In this document: piece by piece, positions 1 to 64,000 of the stretch
Position numbering within the stretch: position 1 is the stretch's first letter
Layout of the letters: each line of letters opens with the position of its first letter
Origin: Planctomycetota bacterium
GTDB taxonomy: Bacteria; Planctomycetota; PUPC01; DSUN01
Reading direction: 5' to 3'
DNA length: 64,000 nucleotides
Assembly (NCBI GenBank): GCA_035527715.1
Contig: DATKZY010000187.1
Coordinates: 49,388 to 113,387 of the forward strand
Position numbers and translations under genes: made by a program
Notes under the pieces: model-generated
What the model was told of the DNA's origin: nothing
The model's input: the letters and a program-made list of their open reading frames with translations, nothing else
Databases searched by the model: none

Positions 1-404
1 ACGCTCGGGTCCTTCGGCGAGCCCCTCAGCAGCGCGTCGGGCAGGTAGAGGAGCGCCGTGCCCAGGCTGCCCGAGCGATAGCTGTGCTGCCACTCCATCA
101 GCAGCGTGTCGCCGTGCTTTGCGAGAACCTCCCGCGCCCCCTCGCGGCTGAACACCACGTCGTCCTTCTCCGTCGCGACCGGGAAGAGACCCAGGTAGTA
201 GAGAAAGTAGACGAACTTCTCCTGCATGAGCTTGCCGGTGGACGCCTGGAGGCGGTAGCGGGCGTCGAGGCGGTCACCGGCCCGGTAGAACGTGTATTGC
301 CAGAGCGGGATCAGCAGGCAGCCGAGCGCGAGGGTGAGCGCCCGTGCCCGTCTGCCCTCGGCGAGGTGCGACTGCCGCTCCAGATTGCAAATGGGGACAG
401 TCAC
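1..404 (-). CDS. Hypothetical membrane protein. This is the N-terminal part only; the 3' end lies beyond the window start.
   Basis: The minus-strand frame is open from GTG at 404..402, immediately after the TAG of the upstream gene at 407..405, to the window edge. The translation VTVPICNLERQSHLAEGRRARALTLALGCLLIPLWQYTFY... is hydrophobic and protein-like with high GC3. It is absent from the ORF track only because it has no stop inside the window. Confidence 0.4.
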   Translation of the reverse strand, partial: MTVPICNLERQSHLAEGRRARALTLALGCLLIPLWQYTFYRAGDRLDARYRLQASTGKLMQEKFVYFLYYLGLFPVATEKDDVVFSREGAREVLAKHGDTLLMEWQHSYRSGSLGTALLYLPDALLRGSPKDPS

Positions 405-1394
405 CTATTTTTCCTCACGTATTCCCTCGGTCGCTTCGGCTTTCCACGCGACGACGTTGTGCTGGGGCAGGATGGGCCGGGCGATGGCCTCGAAAGGGCG
501 GACGAGGGCCCGCGCTAGGGCGCTCCGCGGCAGGAGCGAGCGGATGGCGAAGTGCGGCCCGAACGCCGCGCGCAGCAGGCGCCGCAACTCGAAGAGCGAG
601 AGCAGGCGCTTGCTGCGATAGGGCTTTCCCCGGCGCCATCGCACGTAGGGCTCCATCCAGCGCCGCGGCAGCCAGCCCACGCCCCAGAGCTTCACGTGCG
701 GCTCGCGCGTGAGCAGGGTGAAGCGGTTGGGCGAGTTGAAGAAGAACAGGCCGCCCGGGCGGAGGGCCCGGCGCACCTCGCCCAGCAGCCGCTCCTGGTC
801 GGGCACGTGCTCGACGACGTCGGTCGCGTTCGCCAGGTCGAAGCTCTGCTCGGCGAAGGGGAGCTCGAGCGCGGAGGCGGCGACGAAGGCCACGTTCGCG
901 ATCCCGGCCTCGGCGAAGCGCTTCTTCGCCAGCAGCAGATCGGTCAGCAGGATGTCGAGTCCGACCGCCAGGCGGGCCCGCCGCGCCAGGGCGAAGAGGG
1001 CGCTCCCCGCGCCGCAGCCGACGTCGAGGGCCGAGGCGTCCATCGGCACCGTGCGTCCGGCCGCCGCGGCGTGGCAGGCGATCTGTTCCCAGCGGCGCGC
1101 GCCGCGCTGGGGGGCCTCGGCCTCGTGCTTGTCCCAGAGGCGCTGAAGGGCGTCCCCCTCCTCGCGGTGATACAGCCCCCAAAGCTCGCGGTAGGAGCTG
1201 TCGAGCCAGCGGCGGATCACCTCGAGGCAGAAGTCCCCGTGGCGCGGGCCTTCGGGCGGGTCGGGCCGGAAGTCCGGGATGCCGTGGATGACCTCGAAGG
1301 TGCGCGGGCACGCGGGGCAGGTAAGCCCCGCCGAGGCCACTGTGAGCGCGCCCCGGCACGCTGGGCATCGGAGGAGGGGAAGCAGCTCCGCCAT
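405..1394 (-). CDS. Class I SAM-dependent methyltransferase with an N-terminal Trm112-like zinc ribbon
   Basis: 329 aa. The N-terminus has CPACRG...CPACP. A DVGCGAGS SAM-binding motif is present, together with Methyltransf_11-like motifs II and III (LPFAEQSFD, LRPGG). The ATG at 1394 is preceded directly by a heptamer array. Confidence 0.8.
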   Translation of the reverse strand: MAELLPLLRCPACRGALTVASAGLTCPACPRTFEVIHGIPDFRPDPPEGPRHGDFCLEVIRRWLDSSYRELWGLYHREEGDALQRLWDKHEAEAPQRGARRWEQIACHAAAAGRTVPMDASALDVGCGAGSALFALARRARLAVGLDILLTDLLLAKKRFAEAGIANVAFVAASALELPFAEQSFDLANATDVVEHVPDQERLLGEVRRALRPGGLFFFNSPNRFTLLTREPHVKLWGVGWLPRRWMEPYVRWRRGKPYRSKRLLSLFELRRLLRAAFGPHFAIRSLLPRSALARALVRPFEAIARPILPQHNVVAWKAEATEGIREEK

Positions 1395-1414
1395 TTCGGA
1401 TTCCGGATTTCGGA
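1395..1414. repeat. Heptanucleotide tandem array: coding-strand ATCCGAA ATCCGGA ATCCGAA, three units, directly abutting the ATG of the 405..1394 gene
   Basis: The plus strand reads TTCGGAT TCCGGAT TTCGGAT. On the coding (minus) strand the last unit runs straight into the start codon (…ATCCGAAATG). Confidence 0.8.
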
Positions 1415-1574
1415 TGTCGCTCTCTCCCGGTGGCCTTCGCGTTGAGGGTACGCGCCGTCCGCGCCCCTGTCAAGTTCCCCTCGCCGCTTGCGAAAGGGCA
1501 TGGGCCGTGGTATTATCCCTTCCGCGTTGATGTACGGCGTCTCCTCGCCCCTCCGGAGCTTGCAGGGAGCATCC

Positions 1575-3158
1575 ATGGACAGCGGCGAACAGGGTGCGTG
1601 TGGCATGCGGCGAACCGTCCTGTGGGTCGCCGCTGTCGTCCTGGCCACGTTCCTGGTGCGGGTGCCCACGTTCCGCCTGCCGCTCGACCAGGATGGCTCG
1701 GTGTTTGCCACCGTGGCGACGACGTGGGCGGATGGAGGCCTGCCCTACCGCGACGCGTGGGACCACAAGCCGCCACTGACCTATCTGGTCTACCGCGGCC
1801 TGTTCCTCTTCGGCCCCGCCACAGGCCCCGGGGTGAACTTCACCCTGCGGGTCGGCTCGGCGCTGTGCGACGCGGCGGCCGCGGTGCTGCTGTTTCTGCT
1901 GGCGCGGCGGTTCTTTGGCTTCCGGGCGGGGGTCGGGGCGGGGCTGGTCTACACGGTGTTCGCGGGGATGCCCATCCTTCAGCTCGAGGCGTTCCAGCCC
2001 GAGCGGCTCGCTGTCCTGTGCACCGTTGCAGGGGTGCTGGCGGCGGTGGCGTATGCCGATTGCCGCAGGTATTCGCTCGCGGCCCTGAGCGGGCTGCTGT
2101 TCGGCTTCGGCTTGATTGCCAAGCAGATCGTGGCCCCCGTGGGCGTGCTCGTGTGGGCGTGGCTCACGTGGGACGCCTTCCGCGCCGAGGGGCGGGCGGC
2201 CGTCCGCCGCGTCGTCATTCACTCCGTCCTGCTCGCCGTGGGGGCCGTGCTGCCGTGGGGGCTGTGCGTGGCGTACTTCGCGGCGCACGGGGCGTTCGGG
2301 GAGTTCTGGGAGTGCACCTGGCGCTTCAACCTGTTCTACGCGGAGGAGCATCGCAAGGGCTCGCTCCTGGCCGGCGCGGTGACGGCCGCCAGGACGATGG
2401 TCTTTGACCACGGCTTCCTCTGGCTCTCGGCCCTCGGCGGGATGGCGGTCGCCCTAGCTCGGCCGGCGTTGCGCCGCTGGGGCGTTCTCCTCGTCGGGTG
2501 GGTCCTCGTGGCCTTCCTGGCGCTGATCCTGCCCGGCCAGTTCGCCTACTACTACTACGTGCCGACCGTGGCGCCGCTGGCCATTGCCGCCGGCGTGGCC
2601 CTGGGCGGCTTGTGGCGGGCGGCTCGGACCTCCCCGGCGGCCGCCGTGGGAGCCGCACTGGCCGCGCTGGCGCTCCTGGCCCCGTTGGGCCTCGCCGCGA
2701 AGCGCTCGCACGCCGTCCTCGTCGGCCACGTGCGCCCCGACCAGACGAATGTCGTCGTGGCCGACGTGGCGCGCTACGTGCGCTCGAAGACGAACGAGGG
2801 CGCCCGCATCTACATGCGCGGCGGGCGGCCCCAGGTCTACGTCCTCGCCGGCCGCCGCAACATCTGCCCCTTCCTCTACGACTTCTACTACGGCCTGCCG
2901 CCCGACAAGGCCTACCACTATCAGCCGCACAAGCTCGAGGCCATCCTCGAGGCCCTCGACCGCTGGCAGCCCCCGTTCATCGTCGTCACCACCCGGGGCG
3001 ATGGGCCCGACACGGAGGTGTTCGGCGGCGCCTACGAGAAGCTCGGGGAGTACTTCCCCGAGTTCCTGAAGCGCCTGGGGGCGCAGTACGAGCTGGACAG
3101 GAAGTGGCCGGCGCGGCCCGTCTCCCTGATGGTCTTCCGCCGCAAGGAGGCGCCGTGA
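1575..3158 (+). CDS. GT-C fold membrane glycosyltransferase (GT39/ArnT/PMT-like)
   Basis: It has many TM segments and the DHKPPL motif typical of ArnT/PMT-family enzymes. AGGGAG lies 7 nt upstream of ATG 1575. The track ORF begins at 1488, so the start is somewhat uncertain. Confidence 0.75.
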   Translation: MDSGEQGACGMRRTVLWVAAVVLATFLVRVPTFRLPLDQDGSVFATVATTWADGGLPYRDAWDHKPPLTYLVYRGLFLFGPATGPGVNFTLRVGSALCDAAAAVLLFLLARRFFGFRAGVGAGLVYTVFAGMPILQLEAFQPERLAVLCTVAGVLAAVAYADCRRYSLAALSGLLFGFGLIAKQIVAPVGVLVWAWLTWDAFRAEGRAAVRRVVIHSVLLAVGAVLPWGLCVAYFAAHGAFGEFWECTWRFNLFYAEEHRKGSLLAGAVTAARTMVFDHGFLWLSALGGMAVALARPALRRWGVLLVGWVLVAFLALILPGQFAYYYYVPTVAPLAIAAGVALGGLWRAARTSPAAAVGAALAALALLAPLGLAAKRSHAVLVGHVRPDQTNVVVADVARYVRSKTNEGARIYMRGGRPQVYVLAGRRNICPFLYDFYYGLPPDKAYHYQPHKLEAILEALDRWQPPFIVVTTRGDGPDTEVFGGAYEKLGEYFPEFLKRLGAQYELDRKWPARPVSLMVFRRKEAP

Positions 3159-3205
3159 CCGCCTTGGCGGGTGCCGAACGCTCATAGCTCGTTCCTCGTG
3201 GGCTC

Positions 3206-3237
3206 GACGACGAGGACGACGACGAGGACGACGACGA
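3206..3237. repeat. Simple 12-nt repeat (GACGACGAGGAC)n
   Basis: The sequence gacgacgaggacgacgacgaggacgacgacgag sits immediately upstream of the GTG at 3238. Confidence 0.7.
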
Positions 3238-4446
3238 GTGAGCGACATCGAAGTCCAGACCATCACCACGGACGCCGCCTGGACGGAGCTGGAGGGGGAG
3301 TGGAACGCCCTCGTCGAGCGCTCCGCGAGCGCGACGGTGTTCCTCACGTGGGAGTGGCTTCGGCCCTGGTGGCGCCACTTTCGCCGCGCGGGCGACGAGT
3401 TGTGCATCCTGGCCGCGCGGGATGGGGCGGCGCTCGTCGGCCTCGCGCCGCTCTACCGCTGCCGCATCCGCGCCTCCTACGGCCTCGGCTCCCTGCGCCG
3501 CCTCGGGTTCCTGGGCGACCACTCGGGCGATTCGGAGTACCTGGACTTCGCCATCGAGCCGGGGCGCGAGGAGGAGGTGCTGCGGGCCTTCCTCGGCCAC
3601 ATCGAGACCGACCCGGCGGGCTGGGACCTCGTGCAGCTCTGGCTGCTGCCCGAGGGCTCGCCGAACCACGGTGTCCTGCGCCGCATGGCCGCCGAGCGCC
3701 ACTGGCTGGTCGAGAGCCGCCGATGGCCCTGCCTCGCCATCCCGCTGCCGGGCGACTGGGAGAGCTACCTGGCGATGCTTCAGCCCCGCTTCCGCTCGAA
3801 GCTGCGCTCGCTCCTGCGCAAGCTGCCCGATGAGCAGGGCGCCTCGTTCGACCAGTGCACCGACGCGGCGGAGCTGCCGGAGCGGCTGGAGTCGCTCTTC
3901 GCGCTCCACCAGCAGCGCTGGCGGGCGCAGGGCAAGCCGGGCAGCTTCGCGTCGGAGGCCAGGCGGGGCTTCTACCGCGAGATGGCCGAGGCGTTCCTGC
4001 GGCGCGGCTGGCTCCGCTTTCACTCGCTGCGCCTGGGCGGCCGCTTCGTCGCCCACGAGTTCAGCTTCGAGCACCTGGGCCGCGTGTACTTCCTCCAGCA
4101 GGCATTCGACACCGCCTGCGTGGAGCTCAACGTGGGCACGGCGCTGAAGGCCCACGTCATCCGCGAGAGCATCGCCCGCGGTGCCCGCGAGTACGATTTT
4201 CTGGGCGGCGACGCCGCCTACAAGCAGAAGTGGGGCACGCAGCGGAACGAGAGCGTGTTCCTCACGCTGGCGCGCCCCACGGGCCGCACCCGCGTGCATC
4301 TCGGGCTGCCGCGCCTGGGCCGGCGGCTGCGCGATGGCGGGCGCGCACTGACACCCGCTCCGCTGCTTCGCCTGAAGCGCCGGGCGCAGGAATGGCTGCG
4401 CCGCCGGCGCTTGCCGCCCTCGGAGGGCCAGGAGGCGAGCGAATGA
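3238..4446 (+). CDS. FemAB-like GNAT acetyltransferase (Acetyltransf_6, CelD/BioF2-like; the FemAB-related type found in exosortase-associated EPS loci)
   Basis: 402 aa. The HQQRWRAQGKPG...FYREMAEAFLRRGWLRF...YDFLGGDAAYKQKWG pattern matches FemAB/CelD-like GNATs. It starts at GTG and its stop overlaps the next start (ATGA). Confidence 0.75.
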   Translation: MSDIEVQTITTDAAWTELEGEWNALVERSASATVFLTWEWLRPWWRHFRRAGDELCILAARDGAALVGLAPLYRCRIRASYGLGSLRRLGFLGDHSGDSEYLDFAIEPGREEEVLRAFLGHIETDPAGWDLVQLWLLPEGSPNHGVLRRMAAERHWLVESRRWPCLAIPLPGDWESYLAMLQPRFRSKLRSLLRKLPDEQGASFDQCTDAAELPERLESLFALHQQRWRAQGKPGSFASEARRGFYREMAEAFLRRGWLRFHSLRLGGRFVAHEFSFEHLGRVYFLQQAFDTACVELNVGTALKAHVIRESIARGAREYDFLGGDAAYKQKWGTQRNESVFLTLARPTGRTRVHLGLPRLGRRLRDGGRALTPAPLLRLKRRAQEWLRRRRLPPSEGQEASE

Positions 4447-5576
4447 GGGTCGCCCTCGTCAACCGCTTCTTCCGCCGACCCGGCGCCGTGCCGAGCGTGG
4501 TCCGCGAGTGGGCCGACCACCTCGAGGCCGCGGGCCACGAGGTCGTCGTGTTCGCCAGCGACGTGGACGCGGCGCAGAGCTCTGCCCTGCGCACCTACGT
4601 GCCCGTGCGGATGGGCGGAACACGGGCCTTCGACCTGGCCGGGTGGGTCCTCGCCTGGAACGTCCGCAGGGCGCTGCGGCGGCAGGAGCGGGTGCCCGAC
4701 CTCGTGCTCGCGACCGACTCGACGGCGTACGTCGGCGCGTGGCTGGCCTGCCGACGCCTCGGCGTGCCCGCGATCATGGCCTTCCAGGGCTGGGTCTACA
4801 GCCCGGGCAAGCGCGGCCTCTATCCGCGCACAGTGACCTGGGTCTACAAGTGGTCGGTGCGCTTCTGCGCGCGGCGGGCGCCGCTGATCGCGTGCATCAG
4901 CCGGGAAATCTACGACGGGTTCCGCAACCTGGGCGTGCCGCCCGAGCGGCTGTGGCTGGCGGCGAACTGCATTGACCTGGCGGCGTGGGACACGGGGAAG
5001 GCGGGCGCTCACCAGCGGGCAGAGCGGCGGCTCCTCTTCGTCGGCCGCTTCTCGCCCGAGAAGGGGCTGCGCTATCTCCTGGAGGCCCTGCCGGCCATCG
5101 TCGCGCGCTTCCCCCAGGTGCGGGTCGTGCTCGTTGGCACGGATGAGCCCGACGACGGCGAATTCCACCAGATGGCCCGCCGGCTCGGGGTGGCCGAGCA
5201 CGTGACGTTTGGCGGCGTGGTGGCGCGCGAGGCTTTGCCGGCGATGTATGCGGAGGCCGATCTCCTGGTGGCGCCCTCGCTCGCCGAGGGGCACCCGCTG
5301 GCGCCCGTGGAGGCCCTCGCCAGCGGCACGCCCGTTGTCGGCAGCGACATCCCCGGCCTCAACGAGACCGTGAGCGACGGCTCGAACGGCTTGCTCGTGC
5401 CGCCGCGCGACCCCGCGGCGCTGGCTGAGGCCCTCTGCCGCGTGCTGGGCGACGAGGCGCTGCTCGACCGCCTCACACGCGCCGCGCGGCCCTCGGTCGA
5501 GCGTTATGCCTGGGAGCCGCGAATCCGCGAGCTGGCCGAAGTCCACGCGCGCCTCACCGCGCCCCGAGCGACGTGA
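4443..5576 (+). CDS. GT4-family glycosyltransferase (Pfam Glycos_transf_1)
   Basis: The N-terminus is MRVALVNRFF. The C-terminal half carries the GT4 E-X7-E region (FVGRFSPEKG...LLVAPSLAEGHPLAPVEALASGTPVV). Its start overlaps the preceding stop. Confidence 0.85.
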   Translation: MRVALVNRFFRRPGAVPSVVREWADHLEAAGHEVVVFASDVDAAQSSALRTYVPVRMGGTRAFDLAGWVLAWNVRRALRRQERVPDLVLATDSTAYVGAWLACRRLGVPAIMAFQGWVYSPGKRGLYPRTVTWVYKWSVRFCARRAPLIACISREIYDGFRNLGVPPERLWLAANCIDLAAWDTGKAGAHQRAERRLLFVGRFSPEKGLRYLLEALPAIVARFPQVRVVLVGTDEPDDGEFHQMARRLGVAEHVTFGGVVAREALPAMYAEADLLVAPSLAEGHPLAPVEALASGTPVVGSDIPGLNETVSDGSNGLLVPPRDPAALAEALCRVLGDEALLDRLTRAARPSVERYAWEPRIRELAEVHARLTAPRAT

Positions 5577-5579
5577 AGG

Positions 5580-7073
5580 ATGGTGCAGGGAATGCCCGAC
5601 GGCCTGCGCGAAAAAGCGATCAGCGGCGCGAAGTGGCGGGTGCTCACCACCTACTCGACGAAGGGCGTGCAACTCGTCGGTGCCGTCATCTTCGCCTGGC
5701 TGCTGGACAAGAATGACTACGGCCTGATGGCCGCCGCGATGGTCGTCGTGAGCCTCATCCGCGCCTGCACCAGCCTCGGCATCCACTACGCCATCATCCA
5801 GCGCCGCGACCGCGTGCAGGAGGCGGTGGACACGGGCCTCGTCCTCCTCCTGGCCACGGGGGCCTTGAGCTACCTCGTCCTGCTGGCCGTGGGGCCGTTC
5901 ACCAAAGCCTATGCTCTCGACAAGGCGCTGATGTTGGCGCTCGGCCTCCTGTCGTTCTTCCGCCCCGTCGCCGCCGTGACCGAGGGCGTCCTGTACCGGG
6001 AGTTCCACTTCGGGCGGCTGTTCGTCGTCGAGGTGGGCAGCATGGTGCTCAGCACGGGCCTGGGCGTCGGGCTGGCCTGGGCGCTGCCGGCGGGCAGCCG
6101 CTACTGGGCGCTCGCAGCCTCGGGCCTCACGCGCGAGGCCCTGCACTCGCTGCTTGGATGGACGGTGTCGCCCATTCGCCCCAAGCTGCGGTTCGACCGG
6201 GGCATGGCCAGGGACCTCCTGCACTACGGTAAGTACCTGTGGGGGGCCGCCCTCGTGATGGTGCTCTACGGCAATCTGGAGCGGCTTGTCCTGGTGGAGC
6301 TGCTCACGGTGGGCGCTCTGGGCCTCTACGCGTTCGCGGCCACCTGGGTGTCGCAGGCGGGGCTGATCAGCGAGACGATCTTCGGCAGCGTGGCCGTCTC
6401 GGTCTACGCGAAGTTGCAGGACGACGTGCCGCGCCTGCGGACGAGCTACTGCCGCATCGTGCGGCTCTCGGCGCTCCTCTCGACCGCGCTGCTGGGGGGC
6501 CTCGTGCTGTTGGCGCCCGAGGCGGTGCCGCTTGCGTTCCCCGTCCGCTGGCTGCCCAGCGTGCCCATCTTCCTGGTGTTCGGGTTGTTCTACCTCGTGC
6601 GGGCGGTGGACACCACGACGGGGCAGCTCTACGTCGCCGTGGGCAAGCCGAAGTACAACATGTACCTCGGCGTCGTGAACCTGGCTGTTCTGGCCGCGGT
6701 TGTCGTGCCGCTGGTGCTGTGGCGGGGCGCCGTGGGCGCAGCCCTGGCCCTCCTGATCGCCCGGGTCGTCACGATGGTCTGCAACGCCTTCGTCCTGCGG
6801 CGCGTGCTCCGGTGTCGGCTGAGACTCCTGGTCCGGGTGGTCACGCCCGCGTTGAGGGCGGCGCTCGTGATGGCGTTCGCGGTGTGTGCGGGCCTCGTCG
6901 CCGCCTATCGGCACTGGGGCCTCATCGGCTGGCTGCCGCTGGGCGGACTGGTCGTGCTGGGCGGCGTCGCCTATGCCGCCGGCATCTTCTTCTTCGAGCG
7001 CGAGCTGTTCCGGGAGGTGGTGACCCTGCTGCGCGACGCGCTGAGGGGCAAGAAGGCGGGGAGCAATGGGTGA
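5580..7073 (+). CDS. Polysaccharide biosynthesis protein / Wzx-like oligosaccharide flippase (MOP superfamily)
   Basis: 497 aa with 12 or more predicted TM helices. The N-terminus (KWRVLTTYSTKGVQLVGAVIFAWLL) is typical of PST/Wzx family proteins. An alternative start lies at ATG 5592. Confidence 0.8.
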   Translation: MVQGMPDGLREKAISGAKWRVLTTYSTKGVQLVGAVIFAWLLDKNDYGLMAAAMVVVSLIRACTSLGIHYAIIQRRDRVQEAVDTGLVLLLATGALSYLVLLAVGPFTKAYALDKALMLALGLLSFFRPVAAVTEGVLYREFHFGRLFVVEVGSMVLSTGLGVGLAWALPAGSRYWALAASGLTREALHSLLGWTVSPIRPKLRFDRGMARDLLHYGKYLWGAALVMVLYGNLERLVLVELLTVGALGLYAFAATWVSQAGLISETIFGSVAVSVYAKLQDDVPRLRTSYCRIVRLSALLSTALLGGLVLLAPEAVPLAFPVRWLPSVPIFLVFGLFYLVRAVDTTTGQLYVAVGKPKYNMYLGVVNLAVLAAVVVPLVLWRGAVGAALALLIARVVTMVCNAFVLRRVLRCRLRLLVRVVTPALRAALVMAFAVCAGLVAAYRHWGLIGWLPLGGLVVLGGVAYAAGIFFFERELFREVVTLLRDALRGKKAGSNG

Positions 7074-8073
7074 GCCTGCCGAGCGCGATGCCCCGACGAG
7101 TTGTCCGCTCTGCGGCGGGACGGAGCGGCGGCGCCTCGTGACGAAGCGCGGCTGCGACGTCGTGCGCTGCCGCGACTGCCGCCTTGTCTACGTGTGGCCG
7201 CCCCCGTCGCGCGAGGAGGTCGAGGCCCTTTATTCGGCGGGGGACTACCACGCCGTCATTGACGAGTCGGAGCGGCGGCGCTACTTCGCCCGACGGCTTC
7301 GCCAGATCGAGAAGTTCGCCCCGCGGGGTGGCCGCATCCTTGACGTCGGCTGCTCGAAGGGCTACTTCCTGGAGGCGGCCCGGGCCAACGGCTGGGAGGC
7401 CGTGGGGGTCGAGTTGAACCGCCGAGCCGTCGAGGACGCGCGAGCGCGCGGTCTCGACGTGCGGCATGGCGACCTGTGCGACCTGGCGCTCGACGAGGAG
7501 AGCTTCGACGTGGTGACCCTCTTCGACGTCCTCGAGCACACGGCGGCCCCGCGGGCGCTGCTGGCCGCGTGCCGCGCGGTGCTGCGGCTCGGGGGCCTCC
7601 TGGTGGTGACGACGCCCGACATTGGGGGCCTGGTGCCGCGCGTCACCTACGGCCTCTTCGCCTGCACGCTGGGGGCGTGGGAGCATCCGACCCCGCCCGG
7701 CCACCTCGTGCAGTTCTCGCGGCGCACGCTGCGGCGGGCACTTGGGGCCGAGGGCTTCGAGGCCCTGCGGGAGCGCTCCGAGCACATCCCCATCGCCTAC
7801 AGCGTCGGGAAGCTCGAGAACTCGATCATGGCCGTGTTGGCCGGCCGCCACCGGAACCCCCCGACGGCCGATGGCCGACGGCCGACGGCGGACGGAAGAC
7901 GACAGTCGCCCCTCCGTCGGGTGCCGCGATACGGGGTGCGCGCGCTGTCGTGGCTGGCCATCGGGCTGGCCGGCCTGGCGGCGCGCGCCACGGGTTGGGG
8001 CGATTCGATGTTCGTCGCTGCACGGCGCACCCAGACCGAGGGCGGAAGGAGCGAGCCGCTTGAGAGCAGCTAG
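7066..8073 (+). CDS. Class I SAM-dependent methyltransferase with an N-terminal Cys4 zinc ribbon
   Basis: CPLCGG...CRDCR is followed by ILDVGCSKGYF (motif I) and LRLGGLLVVTTPD. It overlaps the previous gene by 8 nt. It also contains a 21-nt tandem duplication encoding PTADGRR twice at about 7858..7899. Confidence 0.8.
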   Translation: MGEPAERDAPTSCPLCGGTERRRLVTKRGCDVVRCRDCRLVYVWPPPSREEVEALYSAGDYHAVIDESERRRYFARRLRQIEKFAPRGGRILDVGCSKGYFLEAARANGWEAVGVELNRRAVEDARARGLDVRHGDLCDLALDEESFDVVTLFDVLEHTAAPRALLAACRAVLRLGGLLVVTTPDIGGLVPRVTYGLFACTLGAWEHPTPPGHLVQFSRRTLRRALGAEGFEALRERSEHIPIAYSVGKLENSIMAVLAGRHRNPPTADGRRPTADGRRQSPLRRVPRYGVRALSWLAIGLAGLAARATGWGDSMFVAARRTQTEGGRSEPLESS

Positions 8074-8250
8074 CGGCGAGCAGACATGGGCAGTTCAGGG
8101 GCAGGGACGAGGCCGGAGAGAAGAATTGCATACTTGTTCAAGTATGCAATTCTCTCCGTCAGGCACGGGCGTGCCGGGGGCGCGTCCGGGACGGCCCACG
8201 CTCCAGTCAACGGTCTCCCTGGAGCGAGAGAAGGAGTTGGCCGTTTGAAC

Positions 8251-8278
8251 TCCGCACTCCGCACTCCGCACTCCGCAA
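8251..8278. repeat. Heptanucleotide tandem array TCCGCAC x3 + TCCGCAA
   Basis: tccgcactccgcactccgcactccgcaa lies just upstream of the GTG at 8287, the probable start of the GT-C-like gene. Confidence 0.8.
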
Positions 8279-8286
8279 TCTCACAC

Positions 8287-10434
8287 GTGGCGCCTTTCGC
8301 CGTGCTGGCGGGGGTGGTGCTTCTCACGGCGATCGTGGTGCCGCCGTTCTTCGAGACGCCGGTGTACGACGACTGGTCGTTCGCGCCGCAGGTGCTGCGG
8401 CTGGCCGAGACGGGGCAGCTCCGCTACATGGGCTACAACGTGCCCTGCCTGCTGAGCCAGGTGCTCCTGGGGGCGGGGTGGCTGCGGATCGTCGGGTCGA
8501 GCTTCTCGAACCTGCGGATCCTCAACCTGATGGTCAGCGCGGCGGGCGCGTGCGGGGCGTACGGGGTGCTGGCGGAGCTGGGTTGCGGGCGCCGCAGGAG
8601 CCTGCTGGGCGCGCTCGTGCTTGTGGCGAACCCGCTCTACGTGTTCTTCTCCTACGCCTGGATGACCGATGTGTTCTCATTGGCTTTCATGCTCCTCGCG
8701 TTGTGGGCCTACCTGGTCGCCTTCAGGCGGGGAGGGGGTTGGGCTGCCGCCCTCGCGGCGTTCCTGGCGTTGGTCGCGATCCTCGACCGGCAGACGATGG
8801 CGATGCTGCCGGTGGGGGTGCTGTTGTACCTCGTGTGGCGGCGGCGCGGTGCGCCGTGGGGCCTCTGGGCCGCGGCGGTCGCGCCGCTCGTCCTGGGCTT
8901 CGTGGGGGTGAAGCTCGCCGAGATGATCCCCGACTACCAGAAGACGGGGCTGCCGATGCCGTCGCTCCGCAAGCAGTACGCGGCCGCTCCGCGTGCGGTG
9001 AGCATCGGCCTGGGGTATCTGGCCTTCTCGCTCCTGCCGCTGGGCCTGGCGTACGGGCGGGCGCTGTGGCGTGCCGCGGCGCAGCGGCCCGGGCGCGCGG
9101 TGGTGGCGGTGGTGAGCGCGCTGCTGCTCGTGGCGGCCCTCGGCGCCCCGGGGCCGCGGCTGACGGAGGGCCGGCCGTGGACGTTCGACCTGGCCGCGGT
9201 TGCCTCGCGGGCGAGCGTGCCGTGGATCGAGCGCGGCAGCGGGCTCCTCATCGGGCTGGGCACCGACGTGTTGCCTCGGTCGGCGGGGCTGGCGATCGGC
9301 GCCGCGTCGTGCGTGTGGCTGGCGGTCCTGCTGGTGGCGTCGTGGGGCCGACTGGTCGCGCCCCGGCTGGCGGGCCGAGTGTGCCTCGAGCCACGGGGCG
9401 CGCGGTTCGGCCGGGTGGCCGCCGTGGCCCTCGCCGCGGCGCTGGCGCTCCTCGTGGCCGGGCTGCCGCTGCTGAAGCACCTGGCGTCGAGGCTGGTCAC
9501 CGTCGCCTACGAGCGGGGCGCCGGGCGGGCGATGGGCCTCGACTACTGGCTCGCGACGGCTCGCGTGGCGACGGTCCACGCGGCGTTGGTCCTGGGCGCG
9601 GTGTTGGCGTTCGGCCTCAGCGAGTTGGGTTGGCAGGCGGCCGCGCGGCGCTCCGCGGCTTGGGCGGGCCGGCTCCGGGGCGTGTGGGTGCTGTGGGGCT
9701 TTGTCGAGCTCTTCGTCCTGGCGGTGCTCGTGGGCTTCGTCGGCGGCTTCGTCGGCGTGGTCGTGCTCCGGTGCCTCTGGCGCTGGCGCCGTGGGAAAGC
9801 GGAAATCCGGAATCCGGAATCCGAAATCCGAAACGGGGAGTCGGGGCCACTGCCCGACGGGCGAGCGTGGCTCGTGCTCCTGCCCGCAGGCATCTACGCC
9901 GTGTTCCTCGTCGGGTTGATGAGTCGCTGGGACATCTTTCCCCGGTACTTCCTGCCGCTGCTCGTGCCTGCCGCGCTGCTGGGTCTCGTCGTCGGGCGCG
10001 GGGCCAGGCCGTCGTGGCTCGCGCCCGGTCTGGCGTTCGCCGCCTTCCTTGTCTACGCGTGGGTGCGGACGGACCTCTACGTGACGCGGGTCGTGGCGAC
10101 GGAGCGGCTGCGTCGGGAGCTGGTCGCCGAGGGCATCCCGCCGAAGCAGATCCGCGCGGGCCTGGAGATTGACGGCTGGCACTGGCGCTGGTACTGCCTC
10201 GACCACCCCGACGAGGGCGGCACGACGACGGGGCAGGCGTGGTGGCCCGGAGGCCTGACCCCCGCACTGGTGGAGAACTACGTCATCTCCGACCGTCCCG
10301 CCCCCTTGAACATGTGGGGGATAGACCTGTCGAACTACGAAGTCCTGCGCACGGAGGCGGTTCGGGCGAGGCTCTGGCCCCGCCCGTGCCCGCTCTACGT
10401 GATGCGCCGCGTGCCGCTCCTGGCCCCCGACTAA
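8287..10434 (+). CDS. Large polytopic membrane protein, GT-C/GT39-like glycosyltransferase family
   Basis: The translation from the GTG at 8287 begins VAPFAVLAGVVLLTAIVVPPFF and has many TM helices. The track ORF starts at 8086, but its first 67 codons look non-coding and include the heptamer array. The protein contains an in-frame heptamer array at 9801..9834 (see that entry). Confidence 0.6.
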   Translation: MAPFAVLAGVVLLTAIVVPPFFETPVYDDWSFAPQVLRLAETGQLRYMGYNVPCLLSQVLLGAGWLRIVGSSFSNLRILNLMVSAAGACGAYGVLAELGCGRRRSLLGALVLVANPLYVFFSYAWMTDVFSLAFMLLALWAYLVAFRRGGGWAAALAAFLALVAILDRQTMAMLPVGVLLYLVWRRRGAPWGLWAAAVAPLVLGFVGVKLAEMIPDYQKTGLPMPSLRKQYAAAPRAVSIGLGYLAFSLLPLGLAYGRALWRAAAQRPGRAVVAVVSALLLVAALGAPGPRLTEGRPWTFDLAAVASRASVPWIERGSGLLIGLGTDVLPRSAGLAIGAASCVWLAVLLVASWGRLVAPRLAGRVCLEPRGARFGRVAAVALAAALALLVAGLPLLKHLASRLVTVAYERGAGRAMGLDYWLATARVATVHAALVLGAVLAFGLSELGWQAAARRSAAWAGRLRGVWVLWGFVELFVLAVLVGFVGGFVGVVVLRCLWRWRRGKAEIRNPESEIRNGESGPLPDGRAWLVLLPAGIYAVFLVGLMSRWDIFPRYFLPLLVPAALLGLVVGRGARPSWLAPGLAFAAFLVYAWVRTDLYVTRVVATERLRRELVAEGIPPKQIRAGLEIDGWHWRWYCLDHPDEGGTTTGQAWWPGGLTPALVENYVISDRPAPLNMWGIDLSNYEVLRTEAVRARLWPRPCPLYVMRRVPLLAPD
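9801..9834. repeat. Heptanucleotide tandem array GGAAATCC GGAATCC GGAATCC GAAATCC GAAAC, in-frame inside a CDS
   Basis: Period-7 repeat of the same GGAATCC/ATCCGAA family found at 1395. It encodes AEIRNPESEIRNGE. Confidence 0.8.
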
Positions 10435-10888
10435 GTGCTTCGTTTCGCAATTGCCGTGACGTATGTTCGCCGCCGAGACGAAGCACTTCCATAGGGGCTA
10501 CCGCCCCTCTGGTGTTGCGCGGTGCTGCACCTGCTCGCGCCGCTCCACTGTCCCCCCAAGCCCCCCGCAGAGTGGCCGCTTCGGGGCGCTTGATACGTCA
10601 CTGGAAATCCGGATGCGGCCACTGAGCGCCCCCGCCACAGAATGCCAAGTCCAGGGAATGGAGGCTGGCACTCTGTGGTGGCACGCGGAGCGCCGGGAGG
10701 TGGCGGAACGCGTCTTGCGGAGGCGTAAGCTGCTGCCGTTGGAGCAGTTATGGCGGGGCAGCCCCTGGGGCGCCGCCTGCTCAGGTTGGGAGACACAGGA
10801 TGCCAACCCCAGGGGTACGCGGTTGGCATTCTGTGGCGGAATCGCGGCGGGGCAGGGGGGGCCGTCGCGTTGGATGAAAGGCGGGACA

Positions 10889-10897
10889 TATGGTAGA
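10889..10897 (+). promoter_or_regulatory. Putative extended -10 promoter element TGGTAGAAT about 9 nt upstream of ATG 10907, suggesting a leaderless or near-leaderless mRNA
   Basis: It lies in an AT-richer patch, atatggtagaattactgcgATG, within a 470-bp intergenic region. There is no SD sequence. Confidence 0.3.
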
Positions 10898-10906
10898 ATT
10901 ACTGCG

Positions 10907-11845
10907 ATGAGCACGAGCGCTCCAGCACAAGCGGCGGAGGGAGCGGGCCGATGGTTGGCGCTCCTGGCGGCCATGCGCCCGCACCAGTGGACGAAGAACC
11001 TGTTAGTCTTCGCCGCGTTGCTCTTTGCCAGGAAGTTCCTGGAGCCGGAGGCGGTTCGCTTCATCCTCCTGAGCGTGGCGGGGTTCGCCATCTTCTGTGC
11101 GGCGTCGAGCGCGTCGTATCTCCTGAACGACGTGTTGGATGCGGAGGCCGACCGGCAGCATCCGCTGAAGCGGCTGCGGCCCGTGGCGAGCGGGGCGCTG
11201 CCGACGGGCCGGGCGCTGGGGGTCGGGGCGCTGCTGGCGGCTGGGGCGGTGGCCGCGGGGTTCGCACTCGGCGTGCCGTTCGGCGCCGTGGTCGCGGCCT
11301 ACCTGGTGCTCCAGGTCGGCTATTCGCTGGTGCTCAAGCACGTGGTGATCCTGGACGTGTTGTGCATCGCGGCGAGCTTCGTGCTGCGGGCGGGCGCGGG
11401 GGCGCTGGTGATCGGCGTGGCGCTCTCCCACTGGCTGCTCATCTGCGCGGCGCTCCTCGCGCTCTTCCTGGCCCTGGCGAAGCGGCGGCACGAGCTGGTG
11501 GAGGTGGCGGAGGCATCGAGCCACCGGCGGAGCCTGGCCGACTACACGCCGCAGATGCTCGACCAGATGATCGCCGTGGTGACGGCCTCGACGCTGATGG
11601 CCTACACCCTCTACACGATTGACCGGGAGACGGTGGCGAAGTTCGGCACCGACAACCTGAAGTTCACCATCCCCTTCGTCCTCTACGGCGTGTTCCGATA
11701 CCTCTACCTCGTCTACGCGCAGCGCGGGGGCGGCAATCCGTCGCGACACCTGTTGACCGACAAGCCGCTGCTTCTCGACGTCTTCCTCTATGCCCTCACC
11801 AGCGCCTGGATCCTCTGGCGCTGGGGCGGGAGCGGAGCCCCATGA
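10907..11845 (+). CDS. UbiA-family prenyltransferase, decaprenyl-phosphate phosphoribosyltransferase (DPPR synthase)-like
   Basis: 312 aa with about 8 TM helices. The motifs NDVLDAEADRQHPLKRLRPVASG (Asp-rich site) and KNLLVFAALLFA are characteristic of the Rv3806c-like UbiA subfamily. Confidence 0.75.
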   Translation: MSTSAPAQAAEGAGRWLALLAAMRPHQWTKNLLVFAALLFARKFLEPEAVRFILLSVAGFAIFCAASSASYLLNDVLDAEADRQHPLKRLRPVASGALPTGRALGVGALLAAGAVAAGFALGVPFGAVVAAYLVLQVGYSLVLKHVVILDVLCIAASFVLRAGAGALVIGVALSHWLLICAALLALFLALAKRRHELVEVAEASSHRRSLADYTPQMLDQMIAVVTASTLMAYTLYTIDRETVAKFGTDNLKFTIPFVLYGVFRYLYLVYAQRGGGNPSRHLLTDKPLLLDVFLYALTSAWILWRWGGSGAP

Positions 11846-12927
11846 GCAAAGTCGCCGTCCTCAAGGCCACGCCCGAGACCGTCCTCGACGACTACGGTCG
11901 CCTGCTGGGCCTGGCCGACGTGTCGGCTCATCTGCCCAAGGGCCGCGAGACGGCTCTGAAGATCAACATCTCCTGGCACCGCTTCTACCCCGCGTGCTCG
12001 ACGACCCCCTGGCAGCTCGAGGGCGTCATCCGCGGCCTCGTGGCCGCCGGCTACCCCCCGGAAAACCTCTACGGCGCCCACAACCGCACCGTCGTCGTCA
12101 GCGCCCGGAAGGGCGAGGTCGCCAACAAGCACAAACCCGTCCTCGAAAAATACGGGGTCCGCAACGTCCACCTCTACGAGAAGGGCGAGGAGTGGGTGCG
12201 CTTCGAGCCGAAGCAGCACAAGTTCCACGTCCTCCACGAAATCTTCCCCGACGGCGTCAAGATCCCCAAGCGCTTCCTCGGCAGCAACATCGTCCACCTG
12301 CCGACCATGAAGACACACGTCTTCACCACGATGACGGGCGCGATGAAAAACGCCTTCGGCGGCCTGCTGAGCGAGCGGCGGCACTGGACCCACAGCCGCA
12401 TCCACGAGACGCTGGTGGACCTGTTGGCCATCCAGAAGGAGATTCACCCGGGCCTGTTCGCGGTGATGGACGGCACGTTCGCGGGCGACGGCCCGGGCCC
12501 GCGGTGCATGGTGCCGCACACGCCGGGCTACATCCTGGCGAGCGGCGACCCGGTGGCCATTGACGCCATTGCGGCGAAGATGATGGGCTTCGACCCGCTC
12601 GGGCTCGACTTCCTCCGCCTCGCCCACGAGGACGGGCTCGGCTGCGCCGACCCGCGCGAGATCGAGGTCGTGGGCGAGGACATTGCGGGCGTGAACTTCG
12701 GCTTCCGCGGCAACCAGAACACCTTCGCCAGCCGCGGCCAGAAGCTCATTTACTGGGGGCCGCTGAAGTTCCTCGAAAGGCTCCTGCTCCGGACCTTTCT
12801 CGTCCCCTGGTCCTACGCCGCCTCGATCCTCTACCACGACTTCTACTGGTATCCCTTCATCGGCCGGCGACGGGTGCGCCAGGCCCTGAAGACACCCTGG
12901 GGGAAGCTTTTTGAGCGCTACGAGTGA
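11842..12927 (+). CDS. DUF362-like domain protein
   Basis: 361 aa and soluble. The ATGA overlap with the previous gene indicates coupling. Sequence features are KINISWHRFYPACSTTPW and GDGPGPRCMVPHTPGYILASGDPVAIDAIAAKMMGF. The family assignment comes from memory of DUF362 and is not certain. Confidence 0.6.
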   Translation: MSKVAVLKATPETVLDDYGRLLGLADVSAHLPKGRETALKINISWHRFYPACSTTPWQLEGVIRGLVAAGYPPENLYGAHNRTVVVSARKGEVANKHKPVLEKYGVRNVHLYEKGEEWVRFEPKQHKFHVLHEIFPDGVKIPKRFLGSNIVHLPTMKTHVFTTMTGAMKNAFGGLLSERRHWTHSRIHETLVDLLAIQKEIHPGLFAVMDGTFAGDGPGPRCMVPHTPGYILASGDPVAIDAIAAKMMGFDPLGLDFLRLAHEDGLGCADPREIEVVGEDIAGVNFGFRGNQNTFASRGQKLIYWGPLKFLERLLLRTFLVPWSYAASILYHDFYWYPFIGRRRVRQALKTPWGKLFERYE

Positions 12928-12997
12928 CACGGCGGGGCGTCGAGAGGCGGCCGCTGCCACCGCCGCGGACGCGAAGCCCAGGACGGCGCGCGGCGAG

Positions 12998-14836
12998 ATG
13001 GCGTTGCTCGTCGCCATTCTCGCGGTGGCCGCCGCGCTCCGCCTGTGGGGCATCGGCCACGACCTGCCATTCGTCTACTACGGCGACGAAGTCCACAAGA
13101 TGAACCTCGCGATGGGCTTTGGGACCGGCGACCTCAACCCCCACTGGTTCCACAAGCCGGCGCTGTATATGTACACCCTGTTTCTCCAGTTCGGCGCGTA
13201 CTTCCTCGGGGGCTGGCTGCTGGGCGTGTTTCCGAACGCCGATGCCTTCGCCGTGCACTACTTGCAGGACAAGACGGTGTTCGCCCTCTGCGGCCGGCTC
13301 ACCTCGGCCGCGTGCGGCATCGGGTGCGTGCTGGTGCTCTACCGGCTCGCGCGCCGCCACTACGGCAGAGCGACGGCTCTCGTGGCCGCGGGCCTCCTGT
13401 CGGTCGCCTACGCCCACGTGCGTTCGTCGCACTTTGCGAAGGCCGACCAGCTCGCCGCGCTCTTCACCCTGCTCGGCGCGCTGTTCATCTTCCGGATCGC
13501 GGAGGCCGGGCAGTGGCGCGACTACTTGCTGGCCGGCCTGTTCCTGGGGCTCGGCACGGCCTCGAAGTACACGCCGATCCTGCTCGCCGTGCCGCTCTAC
13601 GTGGCCCACGTGGCCTACTGGCGGCGCAGCGAGGCCCCGTGGTGGAGCAAGGTAGCGGGCGCGCGGCTCTGGGCGGCGGCGGGCATGCTTCTCCTTGCCT
13701 TCTTCGTGGCGTCGCCGTACAACTTCCTCGACTCGTTCTGGCTGCGCGAGAACGTGCTCCCGCTTCTCGGGCTGGGCAAGGCCAGCAACCTCTACCACGC
13801 GCGGGGTCCCCTGGGCGAACAGGGCCTGCCCGCCCGGCTCTGGCGCTGGTCCCAGGTCGTGTTCAGCCCCCACGCCCTCGGCCCCGCGCTGGCGACGGCG
13901 GGCTGCCTGGGGTTGCTCTTCGTCGTCGCCCGCCTTCTGACGGGCTCAAGGCAGGCCGAGCCTGTCGAGGCCCGCCGGCGGCGCCAGGACGTGGTGCTCC
14001 TGGCGTGCATCGCCACGCTGTGGGCGCTGGCCTCGGTGTTGTGGCACGTGTACGAGCCGTGGCTGCTCAACGGCCTCTACCCGTTCTTGTGCCTCAGCGC
14101 CGCCGTCCTGGTCGTCAGCGGCATCGAGCTGGCGTCGCGACGCGTCGCTTGGCTCAAGGAGCGGCAGGCCCTGGCCACCGCGGTCGTGGCCATCGCCCTG
14201 GCCGGCCCATCGGCCGTCTGGTCGGTGCGGCTGGGGTATCTGCTCGGTCTGCCCGACACCCGGACCCTGGCGTGCCGGTGGGTGGAGGCCCACGTGCCGC
14301 CACGCTCACGGCTCCTGCTGGACGAGTACGGCCCCAAGCTGTCGGCCACGCCGGAGAGCCTGGGCGGGCTGCTGGCAAAGGCCAAGGACCTGGAGAATTC
14401 CACGCCGTTCACCTACCATCTCTCGAAGTACTACAAGTATCGCATCCTGGCGGCCCGGTCACCGGGCTACGACATCACGGAGCTCAGCCACCTGTGGTGG
14501 CGCGATGAGCCCGAGGGGGACCGGCTGATCGTCCTGAACAACCCGGAGGACGCGGACTTCGGCAACCCTGCCAAGCCCCGCGGCGCGCTGTCGCTGCGGG
14601 AGTACGTGAGCCGCGGCTACCAGTACGCGGTCATCTGCTCGACCAACTACGCGCGGTATCTCGGGGTCGAGGGAGATTCCCATTACGCCAAGGTGGGCCA
14701 GTTCTACAGGGACCTGATGTCGCAGGGCGAGCCGTTGCACGAGGAGATGCAGTGCCCCGGGCGCAGCCGCGGCCCAACGATCCGCGTCTACCGCCTGCCC
14801 GAGCAGGCCCTCCATGCGGACGGAGGTGGCCCATGA
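12998..14836 (+). CDS. GT-C fold glycosyltransferase family 39-like (ArnT/PMT-like) membrane protein
   Basis: It begins MALLVAILAVAAALRLWGIGHDLPFVYYGDE and has FHKPALYMY (a DKPPL-like loop) and more than 10 TM helices. An alternative upstream TTG lies at 12911. The stop overlaps the next gene's ATG. Confidence 0.75.
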   Translation: MALLVAILAVAAALRLWGIGHDLPFVYYGDEVHKMNLAMGFGTGDLNPHWFHKPALYMYTLFLQFGAYFLGGWLLGVFPNADAFAVHYLQDKTVFALCGRLTSAACGIGCVLVLYRLARRHYGRATALVAAGLLSVAYAHVRSSHFAKADQLAALFTLLGALFIFRIAEAGQWRDYLLAGLFLGLGTASKYTPILLAVPLYVAHVAYWRRSEAPWWSKVAGARLWAAAGMLLLAFFVASPYNFLDSFWLRENVLPLLGLGKASNLYHARGPLGEQGLPARLWRWSQVVFSPHALGPALATAGCLGLLFVVARLLTGSRQAEPVEARRRRQDVVLLACIATLWALASVLWHVYEPWLLNGLYPFLCLSAAVLVVSGIELASRRVAWLKERQALATAVVAIALAGPSAVWSVRLGYLLGLPDTRTLACRWVEAHVPPRSRLLLDEYGPKLSATPESLGGLLAKAKDLENSTPFTYHLSKYYKYRILAARSPGYDITELSHLWWRDEPEGDRLIVLNNPEDADFGNPAKPRGALSLREYVSRGYQYAVICSTNYARYLGVEGDSHYAKVGQFYRDLMSQGEPLHEEMQCPGRSRGPTIRVYRLPEQALHADGGGP

Positions 14837-15603
14837 CGGCTTCCGGGCGCGACGGCGCCGCCGCGGGGGCGCCGGCAGGCCTGGCGCTCTCGATCGTGAT
14901 CCCGGCGTACAACGAGAGCGCCGACATCGAGGCCGCGATGGAGGCCGCCGACGCCTACCTGCGCGAAGCCGGGCTGCACGGCGAGGTGGTCGTGGTGGAC
15001 GACGGGAGCACGGACGACACGGCGCAGCTCGTGGCCCGCTACGCCGAGCAGCACCCGGTGGTGCGCCTCCTCCGCAACGACCGAAACCGCGGCAAGGGCC
15101 ACTCGGTGCGGCACGGGGCGCTGGACGCGCGCGGCCAGATCATCCTCTTCAGCGACGCCGACCGCTCGACCCCGTTCAGCGAGGCCCCCAAGCTCCTCGC
15201 GGCGATCGGGTCGGGCGGAGCCGACGTCGCCATCGGCTCGCGGGCGCTCTCGGAGTCCCGGCTCGAGCGGCCGCAGCCCTGGTTCCGGCGAGTCATGGGC
15301 TGGGTGTTCCGCAACCTGGTGCGCCTCATCGTCTTGAGAGGGTTCCGAGACACCCAGTGCGGGTTCAAGGCGTTTCGTGCCGAGGCGGCCCGCGAAGTCT
15401 TCCGCCGCCAGACCCTCGAGGGCTTTGCCTTCGACGTCGAGGCCCTTTGGATCGCACGGCACTTGGGGTATCATATTAGGGAAGTGCCTGTGCGTTGGCT
15501 GGACTCGCGCGACTCGCGGGTCCATCCCGTGCGCGATTCGGCTCGCATGTTTCTCGATCTCGTGCGCATCCGCCTTCGGGCCCTGCGCGGCGTGTACCGG
15601 TAG
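14833..15603 (+). CDS. GT2 polyprenol-phosphate glycosyltransferase (DPM1/ArnC/GtrB-like)
   Basis: LSIVIPAYNESADI...[12 protein letters not shown]...ILFSDADRSTPF...QCGFKAFR is the classic DPM1-like GT2 pattern. GGAGGTGG is its RBS. It is translationally coupled to the upstream GT39-like gene. Confidence 0.85.
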   Translation: MTASGRDGAAAGAPAGLALSIVIPAYNESADIEAAMEAADAYLREAGLHGEVVVVDDGSTDDTAQLVARYAEQHPVVRLLRNDRNRGKGHSVRHGALDARGQIILFSDADRSTPFSEAPKLLAAIGSGGADVAIGSRALSESRLERPQPWFRRVMGWVFRNLVRLIVLRGFRDTQCGFKAFRAEAAREVFRRQTLEGFAFDVEALWIARHLGYHIREVPVRWLDSRDSRVHPVRDSARMFLDLVRIRLRALRGVYR

Positions 15604-15620
15604 GTTGTCAGGGGCCGCCC

Positions 15621-16979
15621 GTGTTCCGAGTGCCCATCTTCGTCGCCTGGCTGGCCATCGTCGTGCTGGTCACGATCCGCAGGCCGTTCTTCGGCTCCCT
15701 GGTGATCCTCGTGCATTACGTGCTCCGCGACGTCCTGGTCGCCGAGACCTACTGGTGGTTCCGCCACAACAGCAACTTCGAGCTCCTCTATCTGGCCACA
15801 GTCGTGGGTGTGCTGACCACGCGGGGCGGCCGCCTGGGAGAGTTCATGCCGTCCGGCCCCGTGGACTGGGGGGTGCTGGGCTTCCTGTTCGTGCTGGTCG
15901 CCGCCGCGCTGGTCAACGGGGTCGTGGTCGTGGGCCACAAGTACATTGACCTGTACTTCAAGGCCATGGTGCTGTACTTCCTGCTGTCGCGGTTGGCCGA
16001 CACGCCGCGGCGGGTGACCACTGTGGCCCTCTGCCTGGTGTTCGCCACGGGCTACCTGGCGTACGTGGCGTGGCGCAAGTACCGCACCGGCGAGCTCACC
16101 ATCGCCCGGCCGTACTGGTTCTCCAGCTTCCACGAGTTCGGGCTCCAGATCATCATCACTCTTCCCTTGGCCGGGGCGCTCGTGCTGGCGCGGTTCCGTC
16201 CCTACGTGCGCGTGCTCCTGTTCGCGCTGATCCCCCTCTTTGTCCTGATGGCCCTGCGTTCGTACTCGCGTTCCGCCTACCTGGGCGCGGGTCTGGGGGT
16301 GGCCATGCTGCTCTGGCACTACCGGCGCCATTGGTACCTCGCGTTCGCTGCCGCGCCGCTCGTCGTGTATGCTGTGCTGCACCAGCCGGCGCGCGTCAGC
16401 GCGCGGCTCGAGAGCATCTGGACCCACAAGACGGCCGAGGGCTCGGTTGACACCTCGATCGAGATGCGGCTGGAGCAGATGCGCACCGCCATGAACGTCC
16501 TCTCCTCCCACCCCGTGCTCGGCATCGGCCCGCGCCAGTTCTTCCAGCAGTACGATCAGTATGCTAACCCAGAGGACTTCGGCCAGCACGAGTGGACCTA
16601 CACGATGCACAGCGTGCCCCTGCTGATCCTGTGCGAGGAGGGGATACTAGGCTTTGCCGTCTACTATGGGCTGATCGTCTTCGGCGCGATCCGCGCCGCC
16701 AGGCTCGCGGTGCGAAGGTCCCGCGACGTGCCGGGGCTCGAAACGGTCGGCATTGTTGGCGTCGGCGCGCTCATGGGCTATCTGGCCTACCTCGCCTACA
16801 GCCTCACGCAGCCGACCATGTGGACGATCAACATCTACGGCACGGTGGCGCTCGTCGAGGCGGCGCGCCGCGTGGTCGTCGCCCACTTCCGTGAGGCGGC
16901 GGAGGAGCGCGAGACCGTGCCGAGCGCTGCGCCCGGCTGGGCCCCGTCGCAGCCCACGACCCAAGTCCTCTTCCCCTGA
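15621..16979 (+). CDS. O-antigen ligase / O-antigen polymerase family protein (Wzy_C domain)
   Basis: It is polytopic. The Wzy_C-like signature LMALRSYSRSAYLGAGLGVAMLL is followed by a periplasmic loop and more TM helices. It starts at GTG. Confidence 0.7.
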   Translation: MFRVPIFVAWLAIVVLVTIRRPFFGSLVILVHYVLRDVLVAETYWWFRHNSNFELLYLATVVGVLTTRGGRLGEFMPSGPVDWGVLGFLFVLVAAALVNGVVVVGHKYIDLYFKAMVLYFLLSRLADTPRRVTTVALCLVFATGYLAYVAWRKYRTGELTIARPYWFSSFHEFGLQIIITLPLAGALVLARFRPYVRVLLFALIPLFVLMALRSYSRSAYLGAGLGVAMLLWHYRRHWYLAFAAAPLVVYAVLHQPARVSARLESIWTHKTAEGSVDTSIEMRLEQMRTAMNVLSSHPVLGIGPRQFFQQYDQYANPEDFGQHEWTYTMHSVPLLILCEEGILGFAVYYGLIVFGAIRAARLAVRRSRDVPGLETVGIVGVGALMGYLAYLAYSLTQPTMWTINIYGTVALVEAARRVVVAHFREAAEERETVPSAAPGWAPSQPTTQVLFP

Positions 16980-17000
16980 TGCCCCGCGAGGAGAGCGCGT

Positions 17001-17972
17001 GTGCGATACCTGGTCACGGGCGGCGCGGGCTTCATCGGCTCCCACCTCGTTGAGGCGCTCCTCGCCCGCGGCGGCGAGGTGGACATCGTGGACGACCTCT
17101 CGACCGGGCGCGCCGCCAACATCGAGCCGCTCAAGAGCGACCCGCGGTTCCACTATCACATCGACTCGGTGATGAACGGCCCGCTGGTTGCGGAGCTGGT
17201 GGACGAGGCGGATGTGGTGTTCCACCTTGCGGCCGCCGTGGGCGTCTTCCTGGTGGTCGAGAGCCCCGTCCGCACCATCGAGACGAACGTGCGCGGCACC
17301 GAGACGGTGCTGCGCCACGCCGCCAAGAAGCGGCGCAAGGTGCTGCTGGCCTCCACCTCCGAGGTCTACGGGAGCACGGTGAGCGCGCGCTTCCGCGAGG
17401 ACGACGACCTGGTGCTCGGCCCGCCTACTCAGGGGCGTTGGAGCTACGCGTGCTCGAAGGCGCTCGACGAGTTCCTCGCCCTCGCCTACCACCGCGAGCG
17501 CGGGCTGCCCGTCGTCATCGCGCGCCTCTTCAACACCGTGGGGCCGCGGCAAACGGGGCGCTACGGCATGGTGATCCCGCGCTTCGTCGCCCAGGCCCTC
17601 GCCGGCGGGCCGATCACCGTCTACGGCGAGGGCACGCAGACCCGCGCCTTCTGCCACGTGGGCGACACGGTGCGCGCGCTGGTCGGCCTCGCCGGCGACG
17701 AGCGGGCCGTCGGCCAGGTCTTCAACGTCGGCAGCGACCACGAGGTCACCATCAACGACCTCGCCGAGCGCGTCCGCCGCATCGTCAACCCCGAGGCCCC
17801 CATCGTGCACGTGCCCTACGACGAGGCATACGCCCCCGGCTTTCGCGACATGCTCCGCCGCGTGCCTGACATCACGAAGCTCCGCCAGTTCCTCGGCTTC
17901 GAGCCCTCGATGCCCATAGACGGCATTATCGAGAGCGTCCGCGACCACATTGCGGCCCACGGCGACCGATGA
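17001..17972 (+). CDS. NAD-dependent epimerase/dehydratase, UDP-glucuronate decarboxylase (UXS/ArnA-C)-like
   Basis: MRYLVTGGAGFIGSHL (GxxGxxG), ASTSEVYG and YACSK (catalytic YxxxK) are present. GAGGAGAG is the RBS before GTG 17001. Confidence 0.85.
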   Translation: MRYLVTGGAGFIGSHLVEALLARGGEVDIVDDLSTGRAANIEPLKSDPRFHYHIDSVMNGPLVAELVDEADVVFHLAAAVGVFLVVESPVRTIETNVRGTETVLRHAAKKRRKVLLASTSEVYGSTVSARFREDDDLVLGPPTQGRWSYACSKALDEFLALAYHRERGLPVVIARLFNTVGPRQTGRYGMVIPRFVAQALAGGPITVYGEGTQTRAFCHVGDTVRALVGLAGDERAVGQVFNVGSDHEVTINDLAERVRRIVNPEAPIVHVPYDEAYAPGFRDMLRRVPDITKLRQFLGFEPSMPIDGIIESVRDHIAAHGDR

Positions 17973-17974
17973 GG

Positions 17975-18023
17975 AAATGCGGATTGCGGAATCCGGATTG
18001 CGGAATGCCGAATGCCGAATGTG
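17975..18023. repeat. Heptanucleotide tandem array of 7 units: AATGCGG ATTGCGG AATCCGG ATTGCGG AATGCCG AATGCCG AATGTGG
   Basis: It starts 3 nt after the TGA of the epimerase gene and fills the spacer before the GT4 gene. Confidence 0.85.
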
Positions 18024-18079
18024 GCACAGCCGCCCCCGGCTGTGCTGCCACAGGCAAGGGCGCCTGTGCCACACGCGCG

Positions 18080-19174
18080 GTGCTGCAATTCGTAGACGCG
18101 CTGCTCCGCGGCGGGGCCGAGCGGCTGCTCGTGGAGTTGGCTGTGCGCCTCGACCGCGCCCGCTTCGCCCCCGCCGTTGCGTGCTTCCGTCAGGAGGCGT
18201 TCGGCGCCGAGCTGGCCGCCGCGGGGCGCACGGTGCACGTCGTCCCAAAGCGGCGCGCGTTCGACGTCGGGTTGCTCTTCCGCCTCACGCGCCTGTTGCG
18301 CCGCGAGAAGATCGCCGCCGTGCACGCGCACGACCTCCAGTCGGCCACCTACGGCCTGCTGGCGGGGGTCGTGGCGAGGGTGCCCGTGGTGCTGACGGTG
18401 CACGGCCTGGGCATCTTCCGCCAGAAGCGCGCGGCCTGGCTTCTCCCGCGCCTGGGGCGATGGCTCGCCCGCGTGGTCTTCGTGGGCCACTGGCTCCAGC
18501 GCGCCGCGGCCGACGAGTTCGGCGTCCGTCCTCGCCGCCCGATGGTCGTGCACAATGGGGTGGACCTCTCCGCGTTCCAGCCCGGCCCGCCCGAGCCGGA
18601 GCTGCGGGCCGACATGCGGGTGGGGGAGGGGACACTGGTTGTCGGCACCGTGGGCAACCTGAGGGCGGTGAAGGACTATCCGTGCCTGCTTCGCGCCTTC
18701 GCCGTGGCCCGCGCGCGCGCGGCGAATGCGGTGCTGGTGTTCGTGGGCGAGGGGGCGGAGCGCCCGGCCCTCGAGGCCCTGGCGCGCGAGCTCGGCATCG
18801 AGCGCGCCGTGCGCTTCGCCGGGGCGAGGAGCGACGTGGCGCGCCTGCTGCGCCTCTTCGACATCTTCGCCCTCTCGTCGCAGACCGAGGGCATCTCGGT
18901 GGCGCTCCTCGAGGCCATGGCCACGGGCCTCCCCGCCGTCGTGACCCACACGGGCGGCAACCCCGAGGTCGCCATCGAGGGGCGGACGGCGCACCTCGTG
19001 CCCGTCGGCGACCCGGCGCAGATGGGCGAGGCGCTCGCCAGGCTCCTCGCCGACCCCGCTCGTCGCCGCGCCTGGGGGCAGGCCGCCCGCACGCGCGTCG
19101 AGGAGGAGTTCTCGCTCGACAGGATGGTGCGAGCCTATGAGGCCGTCTACGAGGAACTCACGCGGCGGCGCTGA
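18080..19174 (+). CDS. GT4-family glycosyltransferase
   Basis: From GTG 18080 the translation reads VLQFVDALLRGGAERLLVELA, a typical GT4 N-terminus. The C-terminal part has FVGEGAER...ALSSQTEGISVALLEAMATGLPAVVT. The track ORF starts at 17969 inside the repeat array, and an in-frame ATG at 18008 is also possible. Confidence 0.75.
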   Translation: MLQFVDALLRGGAERLLVELAVRLDRARFAPAVACFRQEAFGAELAAAGRTVHVVPKRRAFDVGLLFRLTRLLRREKIAAVHAHDLQSATYGLLAGVVARVPVVLTVHGLGIFRQKRAAWLLPRLGRWLARVVFVGHWLQRAAADEFGVRPRRPMVVHNGVDLSAFQPGPPEPELRADMRVGEGTLVVGTVGNLRAVKDYPCLLRAFAVARARAANAVLVFVGEGAERPALEALARELGIERAVRFAGARSDVARLLRLFDIFALSSQTEGISVALLEAMATGLPAVVTHTGGNPEVAIEGRTAHLVPVGDPAQMGEALARLLADPARRRAWGQAARTRVEEEFSLDRMVRAYEAVYEELTRRR

Positions 19175-19976
19175 CGAGGTCGCCGTCCTCACCTACCACG
19201 CTCTCGCGGCGCAGGCGGGCGAGCTGGAGCGTCGCCCGGCCGGCACGCGGCTCTACGTCTTCACCCTCGACGAGTTCCGCCGCCATCTCGACCACCTCGC
19301 CGCCGAGGGGTTCACAACAATCTTGATGGCCGACTTCGTGCAGTGGCACCAGGGTGAGGCGAAGGAACTGCCCGAGCGGCCGATCGTCGTGTCGTTCGAC
19401 GACGGCCACCGCAGCCAGGCCGAGCTCGCCCTGCCCGAGTTGCGGCAGCGCGGCCTGAAGGCCATCTTCTTCATCACCGCCGGCCGCGTCGGCGCCGGCG
19501 ACTGGGTCACGTGGGACCACGTGCGCGCGATGCGGGCCGCCGGCATGGAGGTCGGCTCCCACACCCTCACGCACCCGAGCCCTTCGACCCTGGCGCCCGA
19601 CGCGCTGCGCCGCGAGCTGGCCGAGTCGAAGCGCGTGCTCGAGTCGGGGCTGGGCGGGGCCGTGGACTTCGTGGCGTCGCCGACGGGCTACGACAGCCGC
19701 CACTTTGGCCGCCTCGCCCGCGAGGTCGGCTACAAGGCCGCTCTTCAGGGCGTGATCGGCCGCAACCGCCGCTCGACCGGCCTCTTCGCGCTGCGCCGCC
19801 TCGTGCTCAAGCGCTCCTACGGCTTCGAGCTGTTCTGCCGACTGGTGGACCCCGTGCGGCGCGCCTATCGGCCTCTTCGGATGCGGCAGGCGCTCCGCAA
19901 TGCGGCGCGCCGCGCGATCGGCGCGTCCGCCTACGAGGCCATCCGCAGCCTTGTCCTCAAGCGCCGGGGGGACTAG
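19137..19976 (+). CDS. Polysaccharide deacetylase (NodB/CE4) family protein
   Basis: IVVSFDDGHRS (catalytic Asp-Asp motif), HTLTHPS and a His-containing motif are present. The ATG at 19137 overlaps the previous gene by 38 nt, so the start is uncertain. Confidence 0.75.
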   Translation: MRPSTRNSRGGADEVAVLTYHALAAQAGELERRPAGTRLYVFTLDEFRRHLDHLAAEGFTTILMADFVQWHQGEAKELPERPIVVSFDDGHRSQAELALPELRQRGLKAIFFITAGRVGAGDWVTWDHVRAMRAAGMEVGSHTLTHPSPSTLAPDALRRELAESKRVLESGLGGAVDFVASPTGYDSRHFGRLAREVGYKAALQGVIGRNRRSTGLFALRRLVLKRSYGFELFCRLVDPVRRAYRPLRMRQALRNAARRAIGASAYEAIRSLVLKRRGD

Positions 19977-19979
19977 TCC

Positions 19980-21134
19980 GTGGCCATCGCGTTCTGGGTG
20001 CTTGTTGGCCTGGTCGGCTTCGCCTATGCGGGCTATCCGCTGCTGCTGGCGCTGCTGGTGCCGCTCTTCCGCCGGCCGCCCAGAAGCGCCGACGTGACGC
20101 CGAGCGTCACGCTGTTGGTGCCCGCCTACAACGAGGAGCGCTCCCTGGCCGCGAAGCTCGAGACCTGTCTCGCGCTCGACTACCCGCGCGAGAGGCTCCA
20201 GATCCTCGTGCTCAGCGACGGCTCGACCGATGGCACGGCCGGCGTCGCCGCCCGGTACGCCCGGCACGGCATCGGCCTCATGGCCTTCCAGGAGAACCGG
20301 GGGAAGCTGGCCGTGCTGCGCGACGGCCTGGCCGCGGCGACGGGCGAGATCGTGGCCTTCTCCGACGCCGCGTCGCGCCTGCGGCCCGACAGCCTGCGGC
20401 GGCTCGTTCGCGCGTTCGCTGACCCCGCGGTCGGTTGCGTGAGCGGCGTCTACCAGGTGCTGCGCTCCGAGGCTACGCGGCTCGGCGGCGAGGAGGGCTT
20501 CTACTGGAGGTACGAGACGTTTGTGAAGCGTTGCGAGAGCGACCTGGGGAGCATCCTGGGCGCCCACGGCTCGCTCTACGCCATCCGTCGCTCGTTGTGC
20601 CCCGACCTCGGCCGCATCCGCGTCAACGACGACTACGAGATCCCCGTCCACATTGTCGCGGGCGGCCACCGCGCCGTCTACGCCCCCGACGCGGTGGCGT
20701 GCGAGGAGGCGGCGGAGATGGGCGGCTTCGACCGCCGCGTGCGCATCGCCATCGGCAACTTCCGCCAAGTACGCCTCCTGGGCCTGCTGCTGTGGCCGCC
20801 GAGGCCGTGGCTCGTCTTCGGGTTCGTGGCCCACAAGCTCCTGCGGCTTCTGGGGCCGCTATGCCTTCTCGCGGCGCTCGCGCTCAATGTGTTCCTGCCG
20901 GGCCCCGTCTATCGCGTCACGTTGGCCGCGCAGGGGGCCTTCTACGTGGCGGCCGCGGCGGGGGGACTGGCCGGGCGGCGGCTGGCGCGGGCGCGGCTGT
21001 TGAAGCTGCCCTTCTACTTTTGTATGATCAATGCCGCCTACCTGGTTGGCCTGGTGCGTCTCCTGACACGGTCGGGGCGCGTGCGCTGGAACGCCCCGCG
21101 CGGCGGCAATTCCCCCGGCAGGGAAGGGGTCTGA
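19980..21134 (+). CDS. Membrane GT2-family glycosyltransferase (NodC/IcaA/cellulose-synthase-like processive type)
   Basis: It has an N-terminal TM, then TLLVPAYNEE, VLSDGSTDGT and FSDAASR, and a C-terminal TM bundle. It starts at GTG. Confidence 0.8.
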   Translation: MAIAFWVLVGLVGFAYAGYPLLLALLVPLFRRPPRSADVTPSVTLLVPAYNEERSLAAKLETCLALDYPRERLQILVLSDGSTDGTAGVAARYARHGIGLMAFQENRGKLAVLRDGLAAATGEIVAFSDAASRLRPDSLRRLVRAFADPAVGCVSGVYQVLRSEATRLGGEEGFYWRYETFVKRCESDLGSILGAHGSLYAIRRSLCPDLGRIRVNDDYEIPVHIVAGGHRAVYAPDAVACEEAAEMGGFDRRVRIAIGNFRQVRLLGLLLWPPRPWLVFGFVAHKLLRLLGPLCLLAALALNVFLPGPVYRVTLAAQGAFYVAAAAGGLAGRRLARARLLKLPFYFCMINAAYLVGLVRLLTRSGRVRWNAPRGGNSPGREGV

Positions 21135-21136
21135 CG

Positions 21137-21853
21137 TTGGGCTCTGTGGGGCAGAAAGTTCGCTCGCACTTTCACGCCACGGCGCGCGAGTTCGACGCGA
21201 TCTACAGCGGCGAGAAGGGCGCCGCGGCGCGCTGGCTCGACCGCCTGCTGCGCTGGGACATGTACGAGCGCTTCCGCCGCACCGTGGGCGAGTGCTCCGA
21301 GCCCGGGCTGCGCGTGCTCGACGTCGGCTGCGGCTCCGGCCGCTTCAGCGTCGCCGTGGCCAGGGCGGGGGCGAGCGAGGTGCTGGGCCTCGACTTCGCC
21401 GAGAACATGCTCGAGATCGCTCGGCAGCTCGCGCAAAGGGAGGGGGTGGGCGAGCGCTGCCGCTTCCTCGCCGGCGACTTCATGGAACGCACGTTCGACC
21501 AGCCGTTCGACGTCACGCTGGCGATCGGGCTGTTCGACTACGTGGCGGACTGCCGCCCCTTCCTGCGGAAGATGCGCCGGGTGAGCCGCAGGAAGGTGGT
21601 CGCCACGTTCCCGCGGCGCTGGACGTGGCGGGCACCCGTCCGCAAGCTGCGCCTGGCCCTGTGCGGCTGCCCCGTCTTCTTCTTCACCCGCTCTGAGGTC
21701 GAGCGGCTTATGGCCGACGCGGGGTTTGCCCGCTTTGCCATCCAGCGCATCGGTAAGATCTACTTCGTGGTCGGCCACTGCGAGGGGTCACATCTTCATT
21801 TGGCACCTGGCCGCCCGGTGCGAAATGAAGATGTGACCCCGGGGGCAAGCTGA
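21137..21853 (+). CDS. Class I SAM-dependent methyltransferase. Its C-terminal 20 codons are supplied by a palindromic element.
   Basis: VLDVGCGSGRFSVAVA is motif I. The start is TTG 21137 or GTG 21146, after GGGAAGGGG. The last ~20 codons (GSHLHLAPGRPVRNEDVTPG) are encoded by palindromic element copy A1. Confidence 0.65.
   Translation: MGSVGQKVRSHFHATAREFDAIYSGEKGAAARWLDRLLRWDMYERFRRTVGECSEPGLRVLDVGCGSGRFSVAVARAGASEVLGLDFAENMLEIARQLAQREGVGERCRFLAGDFMERTFDQPFDVTLAIGLFDYVADCRPFLRKMRRVSRRKVVATFPRRWTWRAPVRKLRLALCGCPVFFFTRSEVERLMADAGFARFAIQRIGKIYFVVGHCEGSHLHLAPGRPVRNEDVTPGAS
21784..21840. mobile_element. Palindromic element family A, copy A1, about 57 bp: GGGGTCACATCTTCATTTGGCAC-11 nt-GTGCGAAATGAAGATGTGACCCC
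   Basis: The 23-nt arms are complementary at 22 of 23 positions. The element is in-frame at the 3' end of the methyltransferase CDS. Confidence 0.8.
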
Positions 21854-23289
21854 TGCGCGTGTGCGTCGTGGTCAACGGCTTGGGCGAGGAGCGGGCGGCG
21901 CTGGCTTCCTACGTGCTGCGAACGCTGCTCGGAACCATGGGCCTGTCCCTTTCTCCGCGCCGAGCGGACGGCCTTCTTGTGAGCTATGGGTGCCCCATCC
22001 CTGCCGATGGCGCAGGGGTCGAGATCGCGTGCGGCGACCCTCCGACGCCTGAGGAGGCAATTCAGGTGCACCGCCGCGTGACGAGCGAGGGGCCATCCCT
22101 CCTCGTGGCGGAGGGGCCGCGGGTGCGCGTGACGGCGGACCTCGTGGGCGCGGCGGGCCTCTGGCTCGCCGGCGGCGAGGAGCGAGCGGAGGGCTTCGAC
22201 GCATTCGGCCGCGCGTGCGGCGCCGCGAGCCCCCGCGCCGCTGCCGGCCTGCTTCGCACCCCCATGGTCCACGACCTGATGAGCCTGTTGTGCGCGGCGC
22301 TCTCCCGAGCGGCTGAGGCGGCCGGGCTTTCGCTCTCGCGTGTTCCCGCGTGGCCCGAGGGCCGCAAGTTCGCCGTCCTCCTGAGCCACGACGTGGACCT
22401 CTGGCGCAAGCGAACCGCTCGGCAGCTTGCCAAGGAGACGGTGAAGAGCCTCGCGCGCCCCTGGCGACTGCCCGGTGTCGCACGGGCCTTCTGCTGCGGG
22501 CCGGACCCGTGGAGCGATCTCGACGCCATCGCCGACCTCGAGGGACGCTACGGCATGCACTCGACCTTCTTCGCGCTGCCTGGCCGCCCGAACCGGGTAG
22601 TGGATGGCGTGGGGGTGGTGAACTCCTATGGCGCGAGGGCTGGCGCCGTCGGGGAGGCGTTGCGCCGCCTCGTCGCCCGCGGCTGGGAGGTGGGCCTCCA
22701 CGGCAGCTTCGACTCGTATCGGTCGACCGAGGCCCTCGCCGGCGAGCGGCGCGACGTGGCGGCGCTCCTGGGGGTCACATCTTCATTTGCCACTTCTCGG
22801 CAAGTGCGAAATGAAGATGTGACCCTCGTCACGGGCTGCCGCCAGCACTTCCTGCGCTTCGAGCGACCCGTCACATGGCGTGCCCAGGCCGAGGCCGGCC
22901 TGCGCTACGACGCGACCCTCGGCTACCACGACACCGACGGCTACCGCGCCGGCTTCTCGTTCCCCTTCCGGCCCTTCGCGGGCGAGGAACTGCTGCTCCT
23001 GGAGCTCCCGCTCGCCGTGATGGACGGGGCGCTCCTCGAGCGACAGGGGCTCGACGCCGAGGCCGCCTGGGGCCTCGTTGAGGGGTATCTCAAGCGCACG
23101 GAGGCGGACGGCGCGATGCTGGGCCTCCTGTGGCACAACAACTACTTCTGCGACCTGGACGCGCCCGGCTACCGAGGCGTCTACGAGCGAGCGCTCGGCT
23201 GGACCCGCGACCACGGCGGCTGGGGCGCCTCGGCGCGCGAGATTGCCGAGTGGTGGGAGCGCCGCGCCGCGCTCCTCCAGGAGGGCTGA
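21853..23289 (+). CDS. Polysaccharide deacetylase (NodB/CE4-like) family protein with an N-terminal extension
   Basis: 478 aa. FAVLLSHDVDLW, LHGSFDSYRS and GCRQHFLRFERP are deacetylase-like motifs. Element copy A2 is inserted in-frame, encoding GVTSSFATSRQVRNEDVTLV. Confidence 0.75.
   Translation: MRVCVVVNGLGEERAALASYVLRTLLGTMGLSLSPRRADGLLVSYGCPIPADGAGVEIACGDPPTPEEAIQVHRRVTSEGPSLLVAEGPRVRVTADLVGAAGLWLAGGEERAEGFDAFGRACGAASPRAAAGLLRTPMVHDLMSLLCAALSRAAEAAGLSLSRVPAWPEGRKFAVLLSHDVDLWRKRTARQLAKETVKSLARPWRLPGVARAFCCGPDPWSDLDAIADLEGRYGMHSTFFALPGRPNRVVDGVGVVNSYGARAGAVGEALRRLVARGWEVGLHGSFDSYRSTEALAGERRDVAALLGVTSSFATSRQVRNEDVTLVTGCRQHFLRFERPVTWRAQAEAGLRYDATLGYHDTDGYRAGFSFPFRPFAGEELLLLELPLAVMDGALLERQGLDAEAAWGLVEGYLKRTEADGAMLGLLWHNNYFCDLDAPGYRGVYERALGWTRDHGGWGASAREIAEWWERRAALLQEG
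22771..22825. mobile_element. Palindromic element family A, copy A2
   Basis: GGGGTCACATCTTCATTTGCCAC-10 nt-GTGCGAAATGAAGATGTGACCC, in-frame inside a deacetylase gene. Confidence 0.8.
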
Positions 23290-23292
23290 GGC

Positions 23293-23904
23293 GTGGCGGC
23301 GTTGCTGAGGGCGGCCAGGCGGGTTGGCGGCATCATCCGGGTCCGGCGCCAGCAGCTCTTCGAGCTGACCGACCCGGCGGACATCCTTGCGGTGCAGCCG
23401 AAGCTGGACATCGCTATGGTGTTCGTGACCGAGGAGAATGTGGACCGCGTGACGGACTTCCGCGACGAGACCGTTGCCGCCGCGTTCCGCGGGTTCCTGC
23501 GCGAGGGGCAGCTCGGCGTCTACGCGGTCGCGGGCGGCCGCGTGGTCGGCCACGCCTGGGCGCTCGTGTGCGCCCGGGAGCGGTGCCGCGCCAACGGCTA
23601 CCTCGCGCTCCGCCAGGGCGAGGCCTGCATCCACTTCTGCCAGGTGCGGGAAGAGCGTCGCGGGCGGAACGTGTACCCCGCCATGCTCGTGGCCCTGTGC
23701 GGGCGGCTGTTCCAGGAGGCGAAGGTGCGCAGGGTCATCATTGACGCGGCGCTGGACAACACGGCCTCGCTCCGCGGCATCCGCAAGGTCGGCTTCCGGC
23801 CCACGGAGCGGCGGCTCTATGTCCAGCTCGCGGGCCGGCTGCTCCTCGGGAGACGGCTGACGGACGCCATCGGCGCGGCGCAACACGGCGGCTCAGGGGG
23901 CTAG
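23293..23904 (+). CDS. GNAT-family N-acetyltransferase
   Basis: 203 aa. The acetyl-CoA-binding-like segment is QVREERRGRNVYPAMLVAL. It starts at GTG after GGAGGGC. Confidence 0.65.
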   Translation: MAALLRAARRVGGIIRVRRQQLFELTDPADILAVQPKLDIAMVFVTEENVDRVTDFRDETVAAAFRGFLREGQLGVYAVAGGRVVGHAWALVCARERCRANGYLALRQGEACIHFCQVREERRGRNVYPAMLVALCGRLFQEAKVRRVIIDAALDNTASLRGIRKVGFRPTERRLYVQLAGRLLLGRRLTDAIGAAQHGGSGG

Positions 23905-23909
23905 ACGCT

Positions 23910-24929
23910 ATGGACAGCGACCCGGGCTCGAACATTGCGGTGCTGCGGCCCACGGATGCGCTCGACGAGTGGGACCGGTTCGTAGACGAGTCGCCCCAGG
24001 GCTGCCTTTTCTGCCGCTCCTGGTGGCTCCAGGCGGTCTCCCCCGGCCAGTTTGAGGTTCTCGTGCTGCGTAAGGGTGGGCGAATCGTGGCCGGGATGCC
24101 ACTCGTCCGCTACCGCAGGTGGGGCTTCCAGGCCATCCACATGCCGCAGCTCACCCAGACGCTCGGCCCGCTCCTTGGGCCGCCGACCAGCGAGAACTAT
24201 GAGAAGCAGCTCTCGAACGAGATGGAGCTTCTGGCCGACCTCGTCGCGGCGATCCCACGGGTTGCCCACACGAGCTTCTTCTGCCACTACAGCTTCACGA
24301 ACTGGCTGCCCTTCTACTGGGCCGGCTACCAGCAGACCACCCGCTACACCTACGTCATCGAGGACCTGAGCGACCCCGAGGCCGCGTTCGCCCGCTTCGC
24401 GCACTCGAAACGCAAGAACGTCAAGAAGGCCGAGCGCCTCGTCGAGGTGCGCGAGGACATGCCGCCCCGCGAGTTCTACGACCACCACGCGGCGAGCCTC
24501 CGGAAGCAGGGCGACGCGATCTTCTACACGTACGAGCTCTTCGAGCGCATCCACCGCGCCACAGCCGAGCGCGGCGCGGGCAAGACGTGGCTCGCCGTGG
24601 ACGCCGAGGGTCACGTGCACTCCGCGATCTTCGTCGTCTTCGACGCCAGGTCGGCCTACTACCTGATCAGCACGATTGACCCCGACCACCGCAGCAGCGA
24701 CTCGGCGACGCTGCTGGTCCAGCGCGCCATCGGCTACGTCGCCAGCCGCACGAGGCGGTTCGACTTCGAGGGCTCGATGATCCAGAGCGTCGAGGGCTCC
24801 TTCCGCAAGTTCGGCGCCGTCCAGAAGCCCTACTTCCACATCCACAGGAACGACCTGCCGCTCGTCGTGAGGCTGGCGCTCGCGGCGCGCACCGAGGTGG
24901 CCAGGAGCTTTCGCAAGCTGGGGCGTTGA
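23910..24929 (+). CDS. FemAB-like GNAT (Acetyltransf_6), paralog of the 3238..4446 gene
   Basis: 339 aa. The region FARFAHSKRKNVKKAERLVEVRED...DFEGSMIQSVEGSFRKFGAVQKPYF is typical of FemAB-related proteins of exosortase EPS loci. Confidence 0.75.
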   Translation: MDSDPGSNIAVLRPTDALDEWDRFVDESPQGCLFCRSWWLQAVSPGQFEVLVLRKGGRIVAGMPLVRYRRWGFQAIHMPQLTQTLGPLLGPPTSENYEKQLSNEMELLADLVAAIPRVAHTSFFCHYSFTNWLPFYWAGYQQTTRYTYVIEDLSDPEAAFARFAHSKRKNVKKAERLVEVREDMPPREFYDHHAASLRKQGDAIFYTYELFERIHRATAERGAGKTWLAVDAEGHVHSAIFVVFDARSAYYLISTIDPDHRSSDSATLLVQRAIGYVASRTRRFDFEGSMIQSVEGSFRKFGAVQKPYFHIHRNDLPLVVRLALAARTEVARSFRKLGR

Positions 24930-26128
24930 TGCCTACTCCGCGATCCGCAACCCGCGACCCGCAGTCCCGGTCAGGCCCTCTCCGTGTCCTCGTCCTCGCC
25001 GGTATCTTCCCCTACGAGGGGAACGAGACGTTCGGCCTGTCCACCTGTCGCCGCACCATCGAGCTGGCGCGGCTGTGCGACGTCAAGGTGCTGGCGCCGA
25101 CGTGGCGGCGGGGCCTCCCGGCCAGGGAGGCGTTGGCCGGCGTGGACGTGCTCCGCCCGCGGTGGCGCCGCGTGCCGAAGCTGGGCGTGCTTGTGGACGG
25201 CTTTCGCTACGCGGCGCGCGCGGCCAGGGCGATTGACGCCATCCGGCCCCCCTTCGACTTCGACCTGATAGATGCCCACTGGCTCTACCCCGACGCCTTC
25301 GCCGCCGTGCGCCTCGGGCGGCGGTTCGGCAGGCCGGTCGTGGTCACAGGCCGCGGCAGCGATGTGGACGAGTTTCTCGTCCGCTGGCCCGTGCGATACT
25401 TCGCCCGTGCGGCGCTTCGCGGGGCGGCCCAGATCGTTGCCCTCACGCGCCACCACGAGCAGAAGATGATCGAGGCCGGCGCCCCGGCCGGGCGAATCGC
25501 CGTGATCGCCAACGGCGTGGACACGGCGCTCTTCCGCCCGGGCGACCGCGGGGAGGCGCGGCGGGCGTTGGGCCTGCCGCCCGACGGTTTCGTGCTGTTC
25601 TCCGCCGGCGCACTCGTCGAGGACAAGGGCCACCACCACCTCATCCGGGGGCTTTCGCTCCTCGGCAGCGAGGCCCAGGCGAGCCTCTACATCGCTGGGC
25701 CAGGCTCGTACCGGGAGACGCTCCTGCGGCTCATCGAGTCGCTGAGCCTTCGGGACAGGGTCGCCCTCCTCGGGCGCGTCGAGCAGCGGCAGATGCCGCT
25801 CTGGTATCAGGCGGCGGACTTCTTCTGCTTCGGGAGCTATCACGAGGGCTGCCCAAACGTGGTTCTGGAGGCTGTCGCGTGCGGCACCCCGGTTGTCTCG
25901 ACCAACGTCGGTGGCATCCCCGACCTCGTCGAGGAGGGGCGCTCGGGCATTCTCTTCAAGCCGCGCTCCGACGAGGCATTCGCCTCCGCCCTTCGCACGG
26001 CGCTGGAGCGGCCCTGGGACCGGGCCGCGATTGCCGCCCTGGGCGCCCGACGCTCCTGGGCACACGTCGCCGCCGAATACCTGGCCCTCTTCGAGCGGCT
26101 CTTGGCAGGCAAGCATGGAGCAGTCTGA
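24926..26128 (+). CDS. GT4-family glycosyltransferase
   Basis: The C-terminus has FSAGALVEDKGHHHL...CFGSYHEGCPNVVLEAVACGTPVVST. It overlaps the neighbouring genes at both ends. Confidence 0.85.
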   Translation: MMPTPRSATRDPQSRSGPLRVLVLAGIFPYEGNETFGLSTCRRTIELARLCDVKVLAPTWRRGLPAREALAGVDVLRPRWRRVPKLGVLVDGFRYAARAARAIDAIRPPFDFDLIDAHWLYPDAFAAVRLGRRFGRPVVVTGRGSDVDEFLVRWPVRYFARAALRGAAQIVALTRHHEQKMIEAGAPAGRIAVIANGVDTALFRPGDRGEARRALGLPPDGFVLFSAGALVEDKGHHHLIRGLSLLGSEAQASLYIAGPGSYRETLLRLIESLSLRDRVALLGRVEQRQMPLWYQAADFFCFGSYHEGCPNVVLEAVACGTPVVSTNVGGIPDLVEEGRSGILFKPRSDEAFASALRTALERPWDRAAIAALGARRSWAHVAAEYLALFERLLAGKHGAV

Positions 26129-27221
26129 AATCGGAAATCGAAGAACCCTGCTTCTCCTCACAGTGGATACCGAGTCGAGCATGGCCGGCGTGCGCCCGCT
26201 GCCGCCCGAGGCGATGGTGTGGGGGTCACCTCTTCATTTCGCACATGGCGGCTATGTGCCAAATGAAGATGTGACCCCTGGCGGCACCTGGGGCATCGAG
26301 CGGCTGATGGACTGCTTCGACGCCCGCGGCCTCAAGGCCACGTTCTTCGTGAGCACGCTGGAGGAACTCCACCACGGTGAGGAGCACGTGAAACGCATTT
26401 GCTCGGCCGTTCTGGACCGCGGCCACGACGCGCAGCTCCACCTCCACCCCAACTGGTGGAAGGGCGATTTCGCCCGCAAACGGCTCACCGACTACTCGCT
26501 CGAGGAGCAGACCGAGCTCGTGCGTCTCGCCAAGGAGGCATATCGCCGCGCGTGCGGCTCGGAGCCCGTAGCGCATCGCGCCGGCGGGCTGCTCGTGAAT
26601 GCCGACACGTTCCGCGCCCTGGCGGCGAATGGGATTCCGATGGATTCCTCGGTCGCCATCGGCCACATCCCCTATGAGCTTGGCGAAGGGGTGACGCCGC
26701 CCAACGTGCCCCGACGGCTCGGCTCCGTCATCGAGGTGCCCGTCACTACCTTTGCCCAGATGCGCCTCGGCCCCTGGGCGCCGCGGCGCCACTTCGACCT
26801 GAATGCCGATTCCCTCTCGGAGCTGAAGCTCGTGGTGGACCGCGCCGTGCAGCAAGGCGCGGCGGCGGCGTGCCTGCTGATGCACAGTTTCTCGCTCATT
26901 GCTCGGAACCGCGAGGGGACGGAGTTCAGGCCCGCCGAAGCCGAGTGCCGCAAACTCGAGCGATTCCTCGACTATATTGCCACGCGTGGGGATGTGGAGG
27001 TCGTGACCGTTCGCGAGGTGGCCCGCCGCATCGAGGGCGAGCCCGCGCTGCTCGCGGGGCCGGACCTCGAGGCGACCGCAGGCGTCTTCCGCACGTGGCG
27101 GCGGAGCTGCGAACGCTTCGGCGCGGGCTGGAAGAGCAAGGCATTCGCGCTGGGCCTCCCCCTCGGGCTGGCGGCCCTTGCGGCGCTGGTGATAGGAGCC
27201 ATCTGGTGGCTGACGTCCTGA
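26115..27221 (+). CDS. Polysaccharide deacetylase-like protein (divergent NodB-like LTVDTE type). Palindromic element A3 is inserted in-frame.
   Basis: It begins MEQSEIGNRRTLLLLTVDTESS and contains HLHPNWW plus a C-terminal TM. ATG 26115 overlaps the previous gene by 14 nt, and ATG 26181 is an alternative start. A heptamer array at 26124..26144 spans the junction. Confidence 0.6.
   Translation: MEQSEIGNRRTLLLLTVDTESSMAGVRPLPPEAMVWGSPLHFAHGGYVPNEDVTPGGTWGIERLMDCFDARGLKATFFVSTLEELHHGEEHVKRICSAVLDRGHDAQLHLHPNWWKGDFARKRLTDYSLEEQTELVRLAKEAYRRACGSEPVAHRAGGLLVNADTFRALAANGIPMDSSVAIGHIPYELGEGVTPPNVPRRLGSVIEVPVTTFAQMRLGPWAPRRHFDLNADSLSELKLVVDRAVQQGAAAACLLMHSFSLIARNREGTEFRPAEAECRKLERFLDYIATRGDVEVVTVREVARRIEGEPALLAGPDLEATAGVFRTWRRSCERFGAGWKSKAFALGLPLGLAALAALVIGAIWWLTS
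26124..26144. repeat. Heptanucleotide array TCTGAAA TCGGAAA TCGAAGA overlapping the TGA stop of the GT4 gene
   Basis: It is period-7 and belongs to the same family as the 28251 and 59637 arrays. Confidence 0.75.
26222..26278. mobile_element. Palindromic element family A, copy A3, in inverted orientation relative to A1/A4
   Basis: GGGGTCACCTCTTCATTTCGCAC-11 nt-GTGCCAAATGAAGATGTGACCCC. It is in-frame and encodes GSPLHFAHGGYVPNEDVTPG. Confidence 0.8.
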
Positions 27222-28285
27222 AGCTCGCCGCGCGGCAGGCCGTGGCGTTCCTGGCGGTGCGCTCGCGGCTGTGGCCCGTCGTGCCGAAGGGCCGCGCCCT
27301 CGTGCTTCGCTACCACCGGGTCGCCCGTGCCGGCGCGCCGCCCGTGCCGCTCGCGGTGCCTGCGGCGGAGTTCGAGGCCCAGTTGCGCTTTCTCGCCGCG
27401 CGCGCTCACGCGATGACCGCGGGCGAGATCGCCGCCGCAGCGGCCGGCGGCCAGCCCTTGCCCCCCAACGCCGTCGCTATCACCTTCGACGACGGCTACG
27501 AGGACAACTGCTCGCAGGCCCTCCCGCTCCTCCAGCGCTACGGCCTGCGAGCCACCTTCTTCGTCACCGCAGGCTGGATCGGCACCGAGAACGTCCTGTG
27601 GTGGGACCGGCTCCACGACTACATCCGCCAGGCGGCGGCGCTGGCCGCGCGGCCCATAGACTACCAGGACCTCCCGAAGCCGCTGGTCGCCGCACTGGCG
27701 GCCGCGGACCTCCGCACCGGCGCCGGCGCCGCGCGGCTCGAGCGCGACCTCGCCGCGGCGCTCGGCGGCCTGGCCCTCACGCCCGAGGAGACCGATCTCC
27801 TCGTCGAGCGCGTCGCCTCCGCGCTGGGGTCCGACGTGGCCGACCCCGAGCCCTACCGCCCCATGACCTGGGACCAGGTGCGCGAACTGCACCAGGCGGG
27901 CATGGAGATCGGCTCGCACACCATGTCGCATGGCCGCCTGGTCCACGTGCCTGCCGAGCGCGCCTACGAGGAGCTGGAACGGTCAAAGCAGGCTATCGAG
28001 CGGGAGTTGGGTGCCCCCGTCTCGCTCCTCGCCTATCCTGCCGGGAGCCACAACCAGGACGTCGTGGACCTCGCGGTGGAGACGGGCTACGAGGCCGCCT
28101 TCACGACGGCCAGCGGCCCCGTGGCCCCGGGCGACGACCTGTTCCGCCTCCGCCGCATCGGCGTCTGGGCGGGCGGCTATCGTGGGGCGCTCAACAGCTT
28201 TTCTGATTCCGTCTTTGGCCTCCAGCTCGGACGCTTGGCGCGTCAGCCAAGCGGAAATCGGAAACCGGAAACCGGCAATGCCTAG
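27206..28285 (+). CDS. Polysaccharide deacetylase (NodB/CE4) family protein
   Basis: [19 protein letters not shown] and LAYPAGSHN are present. It starts at GTG 27206, overlapping the previous gene by 16 nt, so the start is uncertain. Confidence 0.75.
28251..28278. repeat. Heptanucleotide array GCGGAAA TCGGAAA CCGGAAA CCGGCAA ending exactly on the A of the ATG at 28278
   Basis: Four units. It encodes the C-terminal tail ([11 protein letters not shown]) of the upstream gene and forms the immediate 5' context of the next start codon. Confidence 0.85.
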
Positions 28286-29261
28286 GGTCAGCGTGGTGAT
28301 CCCAGCGTTCAACGCCGAGCGGTATCTCCGCGAGACGCTGGAGTCGGTGCTGGCCCAGACGTACCGGGACTTCGAGGTGGTGGTGGTGGACGATGGGTCG
28401 TCGGACGGCACGGCGGAGCTGGCAGCCAGCTTTGGCGAGCCCGTGCGGTGCATCCGCCAGGCCAACGCCGGGCCGTCCGCCGCCCGCAACCGCGGCATTC
28501 GCGAGGCCCGGGGCGAGCTGATCGCCTTCGTGGATTCCGACGACCTGTGGCTGCCCGAGAAGCTGGCCGAGCAGGTGCCGCTCTTCGATGGTGGCACAGG
28601 CTTCCAGCCTGTGGGCCTCGTCTACTGCCACGCAGAGCGGGTGGACGCCGAGGGGCGGCCGCTGCCCACGGCGCAGGCGCCGAAGCCGGTCGGCCGGGTT
28701 CCCGGGGACTTCCTTTTCCGCAACCACTGCCCGACCTCGGCCGCAGTGATCCGCCGCGAGTGCTTCGAGCGGTGCGGCTACCTCCCCGAGGACATGATTT
28801 GGGCGGAGGACTGGCATCTGTGGCTGCGGATCGCCCGCCGCTACGAGTTCGCCGCCGTTCCGCGCGTCCTCGTGCGGCACCGCGTCCACTCGGGCGCGCT
28901 CACGAAGCACATTGAGAAGGCGTATCTGGGCGCACGCCGCGTGCTCGAGACGGCGCTGGAGCCGGGCGACCCGCCGGAGTTGCGCGCCGCGCGGCGAAGC
29001 GGCCTCCACCGCCTCGACCGCAACCAGGCCCTCAACCTGCTGGCTTTGGGCGAGACGCGCGCGGCCCGCCGCTGCTTCCGCCGGGCCATCGGCAACGGGC
29101 CGGGCGACCCGCACGTCTGGGCCGGCTGCGCCCTGAGCCTTCTCCCCGCGGCTCTGCGGAGGCCCCTGATGCGCGCGTGGAAGCGCCGCGTGCCCTGGGT
29201 GCCCTGGGGCCCCGACGGACGGGCCGAGGCCCGAAGGTGGATGGACAGTGCAGGCGATTAA
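28278..29261 (+). CDS. GT2-family glycosyltransferase (soluble type)
   Basis: [17 protein letters not shown]...[12 protein letters not shown]...[16 protein letters not shown]-ttcca-GCCTGTG hairpin is inserted in-frame at 28595..28613. Confidence 0.85.
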
Positions 29262-30210
29262 GGACCTGGTCAAGAACACCTATGGTGGGGCGCTCTGGCA
29301 TACGGGCGCCCTGGCAGCTTGGCTGCGCCTGCGCCCCGGCCGCCGCTGGCCGTGGATCCTCAACTACCACCACATCGCCCCCGCGGCGTTCGAGGACCAC
29401 TTGCGCTGTCTCGTGCGCCGCTACCGCATCGTCCCCCTCGACGCCTGCATGGCGACGCTGAGCAGCGGCGAGCCGCTCCCAGACAATGCCGTGGCCATCA
29501 CGTTCGACGACGGCTATCAACAGGTCTACAACGAGCTGTTTCCCCTGCTGGCCAGGTACGAGGCGCCCGCCACAGTCTTCGTGCCCACGACGCCCGTGGA
29601 CACAGGGCAGCCGCTCTGGTTCAACCGCGTGAAGACCCTCGTCCGCACGACGACGGAGACCTCCTTACGCCTCGGCGACAAGGAGTTTCCCCTTGGGGGC
29701 GACCGCGAGGCGGCCTATGTGGCCGTGATGCGGCACCTCAATGCCCAAGGCATCTGCGCCCGCGACGCGATGCTGGCCGACTTGCTCGAAGGCGTGGACC
29801 TGCCGCCGGACAGGATGCTCCGCTACCAGCCCCTCACGTGGGACCAGATGCGGGCGATGCAGGGGCTGGTGACGATGGGCGGCCACACGCGGACGCATCC
29901 CTGGCTGAGCCGGCTGTCGCGCGCCGAGGCGGAGGATGAAATCCTGGGCTCGAAGGCGCGCCTCGAGGAGATGCTCGGCGCCCCCGTGCGCCATTTCGCC
30001 TACCCATTCGGCTCGCCCGACTCGTTCACGGACGAGACGGTGGAGGTCCTCAAGGCGGGCGGGTTCGTGAGCGCGGCGACGACGTGCCGCGGCCCGTGCA
30101 GGCCCGGCGTGTCGCCCTTCGCGCTGCCGCGCATCCTCTTCGATGGCAGTGTCGGAGGCAAGGTCGTCGCCGCCCGCCTCAGCGGCCTGTGGCTCTTCCT
30201 CTCCACGTGA
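29248..30210 (+). CDS. Polysaccharide deacetylase (NodB/CE4) family protein
   Basis: [18 protein letters not shown] and AYPFGSPD are present. It starts at GTG, overlapping the previous stop. Confidence 0.8.
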
Positions 30211-30275
30211 GGCAGGGGGCCGAAACAAATGGTACAATACTCCAGTGAGGGAGTCCTGGCCTGGGAAGCGACCGG

Positions 30276-31163
30276 ATGAACCAGAAAGCGGCGGTTGTCG
30301 AGCACTTCGACCGGTTCGCAGCGGACGATCGTTGGTCGAGTCTCTACGACGAGATCCGGGATCCGTTGGCGGCCCACAGCTTCCTGATGCGCAAGCGGCG
30401 GGTCGAAGAGCTGTCCGAGCCGCTCGTGGGGCAGGGCTCGAAGGTGCTCGACGTCGGCTGCGGCACGGGCCTCAGCGCGCCCTTCTACATCGAGAAGGGC
30501 TGCCGCTACCAGGGCGTGGACATCGCGGCGAAGATGATCGAGCAGGCGCGGACCAAGGTATGTGGGCGGGGGCTCTGTCCCCCGAGAGAAGCAGGAGAAG
30601 AAGCGGGGCGCGGAGGCCCCGCCCACAACGGTACAGCCGTCTTCGCCATCGGCGACGTCGAGGCCGGCCTCGCCTTTCCCGACGGGCATTTCGACCTCGT
30701 CATCGGCCTCGGCCTGCTCGAGTACCTGGACCGGCTGGACGCGGCGCTCGACGAGATGGTGCGGGTGACACGGCCGGGCGGGAGTCTGATCCTCACGGTG
30801 CCGAATCGCAATTGTGTGAATTACTTCGCCACCCGCGCCCTCGGGCCAGTCGTGTCGAGCGCCTGGTGGCTCGTCAAGCGTCTGCTGCGGCGGCCCATCG
30901 AGAAGCACGGCGTCTATCATCGGCGGTTCACGGCGGCCCGATTCGCGCAGTGGCTCGCCGACCGCGGCTGCGCGAAGACCGGCCAGGCGTATTACAACCT
31001 GGAGGCGCTCTTCTACCCGCTCCACCGCATTTGCCCCAGGCTGGCCTACGCCCTCAAGCGCCGCGTCGAGCGCCGCCACGAGGGCTGGATGCACGTCCTT
31101 GCCACTGGCTACATCCTTCGCTGCCAGAAGGGTGGGGGAGAGGAGGGGGGCGCCGGTGCCTGA
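30276..31163 (+). CDS. Class I SAM-dependent methyltransferase carrying an in-frame compound palindromic insert
   Basis: VLDVGCGTGL is motif I and LILTVPNR is also present. An insert of about 68 nt at 30561..30628 (TGTGGGCGGGGGC...GCCCCGCCCACA) encodes VCGRGLCPPREAGEEAGRGGPAHNG between motifs. Confidence 0.8.
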   Translation: MNQKAAVVEHFDRFAADDRWSSLYDEIRDPLAAHSFLMRKRRVEELSEPLVGQGSKVLDVGCGTGLSAPFYIEKGCRYQGVDIAAKMIEQARTKVCGRGLCPPREAGEEAGRGGPAHNGTAVFAIGDVEAGLAFPDGHFDLVIGLGLLEYLDRLDAALDEMVRVTRPGGSLILTVPNRNCVNYFATRALGPVVSSAWWLVKRLLRRPIEKHGVYHRRFTAARFAQWLADRGCAKTGQAYYNLEALFYPLHRICPRLAYALKRRVERRHEGWMHVLATGYILRCQKGGGEEGGAGA

Positions 31164-32223
31164 CGAGCGCCAGCTCGGGCTGGAGACAGAGCAGCGGCAC
31201 AGCCTCCTCGGCAAGGTGCGCCGCGGGCTCGGGATGTGGTGGCGGGGCGAGGCATCGCTCCGCCGCGTCGTCAACGCCGGGCTGTGCAATCTCTCGCTCC
31301 GCTGGCGCCTCGGGCGCGTGCTCGGCAGGCCCTACTTCCTGATGATCGAGCCGACCAACGCCTGCAACCTCCGCTGCCCGCTGTGCCCCACGGGGCGAGG
31401 CACCCTCGGCCGCGAGACCGCGTTCCTGCCGCTCGACCTGTTCCGCCGGTGCATCGCCGAGCTGGGCCGCTGCCTCATCGAGGTCAACGTGTCCAACTAC
31501 GGCGAGCCGATGATGCACAAGGACCTGCCCGCGATGATCGCCTGCGCGAAGGGGGCCGGCGCCCGCGTGTCCATCGGCTCCAACGGACACTTCCTCAACG
31601 ACGGATCGGCGCGGCAGCTCATCGAGAGCGGCCTCGACCTCATTTACATCTCGTTCGACGGCCTCGACCAGGCGACGTATGAGAAGTACCGCGTCCGCGG
31701 CAGCTTCGGGAAGGTCGTCGCAGGCGTCAAGTCCCTCCTCGCGCAGCGGAAGGCCCTTGGCAGGACGAACCCCTTCGTCGAGCTTCAGTTCCTCGTGATG
31801 AAGCACAACGAGCAGCAGCTCGACGGCTTCCGCACGCTCGCCGACGAGTTGGGCGCCGACCGGCGGGTCATCAAGCCCGTGAGCTTCAACGTCGCCGACT
31901 GGGACGACCCGGCCACCCAGGCCGCCTTCGGCGAGTTCTGCCCCACCAACGAGCAGTTCCAGGTCTATCGGCGGGAGGGCGAGGCGTGGCGCTGGAAGCG
32001 GGCCGAGCTGGCCTTCTGCACGGCCCCGTGGCGCTCGCTCACGGTGCTGGCCGACGGCTCGATCGTGCCCTGCTGCCGCGACCCGCGCGGCCACTACACG
32101 ATGGGCAACGCGGCCGACGGCGTGCTGCGGGTGTGGAACAACGCGCGCTTCCGCGCCTTCCGCAAGGCCCTGGCGCGCCGGCGTGGCCAGATGCCCATCT
32201 GCAAGGTGTGCCCAGGCGAGTGA
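31156..32223 (+). CDS. Radical SAM protein with a C-terminal SPASM/twitch domain
   Basis: CNLRCPLCP is the CxxxCxxC motif. The C-terminal Cys cluster is CCRDPRGHY...CKVCPG. GGAGAGGAGGGGGG is a strong RBS before GTG 31156. It overlaps the upstream stop by 8 nt. Confidence 0.8.
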   Translation: MPDERQLGLETEQRHSLLGKVRRGLGMWWRGEASLRRVVNAGLCNLSLRWRLGRVLGRPYFLMIEPTNACNLRCPLCPTGRGTLGRETAFLPLDLFRRCIAELGRCLIEVNVSNYGEPMMHKDLPAMIACAKGAGARVSIGSNGHFLNDGSARQLIESGLDLIYISFDGLDQATYEKYRVRGSFGKVVAGVKSLLAQRKALGRTNPFVELQFLVMKHNEQQLDGFRTLADELGADRRVIKPVSFNVADWDDPATQAAFGEFCPTNEQFQVYRREGEAWRWKRAELAFCTAPWRSLTVLADGSIVPCCRDPRGHYTMGNAADGVLRVWNNARFRAFRKALARRRGQMPICKVCPGE

Positions 32224-32231
32224 GGACCGCG

Positions 32232-33173
32232 ATGGCCGAGCCGCAGATGCCCTTCGTTTCGGTCGTCGTCGCGGCCTACAACTCGCGCGACACGATGGCC
32301 CGCTGTATCGAGGCCCTCCAGGGGCTCGACTACCCGAGCTTCGAGATCATCGTGGTGGACAACGCTTCGACCGACGGTACGCGGGACATTGCGGCGCGCT
32401 ATCCGGTCACGGTGCTCGACGAGTCGCGCCGCGGCTGGCCCGCCGCCCGCAACCGCGCCTGGCACTGGTCGAAGGCGCCCTTCGTGGCGAACATTGACGC
32501 CGATTGCTTCGCCGAGCCGTCGTGGCTGCGCGAGCTGGTCGCCGCCCTCCTGGCCGACCCTGGGGCCGGCTGCGCCGTCGGCCGCACGAAGGTCGAGCCG
32601 GGGAAGACCCTCGCCGAGCAGCACTATGCGGCGTGCGACCCGTTCAACATCGAGAAGTACGTGCAAGGCACGGCGCGGGCCTTCGGGCGGGCCTGCCCCT
32701 GGGGCGGGGGGAACAACTGCTTTCGCCGCGAGGTGCTCGAGGCCGTGGGCGGCTACGACGCCGAAACCTACACCTCGGGCGCCGACCGCGAGTTCCACCG
32801 CCGCTTCGAGGAGGCCACGGGCCTCCGCACCGTCTACGCCCCCAAGGCCGTCATCTGGCACGCCGCGCGCGGCTCCGTGCGCGAGCTGTTCCGCAACGCC
32901 GCGAAGTACGCCTCCGACGCCGTCCTCCACGCCCGGTTCGACCCCGGCGTGCGCGACCACCTGCGCGGCTTCGTCCGCCGCAACCTTGGCTTCATCGCCC
33001 GCAACGCCGCGGGCCTCGTGTGGCGGGCCGCGAAGTTCCTGATCGGGCGCGAGACGCGGCTGGGCGTATCACGCCCCTTCTTCTATAGCGTGCAGGAGTC
33101 GGGCTCGATCTGGGGCTATCTCAAGGGCCGGCGCCGCGTCAGGAGGATGCAGAGGAACCTCCCGCAGGTTTGA
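32232..33173 (+). CDS. GT2-family glycosyltransferase
   Basis: VSVVVAAYNS...IIVVDNASTDGT...DADCF. The stop codon TGA forms the loop of a perfect 13-bp hairpin. Confidence 0.8.
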   Translation: MAEPQMPFVSVVVAAYNSRDTMARCIEALQGLDYPSFEIIVVDNASTDGTRDIAARYPVTVLDESRRGWPAARNRAWHWSKAPFVANIDADCFAEPSWLRELVAALLADPGAGCAVGRTKVEPGKTLAEQHYAACDPFNIEKYVQGTARAFGRACPWGGGNNCFRREVLEAVGGYDAETYTSGADREFHRRFEEATGLRTVYAPKAVIWHAARGSVRELFRNAAKYASDAVLHARFDPGVRDHLRGFVRRNLGFIARNAAGLVWRAAKFLIGRETRLGVSRPFFYSVQESGSIWGYLKGRRRVRRMQRNLPQV

Positions 33174-33186
33174 AACCTGCGGGAGG
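33158..33186. repeat. Palindromic element family B: 29-nt perfect hairpin CCTCCCGCAGGTT-tga-AACCTGCGGGAGG whose loop is the stop codon of the GT2 gene
   Basis: A 13-bp perfect stem. A second copy at 61262..61290 has a compensatory base-pair change. There is no U-tract, so it is not a classical intrinsic terminator. Confidence 0.75.
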
Positions 33187-33208
33187 CTGAGACAAGGGGT
33201 GAGCCAAC

Positions 33209-34420
33209 ATGCCGGACGCGCCCGCAGTCGTCCTGTATATGAGCTATCTCGGCCTCGGGCTCGTGCGGGCCTTGGGGCGCGAGGGCGTGCGCGTCTTCGC
33301 CCTCGACCCGCACCCCGACGCCTTGGGCATGAACTCCCGCTACTGCCAGCCCGTCGTCACCCCCGACATCAAGCAGGACGAGGCGCGCTACCTGGAGTTC
33401 CTGCTGGACTTCGGCCGCCGCCTGCCCGCGAAGGCCGTGCTCTATCCCACCGGCGATCCGACGGTGGTGCTCCTGTCGCGCGAGCGTGAGGTCCTGTCGC
33501 AGTACTACCATTTCGTCATGCCGGACCACGCGACCGTGCTGAAGCTGCTGACGAAGGACGGGCTGGACGCCGTGGCCCGCGAGCACGGCATCCCGGCCCC
33601 CCGCACGGCCATCCCCGCCGACCGCGCGGCGGTGGAGGCCGCGGCGCGCGACCTCCAGTTCCCCGTCCTTCTCAAGCCCGCGGAGAGCCACGCCTGGAAG
33701 GCGAAGGCCATCGTGGACCTCATTGGCGTCGGCACCAAGGTCATCCCGTGCTCCAGTCCAGAGGAGTTGCTCGTCCAGTACGACCGCATCGCCGCCCACA
33801 ACCCCAACGTGATTGTCCAGGAACTCGTCCCCGGCGAGGACGAGCGGCTGGTGTACTTCTGCTTCTACGTCGGGCGGGACGGCGAGCCACTGGGCGTCTT
33901 CGCGGGGCGGAAGCGCCGCGTGCTGCCGCCCGGCCTCGGCTCGGCCAGCTTCGCCGAGACCATGGCCGACCCCGCGCTCACCGACGTGGCGCTGCGGCTC
34001 CTCCGCGCCGTGGACTATCGCGGACTCGGCGGCGTCGAGTTCAAGCTCGACCCGCGCGACAATACGTACAAGCTCATCGAGTTCAACGTGCGGTTCGGCC
34101 TCTGGGACGCGTTGGGCGCCCGCTGCGGGGTGAACCTGGCGCACCTCGCCTGGCGCGATGCGCTCGGGCTGCCCGTCGAGCCGCAGGTCCGCTGCCGCAC
34201 GGGCGTCAAGTGGGTCTCGATGCAGCGCGACCTGTCGGCATTCCGGCTCTACCGTCGCCAGGGCAAGCTGACCACGTGGCGCTGGCTCCGCTCGCTCGCC
34301 GGCGAGAAGATGTGGGCCGTCCTGGCGTGGGACGACCTGGCCCCGTTCTTGTCGAGCGCCCCAGGCTACGTGTGGGGACTCCTCGCGCCGCGGCTGGGAA
34401 TCGGGCGGGGCAGGGTGTAG
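33209..34420 (+). CDS. ATP-grasp domain protein (carbamoyl-phosphate-synthase/D-Ala-D-Ala-ligase-like fold)
   Basis: 403 aa. The patterns VLLKPAESHAWKAK...VIVQELVPGED...GVEFKLDPRDNTYKLIEFNVRFG resemble the ATP-grasp B and C subdomains. Confidence 0.7.
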   Translation: MPDAPAVVLYMSYLGLGLVRALGREGVRVFALDPHPDALGMNSRYCQPVVTPDIKQDEARYLEFLLDFGRRLPAKAVLYPTGDPTVVLLSREREVLSQYYHFVMPDHATVLKLLTKDGLDAVAREHGIPAPRTAIPADRAAVEAAARDLQFPVLLKPAESHAWKAKAIVDLIGVGTKVIPCSSPEELLVQYDRIAAHNPNVIVQELVPGEDERLVYFCFYVGRDGEPLGVFAGRKRRVLPPGLGSASFAETMADPALTDVALRLLRAVDYRGLGGVEFKLDPRDNTYKLIEFNVRFGLWDALGARCGVNLAHLAWRDALGLPVEPQVRCRTGVKWVSMQRDLSAFRLYRRQGKLTTWRWLRSLAGEKMWAVLAWDDLAPFLSSAPGYVWGLLAPRLGIGRGRV

Positions 34421-34434
34421 AATGGGAGAAGGCA

Positions 34435-34560
34435 GTGCGAAATGTAAAATGCAAAAGGCAAAGTGCAAAATCCAGAACACACCTGGGGCTAGGGGAGTAA
34501 GCGACATCGGGGCTCACCATTTTGCCTTTTGCACTTTGCCTTCTGCATTTTGCATTGGGA
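34435..34560. promoter_or_regulatory. AT-rich long imperfect inverted repeat immediately upstream of the B12-radical-SAM gene. It could be an operator/promoter or an RNA hairpin.
   Basis: The arms are gtgcgaaatgtaaaatgcaaaaggcaaagtgcaaaatcc and cattttgccttttgcactttgccttctgcattttgcattggga, separated by about 45 nt. It is the only strongly AT-rich patch in a 70% GC locus. Confidence 0.4.
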
Positions 34561-34570
34561 TTTCTCCGCG

Positions 34571-35953
34571 ATGAAGGTTGCGCTGATCCAGCCGCCAATG
34601 GATTCGGACTACCCGCCGCTGAGCCTCGGCTCGCTGGCGGCGTATCTGGCGTCGAAGGGGCACACGCCGCGCGTCTTCGACCTCCAGGTGCCGGCGCAGC
34701 GGGCCGAATGGCCGCGGGCGTTGGCGGAGTTCGCGCCCCAGCTCGTCGGCGTCACGGCGATGACCCCCACCATCGCCGCCGCGGCCGAGGTCGGTCGCAC
34801 CTGCAAGCAGGCCCTCCCCGACGCCACACTCGTCCTCGGCGGCTATCACGTGAGCTTCCTGCCCGAGGAGACGATGCGGCGCTACCCTGCCTTCGACGTG
34901 GGGGTGATCGGCGAGGGCGAGGTGACGCTGCACGAGCTGGTCGAGGCACTGGACGCGGGCCGCGAGTTGGACCAGGTGAGCGGGCTGATCCTCCGCCGTG
35001 GCGACGGCCTGGTGACGACCCCGCCGCGCGCGCGCATCCAGGACCTGGACGCCCTGCCCTGGCCCCACGAGCACTACGACCTCGGCCACTACCTGTGGTA
35101 CGGCGGCTACACGGGGCGCTGGACGTTCAAGTGCGCGAGCGCCATCGTCTCGCGCGGCTGCCCGTTTCGCTGCCGCTTTTGCGCCTCGCAGCGCTTCTGG
35201 TCGAAGCGTTACCTCGTCGGCTCGCCCGAGCACGTGGTGGACGAGATGCGGTGGCTGGCCCGCCACGGCGCGCGGAGCGTGTACTTCCGCGACAGCACGT
35301 TCAACGTCAAGAGGAAATGGCTCCGCGAGTTCTGCGCGGCGAAGCGGCGGGCGGGCCTCCGCATGCGCTGGCTGTGCAACAGCCGCGTGGACACGCTGGA
35401 CGAGGAGCAGCTCACGCTGATGGCCGAGGCGGGCCTCGAGGCCCTCTACTTCGGCGTCGAGAGCGGCAGCCAGCGCATCCTCGATTACTACAACAAAGGC
35501 GTCACCGTCGAGCAGACCCGCGAGGCATTCCGCCTCTGCCACAAGTACCGCGTCGCCACGGCGGCCTACTTCATGATCGGCGCGCCCATCGAGACGCGGG
35601 CCGACATCGAGGAGAGCCGCAAGCTCGCCCGCGAGCTGCGGGCGAAGTACACCTACTGGTTCATCTACACGCCGCTGCCGGGCGCCCCGCTTTACGACGA
35701 CTTCGTCGAGCGGGGCTACAAGCCCGACTTCGAGCACTTCGTCTTCAGCCGTGCGACGATTCCCGTGGGCGACCTGGCCCCCGAGGAGCTGGAGGCCCTC
35801 CACCACCAGCTCGTCGCCGAGTTCCGCCGCAAGACCACGCGGGGCGATGTCTGGCGGCGACGCTGGGAGATTCTCCGGTCCGTCCGCTCCTGGCGCGACG
35901 TGCGCCACCTGGGCCGCAAGCTCGCGCGGCGAATGGGGCTAGGTGGCCAGTAG
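34571..35953 (+). CDS. B12-binding domain radical SAM protein (class B radical SAM)
   Basis: The N-terminal B12-binding-like region is MKVALIQPP...VGVTAMT. SRGCPFRCRFC is the CxxxCxxC motif. The track ORF start at 34529 lies inside the AT-rich repeat, so the ATG at 34571 is preferred. Confidence 0.85.
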   Translation: MKVALIQPPMDSDYPPLSLGSLAAYLASKGHTPRVFDLQVPAQRAEWPRALAEFAPQLVGVTAMTPTIAAAAEVGRTCKQALPDATLVLGGYHVSFLPEETMRRYPAFDVGVIGEGEVTLHELVEALDAGRELDQVSGLILRRGDGLVTTPPRARIQDLDALPWPHEHYDLGHYLWYGGYTGRWTFKCASAIVSRGCPFRCRFCASQRFWSKRYLVGSPEHVVDEMRWLARHGARSVYFRDSTFNVKRKWLREFCAAKRRAGLRMRWLCNSRVDTLDEEQLTLMAEAGLEALYFGVESGSQRILDYYNKGVTVEQTREAFRLCHKYRVATAAYFMIGAPIETRADIEESRKLARELRAKYTYWFIYTPLPGAPLYDDFVERGYKPDFEHFVFSRATIPVGDLAPEELEALHHQLVAEFRRKTTRGDVWRRRWEILRSVRSWRDVRHLGRKLARRMGLGGQ

Positions 35954-36166
35954 TGGGCAAGTCAAGATGCTCACCCCCTCCCGTCCGGAGTGGTCTGAGC
36001 GCCTTGACTCAGCTCCACAACGAGGGTTCAGGAGAGCCACATGTCATTGCTGTGTATATGGTTGTGGCTCCGTCCGCGGCGCCGGTCGTCGGCCCGCCAA
36101 GATGTTCACCCCCTATTGCGCGCGCGTGAGCATCTTGAACACCTTGAGTTCGAGGTCTGACCCCGA

Positions 36167-37525
36167 ATGCGCGTGACGCTGGTGCAACCCGACACGGGCG
36201 GGAGCTATCCGCCGCTGAGCCTGGGCTACCTGGCGGCCTATGCCGCCGCGCGGGGCCACGAGGCGCGGATTCTCGACCTCCAGGTGCCCGCGCAGCGCGA
36301 GCGCTGGGAAGAGCTTCTCGTCGAGGCTCGGCCCGACCTCGTCGGCTTCACGGCCCTCACGCCGAGCATTCGCCAGGCGGGTGAGCTGGCCGCCCGCGCC
36401 CGCGAGCTTCTCCCCAGCGCGAAGCTCATCGTCGGCGGATTTCACGCCTCGATGGAGCCTGAACAGACGCTTCGCGACTATCCCGCCTTCGACTACCTGT
36501 GCATTGGCGAAGGCGAGGAAACGCTGGCCGAGCTGTGCGGGCGGCTCCAGGACGGCCAGTCGCCGGAAGGCATCGCGGGCCTCGCGTGGCGGAAGGGCGA
36601 GGCCGTCGAGCTCGGGCCGCCGCGGGGCCGGATCGCCGACCTCGATCTTCTGCCGAGCCCCCATGGCTTCTACGGCCTCGAGCACTACCTCGAATCGGGC
36701 AGTTTCACCTACCAGTATGGCTATCGCTGCGCGTCGGTCATCGCGTCGCGGGGTTGCCCGTTTCGCTGCCGGTTCTGCTCGATTCCGGGCAAGTACGTTC
36801 ATCAGTCGGTCGAGCGCCTGGCCGACGAGATTGCGGAGCTGCTTCGGCGGGGGGCCGACGGCGTGTTCTTCCGCGACAGCACGTTCACGATCCGGCGCGA
36901 CTGGGTGCTGGCCTTCTGCGAGGCCGTGCGCCAGCGGCGGATGCGGTTCCACTGGATCGCGAACGCGCGGCCGGACCTCGTGGACGACGAGCTGCTGGCG
37001 GCGATGAAGCGCGCGGGCTGCTTCGCCCTCTGCTACGGCGTCGAGAGCGGCCGCGACAGCGTGCTCGACTACTATGGCAAGGACCACACGGTCGAGGACA
37101 CCCGCCGCGCCGTGGCCGCGACGAAGCGCGCGGGCATTCGTGTCATCGCCTACTTCATGCTCGGCGCGCCCATCGAGACGCGGGCCGACATCGAGGCGAG
37201 CCACCAGTTCGCCCGCGAGCTGGGCGCCGAGCGCACGATCTGGAAGATCTTCGCCCCGCTCCCCGGCTGCGAGATCTACAACGAGCTGAAGGCCAAAGGC
37301 GTGAAGCTGGACTTCGATGCGATTCGCACCGACCGGGCCTCGTATCCGCTGGCAGACATGACCGAGGCGGAGATCGAGCAGCGGTTCCGCGAGCTACAGG
37401 CAGAGTTCGCCTACACCCGCGGCAGCCGCCTCCGCGTCTTCTGGCGTCAGCTTCGCCGCGTCCGCTCGCCCCGCGACGCCTGGCGCCTCGCCCGCCGGGT
37501 GGCAGCCAGGCTGCTTCGTGGGTAG
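36167..37525 (+). CDS. B12-binding domain radical SAM protein, tandem paralog of the 34571..35953 gene
   Basis: MRVTLVQPD...SRGCPFRCRFCSIPGKY. The domain order matches the upstream paralog and the two are about 50% identical by eye. Confidence 0.85.
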   Translation: MRVTLVQPDTGGSYPPLSLGYLAAYAAARGHEARILDLQVPAQRERWEELLVEARPDLVGFTALTPSIRQAGELAARARELLPSAKLIVGGFHASMEPEQTLRDYPAFDYLCIGEGEETLAELCGRLQDGQSPEGIAGLAWRKGEAVELGPPRGRIADLDLLPSPHGFYGLEHYLESGSFTYQYGYRCASVIASRGCPFRCRFCSIPGKYVHQSVERLADEIAELLRRGADGVFFRDSTFTIRRDWVLAFCEAVRQRRMRFHWIANARPDLVDDELLAAMKRAGCFALCYGVESGRDSVLDYYGKDHTVEDTRRAVAATKRAGIRVIAYFMLGAPIETRADIEASHQFARELGAERTIWKIFAPLPGCEIYNELKAKGVKLDFDAIRTDRASYPLADMTEAEIEQRFRELQAEFAYTRGSRLRVFWRQLRRVRSPRDAWRLARRVAARLLRG

Positions 37526-37630
37526 GATGGTTGGATGAATGGATGACTGGATGATTGTCAGAGGAGCCTTGCCGCCTTCCCATTCATCCATCCATCCACC
37601 CATCCATTCATCCTCCTCCAGGAGGCGCAT

Positions 37631-38647
37631 GTGAGCCGCTGGGCCAGGCAACTCGTCGTCACCGTGTCCGTCGAGCCCGACGATCCGTCGGTCGTGGGCC
37701 GGTCGGGAGCGTATCGCTCACTCGACGGGCTTGAGCGGTTCCACGAGCTGTGCCGACGCTACGGCGTGCGGCCGACGTATCTCGCCACGTACTCGGCGGC
37801 GGGGGAGACCCGGTGCGTGGACCTCTTCCGCTCCTGCGGCGACGAGGCCGAGGTCGGGGCGCACCTGCACCCCGAGGAGGTGCCGCCCATCGCCGAGGGC
37901 GAGCGTGGCAACCACACGCTGCGCCCGAGCGCGGTCGAGCCCGGCCGCCTGCGGGAAAAGCTGGCCAACCTCGTCGAGCGCGTGGCGGAGGCGGCGGGGC
38001 GGCGGCCCACCGCGTATCGCGCCGGCTTCTTCGACCTCACGCCCAGCCAGGTCGTCGCGCTTGTTGGGCTGGGGATCGAAGCCGACTCCAGCCTTGGCCC
38101 CCTGGAAAAGGTCGGCGGCAAGTACCCGTTTCTTCGCGTTCCCTTTGAGCCATACGTCGCTGACCCCGCGAACCCGTGCACAGAGGCTCACGCGTCACGC
38201 GTCACGCGTCACGCATCACTCGTCGAGGTTCCCCTCACCAGCGTCTTCCGCCGTCCTTTTCCCAGGCGGCTTTTTGGTGTATACTTCGGGATGCCGGGTG
38301 TCGTGCGAGGGGCGCTGCGCGCGCTCGGCGCCGCCGAGGTGCTGCGGTTCCGCCCGGCAGTGGCCTCCGCCGACGACTTGCTGGCCGTGTGCCGGCGCAC
38401 GGAGCGGCTGGGCGTGCCCGCGGTCATGACCATTCACTCGAACGAGTTGTGGCCGGGCACGAGCGCGGGGTCACATCTTCATTTGGCACCTGGCGGCGAA
38501 GTGCGAAATGAAGATGTGACCCCCGAGGCGGCCTGTGCCGCCTACTTCGAGCGCCTCGAGCGGGTGTTCGCGCATTGCCAGGCGGACGGCTGGGCGAGCC
38601 GCACGCTCACGGAGATCGCCCGCGCAACCCGGGGGAATGCGGGATGA
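37631..38647 (+). CDS. Polysaccharide deacetylase-like protein (LTVDTE-type paralog of 26115..27221). It carries palindromic element A4 and an in-frame GTCACGC heptamer array.
   Basis: VVTVSVEPDD...HLHPEE. Element A4 encodes GSHLHLAPGGEVRNEDVTPE. The array at 38187..38214 encodes AHASRVTRHAS. Confidence 0.65.
   Translation: MSRWARQLVVTVSVEPDDPSVVGRSGAYRSLDGLERFHELCRRYGVRPTYLATYSAAGETRCVDLFRSCGDEAEVGAHLHPEEVPPIAEGERGNHTLRPSAVEPGRLREKLANLVERVAEAAGRRPTAYRAGFFDLTPSQVVALVGLGIEADSSLGPLEKVGGKYPFLRVPFEPYVADPANPCTEAHASRVTRHASLVEVPLTSVFRRPFPRRLFGVYFGMPGVVRGALRALGAAEVLRFRPAVASADDLLAVCRRTERLGVPAVMTIHSNELWPGTSAGSHLHLAPGGEVRNEDVTPEAACAAYFERLERVFAHCQADGWASRTLTEIARATRGNAG
38187..38214. repeat. Heptanucleotide array CTCACGC GTCACGC GTCACGC ATCACTC, in-frame in a CDS
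   Basis: The same GTCACGC array recurs at 63815..63842 inside the last gene. Confidence 0.8.
38467..38523. mobile_element. Palindromic element family A, copy A4
   Basis: GGGGTCACATCTTCATTTGGCAC-11 nt-GTGCGAAATGAAGATGTGACCCC. It is nearly identical to A1. Confidence 0.8.
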
Positions 38648-39051
38648 TGGGGCCGGCGACCCACTTCTTGTTCGGCATGCTGTGCGGAGCGGCGATCGGG
38701 GGGGTGGCCGTGGCCCTGCGCCGCAGGTGGCTGGCGTGGCTGCCGGCTTTCATCCTGGCCTGCGGCTTCTGGGCCGAGATGCCCTGCCTCGTCGGCGTGC
38801 GCGACGTCGCCCACCCGCTGGCCAATGTGTTCTTCGGCTACGCCTGGCTGCATCCGTGGCTCGAGGCCGACGAGCTGACGGGCTTCTCCTTCGTCCTCGG
38901 GCTGGCGAACCTGATGATGCTGGCCTGCGTGGTCTTCCTGTACCGGTTCTTCGCCGCGGTGGACTTGGTGCGGTGGGAACGCGAGGAGCCTCCGCGCGAG
39001 CGGGAGCGCTCCCGGCCGCATCGCTCCCGCCGCCATCGCGCGAGGGAGTGA
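38644..39051 (+). CDS. Small membrane protein. It is a paralog of the N-terminal domain of the downstream giant protein.
   Basis: 135 aa. It shares the conserved blocks RRRWL.WLP, ACG and ANVFF...WL with residues 1-110 of the 39059 gene. ATGATG overlaps the previous stop. Confidence 0.5.
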   Translation: MMGPATHFLFGMLCGAAIGGVAVALRRRWLAWLPAFILACGFWAEMPCLVGVRDVAHPLANVFFGYAWLHPWLEADELTGFSFVLGLANLMMLACVVFLYRFFAAVDLVRWEREEPPRERERSRPHRSRRHRARE

Positions 39052-39058
39052 CGCCGCC

Positions 39059-42000
39059 ATGCCGATGCCCCAGGTGCACTTCGCGGTCGGCATGGGAGCG
39101 GCCTCGCTGCTGGGCGTGCCGCTGCTCGTGCTGCGCCGGCGCTGGCTCCTGTGGCTGCCGCTCGTCATGACCGCGTGCGGCGCGCTGGCGCTGGTGCCCG
39201 ACGTGGTAGCGCGGGGCAGGGACTTCCTGCCCGGGCCCGCGGCCGAGCGGGGGCGCACGCACACCCCCGCGGCCAACGTGTTCTTCCTGCACACGTGGCT
39301 CGACCGGCAGCCGGCCCTCTACGCGCCGGCCGTGGCCGACCTGGCGTTCCAGGCCGTGGCGCTGATGTACCTGGCCTCCGCCATCGGCTATGCGGCCTTC
39401 CTCCGCTGGGGGCTCCCTCGGATGGCCGAAGCGGGGGAGGCGTTAGCGCGGCTGCGGCGCGAGACGGCGAGCTATCGCCCCGTGGCCGCCCTGCTCGGCC
39501 TGCTGCCGCTCGTGGTGGCCGGCGCGGCGGCGGTGTGGACGCTGTGGCCCAAACGCCCCGCGGGCGCGCCCGCCCAGGGGCAGGAGGCGCTCGACCCCGC
39601 GCAGTGGGCGCAACTTGTCTCGCGGCGCCTCGGCGTCGCGGTCGGCCAGCGCCTCGGCGTCGTCCATTCGACATGGGACAGCCATGGGGCCTGGCTGTGC
39701 GGCGACCTGGGGGCGAGGGTGTCGCCCGACGCGCCGGGCGCCGCCGAGCTCGTCGAGCGCGCGAAGGCCAATGGCTGCGATTTCGTGGCGTTGCTGGACG
39801 GCGCGAGCCCTGACGACCTTGCCGCGGCGCGACAGAAGCACCCCGACATGGCCCTCCTGGCGGGCCTGGTGTGGGACGCGCCGACGAGGCGGGGGGCCGA
39901 GCGAGCCATCGTGCTGGTGCCGCCGCAAGCGCGCGAGGCCGCGGTGCTGGCCGACTTCCGCCGGCAGTTCGCCGGCCCGGGCGGATCGGCAGAGGATGCC
40001 CTGCGATGGCTCGACGCCCACGGCGCCTCGCCCAAGGCACAGCCCGTGGTCCTGGCGGCACAGGCTTCCAGCCTGTGGGCCACAGGCAAGATGCCTGTGC
40101 CACCGGGCAGCGGGGAGGGCTGGCCGGATCTCTTCTCGTGGCGGCGGACGAATGGGCTGTTCATCGGCTTCCTCGGCCTTCCGGGCGCCGAACGCCTGTC
40201 CGCCCGCGAGGCCCGCAGCCAGTGGGACCCCCGCGTGGCCGCCGTGGGGGGCATGTGGGACAGGTTCCTGGACGGGGGCTTCCGGCTCTGGGGCGCGGCC
40301 GCGGCATCCGGCTTCCAGGACCCTGCCCGGCAGTTCTGGCCGGGCGAGTTCGCCCGCACCCACGTGTGGTGCCGCGGGCGCGCCGCGGAGGACGTGTTGG
40401 GCGGCCTCCGGGACGGGTGCTTCTGGGCCGTCGAGGGCGCGGTCGTGCGCGCGCTGGACTTCGGGGTCAACGCCCCGACGCTCGAGCGGCCCGCGCGGAT
40501 GGGCGAGGTGGCCCGCGTGGCGCCGGGCGACGAGGTGACCGTGGAGCTGGCCCTGGACGTGCCGCCCACCGACTTCGCCGGGCGCCCGAGCCAGCTCGAC
40601 GAGGTGGAGCTGGTCTCGAACTTCGGCGGCGAGGCCGAGGTCGTCGCGCGGTTCCGCAACGTGCACGACGTGCGCCGCCTCGAGCACCGCCTGCCGCCGG
40701 CCCAGGACGCCAACGGCGGCCTCGGCTTCTACGTGCGCGCCCGAGGCTCCCGCCGCGTGGATGCGGGAGCGCGGCTGTTCTTCTACACGAACCCCATCCG
40801 CGTCCTCGTGCGGCCGGGGCTGGCGCCGCCGGCGCCGCCGGGCGCGGCCCCCGTCCGCGTGGCCTCGGCGCACCGCCCCGTCGAGCCCGCGCCGCCGAAG
40901 CCCAAGACGGCGACGCCCGTAGCGCCGCCGCCCGAGGACGACGTGCGGGCGCGGCTCGCCGCCGTCGGCCTGCCGGCCGGCGTGAGCCCCGTGTGCGTCG
41001 AAACGTTTCAGAAGCCGCCCGGGCGCCAGTGGCTTGGCGCCCACGTGAGCATCATCGGCGACCGCGGCCCGGCCCTGGGCGACGAGGAGCTGCGCGTCGA
41101 GCTCCTCCAGCGCATCCCCCTTGGCGAGGCCACCCGACTGTTCTTCCGGTGCTACGCCTTGGACTGTGCCCGGCTGACGCTTGTCGCGCGCCCCGGCGGC
41201 GGAGCGGCCGCCTGCCAGGCCGTCCGCGAGCTCCCCGAGCGTCAGTGGGTCGAGTTCGACCTCTCGCTCGGCGACGACTTCCTGCCCCTGCGCGGGACCT
41301 CGGGCCGCCTGGGGCCGCCGGGCGAGGTCCAGGCCCTCGAGTGGGCTGGCGCCCGCCTCGGGCCGCTCTCGCGCTTCTACGTGACCGATGTCGTCGTCTA
41401 CGAGCCCACGCCTGCCAGCCGCCAGGGGCTGGCCCTGAAGCAAGCGGTGGACCTGGACGCGGCGCTGCGCGAGACGGCGGGCCGAGGGGCGACCGCAGCC
41501 ATGCAGCAACGGGCCCAGGCCGCCCTGGACCGCCTCGCCGCCTGGCGCGCGCGGCTCGACCCCAGACGAGGGCCACCGACGCCCGACGAACTGGCCGCCG
41601 TCCGCCGCGACCTGGCCGAGTTGGCCGCCGAGAGCCGTTGTCTTGGCTGGCAGGCCGCCATGACTCGCACCTTCCGCCTCGGCGACCCCAGGTTCGCCGT
41701 CACCCTCGCCGCCCCCGGCCAGCGCATCTCGGCGCGCAACCCCGCGCTCAACCCGTCGCCACAGATCGCCCGCTCGTGGGACCTGGCCGCCGCCGGCGCC
41801 GAGGCCGAGAGCGTCCAGATCGTCGTCATCGCCCTCTGGGACAGGCTCGAGGCCGTCGCCGTCGGCGTCTCGCCGTTCGTCCCTGTGGCTCGGGATGGGG
41901 CCGAGGGCCCGCCCGGCGGCGAGCGGGCCGCCACGCTGCCGACCTCGCTTGCCCTCGTGGGCGAGGCGATGGTGCGCCCAGGCCCCCTCCTCGCCCCCGA

Positions 42001-43882
42001 GCAGGCGGGGTGGATGCCCGACCCGTTGCTGCCGTTCCAGCTCTTCGACGTCGAGCCGGGCGAGGCCCGCTCGCTGCTTCTCACCGTGGAGGTGCCGCCC
42101 GACCTGTTGCCCGGCGAGTACGAGAGCGAGGTCACCGTGCAGCCGCGGGGCATGGAGCCCGTGCGAGTGGCGGTGCGCCTGCGCCGCTGGGGCTTCACCC
42201 TCGAGGGCCACCCCCTCGCGGTGTTCGGCCCGCTCGACGAGCGGGCGCTCAGCGCGCACTGCGCCTCCGGCAAGGCCGTTCCCCAGCCGCTTCGCCGCGC
42301 GCTCTACGAAATGCTGCTGCGCCACGGCGTGACCCCGGTGCCCCTGCTCGGCGGCGACGAGGCGGCGGACCTCGAGGAGGCCCTCTTCTGCCTCGAGGCC
42401 GGCGCGGGCGTAGTGGTCCTGCGCGAGGCTGCCTCCGTGGCCCCCGGGCCGCGGGAGGCCGACGTGGCTCGCGCCGCGCGCTGTGCCGACAGGATTCGCG
42501 AGGCCGGCTGGGGGCGCCGCGGCGCGCTCCTCCTGCCCCTGGCGCCCGACGCCGAGAGGGAGCGCTCCCGGATGGCCGCCTTCGCCCGCACCCTCGCCCG
42601 CGAGCACCCGGCGCTCCTGCTCCTCGCGGGGGGCGACAGCGACCCGCCCCTCGACCTGGTGACCCACGTGTGGCGCCGTCCCCTGGGCGCCGACCCGCCG
42701 CGCCGGCCCCACGACAACGACGTGGATGTCCGCCTCTCCCGCACCGCCCGCCGCGAGGGCTGGGAGCTTGTCGCCGGCTCGCCCGAATCCCCCGTGCCCG
42801 GTCTCCTCGTCACCAGCCCACTCCACCACGTCCGCCTCCTGCCCTGGCTCGCCTGGCAGCACGGCGTCCGAGCCCTCTTCCTCCGCGGCGTGACCCGGTG
42901 GCAGGAGGACGACGATTTGCGCGACGGCGCCCTCGTCTACCCGCTCCCTCTTCCCGCACACCCCGCTCCCGGGGGGGGAGGGTGCTGCGCCTCGCTGCGC
43001 CTCGTGGCCCTCCGCGACGGCATCGAGGACTACGCCTGCCTGCGCCTGCTCTGGGACCGCGCGCGCCTGCTGCGCGAGCGCGCCGCCGCACGACACGGGC
43101 CCCTCCTGGCCGCGGCGGAACGCCTTCTCGCCGACGCCGCCGGCGGCATCGGCACCCTCCAGCGCCCGTGCCGCGACCCACACGTGCTCGCGACCCTGCG
43201 CGCGCGGCTGGCCCGCGAGCTCGAGCGTCTCGACGCCGCCTGGTGGGCCGAGGTGGACGCCGCGAAGGACCTCCCGCCTCCGCCGCCCGCCCTCACCGCG
43301 AAGCCGGGCGACGGCCAGATCGTCCTCACCTGGGGCAGGAGCCCCGACGCCAAGGTCGTCGGCTACAACGTCTTCCGCAGCCGCGCTCCCGAGGCCGGCT
43401 TCGCGCGCCTCAACGCCCTTCCCATCGAGGGCCTCACCTACGTGGACCGCTCGGTGGCCAACGACGTCACCTACCACTACTTCCTGCGCTCGTGCCGCGA
43501 CGGGCTGGTGGACGGCCCTCGGAGCGCCCTGGCCTCCGCCCAGGCCCGCCCGGCGCCGCGCATCGTGTGGCTGCCCGGCGCCACGCCCCGCCACGGCGTC
43601 GCCGGGCCCTGCCGCATCGCGCTCCGCGTCGAGGGGCCCGGCACGGCCGGCCTCCTGCCCCTCGTGCGCCCGCAGATGGACTACGCGGCCGCCGGCGCCG
43701 CGTTCGACGGCTTCGAGGACATGACGCGCCAGGACGACGGCACCTGGGCCTTCGACATTCCCGACCTCGGCTGGCGCCGCCTCGCCGGCGAGAGGCTCCG
43801 CATCCAGGCGCGCATCGTGGACCGCCAGGGCCGCGTCGTCACGCCCCCGGTCGAGCGCAGCGAAACCATCGGCGCGCCCTGA
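39059..43882 (+). CDS. Large (1607 aa) membrane-anchored multidomain protein: N-terminal membrane domain, central DUF4091-like (glycoside-hydrolase-associated) region and C-terminal fibronectin type III-like domain
   Basis: The frame is continuous with high GC3. WMPDPLLPFQLFDVEPGEARSLLLTVEVPPDLLPGEYESEVTV resembles DUF4091. The Fn3-like region is PGDGQIVLTWGRSPDAKVVGYNVFRS. A double CACAGGC hairpin is inserted in-frame at 40057..40101. Confidence 0.65.
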   Translation: MPMPQVHFAVGMGAASLLGVPLLVLRRRWLLWLPLVMTACGALALVPDVVARGRDFLPGPAAERGRTHTPAANVFFLHTWLDRQPALYAPAVADLAFQAVALMYLASAIGYAAFLRWGLPRMAEAGEALARLRRETASYRPVAALLGLLPLVVAGAAAVWTLWPKRPAGAPAQGQEALDPAQWAQLVSRRLGVAVGQRLGVVHSTWDSHGAWLCGDLGARVSPDAPGAAELVERAKANGCDFVALLDGASPDDLAAARQKHPDMALLAGLVWDAPTRRGAERAIVLVPPQAREAAVLADFRRQFAGPGGSAEDALRWLDAHGASPKAQPVVLAAQASSLWATGKMPVPPGSGEGWPDLFSWRRTNGLFIGFLGLPGAERLSAREARSQWDPRVAAVGGMWDRFLDGGFRLWGAAAASGFQDPARQFWPGEFARTHVWCRGRAAEDVLGGLRDGCFWAVEGAVVRALDFGVNAPTLERPARMGEVARVAPGDEVTVELALDVPPTDFAGRPSQLDEVELVSNFGGEAEVVARFRNVHDVRRLEHRLPPAQDANGGLGFYVRARGSRRVDAGARLFFYTNPIRVLVRPGLAPPAPPGAAPVRVASAHRPVEPAPPKPKTATPVAPPPEDDVRARLAAVGLPAGVSPVCVETFQKPPGRQWLGAHVSIIGDRGPALGDEELRVELLQRIPLGEATRLFFRCYALDCARLTLVARPGGGAAACQAVRELPERQWVEFDLSLGDDFLPLRGTSGRLGPPGEVQALEWAGARLGPLSRFYVTDVVVYEPTPASRQGLALKQAVDLDAALRETAGRGATAAMQQRAQAALDRLAAWRARLDPRRGPPTPDELAAVRRDLAELAAESRCLGWQAAMTRTFRLGDPRFAVTLAAPGQRISARNPALNPSPQIARSWDLAAAGAEAESVQIVVIALWDRLEAVAVGVSPFVPVARDGAEGPPGGERAATLPTSLALVGEAMVRPGPLLAPEQAGWMPDPLLPFQLFDVEPGEARSLLLTVEVPPDLLPGEYESEVTVQPRGMEPVRVAVRLRRWGFTLEGHPLAVFGPLDERALSAHCASGKAVPQPLRRALYEMLLRHGVTPVPLLGGDEAADLEEALFCLEAGAGVVVLREAASVAPGPREADVARAARCADRIREAGWGRRGALLLPLAPDAERERSRMAAFARTLAREHPALLLLAGGDSDPPLDLVTHVWRRPLGADPPRRPHDNDVDVRLSRTARREGWELVAGSPESPVPGLLVTSPLHHVRLLPWLAWQHGVRALFLRGVTRWQEDDDLRDGALVYPLPLPAHPAPGGGGCCASLRLVALRDGIEDYACLRLLWDRARLLRERAAARHGPLLAAAERLLADAAGGIGTLQRPCRDPHVLATLRARLARELERLDAAWWAEVDAAKDLPPPPPALTAKPGDGQIVLTWGRSPDAKVVGYNVFRSRAPEAGFARLNALPIEGLTYVDRSVANDVTYHYFLRSCRDGLVDGPRSALASAQARPAPRIVWLPGATPRHGVAGPCRIALRVEGPGTAGLLPLVRPQMDYAAAGAAFDGFEDMTRQDDGTWAFDIPDLGWRRLAGERLRIQARIVDRQGRVVTPPVERSETIGAP
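40057..40101. repeat. Palindromic element family C: GGCACAGGC-ttcca-GCCTGTGGGCCACAGGC-aagat-GCCTGTGCC, nested hairpins, in-frame in a CDS
   Basis: 24 nt are identical to 28593..28616 in the GT2 gene. It encodes [17 protein letters not shown]. Confidence 0.75.
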
Positions 43883-43955
43883 GGCCACGCCGCGCCCACC
43901 CGGCCGGGTTTCGTCGCCCCGCGCCGAAGCGCATTGTGTTCGAAGGAGTGACCCG

Positions 43956-44786
43956 ATGTCGTTCGCCCAGAAGCTCCTCGCCGCCCTCTGGCTGGCCGCC
44001 GCCGCGCTCGCCGGCGGAGTGCCCGGCCGCGAGCCGCCCCTGAACTTCCCCGACATCGTGGCGCGCGTGCGCTGCGGGATCGGCGTCGTCGGCACCTACA
44101 ACCCGGCCAAGCGCCCCTCCCTCGAATTCCACGCCTCCGGCTTCTTCCTCAGCGACAAGGGCCACTTCGTCACCGCCAACCACGTGCTCGAAACCATCGC
44201 CCAGCGCAAGCGCCTCGGCGACCTGCGCGTCTTCCTGCCCAGCGACGCCACCCGCGACGGCCACCGCGCCACCGTCGTGGCCACCGACGCCAGGCACGAC
44301 GTCGCGCTGCTCCTGGTCGAGGGCGGCGACTTCGTCCCCCTCGAGCTGGGCGACTCCGCCCGCGTCCGCGAGGGGCAGGCCATCGCCCTCACCGGCTTCC
44401 CCTTCGGCTTCTTCCTCGACCTGCACCCCTCCACCTGCGTCGGCATCATCAGCAGCATCAGCCCCATCGCCCTCCCCATGCACGGCAGCCGCCTGCCGGA
44501 TGCCGAGATGCGCGAGGCCCTGCGCAGCCCGTTCAACGTCTTCCAGCTCGACGCCACGGCCAACCCCGGCCACAGCGGCGGGCCGCTCTTCGACCCCGAG
44601 ACCGGCAAGGTCCTGGGCGTCGTCAACAGCGGCTTCATCCGCAAGACCAAGGAACAAGTCATCTCCACCGGCATCAGCTACGCCATGCCCATCCACCTCG
44701 CCAGGCCCACGCTCGACGAGGGCCTGAAGGCCAAGCCGGGCCTCCTGCCGCTGAAGGTGGGTGGCCAAGAGCCTTTGAGGAAATGA
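43956..44786 (+). CDS. Secreted trypsin-like (S1/chymotrypsin-fold) serine protease
   Basis: It has a signal peptide. The catalytic triad context is TANHV (His), DVALLLV (Asp) and GHSGGPLF (Ser). GAAGGAG is the RBS. Confidence 0.8.
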   Translation: MSFAQKLLAALWLAAAALAGGVPGREPPLNFPDIVARVRCGIGVVGTYNPAKRPSLEFHASGFFLSDKGHFVTANHVLETIAQRKRLGDLRVFLPSDATRDGHRATVVATDARHDVALLLVEGGDFVPLELGDSARVREGQAIALTGFPFGFFLDLHPSTCVGIISSISPIALPMHGSRLPDAEMREALRSPFNVFQLDATANPGHSGGPLFDPETGKVLGVVNSGFIRKTKEQVISTGISYAMPIHLARPTLDEGLKAKPGLLPLKVGGQEPLRK

Positions 44787-44935
44787 GCCGCAACCACCCA
44801 CGTTGTCATTCCGAGCTTGTCGAGGAACCTTTCAAGGGTATTGCCGCAACAGCGAGTTCTGCCTCGATCTGCGTCAGTTCCCCGCCCGAGCGTTGTGCCA
44901 GGCCTTACAGCGGCGGCGTCGAGAAAGTCACCCCG

Positions 44936-45151
44936 CCCTTGCACGCCGGCTTGCCCCTCGCCCAGGTCGCCGCGGAGTTCCTCGGCCTGGAGCGCGGCCA
45001 CACGCCCCTGGTCCCCGCCCTCGAGTGGTCGCGCACCCACGGCTCCCGCCTCGCCGTCACGTTCGACGGCGCGGCCCTGTTCCGGGGCTTCCTTGCTGCC
45101 ATAGACCAGGCCTGGTCGAAGCCATTCGAGGAACGACCGGGCGACCGTTAG
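44936..45151 (+). CDS. Hypothetical small protein. It may be a spurious ORF.
   Basis: Only the 3' 70 codons of track ORF 44783..45151 have coding-like GC3. The 5' part has low GC3 and no homology was recognised. Confidence 0.2.
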   Translation, partial: PLHAGLPLAQVAAEFLGLERGHTPLVPALEWSRTHGSRLAVTFDGAALFRGFLAAIDQAWSKPFEERPGDR

Positions 45152-45187
45152 CCTGTAGCGGGGCCGCCGGAACACTGCGACCAGAGC

Positions 45188-45216
45188 GGGGTCACATCTT
45201 CCTTGTCATTTGGCAA
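45188..45216. mobile_element. Degenerate solo left arm of palindromic element family A (GGGGTCACATCTTC-cttgtc-ATTTGGCAA), intergenic
   Basis: It matches the A-family left arm apart from a 6-nt insertion. No right arm follows. Confidence 0.5.
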
Positions 45217-45343
45217 TCAGAGTCGGCCCATTGACTCCGGGGGGCGGTCGGGGTAGTCTATTGTGTTAGTGCGATGGCGGGGCGGGTCAGAAGGCGCGGA
45301 GCCTGGCGTGACACCCGTAACACGAAACCCGGAACAAGGCATC

Positions 45344-46258
45344 GTGAATGCGATGAGCTGCGACCTCGAGGAGTACTTCCAGGTGCAGTGCTGCGACGGG
45401 GTGATCGCGCCCGAGGCGTGGGACACCATGCCTTCGCGCCTGGAGCCGAGCACGGAACGGGTGCTGGCGCTGCTCGACGAGGCAGGCGTGAAAGCGACCT
45501 TTTTCGTCCTGGGCTGGAACGCCGAGCGGCACCCCGACCTGGTGCGGCGCATCGCGGCTGCGGGCCACGAGATCGCCTCGCACGGCTACGCGCACAAGAT
45601 GATCCCCGACCAGAGGCCCGAGGAGTTCCGGGCCGACGTGTGCCGGGCCAAAGCGCTGCTGGAGGACCTCACGGGCCGGCCCGTGCTGGGCTACCGGGCG
45701 CCGACCTTCTCGATCACCGAGCGCTCGCGGTGGGCCATCGCCATCCTGGCCGAGGCCGGCTACCGCTACGATTCGAGCGTCTTCCCCATCCGCCACGACC
45801 GCTACGGCATCCCCGACGCCCCGCGATTCCTGCATGAGCTGAACGGGGCGGAGTGCGGAATGCGGGGTGCGGAATGCGGGGTGCGGAATGCGGAAGGGAC
45901 GGACAGGCCGCACCTCATTGAGTTCCCGCCCACGACTCTGCGGGTGCTGGGCACGAACGTGCCGGTGGCGGGCGGCGGCTACCTGCGGCTCCTTCCCGCG
46001 CGGCTGATTCTGGCCGCGCTGCGCCGCGTGAACCGCCTGGGGCACCCGGCCATCGTGTACTTTCATCCCTGGGAGCTGGACCCCGAGGCGCCGCGGCTGC
46101 CGCTGCGGGGCCTGCGCCGCTTCCGCCACTACGTGGGCCTTGCCCGCGCGGCCGCCAAGTTGCGGCTCCTGCTGCGCGGCCTCGCCTTCACCACTGCCGC
46201 CACGGTCGTCGGGCACTGGGTGGCCGCGCACCACAAGGGGGAAACAGCGAATGGGTAG
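45344..46258 (+). CDS. Exosortase-system-associated polysaccharide deacetylase (TIGR03006-like, DUF3473 + NodB). It carries an in-frame 49-nt heptamer array.
   Basis: VNAMSCDLEEYFQV...ATFFVLGW...ASHGYAHK...LGYRAPTFS matches the XrtA/PEP-CTERM-locus deacetylase family. An alternative start is ATG 45352. The array at 45848..45896 encodes GAECGMRGAECGVRNAEG. Confidence 0.8.
   Translation: MNAMSCDLEEYFQVQCCDGVIAPEAWDTMPSRLEPSTERVLALLDEAGVKATFFVLGWNAERHPDLVRRIAAAGHEIASHGYAHKMIPDQRPEEFRADVCRAKALLEDLTGRPVLGYRAPTFSITERSRWAIAILAEAGYRYDSSVFPIRHDRYGIPDAPRFLHELNGAECGMRGAECGVRNAEGTDRPHLIEFPPTTLRVLGTNVPVAGGGYLRLLPARLILAALRRVNRLGHPAIVYFHPWELDPEAPRLPLRGLRRFRHYVGLARAAAKLRLLLRGLAFTTAATVVGHWVAAHHKGETANG
45848..45896. 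repeat. Heptanucleotide array of 7 units: GCGGAGT GCGGAAT GCGGGGT GCGGAAT GCGGGGT GCGGAAT GCGGAAG, in-frame in a CDS
   Basis: It also reads as a 14-mer (GTGCGGAATGCGGG) repeated three times. Confidence 0.85.
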
Positions 46259-46574
46259 TCTCGCAACCGTGCTGGATTGCGTGTTTATCGTCGCGTTCGG
46301 CGCCTGGGCCTACGTGGCAGCCGGGCGCAAACGACGCGATCAGGTGGGCTGGCCCCTCATCGCCGCCGTGGCCTTCTGGCTCCCCGGCTATCTCATGCAG
46401 GACGTGATCTTCCCGCTCCTGGCCGAGAAGCTGGGCTGGACGGCCGAGTGCCAGGCGGCGTGGCGAAAGCCGTCGGCCTACATCGTCGGCGGCCTGTGCG
46501 CCCTGGGGGTGGACCTGTACCTGACGTTCTTCGTGCGCCCGGCAGCGGAGCCGCCGAAGCAGGCGGCGCCGTAG
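46252..46574 (+). CDS. Small 2-TM membrane protein. It is a paralog of the N-terminal domain of the exosortase gene.
   Basis: 107 aa. It is about 75% identical to residues 1-100 of the 46623 gene (FIV.FGAWAYV...KRRD.VGW.LIAAVAFWLPGYLMQDV.FPLLA). Confidence 0.55.
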
Positions 46575-46622
46575 GCGGCCCCGCGCGGCCGCACGCCAGG
46601 CCCCCGGCGGGAGAATCTGCGA

Positions 46623-48191
46623 ATGGATAAGATCGCCGCTCTGCTGGATGGCGTCTTCATCGTCGTCTTCGGCGCCTGGGCCTACGTCGTCGCCAAGAGG
46701 AAGCGGCGCGACGAGGTCGGCTGGCTGCTCATTGCCGCCGTGGCCTTCTGGCTGCCGGGGTACCTGATGCAGGACGTCCTCTTCCCGCTTCTGGCGAAGC
46801 ACCTCGGGTGGACGCCCGAGTGCCAGGAGACGTGGCGGAAGCCCTCGGCCTTCATCGTCGGCGGCCTGTGTGCCCTGCTCGTGGACCTCTATCTGACGTT
46901 GTTCGTCAAGCCGCTGCCCCCGGCGCCCGAGGCGGGCGGCGGGGCGCCGCCGGCCGCCGGGGCCGGCCCGACCCCTCCGCCGGGCGAGGGCGGCGAGGCC
47001 CAGCCGCCCGCGGCCGGCGACGAGGGGGCCGCTGCACAGGAGATGGGCGCGCCCGCCCCAGCGGCCGGCCCCGACCTCCGCGCCGAGGGCCCCCTGGACT
47101 ACCTGGCCCGCTACTGGCCCACGGGCATCATCGTCCTCATGTACCTCCTCCCTACCCTCGATGCCTTCGAGCCGATCATGCCGCGCCTCGGCTTCACCCG
47201 AGTCCACGGCGGGCCCTACCCGCCCTATCGCGAGCTCGCGGCGTCCCTGCTCGTGGGCGTGCAGGTGTGGCTCTGGGGCCGGCGACTGGCGCCTGCGCTC
47301 CTGTGCGCCCTGTTCTGCGCGGCGTTCATCCCCGAGATGAACTGGATGGAGTGGCAGTGGAGCCGCGGCAGCTCCTACTACTCGCACGGCTACCTGGTGC
47401 CCTTCGTGACCCTGTGGCTCGTGTGGATGAACCGCCAGCGCCTGGCGAAGCTGGAGCCGAAGGGCGACCTGTGCGGCGTGGGGCTTCTCACCCTCGGGTT
47501 TGGCCTGCTGCTCCTGCTGGCGGGCGCCTACCTGCGCATGGGCTCCATTCAGGGGGCGAGCTTTCTCGTCGTGCTCTGCGGCCTCGTGTTCTTCCTCTAC
47601 GGCCGCGCGATCAGCCGCGTGCTCCTCTTCCCCCTGCTGTTCACCGCCTCGATGATCCCGCTGTCCATGTGGGCGCTCGACGCCTTCACGTTTCCGCTGA
47701 AGATGTTCGCCACCGCCGGCACGGTGCAGGTCGTCAACGGCCTCCACACCGCCGGGATGCATCCCCACCGCGTGGCGCAGGAGGGGAATGAGGTGACGTG
47801 GCGCCTGGCCGACGGCACGAAGGACAAGCTGACGGTGGCCGAGGCGTGCAGCGGCCTGAAATCGCTCATCGCCCTCCTCACCTTCGGCGCCCTGCTGGCC
47901 TACCTGGCCAAGCTCTCGCGGCGGCACAAGCTCGTGCTGTTCCTCGCCGGGATCCCCGTGGCGCTCCTGGCCAACATGTGGCGCATCATCACCCTGGTTC
48001 TGCTCGCGGGCCGCTGGGGCTCGAAGGTGGCGCAGCCCGACCACTTCGTGCACGATGCGACCGGCCTGGGCATTTTCGTCGTGGCCTTCATCCTTTTCTT
48101 CACCTTCGAGCGCGTGCTCCAGAGGTTCGAGCCCGGCGGCGCCGAGGCGGAGCCGCAGGACCTTGGACCCCTCGTCGCCGCCTCACCCTGA
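46623..48191 (+). CDS. xrtA: Exosortase (XrtA-like) fused to an N-terminal small-membrane-protein domain and a Pro/Gly/Ala-rich linker
   Basis: The exosortase hallmarks are SSYYSHGYLVPFV, the catalytic-Cys motif VAEACSGLKSLIAL and LANMWRIITL (N..R). It is polytopic. The first 100 aa duplicate the upstream small gene. Confidence 0.8.
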   Translation: MDKIAALLDGVFIVVFGAWAYVVAKRKRRDEVGWLLIAAVAFWLPGYLMQDVLFPLLAKHLGWTPECQETWRKPSAFIVGGLCALLVDLYLTLFVKPLPPAPEAGGGAPPAAGAGPTPPPGEGGEAQPPAAGDEGAAAQEMGAPAPAAGPDLRAEGPLDYLARYWPTGIIVLMYLLPTLDAFEPIMPRLGFTRVHGGPYPPYRELAASLLVGVQVWLWGRRLAPALLCALFCAAFIPEMNWMEWQWSRGSSYYSHGYLVPFVTLWLVWMNRQRLAKLEPKGDLCGVGLLTLGFGLLLLLAGAYLRMGSIQGASFLVVLCGLVFFLYGRAISRVLLFPLLFTASMIPLSMWALDAFTFPLKMFATAGTVQVVNGLHTAGMHPHRVAQEGNEVTWRLADGTKDKLTVAEACSGLKSLIALLTFGALLAYLAKLSRRHKLVLFLAGIPVALLANMWRIITLVLLAGRWGSKVAQPDHFVHDATGLGIFVVAFILFFTFERVLQRFEPGGAEAEPQDLGPLVAASP

Positions 48192-48856
48192 TGCCGGAGA
48201 AAACGCCCATGCGCACCCTCAACCAGCGCTACGCCGTGGCCAGCGTTCTCCTGGGGGCTGTGGCGCCCCTCGTCCTTTACCTGAGCTACAGCGTCCCGCC
48301 GCCCTCCGACGTCGGGAACATCGCCAAGGCCATCCCCTCGGACCTCGGGAAGTGGACGGCTGTGGACGAGAAGGTCGGCGGGACCCCTGAGGAAAGGGCG
48401 ATCCTCCAGACCGATGCCATCTTCACGCGCACCTACTCGTGCGGCACCTTCCCCAGTTTCGACCTCTCGATCGTCTACGCCCAGGACAACCCCAACGCCA
48501 TCCATCCCCCCGAGCTGTGCTACAAGGGCAGCGGCTGGACCGAGACGGTCCGCGACACGATCGCGCTCGCCGTCGGCGAGCAGGTGTTCCACCTGAATCG
48601 CCGGCACTTCGTCCGCGGCACGGGAGCCCGCATGTGGGTCCTCTACTGGTTCAAGGCCGGCTCGGAGAACACCCCCCGCTACCTGAGCTTCCACTGGGCG
48701 GCGCTCAAGGCGCGGCTGCTGCGGAGCGGCTGCTCGTGCGCCCTCCTCCAGGTGCGGGCCGAGTTCGACCCGTCCGCCCACGGCAGCGAGGTGCTGGCGG
48801 AGCTTCAGAAGTTCGCCGCTGTCGCCATACCGGCCGTCAGCGCCGCCATCCCCTAG
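48191..48856 (+). CDS. epsI: EpsI-family exosortase-associated protein
   Basis: It has an N-terminal TM. IHPPELCYKGSGW matches the EpsI signature (HsPe.Cl.G.GW). TGATG overlaps the exosortase stop. An alternative start is ATG 48209. Confidence 0.75.
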   Translation: MPEKTPMRTLNQRYAVASVLLGAVAPLVLYLSYSVPPPSDVGNIAKAIPSDLGKWTAVDEKVGGTPEERAILQTDAIFTRTYSCGTFPSFDLSIVYAQDNPNAIHPPELCYKGSGWTETVRDTIALAVGEQVFHLNRRHFVRGTGARMWVLYWFKAGSENTPRYLSFHWAALKARLLRSGCSCALLQVRAEFDPSAHGSEVLAELQKFAAVAIPAVSAAIP

Positions 48857-49318
48857 GCTCCCACGGGCGTCCCGCGGGGGCCGCCAGCCGCGCGCGTGGG
48901 ACCCATCACCTGTCCGAAATCCCTGAATGCCCGCCGGGCCGCCCCAACACTGTTTGCGAATGGACACATGCGGTTCCGGGGAGCGAACACGACGCCATGT
49001 CCAGACCCAGCCGCGACTTAGGTGCGCGGACCCTCTCTCAGGCGTCTGGTGCTGCTGACAACGGGCGGCCCCGTGCTCGGGGCGCCGCGGAGGGGGAGGG
49101 CGCCCCATGTCGGAGGCCGGCTCCGCAAGTCCTGCTTCCATAAGCCTTTAGCTATTCTCGCGGCGGCGGCTGCGCCCCGTGCCGCAACCGGCATGAATGT
49201 TGCTGTGTACCCCACCGGGCGGAGTGGTGCGCGAGGCGACGCTGCGCAGAGATGTGTTGGCGGCGAGCCGCCACCTTCCGCCAGAGAACCCCCGGACGGC
49301 TCGGTGGGAGTGCGCCCG

Positions 49319-49723
49319 ATGAGTGCCCCGACGCGACCATCGGTAGAGCGGCGCAGGTATCGGCGCTTCGAGCTCTCCGCGCCCCTCGTCTTCACCGTCA
49401 AGACGAAGGCCGGCACCAGCGTGTCCCACTCCGGCATCACCCGCAACGTGAGCCCCGGCGGCCTCTACTTCTGCACCCTCGCGGCGCAGGATCTCCATCC
49501 ACAGCAAGAAGTTACGGTGAACATCATCGTCCCGCGCCGGGGGAACCCCTCCGAGGCGACCGTGTCCCTCTCTGGCGAGGCGAGGGTCGTTCGAGCCGAG
49601 CGATTGCCTGCGTCGGCCGACGCCTTGGCCCGCGATGGCGAATGGTGGGGGGTCGCCGCGCAGTTCACGGGCCGGCCCCGCGTTGACCTCTCCAGCGTTG
49701 ACGACCTCTTCGGCGGCACGTAG
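49319..49723 (+). CDS. PilZ domain protein (putative c-di-GMP receptor)
   Basis: 134 aa. The RRYRRFEL (RxxxR) and NVSPGGLYF (DxSxxG-like) motifs are correctly spaced. The track ORF starts at 49022, but the upstream part is not protein-like. Confidence 0.7.
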   Translation: MSAPTRPSVERRRYRRFELSAPLVFTVKTKAGTSVSHSGITRNVSPGGLYFCTLAAQDLHPQQEVTVNIIVPRRGNPSEATVSLSGEARVVRAERLPASADALARDGEWWGVAAQFTGRPRVDLSSVDDLFGGT

Positions 49724-50041
49724 CCAACGGCCGTTTCCCACGCGCCGCAGCCATCCCGCGCCGCTCGAGCGGGGGCCTGCTGGGGCCATCGGCGGCCCGG
49801 ATTCCGAAAAACAAGACAGGCCCGCGCTGCGGAGCGGACAACTCGCCTGCCCGGCCGCGCGCCGCGGCGGGCCGGCTGCGGGTCGCCCGCGGAAGCTGCC
49901 GGCGTAAGCTACAGGTGCGTAACGACTTGTGAAGTGCCGCCAGAGCGAGGCCGCGAACTGGTATTTCCGCGTCGGACGGCACGGTTGTTGCAGCCTCCCA
50001 CCACAGGTGTGTGTGGCAGTTGCCTGTGAGGGTCTTTGTCG

Positions 50042-50725
50042 ATGCCAGAGCCGGCAACCATTCTCGTCCTTGGCGGTGGAGCGGGCGCGCTATACCTGCG
50101 CTTCTTCCGCAACCGCTACGCCGAGTTCAAGCGTGCGACTGACATCCTGTTCGCCCTGCCGGGTGTCGCGATCGCGGCCCCGATCACCCTGTTCCTCGCC
50201 CTCCTGGTCAAGCTCACCTCGCGCGGGCCGGCCTTCTACCTCCAGGAGCGGGTGGGCAAGGACGGTAGGGTCTTCAAAATCATAAAGTTACGCACAATGG
50301 TCGCCAACGCCGAGGCGGCCACCGGCCCCGTGTGGGCGGCGGCGAACGACCCGCGCGAAACCTGGCTCGGCCGGATCCTGCGGCGCACCCATCTTGACGA
50401 GTTGCCGCAGTTCTGGAACGTTCTGCGCGGCGACATGAGCCTCATCGGCCCCCGGCCCGAGCGCCCCGTGTTCGTCGAGAAGTTCCGGAGGGAGATCCCC
50501 GGCTACGCCGCGCGCCTCACCGTCCGCCCGGGCATCACCGGCTGGGCACAAGTCAACCACCCCTACGACCGATCCGTCGAGGACGTGCGGCGCAAGGTCG
50601 AGTTCGACGCCGAGTACATCCGTAAAATGGGCTGGGGCATTGACTTGCGCATCATGGCCGCCACCGCCGCCCGCATGCTCAGCCTCCGTTCTCGTCCCGC
50701 CGCCAACGCGGGCAAGCACTCCTGA
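50042..50725 (+). CDS. Polyprenyl-phosphate sugar phosphotransferase (bacterial sugar transferase, WbaP/WcaJ C-terminal domain type; EpsL-like)
   Basis: KRATDILFALPGVAIAAPITLFLALLVKLTSRGPAFYLQERVGKDGRVFKIIKLRTM...DELPQFWNVLRGDMSLIGPRP is the canonical Bac_transf pattern. TTG 50036 is an alternative start. Confidence 0.85.
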   Translation: MPEPATILVLGGGAGALYLRFFRNRYAEFKRATDILFALPGVAIAAPITLFLALLVKLTSRGPAFYLQERVGKDGRVFKIIKLRTMVANAEAATGPVWAAANDPRETWLGRILRRTHLDELPQFWNVLRGDMSLIGPRPERPVFVEKFRREIPGYAARLTVRPGITGWAQVNHPYDRSVEDVRRKVEFDAEYIRKMGWGIDLRIMAATAARMLSLRSRPAANAGKHS

Positions 50726-50897
50726 CGTCCGGCAACCCCCTCTCCCTCCCACGGCCCATCGCACTGTGCTGCGTCTGCCACGCCCGTGGCAGCCCAGGCT
50801 GACCGGTTTGGCTGACACGGTCGGGGATGAGGCCCGCGCGACGAGAAGCTCGCTTCGCGACCACGGGCCAGGCCAGGAGTTCTTGGGGGGAGGTGGG

Positions 50898-50935
50898 CGG
50901 GGAGGGGACTTCCTTGCGAGGAAAGTCCCTCCCCG
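50898..50935. terminator. Strong GC hairpin cGGGGAGGGGACTTCCT-tgcg-AGGAAAGTCCCTCCCCg between convergent genes. It is a putative bidirectional terminator.
   Basis: About 16 bp of stem. It lies 12 nt downstream of the minus-strand TIM-barrel gene stop and about 170 nt downstream of the plus-strand sugar transferase. There is no clear U-tract. Confidence 0.4.
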
Positions 50936-50946
50936 CTGCATTCGTG

Positions 50947-51744
50947 TCAGCCGAGATAGCTTTTCATCGTGGCGAGTTCGCGGGGGAGGTGGGTCTGCCA
51001 GGGCTCCCAGTTGATCCATTCGCCGCTGAGGTAGCCGTCGTAGCCGATGCTGCGGAGGAGCGCGACGGCGCGGCGGTGGTCTATGAAGCCCTGGCCGATG
51101 GGGCAGAGCTGAGTGCCCTTGTCGCCGCGCGTGCCGTCGTGGAAGTGGACGTGGCGGATGTCGGGGCGGAGGACGTCGAACGCCTCGTCCATCGTCATGC
51201 CCGCGGCGTTGACGGGATGCATGATGTCCCAGTTGACGCGGACGTTGGGGTGTCCGACGCGCTCGATGACGGCGGCGAGGTCGTGGGCGTTGCACCAGGA
51301 GTCGTGGGTCTCGACGCAGAGGGTGACGCCGGCGGCGCGGGCCTCGGGGGCGAGGGCGGCGAGGGAGTCGGCGAGCTGCGTCGCGGCGGTGTCGCGGGTC
51401 ATGCCCTGGGGGATGCCGCCTCCGAAGACGCGCATGGTGGGGGCGCCGAGGTCGTGCGCGAGGGCGATGAGGGCGCGGGAGTCGGCCATCATGCGGCTCA
51501 GCTCGGCGGGGGTCGGCGCCGTGTAGGAGCAGGAGGTGGCGAGGCAGGCGATGCCCACGTCGGCGTCCTCGGCCATGCGGCGGAGCAGGGCGCGCTGGCC
51601 CGCGGTGGTGGACGGCTCGACGCCGTGGAGGTGCTTGGCCTGGGCGCGCGGCTCGACGCCGTCGTAGCCCAGGCGGCGGGCCACGTCGAGCACCTCGGCC
51701 CAGGTGAGGTCGGGGCACGAGAAGGTCATGAAGCTGAACTTCAC
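50947..51744 (-). CDS. Sugar phosphate isomerase/epimerase (xylose-isomerase-like TIM barrel)
   Basis: Metal-binding-like motifs CVETHDSW and HVHFHDG are present. AGGAG lies 8 nt upstream of GTG 51744. The track's upstream ATG at 51762 is less likely. Confidence 0.8.
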   Translation of the reverse strand: MKFSFMTFSCPDLTWAEVLDVARRLGYDGVEPRAQAKHLHGVEPSTTAGQRALLRRMAEDADVGIACLATSCSYTAPTPAELSRMMADSRALIALAHDLGAPTMRVFGGGIPQGMTRDTAATQLADSLAALAPEARAAGVTLCVETHDSWCNAHDLAAVIERVGHPNVRVNWDIMHPVNAAGMTMDEAFDVLRPDIRHVHFHDGTRGDKGTQLCPIGQGFIDHRRAVALLRSIGYDGYLSGEWINWEPWQTHLPRELATMKSYLG

Positions 51745-51783
51745 CGGCGAACTCCTAATCATGGCAAGACTCGATCAGCCGGC

Positions 51784-51817
51784 CGGGATTCCGCGTGCAA
51801 GTATGCACACGGAATTC
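51784..51817. promoter_or_regulatory. Imperfect palindrome GGGATTCCGCGTGCA-agta-TGCACACGGAATTCT in the 130-bp spacer between the TIR gene and the TIM-barrel gene
   Basis: Inverted repeat built from the GGATTCC/CGGAAT heptamer motif. It is followed by ATCCGAAATCG. It is a candidate operator or attenuator. Confidence 0.3.
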
Positions 51818-51874
51818 TGGCACCATCCGAAATCGAGCCGGCGGGCTTGCTACACGAACTCCTGAAACAGGACC

Positions 51875-54736
51875 CTACTTCGGGAGGGCGAAGAGAATGA
51901 CATGGTCGTCTCCTGCATACGCCACGCGCCGGCCGTTTGGGGAGAACGCGAAGTCGTGCCGCAGCAGAGGGGAAACCGCTTTGGGGTGTTCCATGCGTTC
52001 GAGAGACCGAAAGTGGCCGAGCGCTTGCGGCTTGTCGAGATCCCAGAGCTGCACGACGCACTCGCCGTCGCACGAGAGAAGGCGGCGCGAGTCCGGCGCA
52101 AATGCCACGCGGGCGACATCGGCGGAGGCATTCAGGTCGAAGAGCCGCTGTTCGGCGAGCACATCCCAGACCTGAATGATCATGGGGGAAGCGGCTGCCA
52201 GCATGGCAGCACGCCCTCCGTCGGGGGAAACAGCCGCTATCCCAGCCCCAGGAACCAGAAGATCGGCGATGAACACGTGAGACAGGCTGCCATCCTTCAC
52301 CGACCTCCGCCCGATAGTGGAGCCACCGCACGAGACGATCGAAGAGCCATCGGGGGTGAACCAGACGCGCCAGAAGTCATCAGTGTCCACCAACCGGTCA
52401 CAAGGTTCTGGGCCACCCAGCCACAACGGTTCTCCCGTTGCGGCATTCCAGAGTCTGATCGTCTTGTCATTGGCGCAGGATACGGCGTTTCGCCCGTCCG
52501 GGGAGATGGCCACGCAGTTCGCGAGCGCCGTGTGCCCTTCGAAGGAGCGCAGCTCCCTGTGCGCTTCCCACTCGAGAAGGTGAAGCCTGTTGTCGGCACC
52601 AGGAGCAAGGATCTGTGAGCCGTCCGGAGAGAAGGCCAAGTTGCCACCCGGTGCGAACTGGATGCCCCTTTCAAACCTGGAGGTCACGAGCCCCGTCCCG
52701 GCGTCCAGCACGACGATTTCGTCACCCGAGCCCACTGCGATACGGTCACCCTGGGGTGAGAAAGCGATGCAGTGCAGGTGGGCAAGTGGCCATCGCCACA
52801 GTTCGCCTACGACCTGTTCCTCAATGGCCTGCATGGCCCGCCGGACATTGTCCTTGGTGGGGTCCTTCTGCAGCAAGCCGAGCAGAATGCCGTGGGCCCG
52901 CGACACATCGCCCTTGCTCATAGCTGAGAGCGCCGCGGTGAGGCGTTCGAGCTCGTCGGTCGGGCACCGCGGGTACTCGCTGCCACCGGGGCCCAGGAAG
53001 CGGGTGAATAGCGACGCGAACCCGAAGTCACCCGAATCATCCGGTTTGAAGCCCACCAGCCGCGCTAGGGCCAGGAACCACGCGCCGACGTCACCAGACT
53101 GGGACGCCCTGACCGCGAGTGCCCTGAGTCTCATGAGCTCAGTGGCTTGCCGTTCTGCGTGCGTAAGAGCCTTCTCGGTCTCTGGGCTGCGAAGCTCCTT
53201 CGGAATCTGGTCCAACGCTCCCCACGCCTTCACGTAATCCTGTTTGTCGTAACCAGCCTTGGAGGCGGCTTGTTGGTCGCGGACGGCCTTGGCCAGAAAT
53301 TCGCGGCCCTTCTCGTGGTCCGGCTTGAGTTGCAGGTAACGATGAAGGCTGGTTAGCATGGCCTTCACTTCACCTGCACCGCGCGCTCGGTTGAACTCTT
53401 CGGTCAGCCTCTTGAGCGCCTCCGCGGTCTGGCTCGCGCGGTCTTGAAGTTCATTGATGGCCTTCGTCCGTAGTCGCTCAGGCACCTGCCGGAGGAGAGC
53501 TGCGGCCTGAGCATACTCGTAACGGCCCAGCGCGGCCTTGGCCGCATCACACACATTGCGGACCAGGGGGGCGCCGAGCTCTTCCACCTCATTCAGATAC
53601 GGCCTCAGTTCGAGATAGCGTTCGAGTCTAGGTGCGACGCTGGAGAGTTGGCCCGCCTGGGCGGCTTGCTCGATTTCGGCTCTCAGGCTGGCGAGCTCAG
53701 CGGCCTTGGCGCGGGCGTCGGCAAGAAGGCTCTGAATCTGAGGCGTGCGCAACGGCTCGGGGACCTGTTCCAGCAGCGCCACGGCCTCGGCATACTCGTG
53801 TCTGCCCAGGCATTCCGTGGCGCTGGCGAGGAGCTCGTCGCGCCGGCGCTCAAGCTGGTCGTTCTCGTCACGGACCGCCTGGACGACGCCGCTGGCCCAC
53901 TCGGCGAATGGTTTGAGCCGCGGGTGTTGGAGCGCGGCCATCTCCTCGAGGAGGCGGATGGCCTCGGCGTGCTGGTATCCGCTGCGAAGGGCTTCGACTT
54001 GCTCCTTCCTGGCCTGGAGTTCTCCGATGCGGCTCTGCCGCAGGGCGGGGAGATCGGCGCCGCAGTCGCCGCAGAACCTGTCCCAGGTGGAGTTGGTGTG
54101 GCCGCAGGCCAGGCACGGCTCCTGGAGGGGCTCGCCGCATCCGCCGCAGAACTTCCGGTCCGCCGGGTTCTTGCGGCCGCAGCCGGGGCATTGGCCCGCG
54201 GCCTCGGCGGGGGCAGGGGCCGCGGCTTCGTTTGGCGCGGCGGGAGCGCGCGTCGCTTCGTCCCCCTCCGGCAGCTCGGGGGCGGGCGGAAGGCTCTGGA
54301 CGAGGCGATCTACGTCCGCGCGGAAGGTGCGGCCGGAATTGACCTCTGCGGCATTGCGGAAGGCGAGGGGCTGGAGGTCCAAGGGGAGCTCTTCGGGCCT
54401 CGGCATGGCGGCCCCGTGGACGAGGACGGGGACGACGACGATGCCGCGCGCGAGGGCGAGCTCGATCTCGGCCCGCACGAAGTCCCCGGGGTCATCGAGC
54501 CGCCGTGTGCCGTCCCGGCCAAGCACCGTCAGCCACCTCTGGCCGATGATGGCGAGGAGGACGTGGCACTTGCCCAGCTCCTGCTCAATATGCCGGCGGA
54601 AGTCGGCGCCGTACGGGATCGTGTCCACATCAATGAAGAGCGATTGGGCGCCGAAGCGGGCCTCGAGGTGGTCGTAGATGCGCCCGGTGACGTCGGAGCT
54701 ATCCTCGCGTCGGTAGGAGACGAAAATCTTGGGCAT
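51875..54736 (-). CDS. TIR-domain protein with a double zinc ribbon, a long coiled-coil/helical region and C-terminal WD40 beta-propeller repeats
   Basis: 953 aa. The N-terminus IFVSYRREDS...DFVRAEIELAL has TIR motifs including the conserved Glu. CPGCGRK...CGGCG...CLACGH...CGDCG are two zinc ribbons. WD40-like repeats carry LWN, VWD and LWD motifs. GGGAG is the RBS. Confidence 0.85.
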   Translation of the reverse strand: MPKIFVSYRREDSSDVTGRIYDHLEARFGAQSLFIDVDTIPYGADFRRHIEQELGKCHVLLAIIGQRWLTVLGRDGTRRLDDPGDFVRAEIELALARGIVVVPVLVHGAAMPRPEELPLDLQPLAFRNAAEVNSGRTFRADVDRLVQSLPPAPELPEGDEATRAPAAPNEAAAPAPAEAAGQCPGCGRKNPADRKFCGGCGEPLQEPCLACGHTNSTWDRFCGDCGADLPALRQSRIGELQARKEQVEALRSGYQHAEAIRLLEEMAALQHPRLKPFAEWASGVVQAVRDENDQLERRRDELLASATECLGRHEYAEAVALLEQVPEPLRTPQIQSLLADARAKAAELASLRAEIEQAAQAGQLSSVAPRLERYLELRPYLNEVEELGAPLVRNVCDAAKAALGRYEYAQAAALLRQVPERLRTKAINELQDRASQTAEALKRLTEEFNRARGAGEVKAMLTSLHRYLQLKPDHEKGREFLAKAVRDQQAASKAGYDKQDYVKAWGALDQIPKELRSPETEKALTHAERQATELMRLRALAVRASQSGDVGAWFLALARLVGFKPDDSGDFGFASLFTRFLGPGGSEYPRCPTDELERLTAALSAMSKGDVSRAHGILLGLLQKDPTKDNVRRAMQAIEEQVVGELWRWPLAHLHCIAFSPQGDRIAVGSGDEIVVLDAGTGLVTSRFERGIQFAPGGNLAFSPDGSQILAPGADNRLHLLEWEAHRELRSFEGHTALANCVAISPDGRNAVSCANDKTIRLWNAATGEPLWLGGPEPCDRLVDTDDFWRVWFTPDGSSIVSCGGSTIGRRSVKDGSLSHVFIADLLVPGAGIAAVSPDGGRAAMLAAASPMIIQVWDVLAEQRLFDLNASADVARVAFAPDSRRLLSCDGECVVQLWDLDKPQALGHFRSLERMEHPKAVSPLLRHDFAFSPNGRRVAYAGDDHVILFALPK

Positions 54737-55099
54737 CGGCCACTCCCGCGGGGCCGCGCTCGTGCGCTTCCAGCACAGGCTCGCGACACAAGGGTAGCCT
54801 GAGACGCTGGCCGTGTCAAGTGAGTCCGATGCGGGGCAGGAGCGGGGAGAGCCAATCGAGCGATCTTACAGGGGCCTAGCTGCCCATGCGCACACACGAG
54901 ATCGCTGTTCCGCAGCGGCAGGGAGATTCTACCAAGCTTGCCGAAGGGAAAAGCTCGCTTGCTTTGCCCGCGCCAATCCGCTACCCTATGCACGCGGCTG
55001 GTGAGCACAGGAGCGACGCGTGGCAGCTTACCCCTGGTATCTCATCTCGGAACGAGTCCAGCGCCTCTACGGGAAAGCGGGGGGATAGGAGGGCCGCTC

Positions 55100-56965
55100 G
55101 TGTTCAGAAGGAAGCCCATCGTGCTCTGCTGCTGCTGCCTTCTGGGGAGAGCACTCGCCGGCGCGGGGGAGCCCGACGCGGCGGCCCCCGACACGGCCAT
55201 CCTCAAGACCCTTCGGCCGGGCCACCCGCGCCTGGTCGCGCTCGAGGCGGACCTCGCGCGGGTGCGGGAGATGATCGCGAAGGAGGCGCTGGCCAGGGAG
55301 TACCACGCCGCGCTGCGCGCGCAGGCCGAGCGCTACGTGAAGGAGCCGGTGCTGGAGTACAAGCTCGTCGGCCCGCGGCTCCTGCACGTGAGCCGCGCGG
55401 CGTGCGACCGCATCTACACCCTCGGCCTCCTGTTCCGCCTCGACGGCCACGCGGAGTTCGCCGACCGAGCCGTCCGCGAGCTCGTGAACGTGTGCGGGTT
55501 CAAGGACTGGCATCCCTCGCACTTCCTCGACACGGCCGAGATGACGCACGCGGCGGCGATCGGCTACGACTGGCTCCACGACAGGCTCACGGCCGAGCAG
55601 CGCCGCGCCGTGGTGGACGCCATCGTGGCGAAGGGGCTGCTGCCCGCGAAGAAGGTGTACGACGGCGGCGGCTGGTGGTCGCGCTCGACGCACAACTGGA
55701 ACCAGGTGTGCAACGGCGGCATCGCCATCGGCGCCCTGGCCGTGGCCGACGAGCGGCCCGAGCTGGCCGCCGAAATCCTCGCCGCCGCCCGCGCCTCCAT
55801 CGTGCGCGCCATGCGTAGCTACGAGCCCGAGGGCGGCTGGAACGAGGGCCCCGGCTACTGGCACTACGCCACCCGCTACAACGTCTACTACCTGGCCGCG
55901 CTCCAGACGGCGCTGGGCACGGACCTCGGCCTGATCCGCGAGATGCCCGGGTTCGCGAAGGCGGGCGACTTCCGCCTCTACTTCGCCGGGCCCGTGGGCC
56001 GCACGTTCAACTACGCCGACGCGGGCGACCGCACCGGTCGCGCCGCCGAGATGTTCTGGCTCGCCCGCACCCTCGACGCGCCGCGCTATGCGTGGCACGA
56101 GCGGTCCTGCGACGGACGCCCCGACGCCCTCGACCTCCTGTGGTTCGACCCGCGCGGCCAGGGGCCGAAGGCGGAGGTGTGGCCCCTCGACCGCTGGTTC
56201 CGCGGCGTCGAGGTCGCCTTCCTCCGCTCGGTCTGGGAGGACCGCGACGCCGTCTTCGTGGGTTTCAAGGGTGGCGACAACCGCGCCAACCACTCGCACC
56301 TCGACCTGGGGACCTTCGTGCTCGACGCCCTCGGCGTCCGCTGGGCGCTCGACCTCGGCGGCGACAACTACAACCTGCCCGCCTACTTCGGCGGCAAGCG
56401 CTGGACCTACTACCGCCTGCGCACCGAGGGCCATAACACCCTGACCCTCGGCGGCGAGAACCAGGACCCCGCCGCGAAGGCGCCCATCCTCGCCTTCGCC
56501 TCGTCGGAGGCTCGGGCATTCGCCGTCGCCGACCTCTCGCGCGCCAACAAGGGCGCCGCTCGCTGGTGGCGCGGCATCGCGCTCCTCGACCGCCGCGAGG
56601 TGCTCGTCCAGGACGAGGTCGAGTTGAAGGCACCATCGGATGTCGTGTGGGCGATGCACACCCCGGCGGTCGTGCAGGTCGCCGGCGCGACGGCCACGCT
56701 CAAGGTGGGGGAGGCCTGTCTGCGAGCATGGGTTCTGGAGCCGGCGGGGGCGAGGTTCGAAACCGCCTCGGCCACGCCGCCGAAGCCTCAGGCCCAGAAC
56801 GAGGGCGTGAGCCGCCTGTTCATCCGGTTGGCGGGGGCCAAGGAGGCGCGGGTCGCCGTGCTCCTCACGCCCTATCGCGGACCCGCGCCGCCGCCGACGG
56901 GCCGAGACGTCGTGCCGTTGAAGCAGTGGATCGCGGAGACGCCGGGCTCCGCCACCAGGCCGTGA
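55100..56965 (+). CDS. Secreted heparinase II/III-like family protein (polysaccharide lyase-like; DUF4962 + Hepar_II_III)
   Basis: The signal peptide is MFRRKPIVLCCCCLLGRALA. GGWNEGPGYWHYAT and ANHSHLDLGTFVLDALGVRWALDLG match the heparinase II/III C-terminal domain. It starts at GTG 55100 after GGAGGG. Confidence 0.8.
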   Translation: MFRRKPIVLCCCCLLGRALAGAGEPDAAAPDTAILKTLRPGHPRLVALEADLARVREMIAKEALAREYHAALRAQAERYVKEPVLEYKLVGPRLLHVSRAACDRIYTLGLLFRLDGHAEFADRAVRELVNVCGFKDWHPSHFLDTAEMTHAAAIGYDWLHDRLTAEQRRAVVDAIVAKGLLPAKKVYDGGGWWSRSTHNWNQVCNGGIAIGALAVADERPELAAEILAAARASIVRAMRSYEPEGGWNEGPGYWHYATRYNVYYLAALQTALGTDLGLIREMPGFAKAGDFRLYFAGPVGRTFNYADAGDRTGRAAEMFWLARTLDAPRYAWHERSCDGRPDALDLLWFDPRGQGPKAEVWPLDRWFRGVEVAFLRSVWEDRDAVFVGFKGGDNRANHSHLDLGTFVLDALGVRWALDLGGDNYNLPAYFGGKRWTYYRLRTEGHNTLTLGGENQDPAAKAPILAFASSEARAFAVADLSRANKGAARWWRGIALLDRREVLVQDEVELKAPSDVVWAMHTPAVVQVAGATATLKVGEACLRAWVLEPAGARFETASATPPKPQAQNEGVSRLFIRLAGAKEARVAVLLTPYRGPAPPPTGRDVVPLKQWIAETPGSATRP

Positions 56966-56994
56966 GGGCGGCTGAGATAGCTTCCGCCGACCGG

Positions 56995-58347
56995 TTACTT
57001 CGTCGCGTTCACCGTCCCATCGCTGTTGCGGACAGGGAGCCAGACGCTGAGGCCCTCATCCGCAATCCGTGGGGACGGGGACTTGCCGGCGGGCCTGTTG
57101 TCGAACAGGCAACTGCGGTCGCCCCATTCGTAGCTCACGATGTCCATGATGTTGTGCGGCATCGCGCGGCCGTCGAAGTAGAGGCAGGCGGTGCGCTTGT
57201 TGTGGCGCGGCACAGGCCGCCACGCGTTATTGTAATCGGGCAGACCCATGCCGTCGGGCGACGGGGTGTAGCGGGAGTAGAATGCCTTGTAGTATCCGAT
57301 GCGCTTCTTCGACAGCCAGTACACGTCGCTCCAGGCCAGATCCACGCCGGTGTAGAGCGGCGAGAGCGGGTAGCGGGTGTAGCCCATCCAGCACTCGGCG
57401 GCGAAGCCGCTGGTGTGCTCGGCCCACTCCAGGGGCGGGTGCGTCTCTTCGGTTGGCAGCCACGCGTCGGGCAGGCCGGCCATGACCTGCTGGTAGCCCC
57501 ACACGGGGTCGTTCGTGACCAGCCCGGTGTCGCACACGGCGATCTGCTGGCTGGGGATGGTCAGGGTGCCGAAGTGGACGGATTGCCCGTACCAGAGGAT
57601 GGGCGCCGCCGCCGACTCGCCGAGCATGTAGCACGGATAGGGCCTGAAGCCCTTGGGCTCGGTCGTCTCGGCGCCAGTCGTGTAGGGCCAGCAGAACTGG
57701 TCCTGCGAGGTGTCCTTGAGCGCTTTGGTGCCCGCATTCGCGTCGCGGCAGGCCCAGGAGGGGTAAACGTCCGCGTACTTCACCTTGTCAAAGGGGTAGA
57801 TGATCGACTCCCCGAACGGTGCCGCGTAGTTGTAGCCGTAGCCGAGCACGGCCTGCTTCTTGGCCGGGCAGGAGTACATCATGCACAGCCGGGCGATTTC
57901 CATGTAGATATACGTGTCGTCCTTCACGTCCGAGGGCCTCTTGCCCGTGCGCGCGCAGTAGGCGGTCAACGCGTTCTTCCACGTGGCGCTGGGGTTGACG
58001 TAGGGCGCCAGGGCGACGTACCAGAAGGGGAACTTGCCGCCGGTGACGATTTTCGTGGCATCTATGAGGCTCATGGGGGGCTCGCGGAAGGGGCCGCTGG
58101 TCGCCGACAGCTTCGTCGGGGCCCCCGCGGACACCATCCAGGAGTCAAAGTCCTTGTTGTAGTTCGTGAATGCCTGGCCCATCTGGCGCATGTTGCTCAG
58201 GCAGTTCGTGAGATCGGCCGTGCCCAAGGCATAGATGATGGCCGGCAGCAGCAGGCCGGCAAGGATCGTGATGATGCCGATCACGACGAGGAGCTCGACC
58301 AGGGTGAACCCCTGCGACCGCGATCTCGTAAGTGCTGTGATACTCAT
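56995..58347 (-). CDS. DUF1559 family protein with an N-terminal prepilin-type cleavage/methylation motif
   Basis: The N-terminus MSITALTRSRSQGFTLVELLVVIGIITILAGLLLPA is a class III signal with a type IV pilin-like N-methylation site. The C-terminal LYFDGRAMPH resembles the HX9DG region. Confidence 0.85.
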   Translation of the reverse strand: MSITALTRSRSQGFTLVELLVVIGIITILAGLLLPAIIYALGTADLTNCLSNMRQMGQAFTNYNKDFDSWMVSAGAPTKLSATSGPFREPPMSLIDATKIVTGGKFPFWYVALAPYVNPSATWKNALTAYCARTGKRPSDVKDDTYIYMEIARLCMMYSCPAKKQAVLGYGYNYAAPFGESIIYPFDKVKYADVYPSWACRDANAGTKALKDTSQDQFCWPYTTGAETTEPKGFRPYPCYMLGESAAAPILWYGQSVHFGTLTIPSQQIAVCDTGLVTNDPVWGYQQVMAGLPDAWLPTEETHPPLEWAEHTSGFAAECWMGYTRYPLSPLYTGVDLAWSDVYWLSKKRIGYYKAFYSRYTPSPDGMGLPDYNNAWRPVPRHNKRTACLYFDGRAMPHNIMDIVSYEWGDRSCLFDNRPAGKSPSPRIADEGLSVWLPVRNSDGTVNATK

Positions 58348-59636
58348 AGCTTAGGACCCCTGTGTTGCAGTCTCACCCCTACCTCGCTTCGCGCACTCCT
58401 CCCCGCCCTCATTATATCCCCGTGGCTCTTGCCTTGTCAAGCAATTCGCGCCGCTTTCCGGGGATTTGCGCTTTCGCCCTCGCCCGGTATAATCGCGCCC
58501 TCGTGTCCCGCAGTTCGGGCTTGCGGGAGAGCCCACGACAGGGGTTGGCAGGATGTGGCGAGCGTTTGCTCTGGCACTCGTTGTGCGGGCAGCAGGGGCG
58601 TGCGCGCCGAGGCATGCACGGCCCAAGGCCATGCCCAGTCCCGTGCCGCCCGCGCGAGCGGCGCCCGAGAGCAGGGGAGGGGAGGCCCCGCCGCTCTCCG
58701 CCTCCGCCGCGAGCCGTGACCCTCCTCGACTCGCCGTTTGGCGATTCTCGCCCTTCTGGCCAAGCGTTTCCCAAGCTCCCCGGCCTCGCGACTCGAGAAT
58801 CGGCGATCCTCGGCCTTCCGGCTCAAGGTCCCCCAAGCTCCCCATACTCCCCACTTCTGCGCCCCCTGGGGTCAGGCCGCAACTTACAACTTAACTGCCG
58901 TGGCACCCAACATGTTGTGGTGGCCTCCTAGCTGACCACAATATAGCCTAACTCGCCTGAGTCGCCTGACTCGCCGGTTCATGGGGGAGGTCCCGCCCGC
59001 CGCCGCGGAGCCGAGCCGGCAGTGGCAGAGAGCCGTCCACAGATTTCGCCGATGGACACAGATGAAAGTCGACGGTTGTCCAGTGTCCACCGGCCACTGC
59101 ATAGCGCGTCTAACTGGTCTTCTACAGTTGCTTTCCCTATCTATCCGCTTGGCAAGGGGTTAGGGAAATGCGAAATGGTGTTGGCACTACAGGAGCCTGA
59201 TCCAGCGATGGGGCGGGCCGGTGGTTCACCGACGAGTTCGGGGGACGCCTTACTCGATTGCCGCGACAGAGAGAAGAAGTGGCAGGGGAATGGGGGCAGG
59301 GGAATGGGGGAGGGAAGACCGCCTGAAGGCGGGACTACGAACAGGCAGCGCGGCGAAGCGAATCATGACCAGTCGTGAGCGATGCGTGAGCCCTTGGAGT
59401 GCGGCGGCTTGACGCCGCTTTCCATGCCGTCGAGAGCGGGGCGCTGAGCCCAAGGTCTTTGGAACGCGGCATCGAGATGCCGCACTCCGAAAGGCTGCCG
59501 CACGGCACGCGCCGCCGCGGTTCTCCCTTTGGCTCCATTCCCTTGTCCCACATTCCCTTGTCGTTCCTCTTCCTGCGCCGAGAGGGGAGGGTCGGTGTCT
59601 CGGCAACACGCCCGCTGAAGAGGGGAGGCCACTGTT

Positions 59637-59657
59637 CTGAAATCGGCAATCGCAAAT
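59637..59657. repeat. Heptanucleotide array TCTGAAA TCGGCAA TCGCAAA, intergenic
   Basis: Same unit family as 26124 and 28251. It lies about 160 nt upstream of the 59816 gene. Confidence 0.7.
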
Positions 59658-59696
59658 TTTTCCAAGCCCCCCTCCCCCACTGCCCCCCGCCCCGCG

Positions 59697-59706
59697 CCCC
59701 CCCCCC
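59697..59706. repeat. Homopolymeric C10 tract within a C-rich stretch upstream of the giant secreted gene
   Basis: ccccctcccccactgccccccgccccgcgCCCCCCCCCCgtgggg, 110 nt upstream of ATG 59816 and about 85 nt upstream of TATATAT. Confidence 0.7.
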
Positions 59707-59791
59707 GTGGGGCCATTCTGAGCGAGGCGAGATGCTTCGCAGGGCCTCAGCATGACCGACTGATGTCGTGTTGCGCTCGGCGGGCAATCGC

Positions 59792-59798
59792 GCTATAT
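59792..59798 (+). promoter_or_regulatory. Putative -10 element TATATAT followed by AAGGAAG RBS and ATG 59816
   Basis: cgcTATATATtAAGGAAGacccccTATG. The AT-rich hexamer is unusual in this GC-rich DNA. Confidence 0.3.
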
Positions 59799-59815
59799 AT
59801 TAAGGAAGACCCCCT

Positions 59816-62800
59816 ATGTCCCCCACGGAGAAGCCGATGCTTCGTGCCTGTCTCGCCTGCGTGCTTGCGATGGCGGCGTTCGCCGCGGAGGCGGCCGCCC
59901 CTCGACGCGCTCGGGGCGCCGTGAGCCTGCCGAGCGCCGCCGACCCCGCGTACTACGTGAAGAAGGCCACGTGGCAGGAAACGATGCTGGCCTCGCGCGA
60001 GGCCCTGGCCACGGCCCAGGCCGAGGCGCCCAAGGAGTCGGCCTTCAAGCCCTATGTGACAGGCGTCATTCGCGGCGGCCAGCCCGCTCAGCAGATTTCC
60101 CTCGATGTGTCCACGCTCGACCAGCTCTGGCTCCTGGCCGACGTGGGCGACGACAACTACGATTCCGACCAGGCCATCTGGGGCGAGCCCACGCTCGTCG
60201 CCAGGGACGGCACCAGGGTGCCCCTCACCACGCTCAAGCCCGTCTCGGTCAAGGTCGGCTGGGGCAACCTGATCGTCAACAACAACCACACCAAGGCTGG
60301 CCTCCGCATCGCCAACAAGAAGTACGAGCATGGCTTCTGGGCCCACGCCCCGAGCGCCCTGTGCTTCGCTCTGGGCAAGAAATACGTGAGGTTCGAGGCC
60401 TGGGCCGGCATTGACGCGACGGCGACCTCGCACGGCTCGGTGAGGTTCCACGTGCTCGACAAGGCCGGCCGCACGAGCGACCTCGATGCCCTCTGGTCGC
60501 TCGTGGGCCGCGACTTTCCCAACGCCAGCCGCGAGATGCAGTGGGAGCGCCAGGACCGCATCTGGGACGACGATTGGCGGCCTGGCGACCTCGCCATGCT
60601 CGGCGCCCGCTACGCGAAGTGCGCGGCGACCCGAGCCAAATCCATGGCCGCCGAGGCCCAGAAGCTTGCGCCCGCTGTGGCCGATGCCGTGGCCCTTCAG
60701 AAGGTGCGCGAGCTGTACTACCGCGCGCACACCATCGAGGAGAACCTGGCGAAGCTGGGCGACCTGAAGTTCGAGCCCCTCCGCCTCGCCCTCGCCGACC
60801 TCATCGAGACCCACGGCGACACGTATCCCAAGGGCCGCGAGTTTCTCCAGCGCCTCGACGCACTCGAGAAGTCGGCCTCGGCCGACGACAAGGCGGCGGA
60901 CCCCGAGCGCAAGGCGAAACTCGTCGAAGAGTTCGAGTCACTCAAGCGCGAGGCGCTGCTCGCCAATCCGCTGCTCTCGTTCGACAAGCTGCTTGTCGTG
61001 CGCCGCAGCGCGCGCAACCTCGCCCTGCCCGCCAACTGGCAGGGCAACTCGTGCCTGCCCCGCAGCGGACTCGACAACGAGATCGCCATCCTCTCGCTCC
61101 GCGCTGTGGGCGGGGCGTCCCTGCCCCGCGTCCAGACCCTCTACAAGCCCGAGGGCGGCAGGTTCGTGGGCGATGTGGACCTGCATTTCGATGCCGACCG
61201 CCTGCTCTTCTCCTCGCTCGACGCGAAGAACAAATGGCAGGTCTTCGAGATGACGCTCAAACCTCCCGCGGGTTCGCAACCCGCGGGAGGTTATCCCATC
61301 CGCCAGCTCACCGGCGAGCAGCCCGACGTGGACAGCTACGACGCCTGCTACCTGCCCGACGGCCGCATCATGTTCTGCTCGACCGCGCCCTTCGTCGGCG
61401 TGCCCTGCGTCTTCGGCTCCTCGCACGTCGCCATGCTCTACCGCATGGACGCCGACGGCAAGAACATCCGCCAGCTCTGCTTCGAGCAGGACCACGACTG
61501 GTGCCCCGCCGTGCTCAATAACGGCCGCGTGCTCTACCTCCGCTGGGAGTACACCGACACGCCGCACTCGCAGACCCGCATCCTCTTCCACATGAACCCC
61601 GACGGCACCGAGCAGATGGAGTACTACGGCAGCAACTCGTACTGGCCGAACGGCGTCTTCTACGCCCGCCCGATCCCCAATCACCCGACAAAGGTCGCGG
61701 GCATCGTGACCGGCCACCACGGCGTGCGGCGGATGGGCGAGCTGGTGATCTTCGACCCCGGCAAGGGGCGCCACGAAGCATCGGGCGCCATCCAGCGCAT
61801 CCCCGAGCGCGGCAAGGAGGTCGAGCCAATCATCCGCGACGGCCTGGTCAACGCCTCCTGGCCGAAGTTCCTCCACCCCTATCCCCTCAGCGACAAGTAT
61901 TTCCTCGTCGCCTGCCAGCCCACGGCGAAGTCACTCTGGGGCCTCTACCTGGTGGACACGTTTGACAACATGCTCCTCCTGCACGAGGAGCCGGGCTACG
62001 CAATCCTCGAGCCCGTGCCGCTCCAGAAGACCCTCAAGCCGCCCGTCATCCCCGACAAGGCCGACCCGAAGCGCAAGGACGCCGTGGTGTACATGGTGGA
62101 CGTCTACCAGGGCGACGGCCTGAAGGGCGTGCCGCGCGGCACGGTGAAGAAGCTGCGCATCTTCTCCTACCATTTCGCCTACCACGGCATGGGCGGCCTG
62201 CTCGGCGTGGTGGGCATGGACGGCCCGTGGGACCCGAAGCGGATCGTGGGCACGGTGCCCGTCGAGAGCGACGGGTCGGCGCTCTTCCGCGTGCCGGCCA
62301 ACACGCCCATCTCCATTCAGCCGCTCGATGCCGAGGGCAAGGCGCTTCAGCTCATGCGAAGCTGGATGACCGCCATGCCCGGCGAGGTGCTCTCGTGCGT
62401 CGGCTGCCACGAGCGGCAGAACAGCTCGCCGCCCGCGAGGCAAACGCTCGCCCAGGCCAGGCCGCCCGCCGAGATCGAGCCCTGGCGCGGCCCCGCACGC
62501 GCCTTCAGCTATCCCCGCGAGGTCCAGCCGGTCATTGACAAGTATTGCATTGGCTGCCACAACGGTGAGAAGCGGCCCGATGGCAAGGTGGCCGCCGACC
62601 TCCGCGGCGACAAGCGCCTCGCCGACTTCAGGCTCGTCACGCCCGGCAACGGCGGCGGCAACGCAGGCCGCTTCTCCGTCGGATACGGCGAGCTCCACCG
62701 CTACGTCCGCCGCAACGGCATCGAGGGCGACTACCACCTGCTCACGCCCCTGGAGTTCCACGCCGACACCACGGAGCTCGTCCAGCTCCTCCAGAAGGGC

Positions 62801-64000
62801 CACTACGGCGTGAAGCTCGACGCCGAGGCCTGGGACCGCTTGGTCACCTGGATTGACCTCAACACCCCCTACTATGGCACCTGGACCGACATGGGCCACA
62901 ACCCTGGCAAACAGCGCGAGCGGCGCCTCGAGCTGGCCCGGCTCTACGCCAACCTCGACACCGACCCCGAAGCCGACGCCGGTCAGCCCCCCGCCAAGCT
63001 CCAGGACCCGACCCCCCCTCCCCTTCCCTCTGCCGTACCCGAACACCGAACACCGAACACCGATGGCCCGGCTTTGGCCGGCTGGCCCTTCGACAAGGCC
63101 GAGGCCCAGCGTCGCCAGGCCGCCTTGGGTGTGGCGACGCGCTCGGTCGAGCTCGCGCCCGGGGTCAAGCTCGACCTCGTCCTCATCCCCGCCGGCGAGT
63201 TCCTCATGGGCGACCCCAGCGGCTCGCCCGACGAGCAGCCCGTCCACCGCGTCAAGATCGAGCGGCCCTTCTGGATGGGCCGCTGCGAGGTCTCCAACGA
63301 GCAGTTCGCCTGCCACGATTCCGCCCACGATAGCCGCGTGGAGGACAAGAATACCTACCAGTTCGGCGTCCACGGCTACCCCTGCAACGAGCCCAAGCAG
63401 CCCGTCGTCCGCCTCTCGTGGCACCAGGCCGTGGCTTTCTGCGAGTGGCTCTCGAAGAAGACCGGCGAGCACGTCACCCTGCCGACGGAGGCCCAATGGG
63501 AGTGGGCCTGTCGGGCAGGGACGGCCACGCCCTTCTGGTATGGTGGCCTCGACGCCGATTTCTCGAAGTGCGCCAACATGAGCGACGCCAAGATGCGCGA
63601 GTTCGCCAGCAACCCCTACACCATCTGGCAGCCCCAGCCCAACGCCACGAAGTACGACGACTGGATTCCCAAGGACACCCGCTTCAACGACGGCTATCTC
63701 GTGGCTGCCCCCATCGGCACCTACCAGCCCAACCCCTGGGGCCTCGCCGACATGCACGGCAACATGGCCGAATGGACCCGCTCACCCCATCGCCCCTACC
63801 CGTCCGACGGTTCGGTCACGCGTCACGCGTCACGCGTCACTGAACCCGCTGCGGCCACGCGCTACGTCGTCCGCGGCGGCTCCTGGCGCGATCGTCCCTA
63901 CCGCTGCACCTCCGCCTATCGCCTCGCCTACCCCGCCTTCCAGCGCCCCTACAACGTCACCTTCCGCATCGTGTCCGAGGGCCTCGTCAAGACCGCGGCG
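59816..64000 (+). CDS. Large secreted multidomain protein, 3'-truncated at the window end: signal peptide, NPCBM-like carbohydrate-binding domain, beta-propeller-like middle, two CXXCH motifs, C-terminal FGE-sulfatase (SUMF1/formylglycine-generating-enzyme-like) domain
   Basis: I translated this by hand from 59816 and found no stop to 64000; GC3 is high throughout. The NPCBM-like part is VKVGWGNLIVNNNHTKAGLRIANKKYEHGFWAHAPSALCF...GSVRFHVLD. CVGCHE and CIGCHN are the CXXCH motifs. FGE motifs include RVKIERPFWMGRCEVSN...HQAVAFCEWLS...RGGSWRDRP. It contains a family-B hairpin at 61262..61290 and a GTCACGC array at 63815..63842. Confidence 0.75.
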   Translation, partial: MSPTEKPMLRACLACVLAMAAFAAEAAAPRRARGAVSLPSAADPAYYVKKATWQETMLASREALATAQAEAPKESAFKPYVTGVIRGGQPAQQISLDVSTLDQLWLLADVGDDNYDSDQAIWGEPTLVARDGTRVPLTTLKPVSVKVGWGNLIVNNNHTKAGLRIANKKYEHGFWAHAPSALCFALGKKYVRFEAWAGIDATATSHGSVRFHVLDKAGRTSDLDALWSLVGRDFPNASREMQWERQDRIWDDDWRPGDLAMLGARYAKCAATRAKSMAAEAQKLAPAVADAVALQKVRELYYRAHTIEENLAKLGDLKFEPLRLALADLIETHGDTYPKGREFLQRLDALEKSASADDKAADPERKAKLVEEFESLKREALLANPLLSFDKLLVVRRSARNLALPANWQGNSCLPRSGLDNEIAILSLRAVGGASLPRVQTLYKPEGGRFVGDVDLHFDADRLLFSSLDAKNKWQVFEMTLKPPAGSQPAGGYPIRQLTGEQPDVDSYDACYLPDGRIMFCSTAPFVGVPCVFGSSHVAMLYRMDADGKNIRQLCFEQDHDWCPAVLNNGRVLYLRWEYTDTPHSQTRILFHMNPDGTEQMEYYGSNSYWPNGVFYARPIPNHPTKVAGIVTGHHGVRRMGELVIFDPGKGRHEASGAIQRIPERGKEVEPIIRDGLVNASWPKFLHPYPLSDKYFLVACQPTAKSLWGLYLVDTFDNMLLLHEEPGYAILEPVPLQKTLKPPVIPDKADPKRKDAVVYMVDVYQGDGLKGVPRGTVKKLRIFSYHFAYHGMGGLLGVVGMDGPWDPKRIVGTVPVESDGSALFRVPANTPISIQPLDAEGKALQLMRSWMTAMPGEVLSCVGCHERQNSSPPARQTLAQARPPAEIEPWRGPARAFSYPREVQPVIDKYCIGCHNGEKRPDGKVAADLRGDKRLADFRLVTPGNGGGNAGRFSVGYGELHRYVRRNGIEGDYHLLTPLEFHADTTELVQLLQKGHYGVKLDAEAWDRLVTWIDLNTPYYGTWTDMGHNPGKQRERRLELARLYANLDTDPEADAGQPPAKLQDPTPPPLPSAVPEHRTPNTDGPALAGWPFDKAEAQRRQAALGVATRSVELAPGVKLDLVLIPAGEFLMGDPSGSPDEQPVHRVKIERPFWMGRCEVSNEQFACHDSAHDSRVEDKNTYQFGVHGYPCNEPKQPVVRLSWHQAVAFCEWLSKKTGEHVTLPTEAQWEWACRAGTATPFWYGGLDADFSKCANMSDAKMREFASNPYTIWQPQPNATKYDDWIPKDTRFNDGYLVAAPIGTYQPNPWGLADMHGNMAEWTRSPHRPYPSDGSVTRHASRVTEPAAATRYVVRGGSWRDRPYRCTSAYRLAYPAFQRPYNVTFRIVSEGLVKTAA
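61262..61290. repeat. Palindromic element family B, second copy: CCTCCCGCGGGTT-cgc-AACCCGCGGGAGG, in-frame within a CDS
   Basis: A 13-bp perfect stem, identical to 33158..33186 except for one compensatory pair (A-T becomes G-C). It encodes KPPAGSQPAGGYP. Confidence 0.75.
63815..63842. repeat. Heptanucleotide array GTCACGC x3 + GTCACTG, in-frame in the FGE-domain gene
   Basis: It encodes SVTRHASRVTEP. The same array occurs at 38187. Confidence 0.8.

What the first reader, a model, noticed from the sequence alone, without database searches (positions are those of the whole stretch)
19137..38647. Heavily elaborated EPS tailoring toolkit: seven deacetylase paralogs, FemAB-like GNATs, ATP-grasp, a SPASM radical SAM, two tandem B12-radical SAM enzymes and four SAM methyltransferases in one operon-like array
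Most genes from 19137 to 38647 are modification enzymes rather than backbone glycosyltransferases:
- NodB-type deacetylases at 19137, 21853, 26115, 27206, 29248 and 37631, plus the XrtA-type at 45344.
- FemAB-like GNATs, which typically transfer amino acids from aminoacyl-tRNA.
- An ATP-grasp ligase.
- A SPASM-domain radical SAM (31156).
- Two adjacent class-B (cobalamin-dependent) radical SAM paralogs (34571, 36167). These enzymes usually catalyse C-methylation on unactivated carbons.

This predicts a polysaccharide that is partially N-deacetylated, aminoacylated and C- or O-methylated. Having two B12-rSAM copies side by side preceded by an AT-rich inverted repeat is unusual for a glycan locus. 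They are better known from antibiotic and RiPP pathways.
Basis: inference. Interest (0 to 1): 0.55.

Follow-up and report, generated by a model that had tools for sequence, protein, structure and literature searches.

The report
Radical-SAM tailoring cassette in polysaccharide locus
An uncultured Planctomycetota bacterium carries a real, tightly packed polysaccharide-decoration gene array whose core (B12-radical SAM enzymes, an ATP-grasp ligase, a FemAB-like transferase and an odd deacetylase) recurs next to exosortase genes in several phyla, which points to an uncharacterised radical-chemistry sugar modification and not to a peptide antibiotic.

Summary
In 19137-38647 all 18 genes lie on the + strand. 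Four are glycosyltransferases and 14 are tailoring enzymes:
- six NodB-fold deacetylases, plus the XrtA-type one at 45308. Four are solid Pfam hits, one is marginal, and two were shown only by predicted fold.
- two SAM methyltransferases, not four
- one FemAB-like and one plain GNAT
- one SPASM radical SAM (rSAM)
- one ATP-grasp
- two B12-rSAM paralogs (48% identical)

The glycan-tailoring reading is supported. The peptide (RiPP) alternative is not. In a 76%-identical relative, the ATP-grasp, both B12-rSAM genes and the next gene are 10-15 nt apart. The spacer ORFs in the window have non-coding composition.

Full-length B12-rSAM homologs at 39% identity or more sit beside an ATP-grasp homolog wherever flanking DNA is available. 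They usually also sit with a FemAB-like gene, the 338-aa deacetylase-fold gene, GT2s and exosortase genes. This holds in Planctomycetota, Scalinduaceae, Nitrospirota and Desulfobacterota.

The "AT-rich inverted repeat" is one of several lineage-specific hairpin repeats and is absent in relatives.

The chemistry is inferred only (C-methylation, HpnJ- or AprD4-like rearrangement, aminoacylation).

Bonus: a 57-nt palindromic element is inserted in-frame in four genes here.

The parts
19137..19976 (+). NodB/CE4 deacetylase with canonical SFDD and HTLTH motifs and no obvious signal peptide
   Evidence: PF01522 at 80.7 bits; motifs. Weak orthologs (25-28%) sit at the end of the module in L011 and L016.
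19980..21134 (+). GT2 glycosyltransferase
   Evidence: PF00535 at 79.8 bits. Orthologs of 32-37% lie next to the B12-rSAM in the deltaproteobacterial loci L017, L041 and L007.
21131..21853 (+). Class-I SAM methyltransferase; its C-terminus is encoded by a palindromic element
   Evidence: Methyltransf_31/25/11; element at 21785-21839 read as GSHLHLAPGRPVRNEDVTPGAS*.
21853..23289 (+). 478-aa protein with a divergent NodB-fold deacetylase domain and an N-terminal domain that is DUF7033 in homologs
   Evidence: No Pfam hit. VimE deacetylase at 63.7 bits on the C-terminus only. Homologs named PgdA/CDA1 or carrying PF23019. Profile against PDB gives 3rxz at 7e-6. AF2 pLDDT 92.9; Foldseek top hits are CE4 deacetylases.
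23293..23904 (+). Ordinary GNAT N-acyltransferase
   Evidence: Acetyltransf_8/3/1.
23910..24929 (+). FemAB-like GNAT (Acetyltransf_6)
   Evidence: PF13480 at 46.1 bits; TIGR03019 at 37.9 bits against a 260 cut-off.
24926..26128 (+). GT4 glycosyltransferase
   Evidence: Glycos_transf_1 at 127 bits.
26115..27221 (+). Divergent NodB-like protein (VDTE and HLHP motifs, C-terminal TM helix) carrying an in-frame palindromic element
   Evidence: PF01522 at 25.6 bits (cut-off 23.1); sequence; element at 26223-26277.
27206..28285 (+). PgaB/IcaB-like NodB deacetylase with a split domain and TFDD and HTMSH motifs
   Evidence: PF01522 at 113.6 bits; PgaB at 91.7 bits; motifs.
28278..29261 (+). GT2 glycosyltransferase (member of the conserved module)
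   Evidence: PF00535 at 125 bits; orthologs of 39-44% in Scalinduaceae and Nitrospirota modules.
29248..30210 (+). PgaB/IcaB-like NodB deacetylase (TFDD, HTRTH), a 33% paralog of 27206
   Evidence: PF01522 at 81.2 bits.
30276..31163 (+). Class-I SAM methyltransferase, replaced by a formyltransferase in L005
   Evidence: Methyltransf_11 at 70 bits; L005 has Formyl_trans_N at this position.
31156..32223 (+). Radical SAM/SPASM enzyme
   Evidence: PF04055 plus PF13186. Best NCBIfam hit 106.7 bits, far below the 380 cut-off. Best solved relatives are BtrN, GDGT-MAS and BlsE. Conserved at 71-93% in L005, L009 and L014.
32232..33173 (+). GT2 glycosyltransferase (member of the conserved module)
   Evidence: PF00535 at 104 bits; orthologs of 44-45% in L011 and L016.
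33209..34420 (+). ATP-grasp ligase, the constant partner of the B12-rSAM clade
   Evidence: CPSase_L_D2 at 32 bits and ATPgrasp_Ter; PRK12767-like. Homologs of 27-82% lie beside the B12-rSAM in L003-L011, L014-L018 and L041.
34441..34556 (.).
   Evidence: z = -6.3; 48% GC. Absent in L005; different hairpins at the same site in L009 and L010. No Rfam match.
34571..35953 (+). B12-binding radical SAM enzyme, copy a
   Evidence: PF02310 plus PF04055. CxxxCxxC invariant (C197, C201, C204). BchE at 218.7 bits against a 481 cut-off. PDB best hit AprD4. Orthologs at 60-89%.
35954..36166 (.). 213-nt structured non-coding spacer between the two B12-rSAM genes
   Evidence: Homologous to the L010 spacer with stem-preserving changes; absent in L005 (15 nt); replaced in L009. 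ORFs in it have GC3 of 0.65.
36167..37525 (+). B12-binding radical SAM enzyme, copy b (48% identical to copy a)
   Evidence: Orthologs of 64-87% in L009-L018.
37508..37614 (.). Hairpin built from GGATGAAT 8-mer units
   Evidence: z = -4.5. The same kind of hairpin lies between B12a and B12b in L009.
37631..38647 (+). 338-aa divergent NodB-fold protein that travels with the B12-rSAM; carries an in-frame palindromic element
   Evidence: No Pfam or NCBIfam hit. Remote homologs carry PF01522. AF2 pLDDT 91.6; Foldseek top hits 3rxz, 3qbu and ArnD. Orthologs of 52-76% follow B12b in L009, L010, L013, L014 and L016. Element at 38468-38522.
3130..4446 (+). Second FemAB-like GNAT (Acetyltransf_6).
   Evidence: PF13480 at 110.7 bits. 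Orthologs of 62-67% lie between ATP-grasp and B12b in L013, L014 and L018, and of 31-32% in the L011 and L016 modules.
45308..46258 (+). XrtA-system polysaccharide deacetylase
   Evidence: TIGR03006 at 354.8 bits against a 276.2 cut-off; PF01522 plus DUF3473.
46623..48191 (+). Exosortase, with EpsI just downstream (domain from about 48240)
   Evidence: PF09721 at 180.6 bits; TIGR02602 at 139 bits (cut-off 105.55); the XrtA model scores 150 bits against a 208 cut-off. EpsI TIGR02914 at 67 bits against 42.8.

Best explanation
**What it is.** The region is the tailoring section of one large Wzx/Wzy-type, exosortase-linked polysaccharide locus. The host is an uncultured Planctomycetota bacterium.

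**The conserved cassette.** Inside the region sits a horizontally shared cassette:
- two GT2 glycosyltransferases (28278, 32232)
- an ATP-grasp ligase (33209)
- one or two B12-binding radical SAM enzymes (34571, 36167)
- a divergent NodB-fold hydrolase (37631)
- a FemAB-like acyl/aminoacyl transferase (its ortholog here is displaced to 3130)
- usually a canonical NodB deacetylase

**Inferred mechanism.** All steps below are inferred. The steps happen in the cytoplasm, because radical SAM and ATP-grasp enzymes need SAM, ATP and a reductant, and the deacetylases show no clear signal peptides. The substrate is the lipid-linked repeat unit or its nucleotide-sugar precursors, before the Wzx flippase (5577) acts.
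1. The GT2s add N-acetyl-hexosamine residues.
2. NodB-fold enzymes remove specific N-acetyl groups to expose amines.
3. The ATP-grasp, FemAB-like and GNAT enzymes re-acylate or aminoacylate these amines, or amidate a uronate carboxyl.
4. The B12-rSAM enzymes carry out a radical step on the sugar or its new substituent. This could be C-methylation, or an HpnJ/AprD4-type rearrangement or dehydration of a de-N-acetylated amino sugar.
5. The SPASM rSAM acts as a BtrN/BlsE-like sugar oxidoreductase or decarboxylase.
6. The two SAM methyltransferases add O- or N-methyl groups.

**What is shown.** Gene content, fold assignments, operon-like packing, cross-phylum synteny, and the absence of a precursor-peptide gene.
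For: **Locus context**
- Wzx flippase
- Wzy/O-antigen-ligase-like protein, NDP-sugar epimerase and GT4
- priming phosphoglycosyltransferase at 50030
- XrtA-type deacetylase, exosortase and EpsI

**Packing**
- Overlaps or gaps of at most 65 nt from 15495 to 34420. Larger gaps occur only where hairpin repeats sit.
- In L005/L006 the same genes are 1-15 nt apart.

**Synteny of the B12-rSAM clade**
- Planctomycetota L009, L010, L013, L014 and L018
- Ca. Scalinduaceae L011: GT2, AcT6, GT2, B12a, B12b, ATP-grasp, NodB
- Thermodesulfovibrionia L016: GT2, AcT6, GT2, B12b, 338-aa homolog, ATP-grasp, NodB, at 50-64% identity
- Desulfobacteraceae and Deltaproteobacteria L015, L017, L041 and L007/8, next to exosortase, EpsI and the XrtA deacetylase

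**A discrete clade.** Scores drop from 367 to 280 bits after 59 clusters.

**Enzyme evidence**
- Canonical NodB metal and catalytic motifs in 19137, 27206 and 29248.
- NodB fold for 21853 and 37631. ArnD, which acts on a lipid-linked sugar, is among the top structural matches.
- Sugar-acting precedents among the nearest characterised relatives: AprD4, BtrN and BlsE, and HpnJ at 141-162 bits.
- HpnI (GT), HpnK (deacetylase) and HpnJ (rSAM) act in that order on a GlcNAc residue (PMC13459092).
Against: - No product chemistry or enzyme activity is known for any member. All family matches are far below curated cut-offs, so the reaction type cannot be assigned.
- Cytoplasmic location of the deacetylases is judged by eye from their N-termini only. 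PgaB and IcaB, their nearest named relatives, act outside the cytoplasm.
- Co-transcription through the three hairpin-containing spacers (150, 213 and 105 nt) is not shown for this genome.
- No PEP-CTERM substrate is encoded in the window, and the exosortase misses the XrtA cut-off.
- The literature library held nothing on this association, so absence of prior description is only as good as that library.
Confidence: 0.65

Rival explanations
1. The radical SAM genes (SPASM plus two B12-rSAM) form a separate RiPP-type sub-cluster. It would modify a short ribosomal precursor peptide encoded in one of the spacers. The ATP-grasp would act as a peptide macrocyclase.
For: - The second-best NCBIfam match of both B12-rSAMs is the RiPP enzyme ApyD (172-175 bits), and RiPP C-methyltransferase models also hit.
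- SPASM enzymes often mature peptides.
- The spacers of 150, 213 and 105 nt contain ORFs of 39-77 codons.
Against: - The spacer ORFs have GC3 of 0.45-0.65, against 0.83-0.94 for genes.
- The spacers are absent in L005/L006, where the gaps are 10-15 nt, and they differ in L009.
- No peptide ORF is conserved.
- All RiPP family scores are far below their cut-offs (172-175 against 750).
- Across phyla the conserved neighbours are GT2, NodB-fold, FemAB-like and exosortase genes.
Confidence: 0.03
2. The cassette modifies a protein and not a free polysaccharide. Candidates are an exosortase-sorted surface protein or the conserved 1607-aa membrane-anchored protein downstream. The product would be a heavily decorated glycoprotein, or the rSAMs would act on protein side chains.
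For: - Exosortases process proteins.
- A conserved block of a 135-aa membrane protein, a 1607-aa protein and a trypsin-like protease always lies between the cassette and the exosortase in Planctomycetota.
- Three PMT_2-type GT-C enzymes lie upstream.
- A Wzy_C/O-glycosylation-ligase-like gene is at 15495.
Against: - In Scalinduaceae and Nitrospirota the cassette occurs without the 1607-aa, protease and exosortase block in the flanks available.
- No PEP-CTERM protein is encoded in the window.
- The Wzx flippase and the priming phosphoglycosyltransferase fit a lipid-linked oligosaccharide pathway. Such a pathway could still end on a protein.
Confidence: 0.15
3. The B12-rSAM pair works on a lipid, as in hopanoid or ladderane-type tailoring, and is only co-located with the glycan genes.
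For: Both copies hit HpnJ, HpnR and the anammox 'lipid biosynthesis B12-binding/radical SAM' model (116-162 bits). Orthologs occur in anammox Scalinduaceae and Brocadiia.
Against: - Scores are far below the cut-offs (360-650).
- No squalene, hopene or fatty-acid genes are in any of the loci.
- The clade also occurs in non-anammox Desulfobacterota and Nitrospirota, always with ATP-grasp, NodB-fold and GT2 genes.
Confidence: 0.05

Closest known systems
XrtA/PEP-CTERM exosortase-associated exopolysaccharide loci (the TIGR03006, TIGR03019, TIGR03088 and TIGR03013 gene set)
   Same: - Exosortase plus EpsI.
- An XrtA-type deacetylase that passes its equivalog cut-off.
- FemAB-like gene, GT4/GT2 set, priming phosphoglycosyltransferase, Wzx, and a Wzy/O-antigen-ligase-like gene.
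   Different: - The exosortase is below the XrtA cut-off (150 against 208).
- The FemAB-like, stp2-like and EpsB_2-like genes are all below their cut-offs.
- No PEP-CTERM protein lies in the window.
- The locus adds three radical SAM enzymes, an ATP-grasp and five more NodB-fold genes. I did not find this combination described.
HpnI-HpnK-HpnJ branch of hopanoid side-chain biosynthesis
   Same: The logic is GT2, then de-N-acetylase, then a radical SAM enzyme acting on the exposed glucosamine residue (PMC13459092). NCBIfam names the HpnJ model only 'hopanoid biosynthesis associated radical SAM protein'. HpnJ is among the top three NCBIfam matches of both copies.
   Different: - Scores of 141-162 bits against a 577.6 cut-off, so these are not HpnJ orthologs.
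- No hopanoid genes.
- The deacetylases are NodB-fold.
- The partners include ATP-grasp and FemAB-like enzymes.
- The HpnJ reaction itself is only proposed.
Aminoglycoside and nucleoside sugar-tailoring radical SAM enzymes (AprD4, BtrN, BlsE; GenK from my own knowledge)
   Same: These are the best solved-structure sequence matches of the B12-rSAM (AprD4, 1e-21) and of the SPASM enzyme (BtrN, BlsE). All act on amino-sugar or uronate substrates.
   Different: - Those enzymes act on small-molecule antibiotics, not on polysaccharide repeat units.
- Identity is low and partial.
- AprD4 is a dehydratase and BtrN a dehydrogenase, so they argue against assuming methylation.
PgaB/IcaB-type poly-N-acetylglucosamine de-N-acetylases
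   Same: 19137, 27206 and 29248 hit PgaB/IcaB models best and keep the Asp-Asp and His-x-x-x-His motifs.
   Different: - Only the N-terminal part of PgaB is matched (63-92 bits against 322).
- No clear signal peptides.
- There are three distinct ancient paralogs (at most 33-40% identity), each with its own orthologs in relatives.
ATP-grasp amidoligases of capsule biosynthesis (for example the Campylobacter jejuni HS:2 glucuronamide-forming domain; recalled from my own knowledge, not tested here)
   Same: An ATP-grasp enzyme embedded in a surface-polysaccharide locus, expected to form an amide bond on a sugar.
   Different: No sequence comparison was made. The window protein matches only generic 'carbamoyl-phosphate-synthase-like' ATP-grasp models (51 bits against 218).
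Rickettsia palindromic elements (for the element noticed in passing; recalled from my own knowledge)
   Same: A short palindromic repeat inserted in-frame into unrelated protein-coding genes. It adds a peptide that maps to a low-confidence stretch of each predicted structure.
   Different: Different sequence, much shorter (57 nt), high-GC Planctomycetota host. No relation to RPEs was tested.

Membership tests
Class B (cobalamin-dependent) radical SAM enzymes | N-terminal B12-binding (Rossmann-like) domain followed by a radical SAM core | tested here: met
   PF02310 at 75.3 and 89.5 bits; PF04055 at 91.6 and 89.7 bits for 34571 and 36167.
Class B (cobalamin-dependent) radical SAM enzymes | CxxxCxxC [4Fe-4S] motif | tested here: met
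   C197, C201 and C204 are invariant in 24 clade members; the motif RGCPFRCRFC is visible in both copies.
Class B (cobalamin-dependent) radical SAM enzymes | Actual cobalamin binding and methyl transfer to an unactivated carbon | not testable with these tools
   The nearest relatives include non-methylating enzymes (BchE, HpnJ, AprD4, OxsB).
Any named B12-rSAM equivalog (BchE, ApyD, HpnJ, HpnR, PhpK, TIGR04295 and others) | Score at or above the curated NCBIfam cut-off | tested here: not met
   Best hit is BchE at 218.7 and 178 bits against 481.35. TIGR04295 scores 88.9 and 79.6 against 400.
Radical SAM/SPASM enzymes | Radical SAM core plus a C-terminal SPASM auxiliary-cluster domain | tested here: met
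   PF04055 at 51.7 bits; PF13186 at 52.9 bits.
RiPP biosynthetic cluster | A conserved precursor-peptide gene next to the maturases | tested here: not met
   Spacer ORFs are non-coding by GC3. The spacers are absent in L005/L006. No conserved small ORF was found.
NodB / carbohydrate esterase 4 deacetylases | PF01522 domain above the gathering score | tested here: met
   Met for 19137, 27206, 29248, 45263 and (marginally, 25.6 against 23.1) 26115. Not met for 21853 and 37631.
NodB / carbohydrate esterase 4 deacetylases | NodB (beta/alpha) barrel fold | tested here: met
   Tested only for 21853 and 37631. AF2 pLDDT 92.9 and 91.6. Foldseek top hits 3rxz, 3qbu, ArnD, PuuE, chitin and peptidoglycan deacetylases, E 1e-10 to 1e-4, target-normalised TM 0.55-0.68.
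NodB / carbohydrate esterase 4 deacetylases | Asp-Asp (motif 1) and His-x-x-x-His (motif 2) metal and catalytic residues | tested here: inconclusive
   Canonical in 19137, 27206 and 29248. 37631 and 26115 have EPDD or VDTE plus an HLHP variant. 21853 has HDVD with separate conserved His residues. Activity is untested.
XrtA/PEP-CTERM exopolysaccharide system | Exosortase of the XrtA type | tested here: not met
   TIGR03109 at 150.4 bits against a 208 cut-off. The generic exosortase model TIGR02602 passes (139.1 against 105.55).
XrtA/PEP-CTERM exopolysaccharide system | XrtA-system polysaccharide deacetylase (TIGR03006) | tested here: met
   354.8 bits against 276.2.
XrtA/PEP-CTERM exopolysaccharide system | FemAB-family XrtA-associated protein (TIGR03019) | tested here: not met
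   23910 scores 37.9 bits against 260.35. 3130 has no TIGR03019 hit.
XrtA/PEP-CTERM exopolysaccharide system | PEP-CTERM sorting-signal proteins | tested here: not met
   A motif scan of all six frames found no credible PEP-CTERM tail in the 64-kb window. The rest of the genome was not available.

The most novel reading that the evidence does not exclude
The set of B12-rSAM, ATP-grasp, FemAB-like gene and 338-aa NodB-fold gene (plus two GT2s) is a horizontally mobile cassette. It would install a radical-derived modification on an aminoacylated, de-N-acetylated sugar of exosortase-linked exopolysaccharides. The modification could be C-methylation, or ring contraction or dehydration. This would be the first cobalamin-type radical SAM chemistry shown on a bacterial polysaccharide repeat unit. 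The roughly 59-cluster clade would define a new functional family.
Probability: 0.3. Interest if true: 0.7.

Novelty: new variant of a known kind. Interest (0 to 1): 0.5.

Why it matters
Cobalamin-type radical SAM enzymes are known from antibiotics, cofactors, lipids and RiPPs. A dedicated clade wired into polysaccharide assembly would extend radical chemistry to cell-surface glycans. It would also predict unusual sugars in the biofilm matrix of Planctomycetota, anammox bacteria, Nitrospirota and sulfate reducers. These could be C-methylated, rearranged or amino-acid-bearing.

The cross-phylum cassette gives enzymologists a compact, testable gene set: ATP-grasp, B12-rSAM, a NodB-fold protein and a FemAB-like protein.

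Seven NodB-fold genes in one locus, of which the three canonical paralogs tested are at most 33-40% identical to each other, suggest site-specific cycles of deacetylation and re-acylation. That differs from the bulk partial deacetylation seen in PNAG.

Tried and rejected
- **Precursor peptide in the three spacers: rejected.** Composition is non-coding and the spacers are absent in relatives.
- **Cobalamin riboswitch or any known RNA in or around the rSAM genes: none.** The gathering-threshold scan was empty. The E-value scan gave only spurious microRNA-like hairpin matches.
- **Intrinsic terminator or sigma-70 promoter at the spacers: none by consensus**. The scan has limited value for Planctomycetota.
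- **Direct Pfam, NCBIfam or PDB sequence assignment of 21853 and 37631: failed**. It took homolog profiles and structure prediction.
- **BLASTP paralogy of those two ORFs to the other NodB genes: none.** The only cross-hit, 21131 against 37631, is the shared palindromic-element peptide.
- **Literature search for B12-rSAM in exosortase, EPS or capsule loci.** Five queries returned nothing relevant. The Geobacter hits were coincidental.
- **PEP-CTERM proteins in the window: none**.
- **Lipid (ladderane or hopanoid) role: considered and judged unlikely** from gene context.
- **Not used:** the exhaustive representative-protein search, which would mostly return generic class-B rSAMs; and a third fold search.

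Full report
**Source and gene map**

The window is about 70% GC, so raw ORF lists are noisy. Third-position GC (GC3) analysis shows a single continuous + strand array from about 15.5 to 48.2 kb. The exact B12-rSAM protein is found on JGI metagenome contig Ga0307379_10000229, which is 98.6 kb. NCBI names it as a Planctomycetota MAG protein.

Pfam and NCBIfam scans show that the whole window is one large surface-polysaccharide locus:
- three PMT_2-type GT-C proteins (1446, 8074, 12890)
- a FemAB-like GNAT (3130)
- a Wzx flippase (5577)
- a SAM methyltransferase (7045)
- a UbiA prenyltransferase (10460) and a DUF362 protein (11623)
- a Wzy_C/O-antigen-ligase-like protein (15495)
- an NDP-sugar epimerase/dehydratase (17001)
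- a GT4 (17969)
- the finding's region itself
- a conserved block of a 135-aa membrane protein, a 1607-aa protein and a trypsin-like protease
- an XrtA-type deacetylase, an exosortase and EpsI
- a PilZ protein and a priming phosphoglycosyltransferase (50030)

**Checking the observation**

The range 19137-38647 holds 18 genes. Four are glycosyltransferases (19980 GT2, 24926 GT4, 28278 GT2, 32232 GT2). Fourteen are tailoring enzymes. The statement that most genes are modification enzymes is therefore correct.

Deacetylases:
- 19137, 27206 and 29248 are solid PF01522 hits and keep the canonical (S/T)FDD and HTxxH motifs.
- 26115 is marginal, at 25.6 bits against a 23.1 cut-off.
- 45263/45308 passes the XrtA-deacetylase equivalog model (354.8 bits against 276.2).

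The ORFs at 21853 (478 aa) and 37631 (338 aa) have no Pfam hit and no direct PDB sequence hit. Several lines still place them in the NodB fold:
- Their remote homologs carry PF01522 or are annotated as PgdA/CDA1 deacetylases.
- Profiles built from homolog alignments hit polysaccharide and chitin deacetylase structures.
- AlphaFold models built from those alignments are confident (pLDDT 91.6 and 92.9). They match CE4/NodB-fold proteins first: 3rxz, 3qbu, ArnD, PuuE, insect chitin deacetylases and PdaC.

- Only two class-I SAM methyltransferases lie in the range (21131, 30276).
- Only 23910 is FemAB-like. 23293 is an ordinary GNAT.

Also confirmed:
- the SPASM rSAM (31156)
- the ATP-grasp (33209)
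- both B12-binding rSAM genes (34571, 36167)

The two B12-rSAM proteins are 48% identical over their full length.

**Are the radical SAM genes part of the glycan pathway?**

I looked for both.

The only sizeable gaps in the array are the three spacers around the B12-rSAM genes: 150, 213 and 105 nt. Each holds a strongly folding hairpin structure (z-scores -6.3, -3.0 and -4.5). The ORFs in the spacers have GC3 of 0.45-0.65, against 0.83-0.94 for the flanking genes.

In the relative L005/L006 (76% identity) the gene order is the same:
- The gaps ATP-grasp/B12a and B12a/B12b are 10 and 15 nt.
- B12b and the homolog of the 338-aa protein are called 1 nt apart.

In L009 the corresponding sites carry different hairpins. 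In L010 the B12a-B12b spacer is homologous to the window's, with stem-preserving changes. No Rfam family matches, including cobalamin riboswitches. No consensus promoter or terminator is found there.

The spacers are therefore optional, non-coding, lineage-specific repeats. The RiPP reading is rejected as far as sequence analysis can go.

**A conserved cassette**

The B12-rSAM search gives a discrete clade: 59 clusters at 367 bits or more, then a drop to 280 bits. I examined genomic context by exact-protein look-ups, a scan of one genome per species, and tblastn of all window proteins against the fetched loci.

Full-length homologs of 39% identity or more lie beside a homolog of the window's ATP-grasp in every locus with enough flank. 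The contexts are:
- **Ca. Scalinduaceae (L011):** GT2, AcT6, GT2, B12a, B12b, ATP-grasp, NodB.
- **Thermodesulfovibrionia MAG (L016):** GT2, AcT6, GT2, B12b, 338-aa homolog, ATP-grasp, NodB, at 50-64% identity to the window proteins. That is high for different phyla and suggests horizontal transfer.
- **Desulfobacteraceae and Deltaproteobacteria (L015, L017, L041, L007/8):** a single-copy B12-rSAM (about 40% identical to both window copies) next to an exosortase, EpsI or an XrtA deacetylase (L015, L017, L007/8; none of these three was seen in the L041 flanks), with a FemAB-like gene (L017, L041, L007/8), a 338-aa-like gene (L015, L017, L041), a GT2 (L017, L041, L007/8) and an ATP-grasp (all).

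In three Planctomycetota/Brocadiia loci (L013, L014, L018) the FemAB-like gene lies directly upstream of B12b, and in L014 and L018 directly downstream of the ATP-grasp. That is the place B12a occupies in the window. This gene is the ortholog of the window's 3130, not of 23910.

More distant homologs, below about 38% identity and mostly archaeal, lose this context.

The functional unit is therefore the ATP-grasp, the FemAB-like gene, one or two B12-rSAMs and the 338-aa NodB-fold protein, plus two GT2s and a NodB. The tandem duplication is an old variation within that unit, since both copies have 64-66% orthologs in Scalinduaceae.

**Likely mechanism (inferred)**

Radical SAM and ATP-grasp enzymes need cytoplasmic cofactors. 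The deacetylases show no obvious signal peptides (judged by eye). The locus has a Wzx flippase and a priming phosphoglycosyltransferase.

The most economical model is tailoring of the lipid-linked repeat unit, or of its nucleotide sugars, before export:
1. The GT2s add HexNAc.
2. NodB-fold enzymes expose specific amines.
3. The ATP-grasp, FemAB-like and GNAT enzymes re-acylate or aminoacylate them, or amidate a uronate.
4. The rSAM enzymes carry out radical steps.
5. The SAM methyltransferases add O- or N-methyl groups. A formyltransferase takes the place of one of them in L005.

The best family matches are BchE (a cyclase), ApyD and HpnJ, all far below their cut-offs. The best solved relative is AprD4, an aminoglycoside diol dehydratase, followed by TsrM, TokK, CysS and OxsB.

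The hopanoid branch is a close logical precedent. There, HpnI (a GT2) adds GlcNAc, HpnK deacetylates it, and the radical SAM enzyme HpnJ is proposed to contract the glucosamine ring (PMC13459092).

The SPASM enzyme's nearest solved relatives are BtrN, GDGT-MAS and BlsE. BtrN and BlsE act on sugars.

**Rivals**
- A RiPP sub-cluster: about 0.03.
- Protein (glycoprotein) modification: about 0.15. It is kept alive by the exosortase, the conserved 1607-aa protein plus protease block, the GT-C enzymes and the O-glycosylation-ligase-like gene.
- Lipid tailoring: about 0.05.

**Comparison with known systems and novelty**

The frame is an exosortase-linked EPS locus. It is not a bona fide XrtA system by NCBIfam cut-offs:
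- exosortase at 150 bits against 208
- FemAB model at 38 bits against 260
- stp2 model at 239 bits against 409
- no PEP-CTERM protein in the window

No curated family captures the B12-rSAM clade. Five literature queries found no description of B12-rSAM enzymes in exosortase, EPS or capsule loci. That library is incomplete.

I rate this as a new variant of a known kind. The locus type is ordinary. The conserved radical-SAM/ATP-grasp cassette within it is uncharacterised and specific.

**Noticed in passing**

A 57-nt near-perfect palindrome occurs four times in the window. Its sequence is GGGGTCACATCTTCATTTGGCACC...GGTGCGAAATGAAGATGTGACCCC. All four copies are within the finding's range, and each lies inside a gene and is read through in-frame.

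Ortholog alignments show that the encoded 15-16 residues are insertions. In the AF2 models they map to the lowest-confidence stretches.

Of 63 complete copies analysed, at least 32 are embedded in long, high-GC3 ORFs. All but the 54-nt window copy at 22772 use the single stop-free frame, giving GSHLH(L/F)A..G..V(R/P)NEDVTP. This behaviour resembles that of Rickettsia palindromic elements and deserves its own follow-up.

Noticed in passing
window 21785-21839, 22772-22825, 26223-26277, 38468-38522 (degenerate half-copy at 45189-45205); L057-L136: A 57-nt near-perfect palindromic repeat is inserted inside four unrelated genes and read through in-frame. Three copies encode GS(H/P)LH(L/F)A..G..V(R/P)NEDVTP; the 54-nt copy at 22772 is read in a hybrid frame. 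Orthologs lack the 15-16 residues, and the insert maps to the lowest-confidence stretch of each AF2 model. At least 32 of 63 analysed copies sit in long coding ORFs, and all but the 54-nt window copy use the one stop-free frame. This looks like Rickettsia-palindromic-element behaviour in Planctomycetota.
   Followed up: yes
window 34441-34556, 37508-37614, 17975-18092; L009 and L010 spacers; homologs P0127, P0130, P0135, P0138, P0201: Hairpins whose arms are tandem 7- or 8-mer units (TGCAAAA, GGATGAAT, GCGGAAT) occupy intergenic sites. They differ in place and sequence between close relatives. In homologous proteins similar simple repeats are translated in-frame as inserts such as KSEIRNPKSE or SEIGNRKSEI. 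The N-terminus of window ORF 26115 (MEQSEIGNRR) looks the same.
   Followed up: partly
window 35954-36166 and L010 11420-11670: The 213-nt spacer between B12a and B12b is conserved with L010 at about 65% identity, and the two stems keep their pairing through changes on both sides. It is absent in L005 and replaced in L009. No Rfam match. It could be a structured mRNA-processing or stability element.
   Followed up: partly
L007/L008 9175-16855 (GCA_040961345 / GCA_040960975): In a distant exosortase locus the single B12-rSAM (40% identity) is flanked by these genes:
- phosphosulfolactate synthase (ComA)
- a LarA-N-like protein
- a Ddl-like ligase
- 2-phosphosulfolactate phosphatase
- the ATP-grasp homolog
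- a CheR-type methyltransferase

This hints at a sulfolactate- or hydroxy-acid-derived substituent on the polysaccharide.
   Followed up: no
window 1446-3158 and 8074-14836: Three PMT_2-type GT-C glycosyltransferases (1446, 8074, 12890), a UbiA-family prenyltransferase (10460) and a DUF362 protein (11623) lie in the same + strand array, upstream of the finding. The UbiA plus GT-C pairing recalls lipid-linked pentose donor pathways such as mycobacterial arabinan. That comparison is from my own knowledge and was not tested.
   Followed up: no
window 38644-39051, 39059-43882, 43956-44786: A 135-aa two-TM protein, a 1607-aa protein and a trypsin-like protease form a block conserved in Planctomycetota between the cassette and the exosortase. 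The 1607-aa protein is 76% GC, has 4-5 N-terminal TM segments, an Fn3-like C-terminus and no Pfam family. The 135-aa protein resembles the N-terminus of the 1607-aa protein.
   Followed up: partly
window 46623-48856: The exosortase ORF has a roughly 225-residue N-terminal extension rich in GC palindromes (46917-47076). The EpsI domain starts just after the exosortase stop, in another frame. Several NCBIfam exosortase models score similarly (XrtA, XrtW, XrtV, XrtD), and none of the type-specific models reaches its cut-off.
   Followed up: no
window 49022-49723 and 54824-56965: A PilZ-domain protein lies just before the priming glycosyltransferase, which suggests c-di-GMP control. A heparinase II/III-like protein lies downstream and could be a polysaccharide lyase.
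   Followed up: no

Follow-up and report, generated by a model that had tools for sequence, protein, structure and literature searches.

Short palindromes inserted in frame into genes of high-GC Planctomycetota, probably derived from the terminal inverted repeats of TIRYT transposase units

To our knowledge, palindromic repeats inserted in frame into genes are best documented in Rickettsia, and we know of no account of what moves them. Hairpin-forming doublets of another kind make up the REPIN/RAYT systems, reportedly treated by Bertels and Rainey in 2011. Known insertions of Y1 transposases (IS200/IS605) are clean and lie 3' of a short target, and the TIRYT family of Y1 proteins is, as far as we know, biochemically uncharacterised. 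In the available accounts, the Rickettsia palindromic elements (RPEs) are palindromic selfish repeats that lie in frame inside unrelated genes (Ogata et al. 2000, via PMC10969869 and PMC3733652), intragenic REPs are reported for Opitutus terrae and R. conorii, and some REP dimers encode 20-30 residues inside genes (PMC3733652). TIRYT/TIRtron units are the subject of Di Nocera, De Gregorio and Rocco 2013 (PMC3733652); their terminal inverted repeats (TIRs) are defined by the motif GGGGWSAS and may form moderately abundant families, as dimers or clusters (PMC3733652; PMC6006769), and TIRYT proteins, which carry a Bac_DnaA_C/HTH tail, constitute subclass 2.1 of the TnpA(REP)-like Y1 proteins (Quentin et al. 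2018, PMC6006769). The published TIR families come from Stenotrophomonas, Acidobacteria and others, and are not described as in-frame peptide inserts in the portions of this literature available to us.

The window analysed here is a stretch of 64,000 nucleotides from a Planctomycetota bacterium, for which four near-perfect palindromes and one solo arm had been predicted. A search for the arm GGGGTCACATCTTCATTT with up to three mismatches returned nine matches in the window against 0.01 expected by chance. Eight of them form four inverted pairs, at 21784-21840 (A1, + strand), 22771-22826 (A2, +), 26222-26278 (A3, -) and 38467-38523 (A4, +), and the ninth is unpaired. The same four palindromes emerged from a repeat finder, with arms of 24-28 nt and 89-93% complementarity, and both searches agree with the original prediction at lengths of 56-57 bp: A1, A3 and A4 measure 57 nt, and A2, with a loop one base short, 56 nt. 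As ssDNA the palindromes fold at -21 to -28 kcal/mol with z scores of -8.1 to -9.7; the solo arm did not fold as ssDNA (z = +1.4). All four palindromes are situated in the sole high-GC3 reading frame of their host ORFs.

A1 encodes GSHLHLAPGRPVRNEDVTP close to the C-terminus of a class I SAM methyltransferase (21110..21853, +; Pfam Methyltransf_31/25/11) that shares 81% identity with L120:761-1633 and whose start codon is uncertain, the longest ORF being 20435-21853. A2 lies inside a 478-residue polysaccharide-deacetylase-like protein with DUF7033-type relatives (21853..23289, +; GC3 0.87), to which P0069, a protein labelled as coming from a Planctomycetota MAG, is 100% identical. The right arm of A2 keeps the usual frame (VRNEDVT), whereas its left arm is translated in another (GVTSSFATS). 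A3 contributes SPLHFAHGGYVPNEDVTP to the loop that follows the LTVDTE motif in a 368-residue CE4-type polysaccharide deacetylase (26115..27221, +; Pfam Polysacc_deac_1, E = 1.3e-5) with a C-terminal transmembrane helix and 68 homologues. The asymmetric core of this copy is opposite in orientation, TTTCGCAC..GTGCCAAA versus TTTGGCAC..GTGCGAAA, which bears out the claim that A3 is inverted yet in frame. A4 encodes GSHLHLAPGGEVRNEDVTP about 40 codons ahead of the stop of a 338-residue deacetylase-like protein (37631..38647, +) with 1070 relatives at E <= 1e-3. The original prediction had asked whether the inserts fall in surface loops; for the A3 host, AF2 confidently predicts a folded enzyme (mean pLDDT 92.9) in which the insert forms a beta-hairpin (E40-43, E46-49) separating beta1 from alpha1, with lower confidence over the insert itself (10-residue block means of 85 and 76 against 93 and 98 in adjacent blocks).

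The unpaired match (45188-45205) is part of a solo TIR-like arm, GGGGTCACATCTTCCTTGTCATTTGG (45188..45213, +), located between genes and 50 bp upstream of an ORF (45263-46258) that was considered as a transposase and rejected, since it encodes a Polysacc_deac_1 + DUF3473 deacetylase. No sigma-70-like promoter was detected adjoining the arm. It runs on as ..CTTGTCATTTGG and resembles a longer TIR form, GGGGTCACATCTTCATTTGTCATTT[A/G], that terminates TIRYT units and larger MITEs elsewhere, as well as the 26-nt TIRs of the unit in L067 and the TIRs of a MITE in L094. Judging from this continuation, it represents the longer TIR type and not the decayed copy it had been taken for.

At all four window sites the segment is absent from the orthologues (up to 39 per gene), and DNA empty sites were recovered for each element. 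For A1, the orthologues in L120 and L121 end ..GHCGEREGAG* with no insert; 9 nt of target are replaced and the net gain is +48 nt. For A2, 30 orthologues read G-x-x-V where the window reads G[VTSSFATSRQVRNEDVT]LV, and the empty site in L120/L121 likewise gives +48 nt. For A3, 39 orthologues read MVWGRVGGGTWGI with no insert, the empty sites in L118/L119 give a net gain of +45 nt, and the insertion replaces a nearly invariant Arg of the host. For A4, most HMMER matches end at query residue 278-279, immediately ahead of the insert; P0190 and distant homologues are without it, L122 provides the DNA empty site, and L137, with flanks about 82% identical, shares the insertion. A further insertion absent from orthologues was found at L120 7284-7340. 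Each window site has lost 8-12 nt of its target, so that the net gain amounts to 15-16 residues and not to the 19-20 originally proposed.

Target loss extends beyond the window. In all 18 filled/empty pairs 6-12 nt of target are replaced (15 in one comparison), with a modal change of about 9 bp, and a clean insertion was seen in none. Neither did any of the 18 pairs show a target-site duplication, and the replaced segments and flanks of the 14 well-aligned pairs yielded no consensus target motif. Note that the pair L204/L203 was excluded, as both of its alleles proved to be filled, with part of an arm duplicated. A shorter mobile unit of 49 nt landing in GGGG/CCCC was rejected, the empty sites being without such sequence. 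Clean insertion of the IS200/IS605 type 3' of a short conserved target was thus not observed in these pairs: target was lost in every one and no shared motif emerged, and we know of no described Y1 mechanism that matches a universal loss of 6-12 nt.

Across at least 112 copies, only one of the three frames on each strand is free of stops, and both orientations encode GSHLH[LF]A..V[RP]NEDVTP; the same frame is open both ways because the element is a palindrome. The original prediction had taken in-frame preservation in both orientations to imply selection on insertion phase or targeting of a specific site, but a single stop-free frame per strand in a palindrome suffices, so that survivorship alone keeps the frame, with no targeting. 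A2 was inserted in another phase, and its 1-nt loop deletion restores the frame. The open frames, together with the signature of purifying selection, suggest that the inserts are translated.

The family is large: related Planctomycetota MAGs and metagenomes contain at least 112 distinct copies, and of the 112 listed, 107 are exactly 57 bp long. At least 118 stretches were matched in the metagenome scan, and the MAGs VGYV01, JBGLNR01 and CAWHBY01 proved in the genome scan to carry the palindrome as well; the latter scan covered 596 Gb with a 16-nt arm that was too short, and its 117 loci are mostly chance matches in AT-rich genomes, the informative ones having been selected by context. Among the listed copies, 48 of 112 are clearly internal to long high-GC3 ORFs, 21 stand at ORF ends or are cut by contig ends, and 43 are intergenic or ambiguous by strict criteria, under which two copies proven to lie within genes are misfiled too. 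Long ORFs hold at least 60% of the listed copies (at least 69 of 112), which, with all four window copies, upholds the view of a palindromic family in frame within coding sequences. A single protein may carry up to four copies, inserts are found at the N-terminus, in loops and at the C-terminus of unrelated proteins, and close relatives differ in the presence or absence of insertions. From the insert-free orthologues, at the protein level and as DNA empty sites, and from more than 100 further copies in related genomes beyond the locus, it follows that the prediction passes the tests it had set itself, namely the same segment in distant orthologues and a lack of other copies. An integron attC site (no GTTRRRY core), a CRISPR repeat (no regular spacing) and an intrinsic terminator (no T-run) were rejected from the sequence, Rfam gave no family match in the window or in four TIRYT/MITE loci, and a literature search for the arm sequence found no match.

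The arms point to a source. All of them start with GGGGTCAC, fitting the GGGGWSAS motif of the TIRYT TIR families, and inverted repeats with the 18-nt arm bound IS200-like Y1 transposase units of about 1.0-1.1 kb in several phyla, the arm being identical to the ends of units from Desulfobacterota and Verrucomicrobiota whose only gene is the Y1 transposase. In L067 (4147-5168), a 1022-bp unit has 26-nt TIRs, GGGGTCACATCTTCAT[T/A]TGTCATTTA, around the Y1 gene; in L058 (4158-5266), the same 18-nt arm stands on both sides (Pfam Y1_Tnp, 6.9e-14); and related TIRs in L123-L125 read GGGGTCACATCTATAC.., GGGTCACATCTCCAC.. and GGGGTCAGATCTCGAT... TIRYT proteins form a very large family, 7777 of 8000 candidates scoring E <= 1e-3, and one MAG with 57-bp copies also contains a 270-bp MITE with 27-nt TIRs of the long type. 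Neither the 64-kb window nor any of about 120 fetched loci carrying the 57-bp element contained a TIRYT (Y1) gene, so a cognate enzyme in these Planctomycetota is an assumption. The claim of a novel family is accordingly to be narrowed: the arms are known GGGGWSAS-type TIRs of TIRYT units, whereas the 57-bp dimer itself, with its strict length, Planctomycetota hosts, target loss and conservation, appears in neither PMC3733652 nor PMC6006769, as far as the available parts of these papers go.

We consider it probable that the elements are a large family of minimal non-autonomous TIR-dimer mobile elements of one high-GC Planctomycetota lineage, derived from TIRYT units. Each would join, head to head, two copies of the outermost 18-23 nt of a TIR (GGGGTCAC..., GGGGWSAS class) of the type bounding the units of an IS200-like Y1 (HUH) tyrosine transposase whose C-terminal part is an HTH. 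The hairpin would be mobilised in trans, probably as ssDNA as proposed for REPIN/RAYT, by a TIRYT enzyme whose gene lies elsewhere in the genome; alternatively, the identity of the TIRs could reflect a double-strand, TIR-binding mechanism and not a hairpin intermediate. Genic insertions would survive only with the stop-free frame in phase and a net length change of 3n, and the survivors would add a His-rich beta-hairpin of 15-16 residues to tolerant loops or termini. Integration would not be a clean paste and may involve the removal of roughly one helical turn from the target. The link to TIRYT provides a concrete candidate enzyme-substrate pair to test.

A bolder version, which we offer tentatively and as rather doubtful, holds that TIRYT-type Y1 enzymes put the 57-nt TIR-dimer hairpin in place of about one helical turn of the target (6-12 nt) by 'cut-out and replace', and that the cassettes are then kept uniform actively by hairpin selection or gene conversion. 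Target loss, strict 57-nt length, a conserved mismatch and slow copy divergence are mechanistic clues that current Y1 transposition models do not predict. If this version were true, target-site deletion would be a transposition outcome undescribed for any bacterial transposase family, and the cassettes would be a long-lived source of new surface beta-hairpins in planctomycete enzymes.

The degree of conservation raises the question of whether the hairpins are instead host-functional elements under selection, be it as a signal for mRNA processing or stability, as a structural or protein-binding site in the DNA or as a useful His-rich peptide module, their spread being secondary. Copies persist in genes under purifying selection (dN/dS 0.23-0.68, dS 0.25-0.49 at orthologous filled sites), and at these sites the element differs at 1-7 of 60 nt against 12-21% in the flanks, so that its conservation is about three times that of the neighbouring coding DNA and its divergence far below dS. 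Such conservation could reflect host function instead of selfish persistence, but recent or repeated insertion, or gene conversion within a family of more than 100 copies, can also produce it. Compensatory changes are seen at six pairs of the stem, the observed covariation being reached by 0 of 500 shuffles, and a G·G mismatch is kept in 93-95% of copies; the compensatory changes fit equally well a need for the arms to pair and a need for both ends to be alike, two readings that they cannot separate. The fixed length and the identical peptide from both orientations would also suit a host function, as would SHLHLAHGGH, a candidate metal binder, and the many polysaccharide-modifying hosts in one cluster. 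However, the hosts are unrelated proteins that take the insert anywhere from N-terminus to loops to C-terminus, a large share of the copies is seemingly intergenic, close relatives vary in presence and absence, the A3 host has lost its nearly invariant Arg, the arms belong to a transposase unit, and there is neither a T-run terminator feature nor an Rfam match, so that we regard selection for a host function as unlikely.

Even less probable, to a degree that makes it improbable outright, is that the elements are ordinary MITEs of a DDE-type IS, with the TIRYT likeness of the repeats incidental and the Y1 association elsewhere irrelevant. DDE transposition duplicates its target whereas every site here loses target, even if the modal change of about 9 bp recalls the sizes of DDE staggered cuts. 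The element does consist of two inverted repeats only, as in minimal MITEs, and none of the planctomycete copies in the fetched loci has an adjoining TIRYT gene; yet the fetched loci held no DDE transposase gene bounded by these arms, and the 18-nt arm is the end of the Y1-only units named above. Correia elements and other DDE-derived MITEs are similarly short, bounded by terminal inverted repeats and in some copies fused to ORFs, but have target-site duplications (TA for Correia), lengths of 100-155 bp and IHF sites or promoters, whereas the planctomycete element loses 6-12 nt of target and has only an 11-nt loop region as internal sequence. The lack of a target duplication makes the analogy to Correia elements drawn in the original prediction a poor one.

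Local duplication or an assembly artefact within this gene cluster, as four copies within 17 kb in paralogous-looking deacetylase and methyltransferase genes might suggest, has practically no chance of being correct, being refuted by hosts that are not close paralogues (in an all-against-all BLAST of the window proteins their sole cross-match is the element peptide), by the at least 112 distinct and differently flanked copies from many assemblies and samples that are independent of one another, and by the same insertion at orthologous sites of diverged genomes.

As TIR-derived dimers, the elements can be set beside the systems outlined at the outset. In-frame palindromes that orthologues lack at four sites substantiate the predicted RPE-like behaviour: as in RPEs, the elements are in frame in unrelated genes, encode a conserved peptide, are tolerated in functional proteins and are absent from orthologues. 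In the available descriptions, the RPE-1 type measures about 100-150 bp and belongs to AT-rich obligate intracellular Alphaproteobacteria, and RPEs have no known transposase; the present element has 57 bp, resides in free-living Planctomycetota of 70% GC and is tied by its arms to a Y1 transposase family. The two differ in size and base composition, and it is unlikely that the family belongs to the RPEs by descent. With REPIN/RAYT the elements share a short doublet that forms a hairpin and would be moved in trans by a Y1 HUH transposase, and long-lived sequence populations within genomes. The GTAG or CGTC tag of those systems is absent from the arm GGGGTCACATCTTCATTTGGCAC, and a single arm is not itself a palindrome. 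REPIN/RAYT elements are also predominantly extragenic, in contrast to the ORF-borne majority of listed copies and the four intragenic palindromes of the window, and the enzyme linked here is TIRYT (HTH tail), which in other phyla looks multi-copy and IS-like as opposed to single-copy. The family thus probably combines RPE-like behaviour with TIRYT-derived sequence, a high-GC counterpart of the RPEs with a candidate mobilising enzyme, and places such behaviour, with more than 100 copies, in free-living bacteria. The inserts inflate the seeming novelty of proteins in Planctomycetota MAGs and mislead gene callers; the NCBI start of the A3 host lies 22 codons late, so that the catalytic motif is cut off.

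The arm of 18 nt, GGGGTCACATCTTCATTT, has nine matches with no more than three mismatches in the window, against 0.01 expected. The paired matches delimit four palindromes, A1 (21784-21840), A2 (22771-22826), A3 (26222-26278) and A4 (38467-38523), in agreement with a repeat finder, and the ninth, unpaired match is a solo arm at 45188, so that all five features of the original prediction exist. As single-stranded DNA, A1-A4 fold into hairpins of 22-25 bp (-21 to -28 kcal/mol, z = -8.1 to -9.7), while folding of the solo arm gave no structure. The window has 70% GC and contains one long cluster of genes for polysaccharide modification, all read in the same direction; two of the hosts have identical proteins that are named as coming from a Planctomycetota MAG.

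All four palindromes are intragenic, and orthologues without the segment were found at all four sites. For A3, whose host is a CE4-type deacetylase (26115-27221), the window has MVWG-SPLHFAHGGYVPNEDVTP-GGTWGI; the corresponding stretch in 39 orthologues, the most distant at 35% identity, is MVWGRVGGGTWGI, and the DNA of two orthologues shows the empty site. The A2 segment (host 21853-23289) is missing in 30 orthologues, with an empty site also at the DNA level. In the methyltransferase that hosts A1, the two closest orthologues end in ..GHCGEREGAG*, the window protein in ..GHCE-GSHLHLAPGRPVRNEDVTP-GAS*. The A4 insert (host 37631-38647) is missing in one 71%-identical fragment and in ten distant homologues, the HMMER matches listed mostly end at residue 278-279, directly before it, and the empty site was again found in DNA. 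That A1-A4 are copies of a mobile palindrome inserted in frame is, in our view, almost certain. In an AlphaFold model of the A3 host, confident overall (mean pLDDT 92.9), the insert is predicted to be a protruding beta-hairpin between the first strand, with the LTVDTE motif, and the first helix; its 10-residue blocks have lower confidence, with means of 85 and 76 as compared to 93 and 98 in the adjacent blocks. Note that the public annotation of a protein identical to this host (P0001, 346 aa) begins 22 codons downstream, at MAGVRPL, and removes the conserved LLLLTVDTE motif kept in all its orthologues.

The family extends well beyond this contig. In a scan of genome collections, three Planctomycetota/Phycisphaerae MAGs proved to have the same 57-bp palindrome, and a metagenome scan with a 23-nt pattern matched at least 118 stretches. 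After removal of duplicates by their flanks, at least 112 distinct copies remain, and 107 of 112 among the matches listed are exactly 57 nt long. Under strict criteria, which required an ORF extending at least 150 nt to either side and a GC3 of at least 0.8, 48 of these 112 are internal to long ORFs, 21 are located at the end of an ORF or in one truncated by a contig end and 43 are ambiguous or intergenic. As the last class misfiles two copies proven to be intragenic, the intragenic share of 60% is a floor. A single 1219-aa protein holds four copies. With orthologues empty at every window site and this number of copies, the original reading of an in-frame palindromic family resembling the Rickettsia palindromic elements (RPEs) was essentially right.

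Of the two causes that it offered for the in-frame state, selection on insertion phase or targeting of a specific site, targeting is not needed. TGA closes two of the element's three reading frames and leaves only G|GGG TCA CAT... open. Its palindromic structure gives the other strand one open frame as well, and the peptide is nearly the same from either strand (GSHLHLA..VRNEDVTP or GSHLHFA..VPNEDVTP). At a coding density near 90%, random insertion and loss of the disrupted genes leave a frame that is always preserved, and phase targeting is unnecessary to account for it. A2 is an example: it is inserted in another phase, and the loss of 1 nt from its loop brings reading back into the right arm's open frame. 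Two genomes that share one orthologous insertion site differ in the orientation of the asymmetric core.

Insertion is accompanied by loss of target DNA. In 18 of 18 independent comparisons of filled and empty sites (the four window sites and 14 other loci) the empty allele has nucleotides in the element's place: 6 nt at five sites, 8-9 nt at nine and 12 nt at four, one of the latter giving 15 against a second relative. A loss of 0 or 3 nt was seen in none of the 18, and no shared motif was found among the replaced segments. A clean insertion of 57 nt would keep the frame anyway, and selection on frame therefore cannot explain the loss.

The arms point to the origin of the element. In the genome collections, longer elements from Desulfobacterota, Verrucomicrobiota, Pseudomonadota, Entotheonella and Aminicenantes MAGs have these 18 nt at their ends, continuing as GTCATTTA or TTGACAATTG. 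At one locus (L067) the arms enclose a 1022-bp unit consisting of a 26-nt terminal inverted repeat (TIR), a TTGACA/TATAAT promoter, a 315-codon gene and the inverted TIR. At another (L058) they enclose 1109 bp with a gene for Pfam Y1_Tnp (E = 6.9e-14), whose final codons (KMKM*) fall within the TIR. Three more distant homologues have related TIRs (GGGGTCACATCTATAC.., GGGTCACATCTCCAC.. and GGGGTCAGATCTCGAT..), and the Y1 protein family is very large, with 7777 of 8000 candidates scoring E <= 1e-3, named transposase or RayT by their sources. Di Nocera et al. 2013 (PMC3733652) named such genes TIRYT and the units TIRtrons, with a TIR motif GGGGWSAS and TIRs that can make dimer-arranged repeat families; according to Quentin et al. 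2018 (PMC6006769), most TIRYT fall into subclass 2.1 and end in a DnaA-like HTH. The arms are very probably TIRs of the TIRYT type and, as they match TIRtron ends, the planctomycete element would be a bare dimer of TIR heads. VGYV01, a MAG with the 57-bp element, also has a 270-bp MITE whose 27-nt TIRs are of the long form. The solo arm of the window has this long form, and its original description as a decayed copy does not hold. On a 969-kb contig (L123, 721-2816) two adjacent TIRYT genes are surrounded by the TIR GGGGTCACATCTATACTT in five copies, a cluster of the kind described for TIRtrons. No Y1 gene was found in the window or in any examined locus with a 57-bp copy; by analogy with REPIN/RAYT, a resident TIRYT would mobilise the element in trans, and we consider it somewhat probable that TIRYT moves these elements.

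Among known systems, MITE and Correia elements are defined by target duplication, the opposite of what is seen here, and IS200/IS605 elements insert cleanly, without the target loss of the 57-bp element. REP sequences carry a GTAG/CGTC tag, have self-palindromic arms and are extragenic, whereas the element has none of these defining features. It is like RPEs in behaviour and belongs, by probable descent, to the TIRYT TIR family. In-frame intragenic REP dimers have been reported in Rickettsia and in another PVC bacterium, Opitutus terrae, and a review finds in-frame MITE fusions commonest in Rickettsia. Neither the element sequence nor in-frame elements derived from TIRYT were found in the searchable literature. 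The claim of novelty thus stands for the sequence family, but not for the kinds to which it belongs; the finding owes its value to the connection with a named transposase family and to the target-replacement signature.

Five gene pairs in diverged genomes have the element at the same site. Their flanks differ at 12-21% of nucleotides (dS 0.25-0.49), the element itself at only 1-7 of 60 positions; it is constrained, homogenised or recurrently re-inserted. The dN/dS (0.23-0.68) indicates that the host genes stayed under purifying selection with the insert. Among 65 distinct element sequences, six stem pairs have changes on both sides (pair 24-34: A-T 42, T-A 16, C-G 5, G-C 1), a covariation reached by 0 of 500 shuffles, and 93-95% of copies have a G·G mismatch between positions 19 and 39. 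Target loss at every site, conservation of the element and the stem, mismatch and orientation features are predicted by no current model. At one site (L204 5911, L203 723) both alleles are filled; next to the element in one of them, the end of the arm is partially duplicated over 9 nt (GGGGTCACA), and downstream there is a second stretch resembling the arm.

Other repeats occur nearby. An unrelated palindrome at 30561-30627 (TGTGGGCGGGGGCTCTGTCCCCCG..CGGGGCGCGGAGGCCCCGCCCACA) forms a 21-residue in-frame insert in a methyltransferase (30276-31163), is missing in an 89%-identical orthologue (L119, 14283-15107) and has an 88% copy in L059 (859-928). Double palindromes based on GGCACAGGC..GCCTGTGCC lie at 40051-40107 and 18001-18092, one in frame within a 1607-codon ORF (39059-43882), the other at the start of ORF 17969-19174; a 29-residue insert in an A3-host orthologue (P0004, from the MAG JBGLNR01) looks to be of this type. 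Two inverted repeats at 37508-37614 and 34441-34556 are intergenic, one of the GGATGAATGG type with an 82% copy in L068, the other AT-rich (AATGCAAAAGGCAAAGTGCAAAA) between ATP-grasp and B12-radical-SAM genes. Within a DUF3473 deacetylase gene, GTGCGGAATGCGGG is repeated three times in tandem (45852-45900), encoding ECGMRGAECGVRNAEG, and related CGGAATGCCGAATG repeats occur at 18001. SEIGNR or SEIRNPKSEIRN-type peptides are found at N-termini and in loops of several orthologues (P0035, P0086, P0087). One deacetylase loop (L119 11026-12144, L120 7162-8310, window 27206-28285) looks like an insertion hot spot: L120 has the 57-bp element there, L119 another insert, of 31 residues, and the window and L118 have none. 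Finally, a short ORF (46140-46574) precedes an exosortase gene (EpsH, 46623-48191) and matches its first ~100 residues at 75-78% identity; it is a partial tandem duplication of the exosortase N-terminus.

Follow-up and report, generated by a model that had tools for sequence, protein, structure and literature searches.

Two genes of one Planctomycetota genome have a tandem heptanucleotide array that ends in exact register with their start codon, which raises the question of whether the repeat serves the gene or only happens to lie there. The window, that is, the whole 64,000-nt stretch of DNA analysed, contains one such array between a polysaccharide deacetylase gene and a GT2 glycosyltransferase gene and another in front of a methyltransferase gene on the opposite strand. 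The first-pass annotation regarded them as two independent cases arguing for function, either as a slippage-tunable spacer or as a recognition site, and considered coincidence less likely. The features flanking the first array are the following:

27206 to 28285, plus strand: polysaccharide deacetylase gene (Polysacc_deac_1), with stop codon TAG at 28283-28285
28232 to 28253, plus strand: 8-bp hairpin CGCTTGGC-gcgtca-GCCAAGCG, directly 5' of the array and within the deacetylase 3' end
28278 to 29261, plus strand: GT2 glycosyltransferase gene, with ATG 28278 as true start according to PF00535 and the orthologue N-termini

Direct reading of the sequence and TRF agree on a heptamer array before the GT2 start whose last unit gives the A of ATG 28278, as had been described. 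Positions 28251-28278 of the plus strand read GCGGAAA TCGGAAA CCGGAAA CCGGCAA, followed by TG, and in the phase of the start codon the array becomes AATCGGA AACCGGA AACCGGC and then AATG; TRF places it at 28252-28275, with period 7, 3.4 copies and 94% matches. The start codon is genuine: the Pfam PF00535 match begins at residue 5 of the GT2 product, and 12 orthologues start M/V/L-P-x-V-S/T-V at the same position (two are annotated with a 2-3-residue extension), the conserved N-terminal pattern being MP[RKETN]V[ST]V.

The claim that the array also forms the C-terminal tail of the upstream gene stands only in part. The deacetylase reading frame does run through the array to its TAG, located inside ATGCCTAG, which constitutes an 8-nt overlap with the GT2 start, but the last ~12 codons (28247-28282) are a non-conserved read-through of spacer and array. 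Since the homologues end at GRLAR or GRLGR, or within 8 codons after it (at once in the related locus L090, after K in L088, after RGA in L004 and after GDTRRAP in L089), the tail is spacer read-through, caused by the lack of a stop codon in the spacer, and its 12 residues are not to be taken as a functional extension. The array thus fills the space between the conserved deacetylase end and the GT2 start. Promoter and terminator scans found neither element at this junction, where the two genes would presumably be translationally coupled at the ATG-CC-TAG overlap. In the predicted RNA fold the array is unpaired; the hairpin located 5' of it (80-nt fold of -31.8 kcal/mol, z -2.0) is not conserved in the orthologues when these are compared by eye.

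The like arrangement proposed for the methyltransferase gene is also real, with coordinates corrected by one base:

405 to 1394, minus strand: SAM-dependent methyltransferase gene with N-terminal Trm112p-like zinc ribbon, ATG 1394-1392 being the true start
1395 to 1415, minus strand: heptanucleotide array ATCCGAA ATCCGGA ATCCGAA in the 5' leader, abutting the methyltransferase ATG
1445 to 1473, minus strand: promoter-like TTGACA and TACCCT separated by 17 nt, upstream of the methyltransferase gene, recognized on visual inspection and by comparison of orthologues

The minus strand reads ATCCGAA ATCCGGA ATCCGAA ATG, with the array at 1415-1395, and TRF delimits 1393-1419 (3.9 copies, 85% matches). 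The protein begins MAELLPLLRCP, its Trm112p match starts from residue 3 and the start is kept in 18 orthologues. The placement of the predicted promoter would locate the array in a ~45-nt 5' UTR. The two promoter-like hexamers are conserved at the orthologous loci L171, L172 and L174, and in the displayed stretch of L167 only the TACCCT part is; they were missed by the consensus scan because the -10 element matches at 3/6 positions only, and the sole match of the promoter and terminator scans near this gene was on the plus strand, at 1488-1516, in the divergent region.

Closer orthologues of both genes were gathered by protein search and contig look-up, and the abutment recurs among them in the same register. 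At the GT2 junction, L180 carries AATCCCG AATCCCG AATCCCA AATCGCA before AATG, likewise with the ATGCCTAG overlap, and L004 carries AATCGGC before AATG. The array is degenerate in L181, and elsewhere the content is different: in L178 and L179 the spacer is ~125 nt long and contains TGGATGA-type arrays in inverted orientation, L088 has hexamers as inverted repeats, L089 has triplets and L090 a plain spacer bearing a GAGG motif. At the methyltransferase start, L167-170, L171 and L174 have same-register arrays, and those of L172, L173 and L176 are degenerate or absent. Arrays in this register at the orthologous junctions include four copies of AATCCCG followed by AATG, AATCCGG-type units followed by AATG and four copies of AATCAGA. 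The unit drifts at each site, with CGGAAAC against AATCCCG at GT2 and ATCCGAA against AATCAGA at the methyltransferase. The turnover reaches the nearest relatives: the array is absent or degenerate at the closest methyltransferase orthologue (82% identity) and replaced by other spacer contents at the closest GT2 orthologues (85% and 84%). Against a neutral view, a same-register array has persisted at both starts in lineages with 69-81% protein identity, more than is expected of a short neutral microsatellite, which may point to selection or to a powerful generator specific to the site.

The two sites had been presented as if unique. At least 13 heptamer arrays were detected by TRF in the 64 kb of the window, among them:

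7861 to 7901, plus strand: CCGACGG, 5 copies, in the 3' part of a methyltransferase ORF, an array kept at the orthologous place in L176
8249 to 8277, plus strand: perfect ACTCCGC (complement of GCGGAGT), 4.1 copies, with GTG 8287 of a PMT_2 gene 9 nt downstream
9802 to 9833, plus strand: GAAATCC/GGAATCC, 4.6 copies, in frame in a PMT_2 membrane protein and encoding EIRNPESEIRN
17976 to 18021, plus strand: AATGCGG-type, 6.6 copies, beginning 4 nt after stop codon TGA 17970-17972
24945 to 24963, plus strand: CCGCAAC, 2.7 copies, 16 nt downstream of ATG 24929, the called start of a GT4 gene
34436 to 34556, plus strand: inverted pair of TGCAAAA (5 copies) and CATTTTG (5.6 copies) around a ~46-nt loop, which pair into a hairpin of ~30 bp, 14 nt short of ATG 34571
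38188 to 38224, plus strand: TCACGCG, 5.3 copies, in a stretch of doubtful coding status
45848 to 45895, plus strand: GCGGAAT/GCGGGGT, 6.9 copies, in frame within the DUF3473 domain of a deacetylase
63039 to 63063, plus strand: perfect CCGAACA, 3.6 copies, in frame in the linker of a large NPCBM/HZS-alpha/FGE-domain protein
63815 to 63840, plus strand: perfect GTCACGC (unit as at 38188), 3.7 copies, in frame in a loop of an FGE-sulfatase domain

At the threshold used, eight period-7 arrays were observed against 0.53 expected under a Markov-3 null whose maximum was 3 (64-74 kb of genome), and no array of periods 8-11 was found in the window at the same threshold. The pattern CGGAAANCGGAAA, allowing at most one mismatch, gave 5 matches against 0.14 expected. 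The units themselves recur, with 4 coincident classes in 13 arrays versus 0.22 expected (P = 7e-4), and they group into the families AATC[C/G][C/G]N or GGAAT-core, GCGGA[A/G]T, TCACGCG and TGCAAAA. These excesses, together with the return of the arrangement at orthologous loci, count against pure coincidence, according to which two chance repeats would touch start codons. Both arrays are indeed short, and the last unit at the GT2 site is mismatched, but this reading is extremely improbable and is counted as refuted; the original judgement that coincidence was less likely is borne out.

Independence of the two cases, by contrast, has to be given up, because both belong to a genome- and clade-wide array population found in spacers, 5' leaders, inverted hairpin-forming pairs, after stop codons and in frame within coding regions. 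About 7 of the 13 arrays lie at gene boundaries, though just 3.1-4.6% of the DNA is non-coding; of ~15 arrays, two touch a start codon and another four stop 9-14 nt short of one. Arrays in coding regions were found in the PMT_2 protein, the FGE domain and an amino oxidase, and the one at 45848-45895 is exactly a 16-residue insertion relative to a paralogue. The inverted pair at 34436-34556 has a predicted fold of -58.5 kcal/mol (z -5.1), and the whole window gave no match to Rfam structured RNA families at gathering score. Some called starts fall inside arrays. GTG 18079 is a more plausible GT4 start than the JGI start ATG 18005, which sits inside the array at 17976-18021, and the array at 8249-8277 falls within the PMT_2 N-terminus if TTG 8245 is the start. 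ATG 18005 and TTG 8245 are likely miscalls, as are the starts responsible for the long N-terminal extensions of P0004, P0005 and P0015, and array-internal starts deserve suspicion in the output of gene callers.

The population extends beyond this genome. The clade loci contain 46 arrays over 187 kb, with the highest density in L179 (~1 per kb), and the unit classes of this genome are found again in L174, L178 and L179; L174, whose methyltransferase is 69% identical, holds the classes GAAATCC, GCGGAGT and near-TCACGCG. Stereotyped inverted TGGATGA-type hairpins fill whole spacers of the relatives at no fewer than five sites, and inserts of 7-residue period appear in orthologue proteins. Judging from these sequence comparisons, related uncultured Planctomycetota carry the same heptamer families. 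A protein survey with (EIRNPKS)x6 retrieved just 20 short, spurious ORFs, one of them from an Acidobacteriota metagenome-assembled genome, and is hardly informative on how widespread the arrays are.

The recurrence of few units across species and at non-orthologous sites is not predicted by plain slippage on arbitrary seeds. It would be accounted for by a dedicated, sequence-specific mechanism of generation or dispersal with a preference for start sites, for instance by a mobile mini-element, by targeted template switching or by gene conversion from one array to another. Besides identical unit classes at non-orthologous loci and in different species, this proposal could invoke arrays that are perfect over 4-5 units in L174, L178 and L179, which suggests recent origin, and the stereotyped inverted arrays that take up entire spacers. 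However, the arrays showed neither target-site duplications at their flanks nor terminal inverted repeats nor enzyme genes associated with them, and their unit variants pass into one another as local mutation and slippage would give. Moreover, AATCGGG-like repeats in the unrelated Xanthomonas and GAAATCC arrays in the Acidobacteriota metagenome-assembled genome would be explained by convergence of slippage-prone sequences. The existence of such a dedicated generator is thus quite improbable.

The arrays are of a known kind of bacterial simple-sequence repeat, the closest known examples being the Xanthomonas GGGAATC and the cyanobacterial STRR repeats. They share with heptanucleotide repeats at least 3 tandem copies (at both start codons), the period-7 excess, recurring unit families, location at ORF ends and turnover at orthologous sites. 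Heptamers are the most abundant class of long simple-sequence repeats, and polymerase slippage has been proposed as their cause (Mrazek 2007, as related in PMC4679880). Rehm et al. 2015 described the heptameric repeats of Xanthomonas (GGGAATC) and Nostoc/Anabaena (GGGGA[T/C]T), which belong to the class LSSR of Mrazek et al. 2007; the Xanthomonas unit, equivalent to AATCGGG, lies 0-50 bp from ORFs, overlaps stop codons, forms inverted pairs and varies between species (PMC4692102). The likeness to the arrays described here is extensive: 7-nt tandem units, few families per genome, a high-GC host, no tie to gene functions, location within 0-50 bp of ORF ends including stop overlap, occasional inverted pairs, and variation of length and sequence between related species at one intergenic site. 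The Xanthomonas core also resembles AATCGGA, AATCCGG and AATCGGG of the present arrays. In contrast to the Xanthomonas and Nostoc repeats, the arrays here are short at 3-7 units, many lie within coding sequence without disturbing the frame, and two end exactly on a start codon, in several lineages. The Xanthomonas and Nostoc units include GGG or GGGG, whereas those here hold at most GG; a G-quadruplex was considered for both arrays and rejected, since their units (CGGAAAC, ATCCGGA) have no G3 runs.

The array density in the window, 0.17 per kb, is similar to that of Nostocales loci, used as STRR positive control, and most other bacterial loci gave zero. The STRR heptanucleotides of heterocystous cyanobacteria, which Mazel et al. 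are said to have reported in 1990, are reportedly dispersed families shared between genera, mostly intergenic and of unknown function. Unlike them, the arrays here consist of other units and reside in a GC-rich genome of another phylum. A literature search found no paper on heptamer repeats in Planctomycetes.

The slippage-tunable spacer has its model in the phase-variable 7-bp repeats upstream of H. influenzae hmw1A and hmw2A, which are reportedly long, perfect and of a length that varies in populations and tracks expression (PMC12721329, PMC8262952). As in that system, a 7-nt repeat is located between promoter and start of a surface-structure gene, and the genes here belong to a surface-polysaccharide cluster, the usual home of phase-variable loci. 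In such a contingency locus, expression, or the frame of the upstream ORF with respect to GT2, would change as 7-nt units are added or lost. When unit changes were simulated, a change of -1 or +2 fused deacetylase and GT2 in frame (682 aa), and one of -2 or +1 shifted the stop 13 nt into GT2. Unlike the long perfect tracts of characterised switches, however, the GT2 and methyltransferase tracts have 3.4-4 units with 1-3 mismatches, and the array in the methyltransferase 5' UTR has no frame to shift. Array length was compared across JGI and Logan assemblies of five runs or samples (3300031565, 3300031566, SRR8554511, SRR8554512 and SRR8554643; four of the five per site). Each array was 100% identical in its four, so it is not an assembly artefact. 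No copy-number variation was found, at the level of consensus contigs in which minority length variants would not show; the four samples of the relative L167-170 were equally identical at the methyltransferase site, also as consensus contigs. Furthermore, the arrays are scattered over many unrelated genes, and Rehm et al. were equally negative on the Xanthomonas and Nostoc heptamers (PMC4692102). A tunable switch is therefore very unlikely at these sites, and the slippage-tunable spacer of the first-pass annotation finds no support. A programmed deacetylase-GT2 fusion or frameshift was likewise rejected, for it needs hypothetical -1 or +2 unit alleles and none was seen among the assemblies.

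Another proposal is a recognition site or leader at the RNA level. Both array-preceded genes lack a G-rich Shine-Dalgarno (SD) motif, which most neighbouring genes have upstream, so the array may stand in for it at both, and the junction array might serve as a leader without such a motif. In principle both arrays could be selected mRNA cis-elements that would provide an SD-independent landing pad for the ribosome, of the S1 type, rich in A and little structured, or, with a GGA per unit, the site of a CsrA-like regulator. Such a role would agree with the abutment in the same register at both genes in several lineages, with the single-stranded state predicted for the array, and with the A+T content of the units (42% versus 30% genome-wide). 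The A-rich strand is the sense strand in ~8/9 single arrays of this organism, a bias to be expected equally from a role in the RNA and from mutational asymmetry, and the purine-rich strand is the sense strand for most CGGAA- or AATC-type arrays. There is also the precedent of the marine Beggiatoaceae, in which 2-6 copies of TAACTGA lie few nt upstream of starts, some of them inside ORFs, with a proposed post-transcriptional role and a list of candidate binders (MacGregor 2015, PMC4679880). The resemblance lies in the start-proximal heptamers; in Beggiatoaceae one unit dominates and related heptamers are rare, whereas here several families coexist, most arrays do not abut a start, and TAACTGA is absent among the arrays.

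The initiation regions of the two genes are slightly less structured than average, which also favours such a role: folding of -30 to +30 gave -14.9 kcal/mol and -12.3 kcal/mol, where 35 called genes average -17.5 kcal/mol (sd 4.6). At 0.6 and 1.1 sd the difference is not decisive, however, and its small size counts against the cis-element reading. The same units occur in frame in coding regions and after stop codons, the closest methyltransferase and GT2 orthologues do without the array, the unit sequence differs by lineage at one site, and several array units have no GGA, contrary to a CsrA-type site. Selected cis-elements are, on this balance, rather unlikely. A more ambitious version would have the heptamer vocabulary (AATCSSN/GGAAT, GCGGAGT, TCACGCG, TGGATGA, TGCAAAA) actively generated or selected as a modular system, in which AATG-abutting arrays would be SD-independent, regulator-addressable leaders, inverted arrays would be intercistronic hairpins for segmental mRNA stability, and genic spill-over would appear as 7-residue-period inserts. 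This proposal is improbable; if true, it would make both start-codon arrays functional parts of a post-transcriptional network and not neutral microsatellites.

The junction array is probably, then, a heptanucleotide simple-sequence repeat made by slippage and anchored on AATG, one member of the genome- and clade-wide period-7 population. Replication slippage would generate and homogenise the arrays, which would be retained at sites that tolerate them: beside starts, in short spacers and leaders of a very compact genome with 3-5% non-coding DNA, and, in genes, as frame-keeping insertions. At the deacetylase/GT2 junction the array would simply occupy the ~30-nt spacer. The exact register could arise because the last unit of a tandem array is always incomplete and here this partial unit, AA or AAT, coincides with the conserved A-rich -2 to +2 context of the start (AATG). 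The selected AATG, protected from decay, would act as a fixed 3' anchor and microhomology seed upstream of which further 7-nt units arise by duplication.

On its own, the array at the GT2 junction is a simple-sequence repeat of ordinary type lying in the spacer of an operon and should not receive annotation as a regulatory device. As a population, the arrays extend a poorly understood heptamer-repeat phenomenon, represented by STRR, GGGAATC and TAACTGA, to an uncultured Planctomycetota lineage of 70% GC, in which the same units are common to several species of the clade and arrays are absorbed into proteins as in-frame loops. Moreover, the two orthologous series, in which the array remains fixed on the start while its unit drifts, offer natural tests for an effect on translation initiation.

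Two start codons of the window are directly abutted by heptamer arrays. One array, GCGGAAA TCGGAAA CCGGAAA CCGGCAA and then TG, occupies 28251-28278 (TRF: 28252-28275, period 7, 3.4 copies, 94% matches) and is read through by the upstream deacetylase ORF until its stop codon, the two genes overlapping within ATGCCTAG. The other, on the minus strand, reads ATCCGAA ATCCGGA ATCCGAA ATG, with the array at 1415-1395. The genes concerned are:

27206-28285, plus strand: Polysacc_deac_1 ORF (public gene call), TAG at 28283-28285
28278, plus strand: ATG of the GT2 gene, 327 aa, PF00535 (Pfam) from residue 5
1394-1392, minus strand: ATG of the methyltransferase gene, N-terminus MAELLPLLRCP, Trm112p-like zinc ribbon matched from residue 3 (Pfam)

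Both start codons are genuine, as orthologue N-termini agree: the motif M-x-L-L-x-L-L-R-C-P is kept in 18 methyltransferase relatives, and 12 GT2 relatives show M/V/L-P-x-V-S/T-V (2 of the 12 annotated with a 2-3-residue extension). Reassessment of the starts did not refute the first-pass annotation, whose methyltransferase arrangement is real and whose coordinates there were one base off. The 12-residue deacetylase tail is judged, from its homologues, to be non-conserved and non-functional spacer read-through, since all of them stop at, or at most 8 codons from, GRLAR; it exists because 70% GC DNA has few stop codons and the spacer frame happens to contain none.

The two sites, taken earlier as independent cases, are both part of a clade-wide population of period-7 arrays. 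At a fixed threshold the window holds 8 such arrays, where a third-order Markov null predicts 0.53 and reaches 3 at most; arrays of periods 8-11 are absent. The CGGAAANCGGAAA pattern is matched 5 times with at most one mismatch against 0.14 expected. TRF places period-7 arrays at 1393, 7861, 8249, 9802, 17976, 24945, 28252, 34436, 34518, 38188, 45848, 63039 and 63815, with a further two in the adjoining 10 kb beyond the window (in L083, DNA of the source contig). At 0.17 per kb they are as dense as in the Nostocales loci compared, classical STRR carriers used as a positive control for density; most other bacterial loci compared have none. Unit classes coincide 4 times among 13 arrays against 0.22 expected (P = 7e-4), and the units have 42% A+T, the genome 30%.

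Unit families and gene context of the arrays
1393 (minus strand), 9802: unit GAAATCC/GGAATCC
8249 (complement), 17976, 45848, L083 18537: unit GCGGA[A/G]T
38188, 63815: unit TCACGCG
two inverted pairs: TGCAAAA-type units
GT2 and methyltransferase sites: abutting a start codon
8249, 34518, L083 18949, array before the L083 19799-20950 gene: 9-14 nt upstream of a start
17976, 34436: directly 3' of a stop codon
9802: in frame, inside a PMT_2 membrane protein
63815: in frame, FGE-sulfatase loop
L083 18537: in frame, inside an amino oxidase

The array before the L083 19799-20950 gene is degenerate (AATCGCC AATCGGG AATCGCA AGTCGGA). The clearest in-frame example is the GCGGAAT/GCGGGGT array at 45848-45895, an insertion of exactly 16 residues (GAECGMRGAECGVRNAE region) in the DUF3473 domain of a polysaccharide deacetylase, defined against a paralogue 44% identical. 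Non-coding DNA amounts to only 3.1-4.6% by public gene calls; gene boundaries hold about half of the arrays, a strong enrichment, and in such a compact operon being non-coding and being next to a start codon are nearly equivalent. Window 1-39000 and L083 form a single very large, tightly packed polysaccharide-modification cluster, syntenic in the comparison loci L176 and L178, with many GT2, GT4 and PMT_2 glycosyltransferases, at least 6 polysaccharide deacetylases, SAM methyltransferases, B12-binding radical SAM enzymes, a SPASM radical SAM enzyme and a Wzx-like flippase.

The window is matched in JGI metagenomes by contig Ga0307379_10000229, and among the matches listed for species representatives there is no close relative (best 66% identical). 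Orthologues at 69-85% identity were found by protein search and their DNA was then compared. These clade loci hold 46 period-7 arrays in 187 kb (L178, 8 in 17 kb; L179, 7 in 6.4 kb), the majority of units being of GAAATCN/AATCNNN type.

Orthologous junctions (protein identity in brackets)
L180 (81%), deacetylase/GT2: AATCCCG AATCCCG AATCCCA AATCGCA, then AATG-CC-TAG
L178 and L179 (closest, 85% and 84%), deacetylase/GT2: hairpin of ~125 nt, TGGATGA-type arrays
L090, deacetylase/GT2: 24 nt, GAGG motif
L004, deacetylase/GT2: 46 nt, ending in GGGGAATCGGC before AATG
L181, deacetylase/GT2: degenerate
L088, deacetylase/GT2: inverted TGAACG hexamer arrays
L089, deacetylase/GT2: GAC/GAG triplets
L167-170 (77%), methyltransferase start: AATCCGG GGGCCGG AATCCGG, then AATG; window register
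L171 (80%), methyltransferase start: AATCAAC AGTCAGA AATCGGA, then AATG; window register
L174 (69%), methyltransferase start: perfect AATCAGA x4.4, then AATT, not AATG; window register
L172 (closest, 82%), L173 and L176/177, methyltransferase start: just degenerate purine-rich remnants

The deacetylase/GT2 spacer is thus very labile across homologues, and L180 has the register and gene overlap of the window with a different unit. Such same-register arrays, together with the period-7 excess, bear out the earlier view that coincidence is the less likely explanation. In L174 (3449-3500) the array reaches the methyltransferase start position, where ATT replaces ATG (AATT GGC CTG...); the gene may start at this ATT, or 14 codons further upstream at a GTG of the same frame that has an AGGGGA motif. 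With the GTG start, the protein would gain a translated copy of the array as an N-terminal extension. The same gene contains perfect TGCGGAG x4.3 and GAAATCC x4.7, and several orthologous proteins carry inserts of 7-residue period, all in one loop. One methyltransferase ORF has in its 3' part a CCGACGG x5 array (7861-7901) that is kept at the orthologous L176 1744-1779 of a relative ~71% identical; as other arrays are not conserved likewise, it may encode a selected peptide repeat.

Elements of this kind are known in cyanobacteria, Xanthomonas, Burkholderia and Beggiatoaceae, and for Planctomycetes no report of heptamer repeat families was found in the searchable literature. On the simplest reading, the arrays are heptanucleotide simple-sequence repeats as described by Mrazek et al. 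2007, where, as related in PMC4679880, heptamers are the most common class of long simple-sequence repeat, with polymerase slippage as the proposed cause. The closest described example is the Xanthomonas GGGAATC (= AATCGGG) repeat, located 0-50 bp from ORFs, sometimes overlapping stop codons or forming inverted pairs, and differing in length and sequence among related species (PMC4692102). A tandem array always finishes in a partial unit, which here would be AAT, the -2..+2 context of the conserved AATG start. The start codon, shielded from decay by selection, would provide a fixed 3' anchor with 3-nt microhomology, and 7-nt units would be re-duplicated from it. We infer that this AATG anchoring causes the register of array and start; in L004, AATCGGC followed by AATG has the look of such an anchoring seed.

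The first-pass annotation had proposed a slippage-tunable spacer or a recognition site. In simulation, losing one unit or gaining two at the GT2 site would fuse deacetylase and GT2, and losing two or gaining one would shift the stop 13 nt downstream; no allele with changed unit number was found there among the assembled contigs compared. In the proposed comparison of array lengths, contigs from 5 runs or samples (4 per site) were 100% identical across the arrays, these JGI and Logan contigs being consensus assemblies from which rare variants could escape; the arrays are no assembly artefacts. As the 4 samples of L167-170 likewise lack length differences, the tracts are short and imperfect, and the arrays are not limited to certain classes of gene, a slippage-driven switch is very improbable. 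A putative SD-independent leader or regulator recognition site would agree with the G-rich SD motif, present 5-10 nt upstream in most neighbouring genes, being missing in both array genes, with predicted folds in which the array is unpaired and the initiation regions have a little less structure (-14.9 and -12.3 against -17.5 +/- 4.6 kcal/mol), and, by analogy, with the post-transcriptional-type role proposed by MacGregor for TAACTGA repeats (PMC4679880). The effect is weak, however, the array is missing from the closest orthologues and the unit lacks sequence conservation, so that such a role appears unlikely. A promoter-like TTGACA-17-TACCCT, conserved in orthologues, lies upstream of the methyltransferase, and its position puts the array in a ~45-nt leader. 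The earlier interpretation is therefore partly supported: the arrangement is non-coincidental, but is no independent device and, on present evidence, is not tunable.

Inverted arrays occur as well. In L178/L179 hairpin-forming ones fill most operon spacers, just before the next start. A composite element is present twice (window 34427-34573; L083 18933-19062, minus strand), each copy comprising roughly five TGCAAAA-type heptamers, then a loop of ~45 nt and roughly five TTTTGCA-type heptamers complementary to the first set. It stops 13-14 nt short of an ATG, which belongs to a radical SAM gene in the window and to an amino oxidase gene in L083; at the latter it is an insertion, the syntenic L176 spacer having only 4 nt. 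The window pair (34436-34556) is predicted to form a hairpin of ~30 bp (-58.5 kcal/mol, z -5.1). A dispersed family of intergenic hairpins is built from TGGATGA-type arrays and their complement (CATCCAT...), after which come TCCTCCAGGAGG and the start of the next gene. Like a REP-type intercistronic element, it has copies at various operon junctions in three clade species:

37526-37613: window copy
L178: upstream of 5746, 8001 and 16052
L179: upstream of 1395 and 4666

In L087 (~5060-5180) a palindromic element, GAAAAGGGGACAGGTACGTTTT...AAAACGTACCTGTCCCCTTTTC, lies 3' of the deacetylase gene, and an in-frame translation of it appears as a loop insertion (EKGTGSFF...KGACPLF) in P0122 and P0123, both GT2 orthologues. 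It has the look of a small palindromic element, mobile or REP-like, that coding DNA has tolerated.

The repeats also touch gene calls. The public GT4 start, ATG 18005, falls within an array (17976-18080 region) whose units contain ATG, and a hairpin (TGTGGCACAG...CTGTGCTGCCACA) lies 3' of that array. GTG 18079 (giving MLQFVDALLRGGAE) matches GT4 N-termini better, and ATG 18005 is likely a repeat-caused miscall, TTG 8245 being similar. A TCACGCG x5.3 array lies within 38100-38330, of non-coding appearance; the surrounding ORF has low GC3, a terminator-like ...cccaggcggctttttggtg follows, and the public 338-aa hypothetical protein spanning it (37631-38647, without Pfam match) is a doubtful call. 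At 59620-59706, a degenerate heptamer run, GAAATCG GCAATCG CAAAT, and after it a 40-nt C-rich tract (GCCCCCC-like, 59666-59706) stand upstream of a large ORF with NPCBM, HZS-alpha and FGE domains, whose start lies beyond 59804.

Three aspects merit a specialist's attention: that the units are common to several species, that in-frame insertions in coding DNA are frequent, and that in two orthologous series the array stays anchored at the start while its unit drifts.
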